Assembly: GCF_963676685.1 (NCBI RefSeq)
Contig: NC_092346.1
Location: forward strand, 101,246,001 to 101,310,000
Direction of reading: 5' to 3'
Length of the DNA stretch: 64,000 bases
DNA from: Mytilus edulis
Taxonomy: Eukaryota
In this document: piece by piece, positions 1-64,000 of the stretch
Numbering within the stretch: position 1 is the stretch's first letter
Layout: each line of letters opens with the position of its first letter
Notes under the pieces: generated by a model
Seen by the model: only the letters and a program-made list of their open reading frames with translations
Told to the model about the DNA's origin: nothing
The model's database searches: none
Program-made: the position numbers and the translations under genes

Positions 1-1734
1 CTTGGAGAAGGGGTTTTTCTTCAGATTCATACATGTTCTAACTTATAGTTTCTGTATATAATGAAATGAAAAAAAGTTTATATATACATTTTGTGTTTGT
101 GTTTGCGGGAATTATTTTTTTGCTGTTTCATAATTATAAAAATGTCCTTTATTCCATCTTTCTGTAGAAATATTATTATTAAAATGTCAATTTAATTATA
201 GATCTGTATAAATATATATTTTCTCTACTTGAAATTATATGGAGTATAACATATTACTGTTACTTTATAAAAGAATGGTGAGCTTATTTGGAACATTAAG
301 AATATCTACTGTATACAAACAAACCCTGAGTTACTGTTTAGTGCATCCACATCTTTTTTTCTTGAATTCTTTCTTCCTCTGTCCAGTTGTGATGAAGCAT
401 ACCCGATCCGATGTTGACATCAATATTTACTCTCGTGACGCAGAATTCATTTAACATTGCATACTGTAATCTAATATTTATCAAACATGGGGCACATACT
501 ATTATCTAATAACAATCAAACATGGGGCACATACTATTTTTAATCTGACCATATGATACTAGATAATAAATATCAATGTAGCCACAAAGTACCGATGTAC
601 TGAACATCGGATGACTGCAAGTTCTCTTGGATGGTCACAAGCACTTGTCTAATAAAAACAATATATCTCTATACCCGAAAATGAGGAAAAGGTACATAGA
701 TATATTTTTTTCTGAGACAAGTTCGTGTGTGGATGATGAATAAATGACAGGGAATTAAACTATTATAGTGTAGTGATATTATCATTTGTTACCAGTATAC
801 TCTGGTTTGTTGTTATATATTATAAAAGTATTTGTATACAACAGTAATATATATGTTCATCCATTTGAATACCATTATATTCTACATTCTCTGATAATAG
901 TGCAGTGCAAGAGCATGGTGGGAACTCTTCTGTAAAAATTCGTTTTTCTAATAGATTGGATTTGAGGAGCCATTCATATTTTCCCTCAAAACTGTCTTGA
1001 GATATTCTTCCGCATGCGTTAACACAAATTTTCCGTATTCTTAATTTGTTCTTGATATATGTATATTTCTAACGACAACATATGTTCATATCGTATGTTC
1101 TTAAAAATTATTTTCATGAATATTTATTGATGAAATTAATATACAACAAGCGAATGTTATTTTGCACTCGAAAATATCCGCGTAATTATACAATATACGC
1201 TTGGTTATCAGTCAAAAACGCAATTTATGTTGGTAAAAATGTATCTGGCAATACACAGGAATGACCTCACGGTCATCTGCTGTAAAAACGTCGTATGTGA
1301 ACGCGTCGTTTCAGTGCGATATTACTGTTCGTTCCATTTCCAAGATCCTCATGAAAATGTGATTAATATTCTTTTGTGCAAAACGAAATTGAAAAGTATT
1401 ATATATTTGGTAAATTCAAAAGAAATAGTAAATAAAACACAAAGATAAAAGATCAAAACAAAAGAGTAGTACAATAATCTTATCTCAGAAATAAAATAAG
1501 GTTATTTTCAAATATGCAATATTCGAGACTAAATAGCAACAATTTCGATCTTGTATTTCTGGTGACAAATAATACTGTTTTCGTTTATCTTCTCTCCTTT
1601 AGAATCAAAGCGGAAGATATCAAAGGAACATTCAAAACTCATAGGTCGTATAGAGACTGCAAACATATTTGTAAAAATATAAATAGACAAATAACATTTC
1701 ACAAGACACAAGACACTAAAACTTAAAACTAACG

Positions 1735-3108
1735 ACAAAACAACATGAACCCCACCAATAAATGGCGTGAAATCAGGAAGGATAAACAATCTTCCTTCAC
1801 AGTTATGAAAAGACATAGCAACATGAATCCGAATAACAACGGGGTGACATCAGGCAGCATAAACAATCCTGCTTCGGATGAACCCGAACACAAACCGGGG
1901 TGACATCAGAACGGATAAACAATCTTGCCTCGCATAAACACGACCAATAACCGGGGTGACATCAGGAAGGATAAACAATCCTTCTTCACGTTTATATAAA
2001 GACATAGCAACATGAACCCGGCAACAAACTGGCATGACATCAGGCAGTGTAACGAAATCTGCTTCGTATGAACCCGACCAGTAACCGGGGTGACATTAGG
2101 AAGGAAAAACAATCTTGCTTCACATTTTAAGCAGCATGAACCTGACCAACAACCATGGTGACATCAAGCAGTATAACGAATCCTGCTTCGTATGAACCCG
2201 ACCAATAACCGGGGTGACATCGGGCAGTATAAACAATCCTACTTTGCATGAACCCCACCAATAACCGGCGTGACATCAGGCAGTATAAACAATCCTGTTT
2301 TGCATGAATCCCAGCAATAACCGGTGTGACATCAGGCAGTATAAACAATCCTACTTTGCATGAACCTCACCAATAACCGGGGTGACATCAGGCAGTATAA
2401 ACAATCCTGCTGTGCATGAACCCCACCAAAAGCCGGGGTGACTTCAGACAGTATAAACAATCCTGTTTTGCATGAACCCTACCAAAAACCGGGGTGACAT
2501 CAGGCAGTATTAACAATCCTGCTTCGCATGAACTCCACCAATAACCGGGGTGCATTAGGAAGGATAAACAATCCTGCTTCACATTTTTCTAAAGACATAG
2601 CAACATGAACCTGACCAACAACCATGGTGACATCAAGCAGTATAACGAATCCTGCTTCGTATGAACCCGACCAATAACCGGAGTGACATCAGGCAGTATA
2701 AACAATCCTGCTTTGCATGAACCCCAGCAATAACCGGCGTGACATCAGGCAGTATAAACAATCCTGCTTTGCATGAACCCCACCAATAACCGGGGTGACA
2801 TCAGGCAGTATAAACAATCCTACTTTGCATGAACCCCACCAAAAACCGGGGTGACATCAGGCAGTATAAACAATCCTGCTTTGCATGAACCCTACCAATA
2901 ACCGGGGTGACATCAGGCAGTATAAACAATCCTGCTTTGCATGAACCCCACCAATAACCGGGGTGACATCAGGCAGTCTAAACAATCCTGCTTTGCATGA
3001 ACCCCACCAAAAACCGGGGAGACATCAGGCAGTATAAACAATCCTGCTTTGCATGAACCCCACCAATACCTGGGGTGACATGAGGCAGTATAAACAATCC
3101 TACTTCAC
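1735..3108. repeat. 56-bp tandem array
   Basis: Unit gcatgaaccccaccaataaccggggtgacatcaggcagtataaacaatcctgcttt, more than 20 copies, more degenerate at the left end. Confidence 0.95.
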
Positions 3109-3719
3109 ATTCATCCAACGTTTTGCTCATGGAATTTCTTTCTATAAAATATTTTAGAAAAAAAATGCAAATGATATTCGAGAAGCATTACAGAAAGGCC
3201 TTTAATGAAGTTATCGTGCCATGCCTAATGCAATCCTTTTTTTTATTGTTAGAGCAGGCTATTAATAGATTATAATTGAATCTTGAATTCAAGATTTGAA
3301 AAATTCCTTGAGGAATTATTTATAAGAATGAGAGAAGTTCACAGCCCTTACATATATGGAAAACAGATTTGTGTAATGCTATTAATACGATTTTTACTGC
3401 GCATAATATAACAGTTAAATAATTTTCCACTTAAAGTTTTAATAGTGTTCTATAACATGGAGAGAAAGTCTTTAAGGTTAGCGCTACGACTTGTGTACAT
3501 AGACATTACAAGCAACCGTTCTTTATTCGCGATTTCAATTGTGAATAATGATTTTCTTTCCCAGTGATGTAACCTTGTCTGGTCATTACTCTCATAGATT
3601 ACAGCTTAAGTTTAATAAGGCAATATATTTCCAAAGCAAAATCGCTGTCTTAGAAACTACTCAGTCTGTGTTACATTGAGATTGGACACCTTGGCGAAGT
3701 ATTGTGCTATTCCTGTCTT

Positions 3720-6700
3720 TTAATTTTGCTTATGTGCTTTTTCCATATGCCTTTTGAGTTCTTTGATACATACGCCACGGCTATGTACTCCTGTGATTGT
3801 GTTATTGTGCTATGGAAACATTTCGTATTCTTGTCTTTCATTTTTACTAATGTACTTTTGTCTATTAGCCTTTTTGTGTTTCTTTGTGAATTATAACGTG
3901 GTTCTGTACACATAAATCCCATCATTGTGTTATGGTATATTCTTGTCTTTCATTATTGCTAATTTGCTTGGTCTATATACCTTTTTGTGTTTCTTTGTGA
4001 ATTATAACGTGGCTCTGTACACATAAATCCAGTCATTGTGTTATGGTATATTCTTGTCTTTCATTATTGCTAATTTGCTTGGTCTATATACCTTTTGGTG
4101 TTTCTTTGTGAATGATAACGTGGTTCTGTACACATAAATCCCGTCATTGTGTTATGGTATATTCTTGTCTTTCATTATTGCTAATTTGCTTGGTCTATAT
4201 ACCTTTTTGTGTTTCTTTGTGAATTATAACGTGGCTCTGTACACATACATCCCGTCATTGTGTTATGGTATATTCTTGTCTTCCTTATTGCTAATTTGCT
4301 TGGTCGATATACCTTTTTGTGTTTCTTTGTGAATTATAACGTGGCTCTGTACACATAAATCCCGTCATTGTGTTATGGTATATTCTTGTCTTTCATTATT
4401 GCTAATTTGCTTGGTCTATATACCTTTTTGTGTTTCTTTGTGAATTATAACGTGGCTCTGTACACATACATCCCGTCATTGTGTTATGGTATATTCTTGT
4501 CTTCCTTATTGCTAATTTGCTTGGTCTATATACCTTTTTGTGTTCCTTTGTGAATTATAACGTGGTTCTGTACACATAAATCCCGTCATTGTGTTATGGT
4601 ATATTCTTGTCTTCCTTATTGCTAATTTGCTTGGTCTATATACCTTTTTGTGTTTCTTTGTGAATTATAACGTGGCTCTGTACACATAAATCCCGTCATT
4701 GTGTTATGGTATATTCTTGTCTTCCTTATTGCTAATTTGCTTGGTCTATATACCTTTTTGTGTTTCTTTGTGAATTATAACGTGGTTCTGTACACATAAA
4801 TCCCATCATTGTGTTATGGTATATTCTTGTCTTTCATTATTGCTAATTTGCTTGGTCTATATACCTTTTTGTGTTTCTTTGTGAATTATAACGTGGTTCT
4901 GTACACATAAATCCCGTCATTGTGTTATGGTATATTCTTGTCTTCCTTATTGTTAATTTGCTTGGTCTATATACCTTTTTGTGTTTCTTTGTGAATTATA
5001 ACGTGGCTCTGTACACATAAATCCCGTCATTGTGTTATGGTATATTCTTGTCTTCCTTATTGCTAATTTGCTTGGTCTCTATACCTTTTTGTGTTTCTTT
5101 GTGAATTATAACGTGGTTCTGTACACATAAATGCCGTCATTGTGTTATGGTATATTCTTGTCTTTCATTATTGCTAATTTGCTTGGTCTATATACCTTTT
5201 TGTGTTTCTTTGTGAATTATAACGTGGTTCTGTAAACATACATCCCGTCATTGTGTTATGGTATATTCTTGTCTTTCATTATTGCTAATTTGCTTGGTCT
5301 ATATACCTTTTTGTGTTTCTTTGTGAATTATAACGTGGCTCTGTACACATACATCCCGTCATTGTGTTATGGTATATTCTTGTCTTCCTTATTGCTAATT
5401 TGCTTGGTCTATATACCTTTTTGTGTTTCTTTGTGAATTATAACGTGGCTCTGTACACATAAATCCCGTCATTGTGTTATGGTATATTCTTGTCTTTCAT
5501 TATTGCTAATTTGCTTGTTCTATATACCTTTTTGTGTTTCTTTGTGAATTATAACGTGGCTCTGTACACATACATCCCGTCATTGTGTTATGGTATATTC
5601 TTGTCTTCCTTATTGCTAATTTGCTTGGTCTATATACCTTTTTGTGTTTCTTTGTCAATTATAACGTGGTTCTGTACACATAAATCCCGTCATTGTGTTA
5701 TGGTATATTCTTGTCTTCCTTATTGTTAATTTGCTTGGTCTATATACCTTTTTGTGTTTCTTTGTGAATTATAACGTGGCTCTGTACACATAAATCCCGT
5801 CATTGTGTTATGGTATATTCTTGTCTTCCTTATTGCTAATTTGCTTGGTCTATATACCTTTTTGTGTTTCTTTGTGAATTATAACGTGGTTCTGTACACA
5901 TAAATCCCGTCATTGTGTTATGGTATATTCTTGTCTTTCATTATTGCTAATTTGCTTGGTCTATATACCTTTTTGTGTTTCTTTGTTAATTATAACGTGG
6001 TTCTGTACACATACATCCCGTCATTGTGTTATGGTATATTCCTGTCTTTCATTATTGCTTATTTGCTTGGTCTATATACCTTTTGGTGTTTCTTTGTGAA
6101 TTATAACGTGGCTCTGTACACATACATCCCGTCATTGTGTTATGGTATATTCTTGTCTTCCTTATTGCTAATTTGCTTGGTCTATATACCTTTTTGTGTT
6201 TCTTTGTGAATTATAACGTGGTTCTGTACACATACATCCCGTCATTGTGTTATGGTATATTCTTGTCTTCCTTATTGCTAATTTGCTTGGTCTATATACC
6301 TTTTTGTGTTTCTTTGTGAATTATAACGTGGCTCTGTACACATAAATCCCGTCATTGTGTTATGGTATATTCTTGTCTTCCTTATTGCTAATTTGCTTGG
6401 TCTATATACCTTTTTCTGTTTCTTTGTGAATTATAACGTGGTTCTGTACACATAAATCCCATCATTGTGTTATGGTATATTCTTGTCTTTCATTATTGCT
6501 AATTTGCTTGGTCTATATACCTTTTTGTGTTTCTTTGTTAATTATAACGTGGTTCTGTACACATACATCCCGTCATTGTGTTATGGTATATTCTTGTCTT
6601 TCATTATTGCTAATTTGTTTGGTCTATATACCTTTTTGTGTTTCTTTGTTAATTATAACGTGGTTCTGTACACATACATCCCGTCATTGTGTTATGGTAT

Positions 6701-8208
6701 ATTCTTGTCTTTCATTATTGCTAATTTGCTTGGTCTATATACCTTTTTGTGTTTCTTTGTTAATTATAACGTGGTTCTGTACACATACATCCCGTCATTG
6801 TGTTATGGTATATTCTTGTCTTTCATTATTGCTAATTTGCTTGGTCTATATACCTTTTTGTGTTTCTTTGTGAATTATAACGTGGTTCTGTACACATAAA
6901 TCCCGTCATTGTGTTATGGTATATTCTTGTCTTTCATTATTGCTAATTTGTTTGGTCTATATACCTTTTTGTGTTTCTTTGTGAATTATAACGTGGTTCT
7001 GTACACATACATCCCGTCATTGTGTTATGGTATATTCTTGTCTTCCTTATTGCTAATTTGTTTGGTCTATATACCTTTTGGTGTTTCTTTGTTAATTATA
7101 ACGTGGTTCTGCACACATACATCCCGTCATTGTGTTATGGTATATTTTTGTCTTCCTTATTGCTAATTTGTTTGGTCTATATACCTTTTGGTGTTTCTTT
7201 GTGAATTATAACGTGGCTCTGTACACATACATCCCGTCATTGTGTTATGGTATATTCTTGTCTTTCATTATTGCTAATTTGTTTGGTCTATATACCTTTT
7301 TGTGTTTCTTTGTGAATTATAACGTGGCTCTGTACACATAAATCCTGTCATTGTGTTATGGTATATTCTTGTCTTCCTTATTGCTAATTTGTTTGGTCTA
7401 TATACCTTTTGGTGTTTCTTTGTGAATTATAACGTGGCTCTGTACACATAAATCCCGTCATTGTGTTATGGTATATTCTTGTCTTCCTTATTGCAAATTT
7501 GTTTGGTCTATATACCTTTTGTGTTTCTTTGTGAATTATAACGTGGCTCTGTACACATACATCCCGTCATTGTGTTATGGTATATTCTTGTCTTCCTTAT
7601 TGCTAATTTGTTTGGTCTATATACCTTTTGGTGTTTCTTTGTGAATTATAACGTGGCTCTGTACACATAAATCCCGTCATTGTGTTATGGTATATTCTTG
7701 TCTTCCTTATTGCTAATTTGTTTGGTCTATATACCTTTTGGTGTTTCTTTGTGAATTATAACGTGGCTCTGTACACATAAATCCCGTCATTGTGTTATGG
7801 TATATTCTTGTCTTCCTTATTGCTAATTTGTTTGGTCTATATACCTTTTGGTGTTTCTTTGTTACATGTTTGTTTGTTTTATAATGATTAAGTTAATAAC
7901 ACAATGTTGACTGCTGTACCCCAATTTTTTACATTTTTACTTATTGTGTCTGTTTATTTTGTTCACAAATCGTTGTTAATATAATGGAGTTTTGTGCGAT
8001 TGTCGTATAAGTGAGAGGTTTAGCTAACTATAAAACCAGGTTTAAACCACCATTTTCTATGTAAGAAAATGCCTCTTCCAAGTCAGGAATATGACAGTTG
8101 TTATCCATTCTTTTGATGTGTTTGAGCTTTTGAGTTTGCCATTTGATTAGGGACTTCACGTTTTGAATTTTCCTCGGAGTTCAGTATTTTTGTGATTATT
8201 CTTTTTAC
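3720..8208. mobile_element. non-autonomous interspersed element hosting the 110-bp satellite
   Basis: 7864-8208 matches 45465-45795, 52290-52895 and (reverse) 51895-52097; the left flank tgcttatgtgcttt matches about 45412. Confidence 0.65.
3800..7863. repeat. 110/111-bp satellite array (about 36 copies) inside a dispersed element
   Basis: Unit ...gtgaattataacgtggttctgtacacataaatcccgtcattgtgttatggtatattcttg...; its flanks match the element at 45395-45795. Confidence 0.95.
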
Positions 8209-8411
8209 TCGTAGCTAGCACGTTGAGCCCCGGACACATCGTAAAGGTAAAAAATGAGGGATTTTGACCTTAATTTAATAGTGGAGATTGATACAAAAAT
8301 CATCAAAAAAAATGTACGTTGTTGAACAATTTAACCATGAACCACAGCCGACAAAAAAGTGTATCTCTATTATAAATAACAGTATTAATTTTAACTGCTT
8401 ATAAACAACTG

Positions 8412-8496
8412 TTATGAATATTGACTTGAAGCTTTTTCTGTGGTTGAAATCAAATAAGTTTTTTCTTCGTGCCTCCTTTGTCCTACTATATGAACA
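8412..8496 (-). CDS. paralog A terminal exon (CVHIVGQRRHEEKTYLISTTEKASSQYS*)
   Basis: Acceptor tatttctattacag|, phase-2 compatible with exon 3, basic cluster like the paralog tails, TAA stop. Confidence 0.7.
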
Positions 8497-10177
8497 CTGT
8501 AATAGAAATATAAAAAATAGTCAGTATAGTTGCCTTAATTGGTTTTCGTGGGTTGGGAATTGTGAGGTTTGAGTTTTGCTTTGTTTTGCTTTATCTAATT
8601 ATATAATGATAAGGGAACGCACCAATTGTCATTACTTGTGTTCTATGCTAAGCGATAGGAACATAAAGTTTTGTAATGCATATTGTAATTAAAAATCCGT
8701 TAAAATTTCAACTTTGAGCATATCAACTGACGTTGGTACGAGTAAAAAAGAGAAAATTTGAGTTGTTGGATTGTACCCATATGTTGTTTTATTTTTTAGA
8801 ATGGTTGGGGTTTTTTTTTATTTCAACAAGCAGATAATATTTCAGTTGGTTCAAAAATTGCACACTGCCTGTTTTTATATCAAGTTGTTGGATTGCAAGT
8901 TTAAATATACTGAGGATGTCTTGTCAATCACATTTAAAAGAATGCTTCAATCTCGTACATACAAGTGAGTTTGCTTTACAAAAACTACCAAAACTAGAAG
9001 GACGGCTTTATGTATGTATTTGTGCTCTTAAAATTGACAGTAATTGACAACTTTAAGTAGGATGTGCATAATGATATGGAAAATGTGATGATTTCAATTT
9101 TCACATTATAAACATCACTCATCCCAGTAATTATATAAATGAAGAGGTGTTATGATTGCCGATGAGACAACTCTTTACAAAAGACCAAATGGCACAAAAA
9201 ATAACAGCTATAGGTCATCGTACGGCCTTAAATAATGAGCAAAGTCAGCTATAAAAGGGTGCATTCTTTTGGGTCCATCGTTTTTTTATTAACATGTCTT
9301 AATTGTGCTTAATGCATGTACATTCACAGCAAAAGATCTTTCATTGTCGACATCCAAACTCTCTCTGTTTGCTATCGTTCAAATATCTCAGATTTTTCTC
9401 TCGTTTGTTTTTTAAGAATTGATTACCGAGTTTTTCATCAAAAACTACGTTTACCTCTCATTCACTTTTGTTTTACATTAAGATATACAACATGACAATG
9501 CCATATTGGACTACACAAAAATGAATGTTGATGCAACATCTACTTTTAAAATCTATACAAGCACAACCCAAGCCCAAAACAGCTCACCTATCCATGATAA
9601 TATAATATCTACTATTACAAAAAACATCAACGAATATCGTACAGACTCATGAAAGAGCAACATCTTCTTTTAAACAACAATTTCACGACAAGCATACCGA
9701 CTCATGACATAGCAATATCTTTCTTTACGAAACAAATTCCTTCAACGCATTGTCATAAGAACAGCGCATAACCAACCACCCCAAACCAATTCTAATCACA
9801 TAAAACAATACCATCAACAGTTTATACAGCCAACATAAAACAGTATCAACAAAAACAATACAAAAAACTGCAAATCTAGCCATTATCAAACAGTAACACC
9901 AACAGCTAACCAGTCAACATAAAAACAAAAAGGAACAATTGCTTACCATGACAAAACGAAACAATAACACCAACTGCATATCCAGCCAACATAAAACAAT
10001 ACCAACAACTGTATACCAAGACAACATAAAACTATAACATCAAAAGTATATCTAGCCAACATAAAACAATACCAACAACTACATACACAGCCAACATAAA
10101 ACAATATCAACAACAGCATAATGTGAACCCAAATCAATACTAACCTACATAAAAACAAAAACAAAACAAAAAAGAAA

Positions 10178-13100
10178 CCAGCCATAACAGATCAAAACTT
10201 TCCAACACAAGACAATACCAACAACAACATACCCAGCTATCACAGATAAAAACTTACCAACACAAGACAATACCAACAACAACATACCCAGCCATCACAG
10301 ATAAAAACTTACCAACACAAGACAATACCAATAACAGCATACCCAGCCATCACAGATAAAAACTTACCAACACAAGACAATACCAATAACAGCATACCCA
10401 GCCATCACAGATAAAAACTTACCAACACAAGACAATACCAATAACAGCATACCCAGCCATCACAGATAAAAACTTACCAACACAAGACAATACCAATAAC
10501 AGCATACCCAGCCATCATAGATAAAAACTTACCAACACAAGACAATACCAATAACAGCATACCCAGCCATCACAGATAAAAACTAACCAACACAAGACAA
10601 TACCAATAACAGCATACCCAGCCATCACAGATAAAAACTTACCAACACAAGACAATACCAATAACAGCATACCCAGCCATCACAGATAAAAACTTACCAA
10701 CACAATACAATACCAATAACAGCATACCCAGCCATCACAGATAAAAACTTACCAACACAAGACAATACCAATAACAGCATACCCAGCCATCACAGATAAA
10801 AACTTACCAACACAATACAATACCAATAACAGCATACCATGCCATCACAGATAAAACTTACCAACGCAAGACAATACCAATAACAGCATACCCAGCCATC
10901 ACAGATAAAAACTTACCAACACAAGACAATACCAATAACAGCATACCCAGCCATCACAGATAAAAACTTACCAACACAAGACAATACCAATAACAGCATA
11001 CCCAGCTATCACAGATGAAAACTTACCAACACAAGACAATACCAATAACAGCATACCCAGCCATCACAGATAAAAACTTACCAACACAAGACAATACCAA
11101 TAACAGCATACCCAGCTATCACAGATGAAAACTTACCAACACAATACAATACCAATAACAGCATACCAACACAAGACAATACCAATAACAGCATACCCAG
11201 CCATCACAGATTTATATAATAGTTCTTGAAAAACTGGTAATTATCGTGATATATGGACTGCCCACAGGACAGTGATATTGACTAAGATAGTGATAATGAC
11301 TGAGCCGAAGGCAAGGTCATTATCGCTGTCGCAGCCAATACCACTGTCCTACGGGCAGTCCATATATCACGATAATGACCAGTTTTCAAGAACTATTATG
11401 TTTATTTCATTGAGAAACCATGATTTGGAAAATTCGCATAATTTTAAAATGCCTGAAGCAAACTCGATTTGTCGTATTATTTTTATGACAAAGAGTTAAG
11501 ACCAGTCGTTGTAATACGGCCATTCATTTTAGTGCAATTTTCCAGTTCATATATAAATACTTAATCAAGTTCTTTATAATTTTATAATTAAGAAAACATA
11601 TAATAAACAATTCAACAACTTAAATATAATATTGAAAACAGGAAAATCTCTCTTTTAAACAGAAAAACCACGCTCCACCAGTCATTAGCAGAGAAACCAC
11701 GCCCCAACGTTCATTATCAGACGGCAACCACGCCCCAACGGTCATTATCAGACGGAAACCACGCCCCACCGGTCATTATCATGTAAAAGTTTGTTAACCA
11801 CCGGTTTCCTGGTCCGTTTTGTTCTGTTAATGACCGATTGAATTTATCACTGAAGAATAATGAATGTCATGTGGCCCATTTTTATCCAATAATAAATGCT
11901 TATTCTTAACCGATATGAAATAAAAAAAACTTACCAACACAAGACAATACCAATAACAGCATACCCAGCCATCACAGATAAAAACTTACCAACACAAGAC
12001 AATACCAATAACAGCATACCCAGCCATCACAGATAAAAACTTACCAACACAAGACAATACCAATAACAGCATACCCAGCCATCACAGATAAAAACTTACC
12101 AACACAATACAATACCAATAACAGCATACCATGCCATCACAGATAAAAACTTACCAACACAAGACAATACCAATAACAGCATACCCAGCCATCACAGATA
12201 AAAACGTACCAACACAATACAATACCAATAACAGCATACCAAGCCATCACAGATAAAAACTTACCAACACAAGACAATACCAATAACAGCATACCCAGCC
12301 ATCACAGATAAAAATTTACCAACACAAGACAATACCAATAACAGCATACCCAGCCATCACAGATAAAAACTTACCAACACAAGACAATACCAATAACAGC
12401 ATACCCAGCCATCAATAACAGAATACCCAGCCATCACAGATAAAAACTTACCAACACAAGACAATACCAATAACAGCATATCCAGTCATCACAGATAAAA
12501 ACTTACCAACACAATACAATACCAATAAGAGCATACCCAGCCATCACAGATAAAAACTTACCAACACAATACAATACCAATAACAGCATACCCAGCCATC
12601 ACAGATAAAAACTTACCAACACAAGACAATACCAATAACAGCATACCCAGCCATCACAGATAAAAACTTACCAACACAAGACAATACCAATAACAACATA
12701 CCCAGCCATCACAGATAAAAACTTACCAACACAAGACAATACCAATAACAGCATACCCAGCCATCACAGATAAAAACTTACCAACACAAGACAATACCAA
12801 TAACAGCATACCCAGCCATCACAGATAAAAACTTACCAACACAAGACAATACCAATAACAGCATACCCAGCCATCACAGATAAAAACTTACCAACACAAG
12901 ACAATACCAATAACAGCATACCCAGCCATCACAGATAAAAACTTACCAACTCAAGACAATACCAATAACAGCATACCTAGCCATCACAGATAAAAACTTA
13001 CCAACAGAAGACAATACCAATAACAGCATACCCAGCCATCACAGATAAAAACTTACCAACACAATACAATACCAACAACAGCATACCCAGCCATCACAGA

Positions 13101-14474
13101 TAAAAACTTACCAACACAATACAATACCAACAACAGCATACCCAGCCATCACAGATAAAAACTTACCAACACAATACAATACCAATAACAGCATACCCAG
13201 CCATCACAGATAAACACTTACCAACACAATACAATACCAAATAACAGCATACCCAGCCATCACAGATAAACACTTACCAACACAAGACAATACCAATAAC
13301 AGCATACCCAGCCATCACAGATAAAAACTTACCAACACAAGACAATACCAATAACAGCATACCCAGCCATCACAGATAAAAACTTACCAACACAATACAA
13401 TACCAATAACAGCATACCCAGCCATCACAGATAAAAACTTACCAACACAATACAATACCAATAACAGCATACCCAGCCATCACAGATAAAAACTTACCAA
13501 CACAAGACAATACCAATAACAGCATACCCAGCCATCACAGATAAATACTTACCAACACAATACAATACCAATAACAGCATACCCAGCCATCACAGATAAA
13601 AACTTACCAACAGAAGACAATACCAATAACAGCATACCCAGCCATCACAGATAAAAACTTACCAACACAATACAATACCAATAACAGCATACCCAGCCAT
13701 CACAGATAAAAACTTACCAACACAAGACAATACCAACAACAGCATACCCAGCCATCACAGATAAAAACTTACCAACACAATACAATACCAACAACAGCAT
13801 ACCCAGCCATCACAGATAAAAACTTACCAACACAATACAATACCAATAACAGCATACCCAGCCATCACAGATAAAAACTTACCAACACAATACAATACCA
13901 ATAACAGCATACCCAGCCATCACAGATAAACACTTACCAACACAGTACAATACCAATAACAGCATACCCAGCCATCACAGATAAACACTTACCAACACAA
14001 GACAATACCAATAGCAGCATACCCAGCCATCACAGATAAAAACTTAACAACATAAGACAATACCAATAACAGCATACCCAGCCATCACAGATAAAAACTT
14101 ACCAACACAATACAATACCAATAACAGCATACCCAGCCATCACAGATAAAAACTTACCAACACAATACAATACCAATAACAGCATACCCAGCCATCACAG
14201 ATAAAAACTTACCAACACAAGACAATACCAATAACAGCATACCCAGCCATCACAGATAAATACTTACCAACACAATACAATACCAATAACAGCATACCCA
14301 GCCATCACAGATAAAAACTTACCAACACAAGACAATACCAATAACAGCATACCCAGCCATCACAGATAAAAACTTACCAACACAATACAATACCAATAAC
14401 AGCATACCCAGCCATCACAGATAAAAACTTACCAACACAATACAATACCAATAACAGCATACCCAGCCATCACA
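10178..14474 (-). repeat. 55-bp satellite derived from the gene A exon-3/donor junction (about 65 copies)
   Basis: Minus-strand unit tgtgatggctgggtatgctgttattggtattgtcttgtgttg|GTAAGTttttatc, contiguous with the real exon 3 and interrupted at 11212-11924. Confidence 0.95.
11212..11924. mobile_element. non-autonomous element with a terminal palindrome of about 180 bp (Crypton-like architecture)
   Basis: Inverted arms 11217-11280 and 11336-11398, loop gagccgaaggcaag, tttatttca/tgaaataaa inverted pair, four internal 31-bp repeats. It inserts cleanly into one satellite unit. The family assignment is tentative. Confidence 0.7.
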
Positions 14475-14589
14475 AAGAATGTGAATCCTTTGTAAATGTC
14501 TACTGTGGCGTCATAAACAGCATTAGCCAAAAGAGAGCTTGCCATGTTACATATAAACTCGATGGCGGCAATTCCAGCAAAAACGGAAC
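14433..14589 (-). CDS. paralog A exon 3 (GSVFAGIAAIEF...AVIGIVLC)
   Basis: 157 nt, ttttag|...TG|gtaagt, same length as exon 3 in all four paralogs. Confidence 0.9.
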
Positions 14590-14699
14590 CTAAAATATAC
14601 CACAAATACATTACATAATATACAAATAAACAACAGAAATATCATCAAAAGAAAATCAAAATCTTGTTAAACCAAGAGTTTAAAGTGGTGAAGTTGTAA

Positions 14700-15075
14700 T
14701 CATCTCTTCGACTTTTTTACGGATGTCATCACAAGTTGGTTGACCGTTATGGATTATCTGTTTCATAGATGAAGACGGATTTGATTTAATAGCTACAATC
14801 CCGTACTCATTTTTGTCGAATGTGACCTACCAATTTGACGTTTCCTCGGGGTTGTATTTATATAAGCAACACGACGGGTGCAACATATGAAGCAAGATCA
14901 GCAGCATACGTACCCTTCCAGAGCACCTGAGATAACTCCCGGGTTTTGGTGTGGTACATGTTGTTCAGTCGTCAGTTTTCTTTGCTGTGCTTTATTTTTG
15001 TTGTTTGCCTTTTTGTCTTTTTGTCTTTTGCTATGGCGTTTATTTTCGACTTATTATTTCCAATGTACCTTTGGT
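14700..15075 (+). mobile_element. decayed retroelement 3' fragment (Penelope-like RT C-terminus plus tail)
   Basis: Decayed SLR.FYG.HH.LVDRYG.SVS reading, followed by a common tail (taccctt.cagagcacctgag). Confidence 0.45.
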
Positions 15076-16068
15076 AGAATTTTAATGACGTTCTCTGACA
15101 AACGTTCTTCAGAATACTTGGGATCACTGCATACAACACTGTTGCAAAACAGGAATATATTATCATGTGACGCCGCATAAATCTTTTTTAATCCAGAATC
15201 GTGGTCCATTTATCGACTTAATTGCGTGTTATAGTGTTCTTTTTATATGTCTTTGTATATTTTTAACCTTTGTTATATGACTTTTTGTAGCATCCCTCTT
15301 GGCGTAGCTCAGTTTTTAACCTTTGTTATATGACTTTTGGTAGCATCCCTCTTGGCTTAGCTCAGTTTTTATATATCCTGCCATTGTGTTATTGTACTTT
15401 TTTAAGTTTTCGTATTCTTGTCTTTCAATTTGTTCTTGTATGCTGTGTCATAAGAGTGACTGCATGCCTTTTGTTTATCTTTGCTGACATAGTTATTTGT
15501 TTTTATAAGTGATATAAATTATAACACAATATTGACTGAAATGTAACCAAGTCAGGAATATGACAGTGTTTTCCTCTCGTTTTGCTTTTGCCATTTGTTG
15601 AGAGACTTTCCGTTTCCAATATTCCATACACAGTATTTTTGTTATTTTTTTACTTTTGGTTTACAAAAAAATATATCTAAGCCTTCTACGAATTATTTGG
15701 CTTCGTTTTGCATTTGATCTATTAAGTTTCGAAATATCAGTAAGAATGAAGCTATATCACATACTTCATCACAAATATTTAAAAAAAGGCTGGTCATCCC
15801 ACATCTTCTTTTTTATATTGTGTTTTAATAATATATATAAGTTTTGTTCTGTGTTCCATTGCTAGTGAAATTGCAGATATATGAAAGTAATTTAAAAGTA
15901 CAGTAAGACCAAGCTTTAATGATTTTGAGAATTGAACATCAAGTTTGTCTCTTCTTTTTTCACACTACTGTTCGCTAAATTTCTTTTCATTCAATCATTC
16001 GTAGAAAACATAAAACGGATCGATAAAAAGCAGAATGAGCATTTGTATGGCTTAATATATTTACTCAC

Positions 16069-16152
16069 CTATTTTATGAGCTGGAGACATACGTGACATT
16101 ATTGATCTTACAATTGGCATAGTCACTGTATTCCCAAAGTTCAGCACTGCAG
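16069..16152 (-). CDS. paralog A exon 2 (AAVLNFGNTVTMPIVRSIMSRMSPAHKIG)
   Basis: 84 nt, cag|...|gtgagt, phase 1-1, homologous to exon 2 of the other paralogs. Confidence 0.9.
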
Positions 16153-16670
16153 CTGCGAATACAAAACAAATATATTTTCTCAAACTTCATACATTTATTT
16201 GTTTTATTTGTTTTATGAAATGGTGATCGTTATCTTTTTGCATACACTTTTATGTAAAGTTAAACAAAAATAATTTTAACATAAAACAAATCGACCACTT
16301 AAAGCCTCAATTATATGAGCATCCTATGAGCATCCTAGTATGTTAAGTATGGTGTGTGTAGCAATGTCTGAATAAATAGAGATTAATGATCAACTAAAAA
16401 AATGCTTTAAGGTAAATGTGAAAAAAATATAGAACAATGCGGTTCAAAAGCGAAAGAACTACTATTGAAAATAAAAGATTTAAGTTATAAAATACTGATT
16501 ACAGAAATTAGCTATCTTATTTCAGAAATGTTAGAAAATAAAATCATTTTCATGAGAATATCAAAGAATGCGCGTCATTCTTTAAGACACAAAAAATGCT
16601 CTTAAAATTTGACAAATACAGAAATAAGTGAGCCCCGATCTAGACAACAATGTAGTGTATAGAAACATAC

Positions 16671-17835
16671 CTATATAAATCATGGTATCTGTAGTTGAAA
16701 GTCCGAATACAATGGCAGAAATCACTGAAGTTGCAAAACCAGTCAGTGCAATATATTCATCGTTCACACAAAAGTGGAAAGTCTTGATCATTATCATTCC
16801 TCCGATAGATAACATTCCTATTTTTAAAGCGCCATACCAACCGATTCTGACTGAATCCCAACAGAAAGGAGAATTTAGTTCATACAGCGTTTCGACTTGA
16901 ATTCGCCCCAAATTCGCAAAACCAGACAAAATAAAAATGAATAAAAGATTTATGAACATCCACCGTTTTCCGTGAGGTGAGAAATTTGGCCTGTAGCATT
17001 CTGTTGCTCTCCCCATGTTCTCCAAAAAGGAAACCTTATCTCTCCTTTTTGACGGCGGAAGTGACTCCGGAAGTACGAAAACAGCAATCATAAGCCCTAG
17101 TAGAACAAAACCAACAGATGTTACTTCCGGGTAAAAGAATCCACCTGTCCATTTAATAAGATAGCCTGAAAATGTTGAGGAAATAAATGCTGCTATTCCA
17201 ATAATTCCTTCTAAAATACCATAAATAAGTGATCTGGGTTTCCCAGGCTCTGTAAGGTCGGCAATATAGCAATATACCATCAACATAGTGGATATCCAGT
17301 TTCCGGTACACCCTTCTATACCGTAAAATATAATAAAAAGTTCTATATTCAAACCATAGTAAATCCCTACACAACAAAGACCATTTTTAAGAACGGTCCC
17401 TATAAGAGGTGCCACGAAGAATAGTTTTCTTCCGTAAGCATCACTTAATGATCCAATATTGATTGTAAAGATGATACCAGGAATATTACTGGCAAGTGTA
17501 CAATAAATACCCCATTCGGAAGTTAGTTTCTGTATTACGATCTGCTGCTTATATTCTGTGGTATTGGTGTTTTGTTCACACGCGGATGTATTTCCTGATG
17601 ACTTGAGTGAAGAGTTTGGAAACGTTTTTTCATAATATGCCTTATAGGAATACTGATTCATCACATACAAATTCAGAAGATAGGAAACAAAATGTAGAAA
17701 GACAACAATTATTCCAAGAGACAACGTCAGCCATCTTGGAAATCCAGTTTTCTTTATTTGTTCATTGTGCTGTTGTGTACAGTTTTCGTCTTCTAAAAGT
17801 GGCCTTTTTTCAATAACGTCTTCATTACCTTTCAT
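16671..17835 (-). CDS. SLC46-family MFS transporter paralog A, large coding exon 1 (about 496 aa in total)
   Basis: ORF 16582..17865 has MFS motif A (GSLSDAYGRK), YIAD, LPESL and the LYELNSPFCWDSVRIGWY motif typical of SLC46. It ends at donor ATAG|gtatgt (phase 1). The start codon is uncertain: ATG 17835, or an upstream exon using the acceptor at 17829-30. Confidence 0.9.
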
Positions 17836-19667
17836 TACAAAAGATTGATGACATGAATTCTTCAATTTGTTCTAACAGCACTGTTTCATACTCCTTGGAT
17901 TAAAGATAAATTCGCTATTTAAAACATTTTTATTTTTGAATACATTGTTGATGTTATTTGAAAGAGTAAACCGTCAACAGTATCTAATGTGTCTTTTTTT
18001 CTTGATTTGTTTTCTTTTGGTTTGGTTTTGTTTTTTTGTTTCTTTTGATTTTTTTAAGTTTATACAATATTTATTTTTTCTGTTTTCAACTGTTTTGGAC
18101 TATAAATTACTTTGGTTTTTCTTTTTCTATGTTTATAGAATTGAAATGTGTTGAAAAAATACCGTATTGTATGAAAATAAGGAGGTGTGGTATCATTGAC
18201 AATGAGTATCCCCCATATACCAAATGACGTAGATATTAGCACCTATTGGACACTATACGGACTTCAACAATGACAGTACCCATACTGTATAACAAGCTAT
18301 AACAGACATGACAAAATGTAAAACAATACAACAATTCAAACGAAAAATTAAGCGGTTTATGAACTGTTAAACGTTTATTTGATTTAAAAAAATCGGATTT
18401 TAGTACATGAAATAATATCTTCACATAGTGTATTCCAGATCTACCATAAACTTGGTACATATTTAAATTTCAGAAACTAATATACACTTGATTTACTTGT
18501 AGTAAGTTTTATTTTAAACGAAAATTTTCCAGAGTAAAACTCATTTGAACAACTTGTATAGAAATATATCTTTGTTATATATTTACTACTTCTAAGAAAC
18601 AAATGTTGCAATCTGATTGGTTAATTAACCGTGTGTTAATTGCACACCACCAAACATAGATACTATATGTACATCAGGGTATTAAAAAAACCGAAAGAAA
18701 CAGAAAATTTTGCCAAAATATCGTCTCAAAAACCAAACTTTAAAAAAATGGAATTAAAAAAAAATGTCACATTCCCCCAAAATATAAGCTACTCGAAATA
18801 TGGAAAACTCTTAGAAAACTTGACAGTGCCAAAATTGCACTGATTACCAAATGTATATCCAATTTGCAAAACAGAGACATAAATATTTTAGATTGTATCT
18901 AACTATGGTCAAATATACATTTCTGTACAGGTGTGTCATCTCTAAAGTTTCTTAAAAGAGGGGCGAAAGATACCAGAGTGGCAGTCTTAAAATGTATTCT
19001 GTCTTGTCATAAGATTTTTAATGAAAGGATAAAGAGAAAAGCTTACTGTTGTGGTTTAATTCTGTCCCCTTGGAGATTAATCGTGGTCATGTGATTTGAT
19101 ATCATTACATATGACCTAATAACTTGTATCGTTACACAAAGCTATCTAATTTATACGTAAATGATAATTTACTTACGGAGATAGATTTGCACAATACATA
19201 TGTAGAAGAGGGACGAGAGATACCAAAGGGACAGTCAAACTCATAAATCTAAAACAAACTGACAACGCCATGGCTAAAAATGAAAAAGACAAACAAACAA
19301 CAGCACACACGACACAACATAGAAAACTAAAAAAAAAAACAACACGAACCCCATTGTTGAGCAGATACTTCTAAAAGTGCTTTAGACTGACGTCATCAAA
19401 TCCGCCGTTATTTTTTTCAAATTGCTTTGGGCTTTGGCCTTGGATTTTTTTTTTTTTTTTTTTTTGTGGTTGTTTCTCAACGTTCTTTTTTGTGATATTT
19501 TTGCTATGAATTTTTAAAAATTGCACATATGAAAGAAAGTTTAACGAAGAGGTTGAAAACAATTTCGTATTCCACCAAATGATGCAAAGCATCACTTAAC
19601 AGTTTAATTTCGGTCCATCCTTCGCTTGTGTTTTTTGTTATCATTGAGTTGTCATGTTATGCGTTTA

Positions 19668-22196
19668 TGCCCGCGTCACACTGTCCCGATTTTTACGCCG
19701 ATGGCAACACGATAATGGAAATTTTCAAAATCGGGACTGATCGTATCCAGATCGGGCTATTCGTAGTGCCATCTTTAACCATCGTATAACCATCGGCCAC
19801 TTTCCTAGCCTTCGGGGACAACTTCGGGAAGGGTTCTAAATTTTTTAACATGTTAAAAAATCCCCGAAGGTGCGTCCGATGTTGAGGGTTCGTATTGAGT
19901 TCGTATCACCATCCTCACCATCGTAATGTCACCGGGAATGCATCTTTGCACATCGTATTGCATTCGTGTTTCCATCGTTTCCATCGGGCAGTTTTGACAT
20001 TACGATGTCTACACGAATGAATCACGAAGACACCCGAAGGTCTTACGATGGCACGACTTCGTGAAGACCTCGTAATCCCGTCGTGTTGCCACCGAATAAA
20101 AGTACGAAGGCGACAAGATGGAACTACGACGGAAATAAATCCAGCTAAATGTAAGTTTATTTTCGCGCTAAAATACATTTAAAGTGCCATGCGCGATATG
20201 CACTGGTCAGTCTAATACGACAGTTAAGAAAGACGTTCACAAAACATGGAGCTCATATCATATGATTCTATGAGAACAAGAAAGGCGACAACGTTGTTTC
20301 TATTAATTCAAATGGCACAAGAAGAGCAGCTATTACAGGCTCAGGATTTACTTTTACAAGTAAAATATTATTTTTTGTCAATTTTTCATATCAAGTAACA
20401 TAATGAAAATCATAAACGCGCCTCGTACACCAACACTGCAGGTACACGTATATGGAAACCAACTTTTTCTTCATTATTCTGATTTTTTATCTATTGTCTG
20501 AGTTGTTGTCACACGAATGTTTACTCCATAACCATTTTGTTTTCTATATGTCATATTTTGCCGCATTTTTTGCTTTCCCCACATCCTTCCTTTTGTCTTA
20601 TATTATTATGATATTCTCCTGGAAAGAGCTCCTTTTTAAATAAAAGGGATCAACGAACCCATTACCTCACCTTTAAGATGGATCAGTAAACATGGGCATA
20701 AATATGGGTGATTATTCAGACTAGTGCACACATTTTACAGTTCAAACAAGGCAATGCCGAACGTGGCATCCCCTCGTATGTGACATATTGGGGACAAATA
20801 TGGACACTATATTTGTATATGACACATGCAGAAAATGGTAAATTGAATATGCATATTTGATACATAAACTATTTTTTTAGAAATCAACCAAAACATTCAG
20901 TAACTGGAAATACCTTTAATATTGTCTTTAGAACCAGCAGGTAAAAAATGAGCAACCAATTTCCTGTGTATTACGCTATTTCAAGGAGAAACAAGAATGT
21001 GTCCATAGTACACGGATGCCCCACTCGCACTATCATTTTCTATGTTCAGTGGACCGTGAAAATTGGGGTCAAACCTTTAATTTGGAATTAAAATTAGAAA
21101 AATCATATCATAGGGAACATGTGTACTAAGTTTTAAGTTGATGTAACTTTAACTTCATCAAAAACTACCTTGACCAAAAACTTTAACCTGAACTTCGCAC
21201 TATCATTTTCTATGTTCAGTGGACACCGAAATTGGGGTCAAAACTATAATTTGGCATTACAATTAGAAAGATCATATCATGGGGAACATGTATACTAAGT
21301 TTCAAGTTGATTGGACTTCAACTTCTTCAAAAACTACCTTGACCAAAAACTTTAACCTGAAGCGAACGGACGCACAGATGGACGAACGAACGAACGAACG
21401 AACGAACGAACGAACGGAGGCACATGCCATAAAACATAATGCCCCTCTACTATCGTAGGTGGGGCATAAAAACAAGTCCATCTGCATGACCTTGACCTTT
21501 GGCCTTGAACGTAAAAAATGTCAGATCATTACAAGGAGGAACAATATACCAAATGTGGTTAAAATCTTTTGAAGCATATTGGTTTTAGAGTGTCCACAAG
21601 GGTGATATTGCCTTGTATTACAACTGCCACTGTGACCTTGACCTTTGAACTTTAAAGTCAAAAGCGCTTAGGATATTCTTAACGAGTAACACCATACCAA
21701 GTTTTGAGCATTTTGGTTCTAGAGTGTCCATAACAATTTTATCTACACGCAACTTACATGTTGTAGGCGAGGGGATAATAAACTAAGTTTTATAATAATT
21801 AGACAAAAAGATCGATTTCCCGCCATGCATGGACTTTTACAGTAACGATATGTTGTCGAAATTCTGTTCGTATCTTTAAGACATCGTATGGCCATCGCAC
21901 CATCATTGTAATTCATCGTGTAGCCTTCGTAATCCATCGTGTAGCATTCGTGATCCATCGTGTAGGTTTCGGCTGAGATATGAAGCTTAAATACCCGTCT
22001 TCGGTTAACCTTCGTATGTCCATCTTTTGCTATCGTATATAATTTCGGCACCATCGTATAGACTTCGTTATTCATCGTACTTGCTTCGGTCACTTTTTGG
22101 TATTTTAACGAGATCGGGACCAACTTCGTACGAACTTACAATTTTCGCATTCGGGTGTCCATCGTATATAAAAATTGGGACAGTGTGACGCGGGCA
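19668..22196. mobile_element. TIR DNA transposon (PIF/Harbinger-like, non-autonomous) with nested insertions
   Basis: TIRs tgcccgcgtcacactgtcccgattttt and aaaaattgggacagtgtgacgcgggca, flanked by TTA and TAA; many subterminal catcgta motifs. Confidence 0.8.
20990..21471 (+). mobile_element. Helentron/HINE-like non-autonomous element
   Basis: AACAAG start, internal duplication of about 168 bp, (GAAC)n microsatellite 21383-21416, 3' hairpin atgccc...gggcat and A-run. Confidence 0.7.
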
Positions 22197-22254
22197 TAAC
22201 TGTGTTTCGTCCTGATCATACATCATATACGTTTGATTGTTGCGTTGAGTTGGT

Positions 22255-23045
22255 TATGGGTTTGATGTCTGTGTTTCTTCGCCATGTTGGTGGTTTTGGT
22301 ATATTTTTGTCCTTCCTCTTTTAATTGTTTTTGATGTCTGTGTTTCTTCGCCATGTTGGTGGTTTGGGTATATTTTTGTCCTTCCTCTTTTAATTGTTTT
22401 TGTTGTCTGTGTTTCTTCGTCATGTTGGTGGTTTGGGTAAATTTTTGTCCTTCCTCTCTTATTTTTAATTGTTTTTTATGTCTGTGTTTCTTCGTCATGT
22501 TGGTGGTTTGGGTATATTTTTGTCCTTCCTCTCTTATTTTTAATTGTTTTTGATGTCTGTGTTTCTTCGTCATGTTGGTGGTTTGGGTATATTTTTTCCT
22601 TCCTCTTTTAATTGTTTTTGATGTGTGTGTTTCTTCGTCATGTTGGTGGTTTGGGTATATTTTTGTCCTTCCTCTTTTAATTGTTTTTGATGTGTGTGTT
22701 TCTTCGCCATGTTGGTGGTTTGGGTATATTTTTGTCCTTCCTCTTTTAATTGTTTTTGATGTGTGTGTTTCTTCGCCATGTTGGTGTTTTGGGTATATTT
22801 TTGTCCTTCCTCTTTTAATTGTTTTGATGTCTGTGTTTCTTCGTCATGTTGGTGGTTTGGGTATAGTTGTGTCCTTCCTCTCTTATTTTTAATTAATTTT
22901 GATGTCTGTGTTTCTTCGCCATGTTGGTGGTTTTGGTATATTTTTGTCCTTCCTCTTTTAATTGTTTTTGATGTCTGTGTTTCTTCGCCATGTTGTTGGT
23001 GTTTTGTATATTTTTGTCCTTCCTTTTTTATTTGTTTTGATGTCA
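22255..23045. repeat. 69/75-bp tandem array (about 11 copies)
   Basis: Unit tttgatgtctgtgtttcttcgccatgttggtggtttgggtatatttttgtccttcctcttttaattgtt. Confidence 0.92.
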
Positions 23046-23173
23046 TTAAGTTGTTTAGTTCTGGATTTGTTGTATGAGTTCCATGTTGTAAGTTTGTTAT
23101 TTTTGGTCCCTTTCTTTTAAATGTATGTTTGTTGATGGAAACTAGATTGTTAAATACAGCTTTTTCATTGAGA

Positions 23174-23357
23174 ACAGCAGTGTACTGAATCACAGACAAT
23201 ATAACCAGACAACACGATGACAGCAGTGTACTGAATCACAGACAATATAACCAGACAACACGATGACAGCAGTGTACTGAATCACAGACAATATAACCAG
23301 ACAACACGATGACAGCAGTGTACTGAATCACAGACAATATAACCAGACAACACGATG
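23174..23357. repeat. 46-bp perfect tandem repeat x4
   Basis: acagcagtgtactgaatcacagacaatataaccagacaacacgatg x4. Confidence 0.95.
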
Positions 23358-24238
23358 ATCTGTATAGACACTGGTCTGACATTGTTGGTGAAATTTTCAT
23401 GTTTTTAAAAGTGAATGCATTTCAATCTGAGCAGTGAAGTCGAAAGGAACTGTATCGTATTCAGACGTATGTAAGTGCCCTCTTGACAAACTTTGCCAGC
23501 GATTCGATATATCTATAGTTGCCGTGTTTTGTAATATATAATAGGGACAAATAATATTAGGTGTCTATTAATAATAACGACACATAATCAGTAAAGCAAA
23601 CAACAAAAAATAAAATTGAACAGCGCTGTTATTGCTGTTCTTCATCTTAAAATCAAAGTAAAGCCTTCAAAACAGAGCGAACATCCTCACATAATTGAAA
23701 GTTTAATACGGTCCTTAGCACTGCTTTGTAATTCTTTGAGAAATGACAATCAAGCCGCAAATGTGGACAGAAAAACAAGATCATAGAATAATATTAATAA
23801 AAATGAATCTGGCTATGCAATCAATAATTTACCGTCTCAATTTAGCGAGATCCTTTCAGAACACCTTTTTATCATAGAATACCTTACCCTCTCAAGCCAG
23901 GGGAAATTTTCTTCAGCCTTCAAACAACACGAGAGACAAACTGCGGTTAGTTATCCCATCCGGTAATATATGTTTCGTAACATTACTTTTGAATATGTAA
24001 GTGGTAGGTTTTTATTATAGACAAAATGACATAGAAATAAGTAAAATGGACATGCTGAAAATAGGTGAACATTGTATTGTATTTAAAAACTCAATGTATG
24101 ACATTATGTACATGTATGTCTAAATTTTCTCTTTCCCACATTACACGTGTTTCTGCTTTTTTTCACTATCTGTGAATTCTACCTTTATAGTTGTTTTTTT
24201 CTAGCTTTAATTCAAGTTTTTCCCAATAACATGTATTT

Positions 24239-24332
24239 CTACTTCTTTCCACTGGCTGTAAATTCTACTTTTATAGTTGTTTCTTCCTGCTTGAATTCAA
24301 GATTTCCTCTCCGCTTTCCTTTTATCAGAATT
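24239..24332 (-). CDS. paralog B terminal exon (ILIKGKRRGNLEFKQEETTIKVEFTASGKK*)
   Basis: Acceptor ttttacttgtacag|, phase 2, TAG stop, similar to the paralog C tail. Confidence 0.8.
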
Positions 24333-25056
24333 CTGTACAAGTAAAAAATGATAACTTTGAAATTAATGTTTTTGGATATTATCAAAATGTGCCAATGAAG
24401 TTGGCTTTTCGGTTCTTAAAGAGTTTTGTAGAATTGATACTTTGTAAAAAATCAAAATTCAATTCAGTTGAACTCTTAGGAGAATAAGTATGTACATTTA
24501 CAAAGCATATTGTGGCTTCAGGGTTGAGATCTCACAAAACATGTCGAAGGCCGTACGGTGACCTATAATTGTTTATTTCTGTGTCATTTGGTCTCTTGTT
24601 GAGAGTTGTCTCATTGGCAATCATACCACATCTTCTTTTTTATATCAAAATCTAAAGATATACCCATTGCATGATGTATAAAACTTATGCTATTCACCTT
24701 TAATTCTTTAAGACTTAAAAGATATACACGTCTTGTTGTATAATTCAACTAAAGAATCAATCAGTACACCTCTAACATCCAATGGATTTATTGAAAAGAC
24801 GTCATTAACAATCTGAGAAATACACGATGTTGTGCAATGCCAAAATGAAGGTTGTTGAAGGCCGTACGTTGATAGTTGTTAAATTATGTCGTTTGGTCAC
24901 TTGTGGAGACTTGACTATTGACATCATACCAAATCTTTTGATTTTTATGTGAAAAAAATGTAGTACATTTTATGATGATGAGTTAAATAGCAATAGTAAA
25001 TGGTTGGGCTTCAAATTATTGATAGCAACATTATTTTTTTATAACATATAACTTAC

Positions 25057-25213
25057 AAACAAAGTATGATCCCTACAACACTAAAAGCTGCCCATATTAA
25101 AAATACCATGCCTCTGTAGACATCGACAGTCGCTTTATAGATACCATTCATTAGTAGTCCCCCAACAAGAGCACATAGGAGCTCTACTGCGGCAACACCG
25201 GCAAACACAGATC
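25057..25213 (-). CDS. paralog B exon 3 (GSVFAGVAAVELLC...VVGIILCL)
   Basis: 157 nt, aatag|...TT|gtaagt. This frame is not shown in the ORF track. Confidence 0.9.
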
Positions 25214-25568
25214 CTATTAGAAGAAATGGACATATATATATATATATAAATATGGTATGTTCTTAGAACACCTGTGTTGGTGAAATCATCATACCTAAAA
25301 CAAATGTGTATATCCACTAACAAACAGAAAATATATGACCAATCAAGAGACCAAATATAATAACGTGTTATAAAAAGATTTTCATTTAAAAAAGAAAGCT
25401 AAAAACAAAAGAAGTACTTCACAAGATATTCAAAACGTTTTGATATGCTTTTGTGTGTCAGTTTTCTGGCTTTCTTTATGTTGATACAAGTCGGGCAATA
25501 TTGATATTTTTTGAAATAAAGAAATATTTGTACAAACTTAAAAGTGACATTAAAATAAATCTGCTGAC

Positions 25569-25652
25569 CTTGCTTATTAGCTGGTGTCATTCGAGACATT
25601 ATGCTCCTGGACATTGGCATGGTTACAATACAACCTAGACTGGCGGCAGCAG
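25569..25652 (-). CDS. paralog B exon 2 (SAAASLGCIVTMPMSRSIMSRMTPANKQG)
   Basis: 84 nt, tttcag|...AAG|gtcagc. Confidence 0.9.
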
Positions 25653-26093
25653 CTGAAATAGAAATATTGGCATGGTTACAATACAACCTGGACTAGCGAC
25701 AGCAGCTGAAATAGAAACATTGGCATGGTAACAATACAACCTAGACTGGCGGCAGCAGCTGAAATAGAAATATTGGCATGGTTACAATACAACCTAGACT
25801 GGCGGCAGCAGCTGAAATTGAAACATTGGAATGGTTACAATACAACCTAGACTGGCGGCAGCAGCTGAAATTGAAACATTGGAATGGTTACAATACAACC
25901 TAGACTGGCGGCAGCAGCTGAAATTGAAACATTGGAATGGTTACAATACAACCTAGACTGGCGGCAGCAGCTGAAATAGAAATATTGGCATGTTTACAAT
26001 ACAACCTAGACTGGCGACAGCAGCTGAAATAGAAATTTTGGCATGGTTACAATACAACCTAGACTGGTGGCAGCAGCTGAAATTAAAACATTG
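25611..26093 (-). repeat. 53-bp array derived from the gene B intron-1 acceptor and exon-2 start (9 copies)
   Basis: agctgaaat (= atttcag|CT on the minus strand) at 25651, 25704 ... 26075. Confidence 0.95.
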
Positions 26094-26915
26094 TCAACTT
26101 GTACAACTTGACTAACACACTTAGACTCTGCTCATTGTTGAAGGCCGTACGGTGATCTATAGTTGCTCATTTCTGAATCGTTTGGTCTCTTGTGGAGAGT
26201 TGTCTCAATAGAGATCATACCACATCTTCTTTTTTATATTTACAGAAAATACCAGTTACTTGCACTAAAAACAACAATGATCAGCAATATACATAAATTG
26301 TCTTTAAACAATCTTAAATAATAAATTAATGTGCAAGTGGCATTATTACGATACAATGCTATTAACTTGCATAATTGTTTTTTGGTTATAATATGAACTT
26401 CACATAACATATATTTAATATATACATCAATAGCTAATATAATCCTTATCTGGCGACGACAGCTTCGATACACATGACTTATCTTTTATGAACAAAATAA
26501 TTTGTTGAATATATACACATTACACTAGCAGAGACACAAAGACCGTGCATATTATATTTTATTTTTCCCCTAAGCAACGCCAATTTGAGTTCTTTATTAA
26601 AAGTCGACAGAGAAAACCCATTTTTAGTTGGGTAAATTGAGAAGAAAAATCAACTGACAGCTCAACATGACAAAAAAGAAAAAAAATCAACAGACAGACA
26701 GACAGACAATAGTACACAACAAACAACATAGAAACCCAAAGACTGAGAAACACGAACCCAACAAAACCTATCAAATCAAAAATTAAGAAAATAGCGATCT
26801 GGAAAATTATATCATGATAGCAATATCATCAGGAATTCTAAAGTAATGAAATAACGATAATTATAGTCATGATTATAAAATTATTTGTGACAATAATAAT
26901 ACAGATTGTACTTAC

Positions 26916-28056
26916 ACAAGTACATCATTAAGTCCGACTGTGCCAGGCCTTCCAGAATCAATGATGCTAATGTGGTGAAACAACCAGCTAAAGCTATCAC
27001 TTCATCTGATGAACAAAAATGGAATACTTTAATTATAATCACTGCTCCTAAATTAAAGAAACATATCCGTACAGACGAGTATACTCCAATTTTCACAGAG
27101 TCCCAACAAAATGGGGTATTTAGCTCGTATAACGTTTCTACATTGTGTCTGCTTAAATTTGAAATGGCTGACATTGAAAATATAAAAATTAATATAATGA
27201 ACATCCAGCGTTTCCCTTTTGGTGAGAAGTCTGAAGAGTAACATTCGAAAACCCTCTTCATGTTATCTAAAGGTGAAACATGTTTACGTTTTCTTGACTC
27301 TGGAAGAGATTCTTGAATCATTGTTAACGCAAGAAGTAATCCAATGCTTACAACGCACGAGGCAATAACATCTGGATAGAAAAACCCGTCGGTTAATGAT
27401 ATCAGATACCCCGATATGAATGTTCCAATGAAAGCACCAATCCCGAGACCACCTTCTAACAAACCAATTAGAATCGATCTGCCTTTTCCTTCTTCTGTTG
27501 TGTCAGCAATGAAACACAAGGACATAGAAAGTGTTCCAAACCAGGATCCAGTACAAACTTCTATCATGTAAAAGAACAGAAGATATCTCACATCAATTTC
27601 ATAATAAATTCCAATTGCACAAAGCGCACTTTTAAGCATACTACCTGCTAATGGTATAATGAAAAATAGTTTTCTACCGTATACGTCACTGTACGTGGCG
27701 AGATTGATATTGGAAAACATCCCTGGAATGATATAGGAAAGACTGCAAATCATGCTCCATTCTGCTGATATTTTCTGTACGGCTACTTGTTGTTGATATC
27801 CAACAGTGCTTGTATTAGTTGTACATGTTGGTAATTTCTCGGAAGTATCGGAAGCATTTGGATATTCTTGTTTCATGAATTTATAATAAGTATACTGGTT
27901 TAAAAGAAACAGGCTCAACATGAAGGACAGTATGTGGCATAATGGAATTGCTATTACCACGGAATATGTCAGCCATCTTGGATATTTAAGCTTAACGAAT
28001 TCTATTGCGTTACTGTGAAGTAATGGTTTTTCCTCTTGGTTCTCTGTTTTGCTCAT
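26916..28056 (-). CDS. SLC46-family MFS transporter paralog B, large coding exon 1 (about 491 aa in total)
   Basis: MSKTENQEEKPLL..., ATYSDVYGRK, LYELNTPFCWDSVKIG. Upstream acceptor ttttag| at 28076-77, donor T|gtaagt. Confidence 0.9.
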
Positions 28057-29199
28057 AGTTTCAATCTTTAAGGATCTAAAACAATAACAATTGCATACGA
28101 ATAAGGTAGATGAATTATTATAACGTTTTGTTGTCAATTAATATTAAAAAAAAAAAGAGATGTAATTTGATTGCCAATGAGACAACTCTTTAAAAGAGAC
28201 CAAAGTGACACAGAAATCAACAACTGTAGGTCACTGTACGGATTTCAACTACGAGTATAGGCCTCAAAATGACATATGTAAAAATATTCAAACGAGAAAA
28301 ATAACGGCCTTTATATATGTACAAATAAATGAATGAACAACGAATATGTAAAACATCAACAAACGACAACCATTGAATTACAGACTCATGATTTGCGCTG
28401 GACACAAAAAATAATACTGAATATGTCGGGGTTAAACATGTAAGTGGGATCCCAACCCTCACCCTAATCTGGGACTGTGCTGTAACAAGAACTATGCAAA
28501 TCAGTTGAAAAAGGCTTCATATGGATACAAATAAAAATACATCTTACATCTCCACAGAGTGGACGTGGCCGTTTACGTGTACATCCCAAAACAAAGAGAT
28601 CCTTAGTCAAGATCTGAGAGTACTTGCAGTTACTGACTGCTACTTCAAAGCCAATAACAAATAATAAAACGAATCATGCATCTAAGATATTATCAATCAA
28701 TAATTTATATACTTTGATATTTTTTTTCTTTAACATCTAACTTCTGAAATTGTAAATCAACAACATGGTATTTCTTTATTTTCTTTGTTTCGCTGTCTTG
28801 GTTTGTACATCACTCGTAAAAATATCATAATTGTATATCATGTGTAACTGTTACATATATAAGTATATTGTTATTACTTACAAGATGGTTTACTGTCAAA
28901 TATGTTCGTTTCTCATCATCATTAAACCATCAAACATGTAATATTCTTTCTAATCAGGGTATATATTATTTTATGATAATGTCGATCCACATTGTCACAT
29001 CTAACTTAAGGTTATATATTGACTGTTATCACACATTGTTTCCTTTATAGTGTAAATACTGATAAACATTTTGTAAATAATTATAAAACAATGGTATTGG
29101 GCTTTGTTATAAGATATTTAAGTTAAAAATTGTTTGTTTCGATTTTTGAAACCCGCTTTTTTCGATAGAAAACTTGTGTTGATATTCTTCGATTTTCTG

Positions 29200-30420
29200 T
29201 ATAGTCTGCAGTTACTGTTACGATAGATTTAGACTGAAGTGACTGAAAATGTAATTATAGTCTGCAGTTACTGTAAAACACTGGACACTTTTAATTTGCA
29301 AAACACTCATGTGCTAATCTGTCGCCGCCTCTCCTTAGAGCTACAGTGTCATTTATGTAACAAAAAAATTGCAGAATATAACATGGGATTCAATAAATTC
29401 AATGTTTTTCTGCTGTTACTATTGAATAATTTTGCAATTTGATTTAGAAAAAAACATAGAATTTTCAATATCCCATGGATTTTATTTACCCTTATCCCAT
29501 GAGTAAATACAGTCTGAATTGACTGTAAAGGTAATTATAGACTTCAGTTTATGTTAAAACACTGGACACTTTTAATTTGCAAAAAACACATGTGCAAATC
29601 TGCCGCCACCTCTCCTTAGAGCCACAGTGACATGTATATAACCAAAATGTGCAGAATTTAACATGGGATTCAATAAATTCCATGCTTTTCTGCTGAATAT
29701 ATTTTGCAATTTGATTTAGAAAATACATAGAATTTTCAATATCCCACGGGATTGACCCTTGACCCACAAGTAAATATAGTCTTCAGTACGGTTCTGTAAC
29801 GGTTATTATAGTTTTCAATTACCGTAAAAACACTGGACACTTTTTATTTGCAAAACACTAATTTGCAAATCCGCCTCCGCCTCTCCATAGAGCTACAGTG
29901 CCATATATATAAAAAAAAAAATGTGAAGAATTTAACATGGGATTCAATAAATTCATAGCTTTTCTGCTGTTTCGATTGGATGTATTTTGCAAATTGATTT
30001 TAGAAAAAAACATTGGATTTTCTTTATCCCATGGGACAGGGTAAAATCCCATTACTGTAACGGTACATATTGTCTGAATTTACTGTAAAGGTAAATATAA
30101 TCTGCAGTTACTATAACGGTAGATATAGTCTCCGGTTGTTGTAACGGTAACTATAGTCTGCAGTTACTATACAGGTAAATATAGTCTGCAGTTCCTTTTA
30201 CAGTAAATATAGTATGTAGTTACTGTAACGGTAAACATAGTCTTTTAAGTTACTGTTTACTTAACGGTAATTATAGTTTGCGGTAACTGTAGCAGTAAAT
30301 TTATAATGTAGTTAGTGTTACGGAAAATATGGTCTACAGTAACTGTAAAGATAAATATAGTCTGAAGTTACTGTGACAGTAAATAGAGTCTGCAGTTAGT
30401 AACATTAAATAAAATCTGAA
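29200..30420. repeat. about 275-280-bp repeat x3 grading into 28-bp subrepeats
   Basis: aaaacactggacactttt at about 29276, 29556 and 29828; tagtctgcagttactgtaacggtaaata-like subrepeats 30050-30420. Confidence 0.85.
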
Positions 30421-31942
30421 GTAATTGAGTGGCAAATGTGTACAGCTTTTTATAAATGCGATGGAAACTAAGTGGGTTGAATTGAGATTCGAACTTACTT
30501 GATGAAGTTTCAAATGTGTATTTTTTTTATTAAAGTTTATACATAATTATGTACTTAGAATAAACATGAAGTCAACATTTACTTGAGACAGTACAATAAA
30601 AAAAAACCAACAAAATATCACTCATTTCTGAATAATAAAAAGCCAGAAAGAGATACCACCTTAGACAGCATGAACAATTATTGTACATGTGATAATCTAA
30701 TTTTCAGTTTTCAGTATTGAAACAGAAATAAATGCAAATAAGTTTTCAGTCATCTCTTTGTTTAGATAATAAATTGTTAATCAAGTCAGATAACTTAAAT
30801 GTCGGAAACTAGGTCGAAAAGTTATGAAAATAATATGAATATATACACACGGACTCTCAATTATATCTAATTGTAATGTAACTGAATCGCAGAAACTAGT
30901 TTTTTGGAATAGAAAAATTTCCGAAAGTAGACAATCAGATTTAATAGTTAGTATATACACTTTTAACTCCGAATACAATGCAGCGTATAGTAAAGGAAGA
31001 TCAAAGGTAAGATTATGTTTATACAGTTTGTAATATTTGTTATTTAAATACATGTAACGTCCATCTAGGCCAATGACCTACACACAAACATAAAAAAAAA
31101 GTTTAACCTCGCCACATTATGTTTGTGCCTGTCCCAAGCTATGAGCCTGTAATTCAGTGGTTTTCGTCTGTTGCTGTATACCAATAATTGAATTGTTTAA
31201 CATTTGTCATTCCAGGGCCTTTTATAGCTGATTATGCGGTATGGGTTTTGCTCATTGTTGAAGGCCGTACTGTGACCTATAGTTGTAAACTGTTATGTAA
31301 ATTAGTAATTTGCGGAGAGTTATGTCATTGGCAATCATGCCATATCTTCTTATTTTTTTAATTATAAATCATTCAATTATCATAATAATATTAAATGTAA
31401 GCTCCGTGCACTTTTTGTCGGTTTACATAGAAAGGGGTATCAAAAGTAGTTTCGATTACTTTACTTTACAGTTAAATATGAGTGCGAGTGTGTTACTGTT
31501 GTTGTTTTATGTGAGGCTTTTTTTTTCGACGGAAGAGTCGGTTTTTTTATAAATCATATTGTTATGTATAATAGTCTATCTTTGAAGGGTAGACGTATCA
31601 TTATGCAATTATCGATACCGGATTTAATATTATTTTTGTTTTTTGTTTGGATTTGACCACTGATTGATGGTCAATATATCCAAATACCTTACTCTTTTTA
31701 TTGTCTTACTAATAATAATAATTAGTCCCGAGATTACTCTGACTTTTACTGGCCTTTTGATGACATTATTGGGTCGTTGATTGCTCTGGTGCCTTTTTAT
31801 TACTAGCTGGGCCATTTTCCATGTCAGAGCAATCTCGGACTAAATAATTAATATCAACTTTAACTTAATATAGATATTTTAGGGTATGAACTATTTGTTT
31901 ATTTATTTTTTAATTTGTTTATTTTATTTTATCAGGAATCGT

Positions 31943-33098
31943 ATGACACCCAAGATAGCCTATGATAGATCCGAGGAGACACCATTATTGGTAAATAAAG
32001 ACAACTGTGAAGATATCAAACTTAGGTATCCAAGATGGCTGACATTTTCCATTTTAATTAGCATACCATTCCTACATATGCTGTCCTATATTTTAAGTTT
32101 ATACGTGATTGGACAATATACTTATGTTTATTTCCTTGAAGAAAAGTTTCCCGGTGTTCCACATTCTCTGAGCGGAAGTCTTTCGTCGTGTAATATAAAT
32201 AAATCTTCAATTGCATACTTCATAGAATCCAGTATACAACAAACTTCTGCTAAATGGGCCATCTATACAAATCTTGCTTTCATTATTCCTAGTGTTTTGA
32301 TAAATATAAATCTAGCAACATATAGTGACGTCCATGGTAGAAAACTGTTCTTTATAGTTCCTTTAGCTGGCACGATCATCAAGAATATTTTGTGTGCGGT
32401 AGGAATGTATTATAAAATGAATGTGAGACTGATGTTAATCTTTTATATGATTGAGGCGTGCACTGGTTCTTGGGTTGCTTCCCTTTCAATGTCCTTTTGC
32501 TTTGTTGCTGACACAACGACACCTGGGAAAGGTCGTTCGCTCATTATAAGTCTTCTTGATGGTGGAGTAGGATTGGGGGCTATTGGGGCCTCTCTTTTGT
32601 CAGGATATTTGATCACGTGGACTAATGGGTATCATTATCCACAACTCATGGCAGTCATTATAGCAATTATTCCATTTCTATGTGTACTGACCATGGTACA
32701 AGAAACGCTGCCAATATCAAGAAGACGGTCAAATGTTTCAATTCTCCAAAACATTCAAAGAGTATTCGACTGTTATAGAAGTAATTTCTCTCCATTCGGG
32801 AAGCGATGGGTGTTCGTTGTTCTCATTATTACATTTGCAATGTCGGCACTGACTGTTTTAAGCAGGGCAAGTGTGGATAGTCTGTATTTTGTCAGCGCGC
32901 CTTTTTGTTGGAGCTCTATTACAATTGGACTATACACTGGGATACGAACCGTTCTGTGGAACATAGGCGGAGTAATTTTGATAATAATATTACAGATCTG
33001 TACTACAGATGAGGTTATATCGCTTGTTGGATGTATAACCACTACAGCAGCATTAATTATACAAGGACTGGCTAAAACAAATCTTATGATGTATATAG
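31943..33098 (+). CDS. SLC46-family MFS transporter paralog C, large coding exon 1 (about 497 aa in total)
   Basis: MTPKIAYDRSEETPLL..., ATYSDVHGRK, PFCWSSITIG. Upstream acceptor ttttatcag| at 31934-35, donor ATAG|gtatgt. Confidence 0.9.
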
Positions 33099-33468
33099 GT
33101 ATGTACGACTAAATATATGTATAATTGGTGTCAGATCATTCATATACATATTTTTTATAGACAAACTTTCAACGTTTATCAAACGCGTGCTTCACTTTCA
33201 AATCAGTACATTAAAACATTCTTTCTACTTCATAGTAATAAAAAAAAACATATTTCAATTCTAAATGTGGATACATAATTGTCACTATATGTTGTGCTAA
33301 CCTTTCTAAAATAAAGAATATGGTCAGGCCGTATATTGACCTGTAATGGTTTACTTTTATAAATTGTTATTTGGATGGAGAGTTATATAAAGCCCCAGTC
33401 CCACTAGACCACGATCGCACTACGCTCACCGTGATCTAAAATAAATTCAGATCGTGGTGAGGTCGCGT

Positions 33469-35003
33469 TATCTAGTATAGAATGTATTGTGTCGATGCCA
33501 ATGATCAGAGGGATAATGTTCCTGTCTATATTAGCTTGTACTGTAGGTAAACATTTTATTTCAGCTGCCCTATCTAGTATAGGATGTATTATGAAGATGC
33601 CAATGATCAGAGGGATAATCTCCCTGTCTATATTAGCTTGAACTGTAGGTAAACATTTTATTTCAGCTGCCCTATCTAGTATAGGATGTATTATGTCGAT
33701 GCCAATGATCAGAGGGATAATGTTCCTGTCTATATTAACTTGTACTGTAGCTAAACATTTTATTTCAGCTGCCCTATACAGTATAGGATGTATTATGACG
33801 ATGCCAATGATCAGAGGGATAATGTACCTGTCTATATTAACTTGTACTGTAGCTAAACATTTTATTTCAGCTGGCCTATACAGTATAGGATGTATTATGA
33901 CGATGCCAATGATCAGAGGGATAATGTACCTGTCTATATTAACTTGTACTGTAGCTAAACATTTTATTTCAGCTGGCCTATACAGTATAGGATGTATTAT
34001 GACGATGCCAATGATCAGAGGTATAATGTACCTGTCTATATTAACTTGTACTGTAGCTAAACATTTTATTTCAGCTGCCCTATACAGTATAGGATGTATT
34101 ATGACAATGTCAATGATCAGAGGGATAATGTTCCTGTCTATATTAACTTGTACTGTAAGTAAACATTTGATGTCAGCTGCCCAATCCAGTATAGAATGTA
34201 TGATGACAATGCCAATGATTAGAGGGATAATGTCCCTGTCTATATTAACTTGTACTGTAGCTAAACATTTTATTTCAGCTGGCCTATACAGTATAGGATG
34301 TATTGTGACGATGCAAATGATCAGAGGGATAATGTTCCTGTCTATATTAGCTTGTACTGTAGTTGAACATTTTACTTCAGCTGGCCTATACAGTATAGGA
34401 TGTATTGTGAAGATGCCAATGATCAGAGGGATAATCTCCCGGTCTATATTAGCTTGAACTGTAGGTAAACATTTTTTTTCAGCTGCCCTATACAATGTAT
34501 ATGTCAATGTCAATGATCAGGGGAATAATGTTCCTGTCTATATTAGCTTGTACTGTAGTTGAACATTTTACTTCAGCTGCCCTATCTAGTATAGGATGTA
34601 TTATGAAGATGCCAATGATCAGAGGGATAATCTCCCTGTCTATATTAGCTTGAACAGTAGGTAAACATTTTTTTTCAGCTGCCCTATACAATGTATATGT
34701 CAATGTCAATGATCAGGGGAATAATGTTCCTGTCTATATTAGCTTGTACTGTAGTTAAACATTTTATTTCAGCTGCCCTATATATGACAATGTCAATGAT
34801 CAGGGGAATAGTGTCTCTGTCTATATTAGCTTGTACTGTAGGTAAACATTTTGTTTCAGCTGCCCTATATATGACAATGTCAATGATCAGGGGAATAATG
34901 TCTCTGTCTATATTAGCTTGTACTGTAGGTAAACATTTTGTTTCAGCTGCCGTATCAAGTATAGGATGTATTGTGACGATGCCAATGATCAGAGCTATAA
35001 TGT
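33469..35003 (+). repeat. 102/94/87-bp array derived from the gene C intron-1 acceptor and exon-2 start (15 acceptor copies)
   Basis: tcag|ctg at 33565, 33667, 33769, 33871, 33973, 34075, 34177, 34279, 34381, 34483, 34577, 34679, 34773, 34860 and 34947. Confidence 0.95.
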
Positions 35004-35030
35004 CCAGGATGACACCGCCTGAAAAGCAAG
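34947..35030 (+). CDS. paralog C exon 2 (AAVSSIGCIVTMPMIRAIMSRMTPPEKQG)
   Basis: 84 nt, tttcag|...AAG|gtactc; it is the last unit of the 102-bp array. Confidence 0.88.
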
Positions 35031-35436
35031 GTACTCTGTCAGAATTCTAGTGGTACTAGTTTCAAATAAGGAAAATAGAAAGAGTACAAAAATAGGATAA
35101 CAAAACATGCCACAAAACAAGTACTTGATATTGGAAAGTACTAGGTACCTTCAGGTTTATGCTCTTATAATATCCTAGATTATGGAATTATCACTGAACT
35201 AGTATATATTTGTTTAAGGGCCAGCTGAAGGACGCCTCCGGGTGCGGGAATTTCTCGCTACATTGAAGACCTGTTGGTGACCCTCTGCTGTTGTTTTTTA
35301 TTTGGGCGGGTTGTTGTCTCTTTGACACATTCCCCATTTCCATTCTCAATTTTATAACTCTACATGCAGACTTCTTATACGTTTAGGTATTTCATATCCA
35401 ACATTTTTGCCAGCGGCTACAAGCATATTTCAGACG

Positions 35437-38400
35437 AATTGTGCACATCCTGTTACAAGCATGAAATTTGGCATAGAACTTCCTCAACTATTGCTCTTTT
35501 ATTTCAGATAGGGAGGCATTTGAAAAAATTGTCTCACTTCCGGTAAAATCCAAAATGACGGACATCATACTTGAATCGGCCCAATATCGAAGACTAGTAT
35601 GTGAAAAGGTATCATTATCATGCTGCTATAATAATATTTGGTAGAAACCGTTGTTATGTACTACTTTTGGATCTATTATATAGATTAGATTCTTTAAAAA
35701 CCCTACTTCCGGTAAAATTTAACATGGCGGACATTGTACTAAAATAAGCTTATTTTTTAGGGAGGGTGATTGAAATGTGATTTAACGTATTGCTTCTATC
35801 ATTAAATTGTGCAGTAACCTTTCTTTTATGTTTCTGAGGGATACAATGCATAAGACATATGTTTTAAAACCCTTATTTCCGGTAATATTCAAAATGGCGG
35901 ACATAGAAATATCATTTTTTATTTTGATATTCAACTTCTTTTCAAAATGTGAAGAAAGTGTTTTTAGTGGTGTTCATTTAATTTTTGGCTTTCAGTTATC
36001 CTCTAAACCACTAATCATATTTTATAGTTAATATTTAAATACAAATTTAACACTTCCGGTAAAAAAAAACCAGAATGGCGTAAATGTCAAAGATGAGTCT
36101 TCAATCCATATCTTCGATGTAGAGTTTTGGATAGATTGATTAAAACAAAATAAAATCACTAAATCATTTAAAACATTTTAAAAATAACCACTATTGGCCT
36201 AAACAAACATGTTAATTCCCAGTCACCACCACATGCACACGACGCAGGGCACGGGAAACTTGATTTTCCACATTAACAACAACCGCGGCAGCCTTTCTTA
36301 CATCCACAATGTGCAAGTTTCTGACAGAATGATGAGGCCTCAGAAAGAGTTTTATCAAAAGTGATACTCTTTGTCCCTTCGTCATCCATTAACGCCTGGA
36401 CTGGGTAGCATAAGAGCCAATTTCAAGCTCGTCCCCTAAAGTGTATTGTACGTTTTGCATGCTGGCAAAGACTAGACTAAGTTGAGGGAATAGCCTCAAT
36501 TCGCCTTCCCTTTTGGTTAAATAGTTATTTCTTGCTTTATTAACCATGCAAACCCCATTTGATAAGTTTGTGCGATCTTACAGTAAACACCGGTGATTTA
36601 GGTGCATCAATCATCATTCTTTATGTTAAAGTCACATCTTCAAAAGCCATCATATGTCTCCCATGCAGTTTTTTCTTCCTTTTCAAGCGAACAGAGAACC
36701 GTATCACAACCGGTAAATACATGGATCATAATATGTGTGTGTGATCACTTATCGCAAGTGCATTTAAAAGGTCATTGATAGATATTTATCCAAAGCTTTC
36801 CCCCCTCCTAAACACAATCCATATGTCCTATGTCACGGAATAGCGAAACAGTAATGACAGCATCATCAGTAACGACTGTTCGAAAAATGAATCGTTTAAG
36901 TTCGTGTTTCACTACATCAGACACATACACCATAGTCTTTTAATGTGAATATGGTGTTAAACTTGAAATACATCACGTGGTGGTTAAGATAGAATATCAA
37001 GAACATGTGTTGCTACAACTACCATATACATCTAAGACTTCATCCACTCTTGTAACAGTTTCACGGGGTTTTTTTTTTTAGGGAAAGGACATAATATCCT
37101 ATCAGCATACTTATTATGAAACACCTTGAAACTATAACAACAGTGGATGTAGTCTCGGATGCGTACATAGACAATAGCGGTAGTTTGAAGGCTGCTACAA
37201 GAAAAAGAGCTACATTTAGGGGAAAGGGAATACATACACGAATCCAGGAACTGTAACAACCGTAGATGTAGTCTCAGATACGTACAAAGACAATACCGGT
37301 AGTTTCAAGGCTGCTACAAGAAACAAGAGCTACATTTAGGGGAAAGGGAAGAAATAGACGAATCCAGGGTCAAAACAAATTTCTCAAAATTGGCAAAGTT
37401 TTCTGAGAGATGACGACATTAAGAAAGAACTTTTTAGTTTTTATTCACAGGAGCTTGCTCAAAAGGTTTTGAGGAAAAGGTAGTTGTAGCAACAAATGCT
37501 CAGGATGTTCTGTGTTATCCACCACATGATGGTGTTTCAAGTTTAGCCCCATGTTAATATGAAGAGGCTTATACTAGAATCAAGATACATGTGTCTGATG
37601 CAGTGATACACAGACTTTACTGAGTCATGGCACGAACAGTTGATACTGATGTTGCTGTCATTGCTGTTTCGTTATTTCGTGACATAGGGGCAGACGAACT
37701 TTGACTTGCATTTGGAAGTGGGAAAAGCTTTAGATATATATCTATCCATGACCTTTCAAATGCACGTTTACTTGAAAGGGAATTTAATTTCGTTGTTGAC
37801 ATGGATGGCGTTTGAAGATGTGACTTTATGATTTAGAATGATGATTGATCAGCCAACATCACCAGATATTGATAAAACGTTACGTTGTTTTGTAGTAAGA
37901 TCGAACAAACTTATCAGATGGTGTTTACAAAGCAAGAAAACATGTTTTTGGAAGAGGAAAGACTTAACGATGCTATTTGAACGACTCGGTCTAGTGTTTT
38001 GCAGCATGTAAAACATGCAATATACCATGGCGGGTGAGGATGAGTAACAAGCTTGGAATTGGTTCCTATGCTTACTAATCAAGACGCTTATGAATAGCGA
38101 AGGGGAAATATGATCCATTTGGAACCCTTTTGGACAACTCTTTGTGAGGCCTCTTCACCTTATCAGGAGCGTGTACATTATTGATGTAAGAAACAATACC
38201 ACGGTCTTTGTAAATGAGGCAAATCAGCTCTCCGATTGTAAATACACGTGTATTTGTGGCCATAAATCAGTAATTTTAAAGATGTTGTAGTACTTAAGTG
38301 ATTTTATTTTGATTTCATCAATCTATCCAAAACTCTACATCGAAGATATGGACTGAGGACTCATCTTTGAAATTTACGCCATATTGGTTTTATTTACCGG

Positions 38401-38971
38401 AAGTGTTAACTTTGTATTTAAACATGAACTATGGAAATGAATAAGTGGTTTACAGGATAACTTAAAGCCAAAAGTTTAATGACCACCACAAAAAAGAAAA
38501 ACCATTTTATTTACATTTTGAAAAAAAGTTGAATATCAAAATAAAATAATGATATTTCTATGTCCGCCATTTTGAATATTACTGTAAATATGTCTTATAC
38601 ATTGTATCCATTAGCAGCATAAAAGAAAGGTTCCTGCACAATAAAACGATGACCTATAGTTGTTAATGTCTGTGTCATTGTGGACAGTTGTCTCATTGGC
38701 AATCATACCACATCTTCTTTTTTTATACATAACAAAGTTTTGTACCAAATATTATCATAGCAGCACGATAAAAACACCTTTTCACACACTAGCCTCTGAT
38801 ATTGGGCTGATTTAAGTAGGATGTCCGCCATTTTGGATTTTACCGGAAGTGAGACATTTATTTTCAAATGCCTCCCTATCTGAAATAAAAGAGTAATAGT
38901 TGAGGAAGGTCTATGCCAAATTTCATGCTTGTAGCAGGATGTGTACATTTTTTCCCAAAGCTGCCGTACTA
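35437..38971 (+). mobile_element. decayed Academ-type DNA transposon (XPG-nuclease-encoding) in gene C intron 2
   Basis: TIRs of about 700 bp (35437-36180 and 38270-38950) ending ...CTA. The stop-riddled internal frame reads NWQSFLRDDDIKKELF, APC*YEEAYTR, RTVDTDVAVIA, L*LAFGSGKSFRYI and has a Cys-rich tail. Confidence 0.75.
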
Positions 38972-38974
38972 TTT

Positions 38975-39962
38975 ATAGTAACATTCTTTATAGAGCACAA
39001 ACATGTCAGTATTCACCTCAGAAGCTAACAAAACCTTTAAATAGACTTATTAAGAAGGGATATAGTTACGATACTGTTGTCAGGTCAGTAAAGATAGCAT
39101 ATTTTGGCTTTAATATTGATTCACTTATAGGGTCTTTGCATCGGAACTAAACACATTTGTTTAAAAACCAGTTGTTGGCATGACACGGGTTGTGTTTTTC
39201 TCATAAATGTTATGATGGTTTAATACTAAACCCCTAACGGGAGGGATAAAATTGTGCCCGATATTTATATGATGAAGACATAATCTTTCAATCAGTGTAA
39301 TTGAAGTCTGGAGCTGGCATGTCAGTTAACTGCTAGTAGTCTGTTGTTATTTATGTATTAATGTCATTTTGTTTAGTTTCTTTTGTTACATCTTCTGACA
39401 TCCGACTCGCATTGGCGGATCCAGGGGGGGGGGGGGGGGTGTTCCGGGGGGTTAGAACCCCCCCCCCTTTTTTTGACCGATCAATGCATTTGAATGGGAG
39501 CCTATAGATGGAACCCCCCCTTTACTCTAGGTTGGGAACCCCCACTTTTTAAAATGGCTGGAACCGCCACTGGACTCGGACTTCTCTTGAACTGAATTTT
39601 AATGTGCGTATTGTTATGCGTTTACTTTTCTACATTGGCTAGTGGTATAGGGGAGGGTTGAGATCTCATAAACATGTTTAACCCCGCCGCATTTTTGCGC
39701 CTGTCCCAAGTCAGGAGCCTCTGGCCTTTGTATGTCTTGTATTATTTTTAACTTTAGTTTCTTGTGTATAATTTGGAGTTTAGTATGGCGTTCCGTATCT
39801 CTGAACTAGTATATATATTTGTTTAGGGGCCAGATGAAGGACGCCTCCGGGTGCGGGAAGTTCTCGCTGCATTGAAGACCCATTGGTGACCTTCTGCTGT
39901 TGTCTGTTATATGGTCGGGTTGTTGTCTCTTTGACAAATTCCACATTTCCATTCTCAATTTT
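38975..39962 (+). mobile_element. 5'-truncated retroelement 3' end (Penelope-like RT C-terminus plus high-copy tail)
   Basis: Remnant LNRLIKKGYSYDTVVRS; the tail 39633-39960 recurs at 44222-44512 and partly at 35185-35355. Confidence 0.5.
39410..39572. mobile_element. 163-bp MITE with GACTCG target-site duplication
   Basis: TIRs cattggcggatccag and ctggaaccgccactg; gactcg at 39404-09 and 39573-78; long G and C runs. Confidence 0.85.
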
Positions 39963-40149
39963 GTATATTATACCAGTTTATTTTACCAATCCTGGGCCGT
40001 TTTCGGGCAATATATGAATTAACAAAACTTCATATGCAAATAATTAAACATGTACAAAGAAAAAAATGAATAATTCCAGAGACTAAATTCTTTAAAAACT
40101 TAATTGAAATATATGTTCATTGATTAATATTTTTTGTAATAAAATTCAG

Positions 40150-40306
40150 GCTCTATTTTTGCTGGCGTTGCTGCTGTAGAATCGTTCTCCAGTTTATTTG
40201 GTACAGTGGTTATCGGTATAATATATGATTCCACAGTAACTATTTATAGAGGACTAACATTCCTTATATGGGCGGGAATTGGCGGTATTGGCATCATTCT
40301 GTCATT
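40150..40306 (+). CDS. paralog C exon 3 (GSIFAGVAAVESF...GIGIILSL)
   Basis: 157 nt, ttcag|...TT|gtaagt. Confidence 0.9.
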
Positions 40307-41238
40307 GTAAGTATGATTAGATTAGATAGTTTACCTTAGGCACAGGTAGGAAGAAGTCTTGTTTTATGTATTTGTGTATGGTTTAAAAAACATAAAAAGA
40401 ATAAGATATTTGGCGAGTAAACCTTAGGCCAGGTCAAATATGTAGGGATGTTCCGCATGAAACTCTTATGCGAGTAAGATAGCACTTTGGAAGAAAACCC
40501 CCTCCTTCAAGAATGATACGGCTACCAGAGTGTTATATGGATCGTTAAAAAAACAAGTTTTTTTTTTTAAATAATATCTTTATTGCACTTTTCTTTGCTG
40601 TTGTGACAAATTACTCGACCTGCAGCAGTTGGCCGAATATCCATGTGTATAAGTCACTGGATAACCTTATTTTCATTTTGTCATAAATCTTCTAAGACAT
40701 AAGACTACGGTGCGGAACGTTGAAATAGTTGCTCGACGGGATTGTATTGGTTTAGGGTTGGTACGGTGCGTGATATTGAAAAAGCCATATCATATACACT
40801 TTATTATAGATACATTTATCCTTTTTTTTTTTTGCATTTACGTGGGAAACACGACGGGTGCCACTTGTGGAGCATAATTTGCTTACCACCTTTAATTTTA
40901 AACCACCCGAGACCACGTCAGTTCGGCCTTTGGTCTTATTTGCTGGTGTCAATTAGTTTTCCGTGTAATGTTTTGTACACTGTTTTTCTTTTTATCATGG
41001 TTTCTCTTAAAACTTTGATTGTAAATTTTCTTTCGTCTGCCTCTTTTTTACGTCTTCATCAAGCAATGTTGATTAAAGAAGGATTTCAAGTCTGGGCCTT
41101 TTGATATTCGGCTTTCACAGGGTTGTTTTCTTTAGTGGCGGGGGCTTCAAGATTATAGTCGAAACTACCTGTTATGTTTACTATAATTGTCAGATGTTTG
41201 TTATCTGAAAGTTTATTTTTAAATACATTTTATTATAG

Positions 41239-41335
41239 AATATTGATTATGGAAAGGAGGAAGCGACCAGCAGCTAATCAAACCAGTCAGTCTAATATTG
41301 TGATAAAAGTCGATTCATCAGTTACAGGAGAATGA
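41239..41335 (+). CDS. paralog C terminal exon (ILIMERRKRPAANQTSQSNIVIKVDSSVTGE*)
   Basis: Acceptor ttttattatag|, phase 2, TGA stop. Confidence 0.8.
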
Positions 41336-42538
41336 ATATAAATATTATGGAACGTTCTCTGCTGCCTGGTTTAAAATCAAAACTTCATTTTGACGTCTTC
41401 AGCTGCTGGCTGTTTTGTTTTAACCAATACGAATTGAAAGATATTTGCAGTTTGTTTCCGTTACAAAGAAGTTGACATCGTTAAACATTGTTGAATTTCC
41501 GATGTAATTTACACTGAAAAATAATAATATATTATGTATAATGTTGTTGCTTACTCAGACAAAGTTGATCTTCTCTAATACCCCTCAGAAACAGCCTTGC
41601 CTCTTCTGTGATTTGGTCGGGTTGTTAATTTTAGTGGTATGGGCTTGTGTTTCTTGATGATTTTTTGTTGTTGTAATGTCAGACCGTTTTTAGGTTGATG
41701 TCGATAGTCGTGTTTGCTTTCCTATCATATGGTTTCAATCCCACTTGATAAAGATTAAGCATTCACGGGGTTCTTATTTCAGCAAACACTACTTATATGC
41801 AAACAGTGATAAAGTACAAAACTAGCTTCGAATTTTGAAAAATTTTATTAGCACTAATTTGAAAACACTATTTAGAAATTATCAACAAGTAAATGCTAAC
41901 ACATAAAAAGTATTACACAAACAAAATCAAATCTTTAACTAAACATAAAAAGTAAAATGTAAATGAGGTAAAGGTCAGATGAATCCTGACAGACAGACAT
42001 TTCATTGGCCATACCTCTATCACGCAAAATCATTAGGATGTGGTAACATAATTCAAGTTGAGGACATGTAGTGAATAACTTTAAGTGAACGACGACATAT
42101 AAAGATAACAGATCATAATATGACAATTGATAGTTCAGAGTATTAAAAGAGTACCTTGAAATCCTGGTTTGTATGATATATTAAGAGCACTTTTTTAAAA
42201 GACGAAAAACAGAAAAAAAACCAGTGAAATAAAGAAAACGCTATTCACGGGACTAAATCTAAAAAATTATCTACATTCTTCAAAGTATATTATGTGTTAA
42301 TTCCGTGCTATAAATGTGTGTTCGGTCGAAGGAAACATCATGTTAGATAAGAAGCTAAAGATAATCATTGTCTTAAAGATATAACAAAAAATACAACAAG
42401 TTGAACGTGATTGCCACCTCAAGAAAAAAGAAAAAATAATTTCAGATATCCGTTATGTTTGGGAGGCAGTGAAGTAGGATGTGTTTTGTGTGGAATTCTT
42501 TTGGTCAGTATTCTTTTGTTCTGTATTTTATAATGACT

Positions 42539-42590
42539 TCACGTCGGTGTTACGTCTGATAATGTTCTCTTCTTCTCGCTTATAAACAAT
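42539..42590 (-). CDS. paralog D terminal exon (LFISEKKRTLSDVTPT*)
   Basis: Acceptor tttctatttgtag|, phase 2, TGA stop; possibly shortened by a frameshift. Confidence 0.7.
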
Positions 42591-43164
42591 CTACAAATAG
42601 AAACAGAAAAACATTATGATAATGTTTCAAACAATTACCATCATATTTCTATAAATGCAGAATTAGTTAAATATTATGAATTATATTTTTTAATTAAAAA
42701 CTTCTAGCAAAATCAATTTCAAACTTAAAATTGATATCATTTGATACTGACAAAAGTCATGCAGTAGTTCAATACTATATGTGTTTCTCTCTTTTAAATT
42801 TAAATTAGTTTTCAAATAATAAAGGATATTTCAAAATGTAAATTTAGCTAAATTGATCTAATAATACATGAATTTAACTGTTATTGGATAGGGACTGTCA
42901 GCTTTTACATTGTATCTCAGATTGGTCCCAGTTACTTAATCTTTGATGTTTTTTAACATAACAAGTTAAGCTGTTTTGTTGGTGAAGCATATTTAAATAA
43001 TTAGGTGAATAAAGCCAATTATATGCTTTATCCTCACTGTACCAGTGGATAATGAACCGGTAAGTTTGGTATTTTATTTTTTGTTTTTTGTTTGTCCTGT
43101 TATACTTGATAATTGACTTATGTGAGTTCATCGACAGATGACATCTATTTAAGTGCCATGCACA

Positions 43165-43548
43165 TAAAATTTCAATCCTGGTATCTATGATGAGTTTATT
43201 TACAACTACTGGGTCGATGCCACTGCTGTTGTGGTCTTAATTCCCCGAGCGTATCACCATCCCAGTAGGCAGCACTTCTGTGTTGACTTGAGTTATCATT
43301 GATATGGTCATAGTTATAAATTAAGTGTTAACAAAAGTTTGAATTTTTTAATTACTAATGCTTTTCTACCTTAGCTTTTTTTGGAAACACTTTAAGGAAT
43401 TTTTGGTCCTCAATGCTCTTCAACTTCGTACTATATTTGGCCTTTTTAACAATTTTTATTCGAGCGTCACTGGTGCGTCTCTTGTAGACGAAACACGCGT
43501 ATGGCGTAAATACAAAATTTCAATCCTGGTATGAATGATGAGCTTATT
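43165..43548 (+). mobile_element. retrozyme-like monomer with terminal direct repeat and decayed hammerhead
   Basis: atcctggtat.tatgatgag repeated with period 348; hammerhead-like segment 43462-43507. Confidence 0.7.
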
Positions 43549-43792
43549 GGTACTCATAATTGAATAGTATCTTTTATTTCTTACAAATGCAACAATTTAC
43601 AATGTTTTAACTACCGCTGATTCACTGACAAGCATAATACGGTTATGTTATTTATAATTCTCGTACTTACAATATAAAGTGATTCCTACTCCACCATACT
43701 CGGCAATAACAAAAATTGTCATCCCTTTGTAATGGTCTACCTTGTACTAACAACCATATGACCTTTATAATTATTACTATTATCGTACTTAC

Positions 43793-43949
43793 AAACATAA
43801 AATGATTCCTACTCCACCGTACCCGGCCATTACAAAAAATGTCATCCCTTTGTAATAGTCTATTGTGGCATCGTATATAGCGTTAGCACTAACAGAGGCT
43901 CCCATATTACAGATCACCTCCACAGCTGCCACTCCAGCAAATATTGAAC
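43793..43949 (-). CDS. paralog D exon 3 (GSIFAGVAAVEVIC...GVGIILCL)
   Basis: 157 nt, ttag|...TT|gtaagt. Confidence 0.9.
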
Positions 43950-45796
43950 CTAATAACATAAAATGTATACATGTTTCCTTAACAACTCCTCTAATTTTAA
44001 ACAAAATATCGTCATGATGGCAAGCAGCAATAAACACACAATTCATTTACTATAATTTGGTTGTTTTATAACATTTTATGCTACTTTGATCCATGGACAT
44101 TTACTATACTTTGGTTGTTTTATAACATTTTATGTTACTTTCATTCATGAACATCTTCTCTTTTTTCTTTCTGTACCATGCTATATATCGTCAAAAACGT
44201 CTTCCCCATTAGATATAACTGCATTGGCTAGAGGTATAGGGGGAGGGTTGAGATCTCATAAACATGTTTAACCCAGCCGCATTTTTGCGCCTGTCCCAAG
44301 TCAGGAGTTTCTTGTGTACAATTTGGAGTTTAGTATGGCGTTCATTATCACTGAACTAGTATATATATTTGTTTAGGGGCCAGCTGAAGGACACCTCCGG
44401 GTGCTGGAATTTCTCGCTGCATTGAAGACCTGTTGGTGACCTTCTGCTGTTGTCTTCTCTATGGTCGGGTTGTTGTCTCTTTGACACATTCCCCATTTCC
44501 ATTCTTAATTTTAATATAAACTGTCACTATAACATATCAATGTAAAACAATCAGAAATTTCTGTGTCGGGTTACACAGGTAAAATACTAAGCAACTATTT
44601 AAAAGGGGAACTAAGCTAAAAGCAACAAGACGAATATACACAAGAAATATACATACGAACATAGAAAACGTATATCATTACTTGTAAGACTGTAAAAAAT
44701 CCCAACACAGAACTTGGACTGATAACAGGGTGACGGTAAGCATATCCTGTTACAAACCTTATCTGGTGTGTTCAAGTTGGTAATAAATTAAATTAAGGTA
44801 ATATGTGAACGGTCAATAATTACAAAATTACATGCATGATACTATTTTACAATATCTTCACGCAAGAAAAAGAACCGATAATCGTTTTATCGTTCTAAAA
44901 GTACCTGTGGTCTTTTGCCATTTTTTACCTTGACCAAAGGAAGCTTGATAACGCCACCTCATACGCTGTGAAGTCGGTATCAATTTCTACTGAGACACTG
45001 CCCATGTCTCAAAGCCGTTATTCGAGAATTACGGAGCGACTATGCAGGGTAATATACGAGAAGGGAAGAACGACAAGAGTTATTCATGGAATGCAACAGG
45101 CTAAAAGGAACATTTGCCAGGCTCAAAGATATGCTGTTGTCTGTATGGAATTCGGGATATCCATTTACATGAACGACTGATTTCTGAATCACCGATATCT
45201 CCACCTTCCTTACAGTAGTCAGCAAATACAGATTACGGGTAGTAGGGTTATAACATAAACAGCACATAGCTGATGAGATGATACATCATAATGTTATACT
45301 GAATAAAACATTGTCAATCTTGCTTGTGAGGAGGTGTCATCTGGGACATAATTGCTCTAAACAATGTTAATGTTACAACTCTACCAGAACTCCAATTATT
45401 TTGTTCATGTTTGCTTATGTGCTTTGTCGATATTCCATTTGGATTTTGTTTTTATTGTTAACCTGTTTGTTTGTTTTAATAGTGATTAAGATTATAACAC
45501 AATTTTAACTGCTGTACCCCTATCTATGAATTATTTACCTATTATATCATTTTGTTTTGTTCACATGTTGTTGTAAATATAATGATATGCGACTGTCTTA
45601 GCTTTAGCTACTTGTCCTATAAAACCAGATGTGATTCACCATTTTCTACACAGAAATTTCTGTATCAAGTCAGGATCATAACAGTTGTGTTCCATTCGTT
45701 TGAAATGTATGAGCTTTTGATGTTGCCATTTGATAAGGGACTGTCCGTTTTGAATTTTCCTTGGAGATGGGTATTTTTTGTTATTTTACTTTTTAC

Positions 45797-45880
45797 CTTG
45801 TTTGTGTGGAGGAGTCATCTGGGACATAATTGCTCTTACCATTGGCAAGGTTACAACACTACCAATACTAGCACCAGCAG
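45797..45880 (-). CDS. paralog D exon 2 (AAGASIGSVVTLPMVRAIMSQMTPPHKQG)
   Basis: 84 nt, tttttag|...AAG|gtaaaa. Confidence 0.88.
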
Positions 45881-46234
45881 CTAAAAAAATAACTTTCAAT
45901 AGAGTTTGGACACTTTTCAGAATAATTCTAGTGAAATGAATAAAACGAGATGTAGAAAAGAAAAAAGCAATGAATATGATAAGATATAAACATGCTTTCG
46001 TAGGTCACAATACAGTTTCTCAAATAAAATAGAACCATATTGAAGGCTCCAAATCGAGCTAGGCCTAGACTCTGGTTTAATTGTGAGTGTACTCAACATA
46101 AATATTTAACTTTTATCCTGAGTGTGTAATAGAATTTTAAAAACCTTTCACTGTTTATATTTGTTTAAAACAATGGCCCATGATTTCAAAGACTAGAGTA
46201 AGAATTTGGTTTAAAAAGAAAAATTCATACTAAC

Positions 46235-47393
46235 CTAAATATAAGTACAGATCGGTTGATGCAATACCTTCCAGAATAGCTGAAGCCACGCATGTTATAC
46301 ACCCTACTAAAGCAATTACATCGTCTGTTGTACAAAGGTGAAATAATTTAATGATAGCGATACTACCAAAACTCCATGCCAAATTCCGCACTGCGGCGTA
46401 CCAGCCAATCCTCACAGAATCCCAACAAAATGGACTGTTCATCTGATAAATTTGTTCCACATTAGGTCGTCCTAGATTTCCGAAGGCAGACATTATGAAT
46501 ATAAAAATGAGTAATATAAACATCCATCTCTTACTTAACGGTGAAAACTCTGATGTGTAACACTCAGTTACATTCCTCATGTTCTGACATATTGACACGT
46601 GATCGTCTCGTTTCCGTGACGGATGGAGCGTTTCAGGTAAAACAAACACTGCAAGAAGGATTCCAATAGTAACTATAATGACTGATAGAAACTCTGGATA
46701 CATGTAACTGTCTGTCCATTGTATGATATAACCAGTTAATGAGGTTGATATTATGGCACCAAGGCCGATGCTGGTTTCTATTAAAGCTATAACAAATGAC
46801 CTCGTTTTACTTGGCATTGTAGTGTCCGCTACAAAGCAAAATGCCATGGAAAGTGTGGAGGCCCAGATTCCGGTACTGCCTTCTATAACGTAAAATCCGA
46901 TAAACCATTGTATGCCTATTTTGAAATATATTCCTAGTGAACAAGCCAGATTTTTTAGAAATGTTCCTATTAAAGGGACAAGGAAAAATGGCTTTCGGCC
47001 ATACACATCACTATAAGAAGCTAAATTCATCGAAATAAAAACTGCTGGAATGTTTTGGGCTAAGGCACAGTAAATATTCCATTCCGAAGTCAATTTCTGA
47101 ACTATAATTTGTTGTTTATATTCCACTTTACTGGTGTTTACTGTACACGCTGAATCACTTCCACCGACAGTCTGCATAGTGTTTCTGGTCGGATACTTTT
47201 CATTCATGAATGCATAGTAAGCATACTGGTTCATTATAGAAATACTTGAAACAACCGAATAACATTGGGTAAAAACAATCAACATTACTATAGTATAAGC
47301 CACCCATTTCGAATATTTTAATTTTATTTCTCCAAATAACACTTTGTTTTCTAATAACCGACTTTCTTCAGAGTTCTCAGTATTTATGGTCAT
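46235..47393 (-). CDS. SLC46-family MFS transporter paralog D, large coding exon 1 (about 483 aa in total)
   Basis: MTINTENSEESRLL..., ASYSDVYGRK, LPETL, NSPFCWDSVRIGWY. Upstream acceptor ttcag| at 47402-03, donor TTAG|gttagt. Confidence 0.9.
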
Positions 47394-48204
47394 TGCTGGA
47401 CCTGAATAATAAAGAAGAATATTAAACGGAAAGAATTTTACTATGAATCCCTTTAAGACAAAAAAACCCACTCCAACACAGCCAATAGACAAACGACAAA
47501 AAGAATTTTACAAAAAATTAAACAGAAAAGTATTGATTGAACAACACGTACTCCACCAAACCAGTGTTAATTCAGGTGCTCCGGAAGGGTATGCAGTTCT
47601 TGCTCAGGAGTTTTCCCCCAGAAATATTACAAGATTGACACTACTAAGAGTTCTTCTAGTTATCGTATATAAAAATCAAAAAGATACAATATAACCTCCA
47701 TAAGATAAAATACAAATCTGTTACTCGGGGAACAGGGAAGTATTTTGTCTGCTTAAGATCTTACCTTTTTTTGATTGAACGTCATATTACAATACGTTTT
47801 ACCAAGTAGTCCTCTGCCTTAAGAAATCTTCCTTTCAAAAATGTTGTACTTTTACTTTTTAACTGAAAATTGGATATTTTGTCATACGATGATATAACGT
47901 ATTAAAAGCAACGACCCCATGATTAAAATAGTGATACAGTTATTGAGAGTAAATCGGATGTTAGATAATAAAATTGCATTATGAAATTGTGAACCTGCCC
48001 TTCATTCGATAACAGAGGTCGTAAAGTAAATTAAAACAAATGAAGCATGTTTAAGTTGTGCGATTATAAAGTATAAGGACCAAAACAATCTAGAAGATAA
48101 TAGTGAATGCTTAAGGTAGACTATTCAGTCAGGGCTAGATAACTCAAAACAGAATAAGTATTCCACATGGGTCAAACTCTAAACAAAACAAATCGTCAGA
48201 ATGC

Positions 48205-49615
48205 AAGGCGAGACAACTCAAAACAGACTACCTTGTAAATGTGAGACAATTCAAAACAGACTACCCTGTAAAGGTGAGACAACTCAAAACAGACTACCTT
48301 GTAAGGGTGAGACAACTCAAATCAGACTACCCTGTAAGAGTGCGACAACTCAAAACAGTTTACCCTGTAAGTGTGAGACAAGTAAAACAGACTATTCTGT
48401 AAGGGTGAGACAACTCAAAACAGACTACCCTGTAAGTGTGAGACAACTCAAAACAGACTACCCTGTAAGGGCGAGACAACTCAAAACAGACTATCCTGTA
48501 AGGGTGAGACAACTCAAAACAGACTACCCTGTAAGGGTGAGACAACTCAAAACAGACTACCTTGTAAGGGTGAGACAACTCAAAACAGACTACCCTGTAA
48601 GGGTGAAACAACTCAAAACAGACTACCCTGTAAAGGTGAGACAACTCAAAACAGACTACCCTGTAAGGGTGAGACAACTCAAAACAGACTACCCTGTAAG
48701 GGCGAGACAACTCAAAACAGACTACCCTGTAAGGGTGAGACAACTCAAAACAGACTACCCTGTAAGGGTGAGACAACTCAATACAGACTACCCTGTAAGT
48801 GTGAGACAACTCAAAACAGACTACCCTGTAAGGGTGAGACAACTCAAAAACAGACTACCCTGTAAGGGTGAGACAACTCAAACCAGACTACCCTGTAAGG
48901 GTGAGACAACTCAAAACAGACTATCCTGTAAGGGTGAGACAAATCAAAACAGACTACCCTGTAAGGGTGAGACAACTCAAAACCGACTACCCTGTAAGGG
49001 TGAGACAACTCAAAACCGACTATCCTGTAAGGGTGAGACAACTCAAAACCGACTACCCTGTAAGGGTGAGACAACTCAAAACAGACTATCCTGTAAGGGT
49101 GAGACAACTCAAAACAGACTACCCTGTAAGGGTGAGACAACTCAAAACAGACTATCCATCCTTGGTTTGATAACTCAAAACAGACTACCCTGTAAGGGTG
49201 AGACAACTCAAAACAGACTACCCTGTAAGAGTGAGACAACTCAAAACAGACTACCCTGTAAGGGTGAGACAACTCAAAACCGACTACCCTGTAAGGGTGA
49301 GACAACTCAAAACAGATTACCTGTAAGGGCGAGACAACTCAAAACAGACTACCCTGTAAGGGCGAGACAACTCAAAACAGACTACCCTGTAAGGGCGAGA
49401 CAACTCAAAACAGACTACCCTGTAAGGGCGAGACAACTCAAAACAGACTACCCTGTAAGGGCGAGACAACTCAAAATAGACTACCCTGTAAGGGTGAGAC
49501 AACTCAAAACAGACTATACCATGTAAGGGTGAGACAACTCAAAACAGACTATCCATCCTGGGTTTGATAACTCAAAACAGACTACCCTGTAAGGGTGAGA
49601 CAAGTAAAACAGACT
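48205..49615. repeat. 33-bp minisatellite (about 41 copies)
   Basis: Unit gagacaactcaaaacagactaccctgtaagggt. Confidence 0.95.
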
Positions 49616-49639
49616 ATCCATCCTGGGTTTGACAACATA

Positions 49640-50610
49640 CTATCCTACATGGGCTGAACAACTCAAAACACAACCAATAAACACAATACAAGGTGGGTAA
49701 CTCAAAACAGACTATCAAGACTGGGTTAGACAAGTAAAGAAGACTAGCCAGACTGGGTTAGACAAGTAAAGAAGACTATCCAGACTGGGTTAGACAAGTA
49801 AAGAAGACTATCCAGACTGGGTTAGACAAGTAAAGAAGACTATCCAGACTGGGTTAGACAAGTAAAACAGACTATCCAGGTTGGGTTAGACAAGTAAAGA
49901 AGACTATCCAGACTGGGTTAGACAAGTAAAACAGACTATCCAGCCTGGGTTAGACAAGTAAAGAAGACTATCCAGCTTGGGTTAGACAAGAAAAACAGAC
50001 TATCCAGCCTGGGTTATTCAAGTAAAACAGACTATCCAGCCTGGGTTTGACAACATACTATGTTACATGGGCTGAACAACTCAAACCACAACCAATATAC
50101 ACAATACAAGGTGGGTAACTCAAAACAGACTATCCTACATGGGCTGAACAACTCAAAACACAACCAATATACACAATACAAGGTGGGTAACTCAAAACAG
50201 ACTATCCTACATGGGCTGAACAACTCAAAACACAACCAATATACACAAAACAAGTAGGGTAACTCAAAACAGACTATCCTACATGGGCTGAACAACTCAA
50301 AACACACCCAATATACACAATAAAAGGTGGGTAAGTCAAAACAGACTATCCAGCCTGGGTTAGACAACATACTATCCTACATGGGCTGAATAACTCAAAA
50401 CACAACCAATATACACAATACAAGGTGGGTAACACTAAAAAAGACTATCCTACATGGGCTGAACAACTCAAAACACAACCAATATACACAATACAAGGTG
50501 GGTAACACTAAAAAAGACTATCCTACATGGGCTGAACAACTCAAAACACAACCAATATACACAATACAAGGTGGGTAACACTAAAAAAAAGACTATCCTA
50601 CATGGGCTAA
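49640..50610. repeat. 32-bp and 72-bp tandem arrays sharing a core with the 33-bp array
   Basis: gactgggttagacaagtaaagaagactatcca units (49710-50050) and ctatcctacatgggctgaacaactcaaaacacaacc... units. Confidence 0.9.
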
Positions 50611-50704
50611 GCACGCAGACGGACATTCTGTATTATGCTAGGACTAGACAATCCCAACCAACTCATAAGGAATATATCATATCAGCAAAAACTTTAACAG
50701 ATAC

Positions 50705-51012
50705 AATAATCAAAACCAAAAGTCTGCAGAAACAGGCCAGTTCGGCAAATTCTTTAACAGACAACTGTAATGGCAAAAAGAAACCAAAATAATCAAAACC
50801 AAAAGTCTGTAGGAGCAGACTAGTTCGGCACATCCTTTATCAGACAATTGCCATGGCAAAAAGAAACCAAAATAATCAAAACCAAAAGTCTGCAGGAACA
50901 GACTAGTTCGACAAAACCTTTAACAGCCAAATACAAGGAAAGAAAGGAGCCATAATAATCAAAACCGAAAGTCTGAAGGAATAAATCATTTCGGCAAAAC
51001 CTTTAACGGACA
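50705..51012. repeat. 83-bp degenerate tandem repeat x4
   Basis: aataatcaaaacc.aaagtctg at 50705, 50788, 50871 and 50954. Confidence 0.85.
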
Positions 51013-52116
51013 ATCAGGTCAGCCACTAAGGAATACATAATGTATTTAAAAGTGGCATAGGTACAGACTTTACGTCAGAACTTTTGCTTTTGTGTTGTTT
51101 AATGTTTTTCCATATTACAACATTGGATTGCCAATGCTCTTCAACTTCTTAATTGATTTGCCCATCAAACTTTTTATGTAAGCGCCACTGGCGATTCGTA
51201 TTAAGAAAAAAATATGCGCCTGGCGCACTAACTTATGAGTGGATATCATGATGAGTTTTATTAAAGTTTTGATGACTTTATTTATTCTTCGCACGACACA
51301 AAATATCATGTCAGTAAGCTAACTAATAAGAAACAGATGATCCATGTTGTCAGAAATCATGCATTTTTATTTTTTATGTTCCTCTGAAGGTTGCCTTTTT
51401 CATTGAAAACCATTTTGTTTTCAATAAGTAAACGATTAATTAAAATAAGAAAGTGGAAGGAGGCTTAGATCTTTTATGGCCTAGAAATATTAAGAGTAAA
51501 TATATATTGAACTCATTAGAAGAAGAAAAAACATTTTAAATTGCTAATAGACAGAAGGTCACTATTATTTTAAGTTCCGCCTGTTTACATTTAGATTGAG
51601 CTTTGCTTTACATGATATCTAGTCTATGGAAAATTGGTTACGATTACTCAAAGGTAGTATACCGCTGTTCAATAGTCATAAATGGATTTAACTGTCAGTG
51701 AAACAAATTCTTTCACATCAAATTATTTCTTCTGAGTTGAACTTCGAATAGATTAATTTTAGGCGCACCAATTAGCGTGTTATCAGTGTTGTTCTAACAA
51801 TTATGTATTTGAAATTTTTTAAGAACGTCACGACTTAATGAATCATGCATTGTCATATATGTGATATTATGAATCCTGTTCTACTTTGCGAAGAGTAAAT
51901 TCATAAAAATACTGAACTCCAAGGAAAATTCAAAACGGAAATGCCCTAATCAAACGGCAAAATCAAAAGCTCAAACACATCAAACGAATGGATAACAACT
52001 GTCATATTCCTGACTTGGTGTAGGCATTTTCTTATGTAGAAAACGGTGTATTAAAAACCTGGTTTTATAGCTAGATAAACCTCTCACTTGTATGACAGAT
52101 ATAATATGTACATATA

Positions 52117-53132
52117 TAGTAGTCCTAACGGCTGTGGACATTGATTGTTTCGGTCTCATTGAATGTGTTTGTTTGGTTTTGAATAAACAGAAAGAAGTTC
52201 GACTCTATTTTTTTACTTTTTAACAAATGTTTGTTCCGAAGTAACGATATAACTCTTGTAATTAAGTTTTCCTGACATCAGTTTAAGATGATTAAGATTA
52301 TAACACAGTGTTGACTGCTGTGTCCCTATTTTTCACATTTTACATATAATGTCTATATTTTTGTTCACACATCGTTGTCAATGTAATGGAATTTTATGAG
52401 ACTGTCATACAAGTGGTAGGTTAAGCTAGCTATAAATCCAAGTTCAATTCACCATTTTCTACTTGCGATATATCAATAGTTATCAAACATACCAAGGATT
52501 ATAATCTGTTACGCCAGACGCGCGTTTAGTCTACATAAAAGAGGCACGAAAGATACCAAAGGGACAGTCAAACTCATAAATCGAAAATAAACTGACAAAG
52601 CCATGGATAAAAATGAAAAAGGCAAACAGACAAACAATAGTACACATGACACAACATAGAAAACTAAAGAATAAGCTACATAAGACTCATCAGTGACGCT
52701 CAAGTCAAAATAGTTAGAAAGCCAAACAATTACAAAGTTGAAGATCATTGATGACCCAAAATTCCAAAAAGTTATGCTCCGTACCTAAATCAGGAATATG
52801 ACAGTTGTTATCCATTCGTTTGATGTGTTTGAGATTTTGATTTTGACATTTGATTAGGGAATTTCGGAGTTCATTTTATTTTGTGATTTTAGTTTTTAAG
52901 AGCCGGAAAATTATCATTTTGCGGGATTTAACATTAGGAGCCGATAGACTCCTGTCGTAGTACCACATCTGCTAGGTGGACAGCTTCTTTAAACATTGCG
53001 AATATTTCAGATTTTTGCTAGCTTTGATACTGTGAAATGGATGAGTACTATATGGTTAATTAAAAACCAAAAACATTCAATGAGACCGAAAAAGGTTGTA
53101 ACAATGAATGTCCACAGCCATAAGGACTACTA
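52117..53132. mobile_element. MITE-like element with TAG...CTA termini and TIRs of about 70 bp, containing nested elements
   Basis: tagtagtcctaacggctgtggacatt...ttcggtctcattgaatgt and acattcaatgagaccgaa...aatgtccacagccataaggactacta. Confidence 0.7.
52510..52700 (-). ncRNA. type I hammerhead ribozyme relic split by a 137-bp insertion
   Basis: After removing the insert, the minus strand reads gcgtca CTGATGA gtc ttatgta gac TAA ac gcgc gt C tggcgt. Confidence 0.65.
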
Positions 53133-53877
53133 TACATATATATAGATAAAGATTGCGGTTTTTATCCAAAGCGATCATGGGTTTGAAAGTAGTTTTCAAT
53201 TTAGACTTGTTTATATTTTTGGTTTGGGCTTGTATCATATTTTCCCTCAAGTTTATATGATCCGTTCATCCTATTTTAACTCTTTAGAATTCAAGAGTCT
53301 ATCCTAAAGTGGGTAAATTATATGGTCTTCTAAATACCGTTACAATCCCTAACATCACTGAAAAGACATTTATTGTCGAAATCCAGATCTAGTTTACACA
53401 CTTGTACCTCATGTTTGTGGTATAACAATGTTACATCTTTGCCGTAAGTTTATTGTTTTCTGTTTTACTTTAGTATTGAATTAATATTAAGATCCATTTT
53501 GATACATCTTGTGGTCAATTTATTTGGCAATCGCCAATGGCAGTCGGCAGGGTTTAAGAACATCAGTTGTTCGTCCTGTTAGTCGAATGCGTTTTGTTAA
53601 TATATACTTTTTCACATTTTTGGTCTTTTGGAAAATGTTGTTTGTGCTGTATTTAGACCCTTCTACAACTAAATTTGTTTTACATGCACACGTATAAAAA
53701 TTGCGGTTTTTATCCAATGCAATCATAGGTTTGAACGTAGTTTTTAATTTAGACTTGTTTAGATATAGAGATTAATACATGGCATTTTCCATATCGGCCA
53801 GGATTGTGGCACCAGCAGTGGCATTGACCTACCCATTATCATGCAAACATGCAACGTGGATGTGATCGGTTATGTGA

Positions 53878-54292
53878 CGCGCGTCTAGCGTATATACAAA
53901 ATTAAGTCCTGGTATATATGATGAGTTTATTTAAAACCAATGGGTCGACGCCACTGCTGAGTGTATCACCAGCCCAGTAGTCAGCACCTTTTGTGCTGAC
54001 ATGAATTATCATTGATATGGTTATATTTATAAATTAACTGTTTACAAAAGATTGAATTTTTGAAATACTAAGGCTTTTCTACCTCAGGCATAAATTGCCT
54101 AAGCTGTATTTGGCAAAACTTTTGGGTATTTTGGTTCTCAATGCTCTGCAACTTCGTAGTTTATTTGGCCTTTTTAACTTTTTGGATTCAAGCGTCACTG
54201 ATAGGTCTTTTGTGTCACTGATAGGTCTTTTGTAGACGAAACCAGTCTGGCGTATATACAAAATTTAGTCCTGGTATCTATGATGAGTTTAT
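53878..54292 (+). mobile_element. retrozyme-like monomer with decayed hammerhead
   Basis: Period 362; gcgtcaCTGATAGgtcttttgtagacGAAAccagtctggcgt at 54192-54253 with a 20-bp internal duplication. Confidence 0.7.
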
Positions 54293-54374
54293 TATCAAAT
54301 AATACAGAAATAATGCATGTATAGTTTATGAAGAAATTAGCTGAACAAATAGATTAGATTTTCACGTAGGTCGG

Positions 54375-54560
54375 GTTAGTTTTCTGGTTTTAATTGTTTT
54401 ATATTGTCATATCGGGGCCTTTTATAGCGGACTATGGGGTATGGGCTTTGCTCATTGTTGAAGGCCACACGGTGACCTATAGTTGTTAATTTCTGTGTCA
54501 TTTTGGTCTCTTGTCTCCAGTTGACTCATTGGCAATCATACCACATCTTCTGTTTTATAT
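54375..54560 (+). mobile_element. high-copy SINE-like fragment (representative copy)
   Basis: gctcattgttgaaggcc.tacggtgacctatagttg...cataccacatcttct also at about 24545, 24850, 26128, 31250 and 38645, and reversed at about 9140, 18170 and 28150. Confidence 0.7.
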
Positions 54561-57500
54561 TAACATTATTGAAGTATTAACCCAATTTTTAAGACATTGG
54601 CCATTTAAAAGAAAATGGAAGAAACTGAAGAAGGACTATGGCCAAAACGTCTTAAAATTGGTTTAATACTACAATAAATATAATAATGTTTAAACAGGAC
54701 ACCATACAGGACAACAAAAACACAGACTGGCGTTTCTTTGGGATTGAACAAGATTTGATACAAACAAAACAAGACTTATTCTGAGCAACAAGATAGCAAT
54801 TCTTCTTATCAACAGACATGAGGCATATAAAAAAAAACGTTTATAGCCAACAACACTGGATAAAATCAAATTTTGAATACACACTTACAACAACAAATCA
54901 TATCAGACAATTCTTTGTAGACAAGAAAAAAAAATTGTGAATGTTAAACAAAAAAAACCCCAGACCATTCGAAAGGATTCTAACCAACAAACAACCTTGA
55001 CTGTAAGAAAGAATCCAATTTCAGATAAGAAAATAGTCAAAAAGTCAGAAAAAGGTAATAGTATTACACATAACAGACCAACCTGAAGACAGTACTCAAC
55101 CAACAGACAATTTTAGACAAAGAACCAAAGATAGCCTTAATTAACTATTAATACTGAAGAAAACATACTACAGGTGTAAGACACAAAACAAAACAGGTAG
55201 CCTACATTTCAGTCTGATGGTCGAGAGAAGACAATAGAAAACAAAACTAAAAGAAAATTCAAGATGTAGGCAGCCAAAACAGATTTTTTCCACAGGATTA
55301 TACAAAACCATACATAGCTGACCAAACTAGAGGCTCGAGCATGAGTAGCTTAACCTGGTCTTTGTGCATATTCAACAAAGGAAACACTCTAACATTGTAG
55401 ACAAGAATAGAATTCATGACAAAAATCTCTGTTTTGTTGATCTTTTTGTCTGTTTAATTTGTCTCTATGTTCTTAAAAGAGGGCTAAAAAATCCTCATTA
55501 TATAAGGGTATCCACACATATAAAGTGTGACAGTATACTACCTACATCAGCTGACTTGTTAGTAGATCTTTCCTTGCTGATCATTTGAGTGGTTTATAAT
55601 GTCTATTTATCTATTATAATTTTTATCATGAAAGGTAAACGCAAAAATGGAAAAAACCCTCATTAATGTGCAATATTCCAAACAGGAGTCGTGGGACGAT
55701 TTCGTCATTATTATCTAAAATTTTATAGATAAAATAATACCAGATTCTTCAATCATGTGAAGGAAATCATTGCAAGCAAGACAAAAATTTGCAAAGATCT
55801 TCAAGTTATACCAAAGTTAGAATGAATTTCCTTTAATTTTTAATATCATAAATTACAAAGACTTATAATACTACTATACATAAATAACGGATTAATACAA
55901 GTGTAGTCTTACATCTATGGGAATACGACAAAAGCAAAGCTTGAACACACAAATAATTTGTGAAGTTCAATCAATATTAAATGACTCAAATTGTCTATTG
56001 CAGACAAAAAAAATACCCAAATTGAATGCTTAAGGGGATAAAACTTCTGGATCTCTAAACTGATACATGAACAAAGCATGTCTATCACAATTTGCATGTT
56101 TAGAATTTTTTTAGACCAAGTGTCTACCAAAGGATTAAACATTATGTATTAACAAAACATTTTTGTTTAATTTCACTTTACACTTACATAAAAATGTATT
56201 TGTTAAATTTGAATATTATAACATAGAAAATATTTAGTAGAATTTAGGTGAATCACTGATTCTTATGTGCACAAAAGAAAATAAATGTATCTTCATACAA
56301 AACGTATAAAGAAAATTTCTTAGAACCATAAAATGAATTAAGGTTGGTCATATATGACAGTGGATTTCAATTTTTTCACTACACCTGCATATTAATTTTG
56401 ATAAAAACACAAAATAAAAATATAAATATGGTTATTCCCATATATAAATTATTACCATGCAAACCGAGAGTCACTTAAGTCGTTTTGATGTAATTTTGTA
56501 GTTGCTAAGTACTTGCTACCAACACCATTATGTACATGATCATAGTTTGTATCATACAAATAAATTTCTTTAATAATCATCTATAAATAAACTTTTATAA
56601 ATACAATGTAAGTTTCAGACAATTATATAAATCTAATGCTGAAATTATACATTAAAGAATTTACAGTCAAACCCTCTGTAACTCAATATTTACAGTCAAA
56701 CCCTCTGTAACTCAATACAATAAATTTTGTTCAGAATATAAAACAGTACATGCACTTTCCAAAAATTCCTAAAAAAAATCTTTTTTTTTTAAATATATAA
56801 ATCTGTGAGTGTGTGAAGTTAAAGAAAGGACAGAGCAAAAGACATTGACAAAAATGGGTTTTAACAATATAATTAAGGTTTTTCCCTATTCTAAGTATGA
56901 TTTTTAAAAATCTATTTTATTATATTTGTGTTACTTAAATTACTTGCTTTGCTGACTGTATGCATTACCCTCTTGTGAACGTTTTTATATCAACATATGT
57001 ATGGGCTAATAACAGCAGTGAAGCTTATTTCAATATTTTCATGTGTACAAATGGTCATTTTAGACAGGATAGCAATCCCATAAACACCAATACCTAATTT
57101 CGCTACATTTAGTTGTAATCTATTACGTTATATATTTGATGAAATGATGAAAAGAAATTCTAATACTTTAAATAATGTGGAGAATGAAAAAGAAAAACAA
57201 ACACACATATCTCCTTTAAACAAGAATAAATAGAATAAAAAAAAGAATCTTGTAAAAAGAAAAAAAGATGTAAAAACAACACATGATTATAAGTACAATT
57301 ATATAAAATAAACTTAGCTCTTAATAGATACAACAAAGCCTGCCTTAAAGTATATATATTAGATAATAAAATTGATGTATAAAAGTACAAGTATATAGTT
57401 ACTGTCTGATCTGATAAGGCTTCATCAACAAAAAACACAAATGTAAGTCAAAAATAGTAGGCCAGTGCAAAAATAACGGTACTATATTTGTAAATAAACT

Positions 57501-59473
57501 ATAGTCCAAAGAGCATAGAAACCCCCTCAAGATGATAACTTTAGGTTTAAGCTCAATGTTTAGTTGAGGCCTGTAAACTCAGTAACCAAAAAACTCAATG
57601 AATTTAAATGAGATAACATCTATCAGATACATGAAGTTTAACTAACTACAGATTGGATGAACAAATTAGCTAAATATAAAAGATTGTGCAAAGGAGAGGA
57701 TGTTCTTATTTATATTACTTCTACCTTTTATACTATCAATGAAATGTTTTTGGAGTGAAATCCCTTGCATTAAAGAAATCTAACACACATTAAGTATCCT
57801 ATGTGTCTTTCCAATCAGCAAATCAATTCTGTGATCAGTTCTTTTGTATGTTTGTATCAAATTTATCAGTAAAACAATAAAATTTAATGAAATCTCTTAT
57901 AAAGAATATTTTTTAAAGATGAAAAAAGTAGTCACTTGTTCCCATTTGTAACCTTAATGAAACTTATAACTCATTACATATGCCACCAATACATTATTGT
58001 GTGTTTGTTACTACGTGTATTATTCACTCTACGTGTATTATTCGCTTGAATATATATTGAGATTTACATATTTAACATAAACAAGATCTACAATGAATGC
58101 CCCTAATTATTTGATACTACATTGTGTATATGTCCTCTCAAACAACAACCAACTGGGTAATCACAGCATACAAATATTTAAATGGCATACAATGTGAACA
58201 ATTCTACCAAATGATAAGGCTTATATCAAATTATAAAAAAAAGTTAAATTTTGAAAGCAGAATCTTAAAATGTAAATGTGATAAAATCTTCACTTAGGTG
58301 AACTCATCTGATAAAACAATACTTTGAAAATAAAGTAAAACTTATGTTGGAAATTACCTTTTTTTCTGCTGAAATTCAAATTTTTGGGTAAATTTATTTA
58401 AGCTTGTCATTTCATTATAAATTTTGACAACCAGATACGAGAAGCAATAATGAACGTAAAAGTTTTTTTTTTAACAGTACATTAGCATATGGTGTATGTG
58501 ATACATGAATTAAATAAATTTACTAAGCAATGTTTACATGAATAATGCCTACATAAGCAGGGTTTCCCCTGGGTCAATTATTTTTTTCGCCACCTCTTTC
58601 GCCAAAACAATATATTTTTCGCCACTTTATTTTTTTTTTCGCCAAGTAACATAAATATATTTTTCCTGTTGTGCCCTTTTGTACTAAGAAGTAATTTTTT
58701 ACAACAAAACAAAAGCTTTTATCACATGAAATTGATCCCTTATTTCATGTGTAGTCATTACATTGAAGGGTTACTCTCATTCGAGGGGTTGTTCCTAGCC
58801 TTTTGGATAGATTTTTTCATAACGACAGTTTTCTTTTCTTGACCATCGTAAATGAAAAAGTTGAGACGTACAACTATGCTTGAAACACGTGCATGTGTCA
58901 CTCAAACGACTTTATTAAAGTCAAAGGATAAAAGAATTAAAGTTTTAAATCGGAGATTTTTTTGGCTTTTGAACAATTTTCGTCACAATAACAACTTTCT
59001 TTTCAAAACTATCTTTAAAGCACATATTACCCTTTCACAATTGGGTTATACATTTATTAAGCACTGTTCATTGTTATTTTATGAAACATAATGATATGCA
59101 TATAGTTGTCTTTTTTTTAATTTGTGGTTTGTTCATTTTGATTTCTAATTTTTTTCTATTTCTTTTCTTTTTAACCTTAAATATTTTGGTCATCTGAAAT
59201 TTATTAGACATGACATTTAACACAATTCAGATTTTCATTATTTGATTATAAAAAAGCTGCAACAAGTTTGTCATGATAAAGTTTAAATAGATAAGAAACT
59301 TAAATAATACAAGTAAAACTAATATAAAGTTATGATATATATCTTAAGAGCATCTCATTAAATTATAGCAAATCAATGAATTCAGTAACAAAACTGAAGA
59401 ATGGTAAAGTCTACATTGAAAGACATGAAATTGTGCAGAATAAATGAGTTCTTCCAGCAGATTCTTCTCAAGG

Positions 59474-59496
59474 CTACTGATACATCAGTGTTTCAT
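59474..59496 (-). CDS. possible terminal micro-exon (xETLMYQ*) of a gene lying right of the window
   Basis: Strong acceptor ttttttttctgatttcag| followed by a short frame and TAG, then several kb of repeat-poor AT-rich UTR-like sequence. There is no homology support. Confidence 0.2.
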
Positions 59497-62307
59497 CTGA
59501 AATCAGAAAAAAAACCAGTTATTTAATATTGACTCTGAAATTCAATTCAAGCTAAAAACTTATTGTTGTAAAGAACAGTAAATATTGATATCATAAACTA
59601 CAAGCAAAATTGATAATATATACATCAATGCATTAAGTCATTCACAAAAGATTTGTCAATGTTATTTTTAAACAAGAATGTTTTTTATTTCTTTACTGTC
59701 ATACTTTAACATTAATCATTAGAAATGCTATTTATTCTTACAAAGTATAATTAATTGAAATGCACTATAAATTAGTTAAATACAGTTAAAGAAAGAAGCA
59801 ATAAGAAAAAAAGAAGAAACAATACACATTTCGATTAGGTTATAAAAACATAAATCTATATAATAAAATCTGTAGCAATTTACTGGAAAAATACTGCAAT
59901 CATTATGAGTGCTTGCAATGCAGACCTTTGTGTAAGCAATACCTGATACCACATATATAACACACTTTTATGTGCCCATCATGCACAGGTTTAATGTGAC
60001 AAATTAAAATATTTGGACTGTTTTCTAATACATCAAAAGAATAACAGGAACTATCAGATTTAAAAGTTTGAATGCTAAAGATGTTTAAATATATAGTGTT
60101 TTATGTTCTAAAAATGAAAAATTATCATTGCCTGTCACAAGGTGAGTAACTGGTTAAGTAGATGATAGTAACTGAACATCTTAAAATAGAAAATTTAAAT
60201 AATTTACAGGGGCATTTGTTCTTAACATCAAATCTTTCTTTTTTATACTTTCTTTCAGGTTGAAAAAAACTAAATTGATGAAGAAGCACACAACATAGAA
60301 AAGGATATTAATGACACATGTATTAAAGTATTGAGAAGACAATAAGAAGATATTCCTGAGAAGACCGAGGTGTATTTGTGGTGAGTATTTTGTATGTGAA
60401 ACACTGTGAGGGGCATACCTACATCTGCCTTTAATCATACATCTGAAATAAACATGTGTAACTATCAAAGCATATGTGGTATCATTAGTATTTCTAGCCA
60501 TTTTAATTAAGGTGTCATCCATGAAAATATTTCCCAAGAGTGAAAGAGTATTGAAACCCTATTTTTAAATAAAACATCTACATAAGATCAAAGAGTAAAT
60601 CAGAGTTCAGTTTTATAGGTTTTATATTTGGCTAGCTCAAATTGAATAACCAGTTACTGTTGTTTAGGATTATTGGAATGCATGATCATCTTACTTCTGT
60701 TGCATTTTAATGGATCATAAATTAATAGGGGGTAATGATACAAACTCTGAAATTAAGAGGGAAAATATCAATAAAGAGGATCATCAAACTCAAACATAAG
60801 CTAGACGTCTATTTCTATAACAATTATGGATGAACCCTTGGAAGCAAATTAAGATTTAGTTTCTAATCATTTTTTTTATATTGAGGAGACTACTATCTAT
60901 AAAACCTATGAGGTTTTGACCTATTACGATGATAGAAGTCAGTCTGTAAAGCATTCGTAATGACATAGATGTATATGTCAGACTATCTTAAGGAGTTTAT
61001 AATGACATAATCAATCACAGTCAAATATTCTATCAAATCACATTAATAACAAACAATTTGTTACAAACAGTTCCATTGAAAAAAATGTTACTGTAACAGA
61101 TATCTATATAAATAGGTCAGTCTGTATCGTAGACTGATAATGTGTTTGTCAGATGTCCAGTTATCTATGGATAAAACTTCTACTTATTGCAAGACTAAAT
61201 ATTAGGAGCTGTCCTGGTATGTAAAAACTTTCAAAATCTGTTTACAATATGTCAAGGTGAAAAAATATTAACTTATGGTTCATGATGCAAAAATTTAACC
61301 AATGTTACTCAAGTATAACATAAAGGTCACAGTGAACCACTGGTGGCCTAGTGGTCTAAGTTGTTCAACACTTATCCCTTGTCTGACAACACTGAGTTTG
61401 TGAGTTGGAACCAACTTGTAGCAAGGTGTCTTTATTGACTGGAATTTGCAGAATATCATGGGTCGCCACCAATAAAAAGGTCAGCATCAAATAGCGAAGA
61501 GTGGCGTAAAACTCAAACAATCAATCAATCATAGTGAACCAAAGGTTACTGCATCAAAAGTTTTGAAATTAACTTAAATGACAACCTAGTTGCTAAAGCA
61601 GAAATGTAGATCATAGTAACCAAGCTATTACAATAACGAATTACAAAATAAAATAAAGACAAATGCACAGACTTCAAAAACTAATGCTACAAAATCCTGG
61701 ATTAACATATAAACTTCAATATATTAAAGCTATTTAAAACAAAGTGGTTATGATCATGCAGTTACAGGAATTGGTTATCTCATGAAAATCTTTAACTTTG
61801 TCAGCATGCAAAATAAAAGTACTAGAAGCCAATAATAAGAACACATATCTACAGTGATATAAATGTATTTATGTTTGTACCAACCCATATAGGTGTGTAT
61901 TTATCCTGTAACCTGTAAACAAAATGTCATAATTATACACAATGTATCATTATATTTGTATGTTTTTAGCTTGACACATAACAATACTCCCTTCATTGGA
62001 CACATTATTTTCATGGGTAACAAATTATCTGTATTTTTTTCTTGTTTGTAAATATATTGGATGGCATTAAATGTTAGGATACATATAACTCATATGAGCT
62101 TTGGTGAAATGAAGCATGCATTGTATTGAATGTAAGAGGCAGACGTGAGATATTCATGCTGTGTATTACTATTGTAAGGAAAATTAATAATTCTAATATG
62201 AGGAATTTCTTCACAGAAATACAGCAAAGTCTAAATAGTTTATAGGAATATTTGGAATGTTTGCAGCAACTAAAGGAATATCTACTGGAGAATTATAAGG
62301 GATGTCC

Positions 62308-62700
62308 AAATAAATTCATCATAGATACCAGGATTAAAATTTTATATTTACACCAGACATGCATTCAGTCTACAAAAGACTCATCAGTGACGCTCAAATC
62401 AAAAAATGTGTAAAAGGCCAAATAAAGTACGAAGTTGAAGAGCATTGAGGACCAAAAATTCCTAAAAGTTTTGCCAAATACAGTTAAGGTAATCTATTCC
62501 TGAGGTAGAAAAGCCTTAGTATTTCAAAAATTCAAAATGTTGTTAACAGTTAATTTATTATTATGAACATATCAATGATAACTCAAGTCAACACAGAAGC
62601 ACTGACTACTGGGCTGGTGATACCTTCAGGGAAATAAATCTCCACCAGCAGTGGCATCGACCCATTGGTTGTAAATAAACTCAACATAGATACCAGGATT
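62308..62700 (-). mobile_element. retrozyme-like monomer with decayed hammerhead
   Basis: catagataccaggatt repeated with period 365; minus strand gcgtcaCTGATGAgtcttttgtagacTGAAtgcatgtctggtgt at 62350-62394. Confidence 0.72.
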
Positions 62701-64000
62701 CCACAGAACAAAGTCGAGATATTCTAGGCTATGGTTAATAAACAAGAAATGTACTAACAAGATAGCTTGGTAAAGGTTTTGGTTATGTATCTATTTTTCC
62801 TGATGTGTTTTGGTATTTTATCTGATTTAAAGGGTTAAAATAAAAGTAATCACTGTAAACACATATTCACATTTTATGTAATTTGCATGTGTAACAAGCA
62901 GCACCTGTTTATAACAGAAAAAAACCTTATCAAATTATTTAATATCAAATACTTCTACTTCTTTACCAAAATTATTTAACTCATTAATTGATGAATCTAG
63001 AAAAATACCCGCCAAACATTAATTTAACATCTTTTCAAACAACTAACAACAAAACAAAATTCATATTGGAAAACACAAGCACTTCTAGGTTAAGTTTTCA
63101 GATACAAGAAACATCAAACAATTTATTTGTTTTCAGTCACAGTAAAAAATATACTGCATTTTTTTACAGGTCTTAAATTATCATCAGTCAAATAATATAG
63201 TAAATTAAATGAAAATAAATACCATGTTGGAATCACAAAGTGATGAAAAGTAATATTTAACTAGAACATATACAAATAAGTTTAGATTTTTGCAGTATTA
63301 CATGCATACCTTAGACACATTCCATGAAGGCATGTTATAAGAAGTTGTTTTACATACCTCTTTATTGGGCTTTTTTTAATAGAAAATGTCCTTACCAAAA
63401 AAACTTGAATAATTACAAAATTAATGGGACTCAAAATAGTTTTAAGTAAATAGTAAATCTCCAAAACAAGTAAAAATAATAAGCCATCATAGCCACTGAA
63501 ATAAAATATAATATGTCATCTAGTTATATTATCATAAAGACAATTAGGATTCAGTGATACATGTACTACTTCTAAATGAGAGAAGTTTCTTTTCCCTCCT
63601 TTTTATCATAAGGATCTATCATTAATTCTAACTAATCAGGTTTTATTTTCATTTTCTAGTTTTAAAAAGCAGCATGCAGTTCAGTAGTAGTTTAAAACTG
63701 ACACATTCAATGACAACTTTCAGACATAGCATTACTAGCTTATTAAAATGCAGCACACAGTTCTAGCATATTATAATTATAGATTTACATGTGTAAAGAA
63801 TGGGTACCAACCCAATATTGGCATGTATTTATCCCATGACCTGTAAACAAAATTCCATTGTATGATTATATAAGATAAAAATTAAATCCATTTTCTATCA
63901 TTCAAATTACTGTAAATACAGAAATTTTTGTTCACCATTTTTTGGTGCAAATAAGTGGATTTTGGTGAGTATCTCAATAATGAAAACACTCATCAGATAT

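What the first reader, a model, noticed from the sequence alone, without database searches (positions are those of the whole stretch)
10178..45880. Splice-junction satellites: all four SLC46 paralogs have duplicated or amplified the same exon regions
Seen: three intronic satellites consist of the host gene's own exon edge plus splice site. A has the exon-3 donor x~65 (55 bp), B the exon-2 acceptor x9 (53 bp) and C the exon-2 acceptor x15 (102 bp). D carries single decayed duplicates of exon 2 and of the exon-3 donor. Units match their own paralog and have different periods, so the events arose independently after gene duplication yet hit the same two regions. The GT/AG consensus is kept in nearly all copies. 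Inference: these junctions are recurrent amplification hotspots. The arrays could also act as copy-number-variable decoy splice-site dials that tune productive versus NMD-targeted mRNA in a transporter family.
Basis: partly seen in the sequence, partly recalled or inferred. Interest (0 to 1): 0.9.

Follow-up and report, generated by a model that had tools for sequence, protein, structure and literature searches.

The report
Exon-edge minisatellites in mussel SLC46 genes
Three neighbouring mussel transporter genes each carry an intronic tandem repeat copied from their own exon edge plus its splice signal; this kind of repeat is already known ("mirage" minisatellites), and the one gene that could be checked still splices normally.

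Summary
The window is Mytilus edulis-like chromosome DNA with four SLC46/PCFT-like MFS genes, and a fifth lies just upstream.

- **Array A:** about 65 units of 55 bp, each the last 41 nt of exon 3 plus 14 nt of intron. 59 carry exact GGTAAGT.
- **Array B:** 8 decoy acceptors plus the real one, 53 bp units.
- **Array C:** 14 decoy acceptors plus the real one, units of 102, 94 and 87 bp.
- **Gene D:** two decayed two-copy duplications.

All three arrays occur only at this locus, and each matches its own paralog best. They are far younger than the gene duplications.

The functional reading is not supported. GT and AG are no better kept than other unit positions. A spliced 1685-nt RNA contig of gene B uses only the canonical (last) acceptor, with no RNA depth over the array.

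The kind is known: amphioxus "mirages" and the human F7, CBS, IFI6, LMNB2 and PDGF junction minisatellites, where the authentic site is normally used.

A placement bias has modest support. A post-hoc simulation gives P about 8e-4. Genome-wide, GGTAAGT sits in 37-67-bp ladders 2.2-2.7 times more often than three control heptamers.

This scan has noted similar arrays on other DNA of the same genome. One of them, in GPR155, was followed up with the same verdict.

The parts
16671..17835 (-). Gene A, large coding exon ('exon 1')
   Evidence: tblastn to P0009, the M. trossulus SLC46A3-like ortholog, 95.7% identity. Donor ATAG|GTATGT.
16069..16152 (-). Gene A exon 2 (84 nt), not amplified
   Evidence: tblastn. 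cag|CTGCAG ... ATAG|gtgagt.
14435..14589 (-). Gene A exon 3 (155 nt). Its last 41 nt form the first unit of array A.
   Evidence: Authentic donor TTG|GTAAGT at 14434.
10178..14474 (-). Array A: about 65 units of 55 bp (exon-3 end plus 14 nt of intron), 59 exact GGTAAGT
   Evidence: TRF, unit list, motif counts. 98.2% identity to the consensus. Found nowhere else in the genome.
11212..11926 (-). Insertion of about 715 bp interrupting array A, with 31-bp internal repeats and a terminal palindrome. It looks like a transposable element.
   Evidence: and TRF row 11665-11781. Argues against an assembly artefact.
9847..10120 (-). Older, decayed 35/70-bp repeat derived from the exon part of the A unit only
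   Evidence: TRF, 70-75% matches. 81% identity to A exon 3 over 42 nt. Sequence.
8412..8496 (-). Gene A exon 4 (C-terminal tail plus stop), beyond the array
   Evidence: tblastn to P0009 residues 469-496, 92.9% identity. Acceptor tattacag|.
26916..28075 (-). Gene B large exon
   Evidence: RNA contig X1 record 1, tblastn, Pfam MFS_1.
25611..26093 (-). Array B: 53-bp units (12 nt of intron with AG, plus 41 nt of exon 2). 8 decoy acceptors plus the real one.
   Evidence: Found nowhere else in the genome. No RNA depth over it.
25569..25652 (-). Gene B exon 2 (84 nt). Its acceptor is the last one of the array.
   Evidence: The RNA contig joins 26916 to 25652.
25057..25211 (-). Gene B exon 3
   Evidence: RNA contig. 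Donor TTT|GTAAGT.
24135..24332 (-). Gene B exon 4 (tail, stop, start of the 3' UTR)
   Evidence: RNA contig. Matches the P0024 tail.
31964..33098 (+). Gene C large exon
   Evidence: tblastn. 100% and 98% identity to P0018 and P0019.
33469..35005 (+). Array C: 14 decoy acceptors plus the real one. Units of 102, 94 and 87 bp (45 nt of intron plus about 57 nt of exon 2).
   Evidence: Found nowhere else in the genome.
34947..35030 (+). Gene C exon 2 (84 nt)
   Evidence: The ortholog P0019 has a single exon-2 copy.
40150..40304 (+). Gene C exon 3
41239..41335 (+). Gene C exon 4
   Evidence: Matches the P0019 tail.
46235..47393 (-). Gene D large exon
   Evidence: 99-100% identity to P0001 and P0003.
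45797..45880 (-). Gene D exon 2
45319..45386 (-). Decayed copy of most of D exon 2, 478 bp downstream in intron 2. It has no acceptor, and the donor GT is changed to AT.
   Evidence: 85% identity over 68 nt. Alignment A2. Protein match.
43795..43949 (-). Gene D exon 3
43624..43739 (-). Second copy of a two-copy tandem duplication (period about 123) of the D exon-3 end plus donor
   Evidence: 81% identity over 117 nt. Alignment A1 keeps TTGTAAGTAC. Protein match.
42539..42590 (-). Gene D exon 4

Best explanation
These are junction-spanning minisatellites of the kind called "mirages" in amphioxus.

**Origin (inferred).** In each gene a short segment of 53-123 bp straddling an exon-intron boundary was duplicated in tandem. 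The likely route is replication slippage or template switching between short direct repeats.

**Expansion (inferred).** In genes A, B and C the duplication was then expanded and homogenised by unequal exchange. The real exon edge is therefore simply the terminal repeat of an intronic array.

**Independence (shown).** The events are independent, specific to this locus, and much younger than the gene duplications.

**Setting (shown).** They sit in a stretch of chromosome that is unusually prone to tandem repeats.

**Effect on the genes.** The extra splice sites are by-products, not a regulatory device. The spliceosome keeps using the authentic site: the first donor in gene A, and the last acceptor (the one followed by the rest of the exon) in genes B and C. 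The arrays are removed as intron.
- This is shown for gene B by RNA.
- For genes A and C it is inferred from orthologous gene models and from the behaviour of the same kind of repeat in other animals.
For: **Anatomy**
- The unit is exon edge plus splice signal, with the authentic exon as the end repeat.

**Slippage signature in B**
- The hexamer CAATGT lies both 18 nt upstream of the original acceptor and at +36 in exon 2. The two copies are exactly 53 bp apart.

**Concerted evolution and higher-order periods**
- Array A scores higher at periods 110 and 165, and array C at 204 and 306.
- A shows an alternating A/C variant pattern along the array.

**Locus-specific**
-.

**Young relative to old paralogs**
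-.

**Regional repeat richness**
- 27.8% tandem-repeat cover here, against 3.3% around the other paralogs.
- The neighbouring 69-bp and 33-bp arrays are also found only at this locus.

**No selection signal on GT or AG**
- A: 1 mismatch against 2.07 expected.
- B: 0 against 0.75.
- C: 0 against 1.10.

**RNA**
- A 1685-nt spliced contig lies as exon 1 (28075-26916), exon 2 (from 25652), exon 3 and exon 4.
- RNA depth across the array is zero.

**Cost of using a decoy**
- Every B decoy acceptor would give a premature stop.
- Every A decoy donor would leave TGG TAA in frame.

**Orthologs**
- The Mytilus models P0019 (C), P0024 (B) and P0009 (A) contain one copy of each exon.

**Literature**
- Amphioxus mirages do not disturb splicing and show concerted evolution (PMC3087553, PMC3902484).
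- Human F7: pseudo-donors are silent and the most upstream site is chosen. The same paper lists IFI6, CBS, LMNB2 and PDGF (PMC1557585).
- CBS 844ins68: the distal of two duplicated sites is used (PMC2630376).
Against: - RNA evidence exists for gene B only. It comes from assembled contigs, which drop rare isoforms.
- The two raw-read RNA runs did not express gene B. Minor decoy use therefore cannot be excluded.
- Splicing of A and C was not observed directly.
- The upstream edge of array C starts inside an exon-like part. A single simple duplication does not predict that.
- Four junction hits in two homologous junction classes exceed a uniform null.
- The genome-wide donor-ladder excess hints that placement is not purely random.
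Confidence: 0.8

Rival explanations
1. Exon-intron junctions, or these two junctions in particular, are true mutational hotspots for tandem amplification in this genome. The cause would be a process tied to transcription, splicing or chromatin at exon borders. This concerns how the arrays arise. It is compatible with their being functionless.
For: - Simulation: 0.69 junction-spanning seeds expected. P(3 or more) = 0.033, P(4 or more) = 0.006, and P(4 or more in at most two junction classes) = 8e-4.
- Genome-wide share of each heptamer lying in 3-rung ladders of 37-67 bp: GGTAAGT 3440/122202 = 2.82%; TGAATGG 1.26%; GTGATAG 1.26%; GATAGTG 1.03%.
- Many unchecked notes of this scan describe the same theme in unrelated genes of this genome.
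- The literature calls mirages 'possibly a more general phenomenon' in amphioxus, with an unknown mechanism (PMC3087553).
Against: - The local test is post hoc, on a window picked out for exactly this feature.
- Ladder counts are rungs, not arrays, and are heavily clustered. The first 100 donor matches come from about 9 arrays.
- Only three control heptamers were used.
- About 13 other paralogs with the same exon structure have no such duplication.
- The units show no hairpin propensity, with z-scores from -1.1 to +1.2.
Confidence: 0.3
2. One reading: the arrays are copy-number-variable decoy splice-site dials. They would divert part of the pre-mRNA to non-productive, NMD-targeted isoforms and so tune transporter expression.
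For: - The decoy sites are sequence-identical to the authentic ones.
- Nearly all would give premature stops.
- Each B unit carries a plausible branch-point-like TTGTAAC about 23 nt before the next AG (by eye).
- In human IFI6 and CBS the first two pseudo-donors are used at some level (PMC1557585).
Against: - Only the canonical B junction is seen, with zero RNA depth in the array.
- GT and AG show no excess conservation.
- The same kind of array in amphioxus and human is usually silent (PMC3087553, PMC3902484, PMC1557585).
- Copy-number variation was not tested.
Confidence: 0.06
3. A single ancestral junction array predates the gene duplications. It was inherited by all paralogs and kept similar to each gene's own exon by gene conversion.
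For: - All four adjacent genes are affected.
- B and C are sister genes and both carry exon-2 acceptor arrays.
- Array A has an older decayed generation next to it.
Against: - Different junctions are affected: donor 3 in A and D, acceptor 2 in B and C.
- B and C differ in unit boundaries: 12+41 nt against 45+57 nt.
- Paralog Z, the closest relative of A, and the C6 paralog have none.
- Identity levels differ widely (98%, 95%, about 89%, 81-85%), which suggests different ages.
Confidence: 0.06
4. The arrays are assembly artefacts, that is, mis-assembled or over-expanded repeats.
For: Long homogeneous arrays are hard to assemble, and no long reads could be laid here.
Against: - Units carry structured variants, and a 715-bp insertion interrupts A.
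- In a DNA run, word depth over array B is 2-6 times the flanks, and contigs break at the array edges. That run may be the assembly's own sample.
- An older M. edulis gene model (P0018) stops right after the gene C large exon. This fits a real obstacle there in another assembly.
Confidence: 0.03

Closest known systems
[quoted passage not shown] Sources: PMC3087553, PMC3902484.
   Same: - The units span an exon-intron boundary.
- Both 5' and 3' boundaries can be hit.
- Units are tens to about 160 bp long.
- Many units keep AG or GT.
- There is concerted evolution within the arrays.
- Regular splicing is not disturbed.
- The phenomenon recurs in many genes of one highly polymorphic marine invertebrate genome.
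   Different: - These are in a bivalve mollusc, and I found no mollusc report in the library.
- Array A is much longer (about 65 units, 4.3 kb) than the reported amphioxus cases.
- Four adjacent paralogs are hit at two homologous junctions.
- Length polymorphism and somatic instability were not tested here.
Human junction-spanning intronic minisatellites: F7 IVS7 37-bp VNTR, CBS 31-bp VNTR c.1444_1467+7(16_21), IFI6 (6-16) intron 2, LMNB2, PDGF. Sources: PMC1557585, PMC2630376.
   Same: - The first monomer spans the exon-intron boundary, so the donor is reiterated, as in array A and the D duplicate.
- The authentic, most upstream donor is used, and the pseudo-sites are normally silent.
   Different: - The human cases are all donor-side and have 5-26 units.
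- Here there are also acceptor-side arrays (B and C).
- Donor choice in gene A was not observed directly.
CBS c.844_845ins68: a duplicated intron 7/exon 8 junction. Source: PMC2630376.
   Same: - An acceptor-side junction is duplicated, giving two equivalent sites close together.
- The distal one, next to the rest of the exon, is used. Gene B does the same.
   Different: It is a single duplication in human, not an array of 9-15.
Decoy or poison exons and NMD-coupled alternative splicing (general knowledge)
   Same: Use of almost any decoy site here would create a premature stop.
   Different: - Those systems rely on conserved, regulated alternative sites that are demonstrably used.
- Here there is no use in RNA and no conservation signal.

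Membership tests
Mirage / junction-spanning minisatellite | The repeat unit contains an exon edge plus the adjoining intron bases with the splice signal, and the authentic exon edge is a terminal repeat. | tested here: met
   A: 41 nt of exon plus 14 nt of intron. B: 12 nt of intron plus 41 nt of exon. C: 45 nt of intron plus about 57 nt of exon. D: 68 nt of exon plus about 49 nt of intron, two copies.
Mirage / junction-spanning minisatellite | Head-to-tail tandem arrangement with a minisatellite-size unit | tested here: met
   TRF periods 55, 53 and 102, with 9-77 copies.
Mirage / junction-spanning minisatellite | Derived from the host gene itself, not from a dispersed satellite or transposon | tested here: met
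   Whole-genome searches find the arrays only at this locus. Units match their own exon best.
Mirage / junction-spanning minisatellite | Concerted evolution within the array | tested here: met
   Units are 94.5-98.2% identical to their consensus, while the paralogous exons are 79-87% alike. Higher-order periods are present.
Mirage / junction-spanning minisatellite | Normal splicing retained, with the authentic site used | tested here: inconclusive
   Met for gene B by a spliced RNA contig. A and C rest only on orthologous gene models. Rare isoforms are not excluded.
Mirage / junction-spanning minisatellite | Length polymorphism between alleles or individuals | not testable with these tools
Regulated decoy-splice-site / NMD switch | Decoy sites are used in transcripts | tested here: not met
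   Gene B shows only the canonical junction and zero RNA depth over the array. This is contig-level evidence from one run.
Regulated decoy-splice-site / NMD switch | Splice dinucleotides conserved above the background of the unit | tested here: not met
   Mismatches observed against expected: A, GT 1 against 2.07; B, AG 0 against 0.75; C, AG 0 against 1.10. None is significant.
SLC46 / PCFT-HCP family of MFS transporters (the host genes) | MFS fold and closest named relatives in SLC46 | tested here: met
   Pfam MFS_1 for B, C and D. Best homologs are named proton-coupled folate transporter-like or SLC46A3-like in Mytilus. Searches were made exon by exon, and transport function was not tested.

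The most novel reading that the evidence does not exclude
The mussel genome, like amphioxus, may have a general process that preferentially seeds or expands minisatellites at exon-intron junctions. The SLC46 cluster would be one visible outcome, and splice-site ladders would be a systematic feature of Mytilus introns rather than a set of coincidences. If so, the cause could be tied to transcription, splicing or chromatin at exon borders, or to extreme heterozygosity.
Probability: 0.25. Interest if true: 0.7.

Novelty: new member of a known kind. Interest (0 to 1): 0.35.

Why it matters
**Practical.** These arrays can derail gene prediction. An older M. edulis model of gene C (P0018) ends right after the large exon. 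They also inflate introns: 4.3 kb of the 5.9-kb intron 3 of gene A is array. Annotators of bivalve genomes should expect them.

**Biological.**
- They offer natural test beds for splice-site choice. Gene A has about 59 identical consensus donors in a row, and genes B and C have 9 and 15 identical acceptors.
- They extend the "mirage" phenomenon from cephalochordates and a few human genes to a mollusc.
- The modest genome-wide excess of donor-heptamer ladders, if it survives a proper annotation-based test, would point to an unexplained junction bias in minisatellite formation.

Tried and rejected
- **Dispersed satellite or transposon origin: rejected.** The arrays occur only at this locus. The weak 70% hits of array A are only (TATTGG)n and (CAATA)n microsatellites.
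- **Family-wide property of SLC46 genes: rejected.** Paralog Z just upstream, the C6 paralog, about 9 genes on C1, and the C3-48Mb, C9 and C8 paralogs have no tandem repeat or intragenic duplicate of exon 2 or 3.
- **Hairpin-driven slippage: no support.** DNA folding z-scores of the units are 0.78, -0.74, 1.18 and -1.11.
- **Other arrays of the window as exon derivatives: rejected.** Only A, its 35-bp neighbour, B and C match exons.
- **Raw-read RNA runs X21 and X24: uninformative.** They gave no coverage of gene B, so there are no junction read counts.
- **Rfam at gathering threshold: nothing found** in the window.
- **Spliced models:** One local script joined the gene B large exon to each candidate exon-2 start, only to look for stop codons.
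- **Complex prediction, structure prediction and the structure-search tools:** not relevant, not used.

Full report
**What the window is**

The four large open frames at 16585-17871(-), 26884-28137(-), 31883-33109(+) and 46233-47507(-) are MFS transporters (Pfam MFS_1). Their best relatives are Mytilus proteins named proton-coupled folate transporter-like or SLC46A3-like. P0003 of M. edulis is 100% identical and P0001 of M. galloprovincialis is 99% identical to gene D.

The window is G000:C3:101246001-101310000. The contig length equals that given for the M. edulis protein.

I mapped the small exons with tblastn of the returned orthologs and by reading the junctions. Each gene has:
- a large exon;
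- an 84-nt exon 2;
- a 155-nt exon 3 encoding the last two transmembrane helices;
- a short exon 4 encoding the tail.

The exon-3 donor is therefore real. Orthologs continue past it into a C-terminal tail.

All protein searches were made exon by exon by reference.

- **Array A (10178-14474).** It is made of 55-bp units: the last 41 nt of exon 3, then GTAAGT and 8 more intron bases. The real exon end is its first unit. About 65 units are recognisable, and 59 carry exact GGTAAGT. A roughly 715-bp insertion interrupts it. An older, decayed 35/70-bp repeat derived from the exon part alone lies beyond it at 9847-10120.
- **Array B (25611-26093).** It has nine copies of a 12-nt acceptor context plus the first 41 nt of exon 2. 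The ninth copy runs on into the real exon.
- **Array C (33469-35005).** It has fifteen acceptors in units of 102, 94 and 87 nt, the last being the real exon 2.
- **Gene D.** It has a two-copy tandem duplication of the exon-3 end plus donor (81% identity). It also has a decayed copy of most of exon 2, 478 bp downstream (85% identity), that has lost both splice signals.

**Independence and age**

Whole-genome searches find each array only at this locus. The weak hits of array A are microsatellites.

Units match their own paralog's exon best: 100% for A, 100% for B and 89% for C. To other paralogs the figure is 79-87%.

In a tree of the large exons, B pairs with C and A pairs with an upstream fifth paralog Z. 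Sequences from other species nest between them. The gene duplications are therefore old and the arrays young.

B and C differ in their unit boundaries (12+41 nt against 45+57 nt). This argues for separate events.

**Mechanism of origin**

In gene B the hexamer CAATGT occurs both 18 nt before the original acceptor and at +36 in exon 2. The two copies are exactly one unit apart, which is the classic substrate for slippage.

Higher-order periods and variant patterns point to later unequal exchange.

The units have no unusual hairpin potential.

The region itself is repeat-prone. Tandem repeats cover 27.8% of the window, against 3.3% of 140 kb around other SLC46-like paralogs. The neighbouring 69-bp and 33-bp arrays are also local inventions. 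The 110-bp satellite at 3826-7862 belongs to a dispersed family.

**Is the placement non-random?**

About 13 other paralogs elsewhere in the genome, and Z next door, have no such duplication. It is therefore not a property of the gene family.

I ran a uniform-placement simulation with the window's 22 arrays or duplications and 24 junctions. It expects 0.69 junction-spanning seeds, and gives P = 0.006 for four or more and 8e-4 for four or more confined to two junction classes. This is post hoc.

Genome-wide, I counted three-rung ladders (spacing 37-67 bp) of the consensus donor heptamer and divided by the heptamer's total count.

| Heptamer | Ladder rungs / total count | Share |
|---|---|---|
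| GGTAAGT (donor consensus) | 3440 / 122202 | 2.82% |
| TGAATGG (reversed control) | 2754 / 218123 | 1.26% |
| GTGATAG (scramble) | 1420 / 112815 | 1.26% |
| GATAGTG (reversed scramble) | 1148 / 111737 | 1.03% |

This is a 2.2-2.7-fold excess. However, it counts rungs rather than arrays, the matches are strongly clustered, and there are only three controls. I treat it as suggestive.

Earlier notes of this scan list many similar junction-seeded arrays in unrelated genes of the same genome. One of them, in GPR155, was followed up and reached the same conclusion as here.

**Function**

GT and AG are not better conserved than other unit positions. Observed against expected mismatches are 1 against 2.07 in A, 0 against 0.75 in B, and 0 against 1.10 in C. 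High overall identity explains their retention.

Consequences of using a decoy:
- A downstream donor in gene A would leave TGG TAA in frame.
- Any of the 8 upstream acceptors in gene B gives a premature stop.
- Only the last two 87-nt units of array C are in frame. This is read from the unit lengths and the open frame 34661-35047.

RNA runs hold 33-49% of the words of 25000-28100, which matches its exon content.

When reads were laid on 23400-28200, a 1685-nt contig of run X1 lies as four pieces: 28075-26916, 25652-25568, 25212-25057 and 24332-24135. It therefore uses the last, canonical acceptor. No RNA depth falls on the array.

The two raw-read RNA runs did not express gene B, so rare isoforms cannot be excluded.

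A DNA run shows raised word depth over the array, with contig breaks at its edges.

Orthologous Mytilus models contain a single copy of each exon. An older M. edulis model (P0018) stops just after the large exon of gene C, which suggests the array defeats gene prediction.

**Comparison with what is known**

This is a described kind.
- Amphioxus "mirages" are minisatellite-like duplications of intron/exon boundaries. They occur at either boundary, with units up to about 160 bp, concerted evolution and no interference with splicing. They have been proposed as a general feature of that genome (PMC3087553, PMC3902484).
- Human genes F7, CBS, IFI6, LMNB2 and PDGF have intronic minisatellites whose first monomer spans the exon-intron boundary. 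In F7 the pseudo-donors are functional but silent, because the most upstream site is chosen (PMC1557585).
- In CBS 844ins68 the distal of two duplicated junction sites is used (PMC2630376). Gene B behaves the same way.

I found no report of such repeats in molluscs in the held library.

**Verdict**

- Independent origin is supported.
- The hotspot idea has modest, post-hoc support.
- The decoy-dial idea is unsupported.
- This is a new member of a known kind. Its points of note are the length of array A, the four neighbouring paralogs involved, and a hint that the phenomenon is widespread in this mussel genome.

**Limits**

- There was one reads call only.
- No cross-species DNA could be examined.
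- No copy-number data were available.

Noticed in passing
window 11212-11926: An insertion of about 715 bp sits inside array A. It has four 31-bp internal repeats and a roughly 45-nt palindrome near its 3' end, and looks like a non-autonomous transposable element. It postdates part of the array.
   Followed up: partly
window 24527-24687 and 26129-26297: Two copies of an extremely abundant short dispersed repeat. Word depth reaches millions in the DNA run, and hundreds of reads appear in the RNA runs. They lie in introns 3 and 1 of gene B. The second copy ends about 35 bp upstream of array B.
   Followed up: no
window 3826-7862: A 110-bp satellite of 36 copies in the A-Z intergenic region. It belongs to a dispersed family: over 1000 first-look candidates, with 70-79% identical short copies on all chromosomes.
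   Followed up: partly
window 22261-23044 and 48210-49616: The 69-bp and 33-bp arrays are found essentially only at this locus. The region seems to generate local minisatellites at a high rate.
   Followed up: partly
window-wide (periods): Many arrays share a period near 53-56 bp or its double: 56 (1743-3105), 55 (A), 53 (15260-15371), 53 (B), 54 (44044-44154), 110 (3826-7862) and 102 (C). This is unexplained.
   Followed up: no
G000:C3:101242151-101245974 (just upstream of the window; L022): A fifth SLC46-like paralog (Z) on the minus strand, the closest relative of gene A. It has no tandem repeat at all in its 10 kb.
   Followed up: yes
window 31883-33109 and P0018: An older M. edulis protein model of gene C (401 aa) reads through the large exon's donor and stops. 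Annotated orthologs also start with a short extra 5' coding exon that the window's large open frame does not contain.
   Followed up: partly
window 34947-35030 against array C units: Array C units encode AALSS...IRGIM, like exon 2 of the M. galloprovincialis ortholog P0019. The window's real exon 2 reads AAVSS...IRAIM. The decoys may therefore preserve an older or alternative allele state.
   Followed up: no
window 43165-62700: Another first-reader note proposes hammerhead-ribozyme (retrozyme-like) repeats here. Rfam at gathering threshold found no family anywhere in the window. I did not run the more permissive search.
   Followed up: partly
G000:C1:2834436-2834595: A tandem array whose unit looks like a complete 34-nt mini-intron (GTAAGT ... 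TTACAG) repeated head to tail. It appeared in the donor-ladder listing.
   Followed up: no
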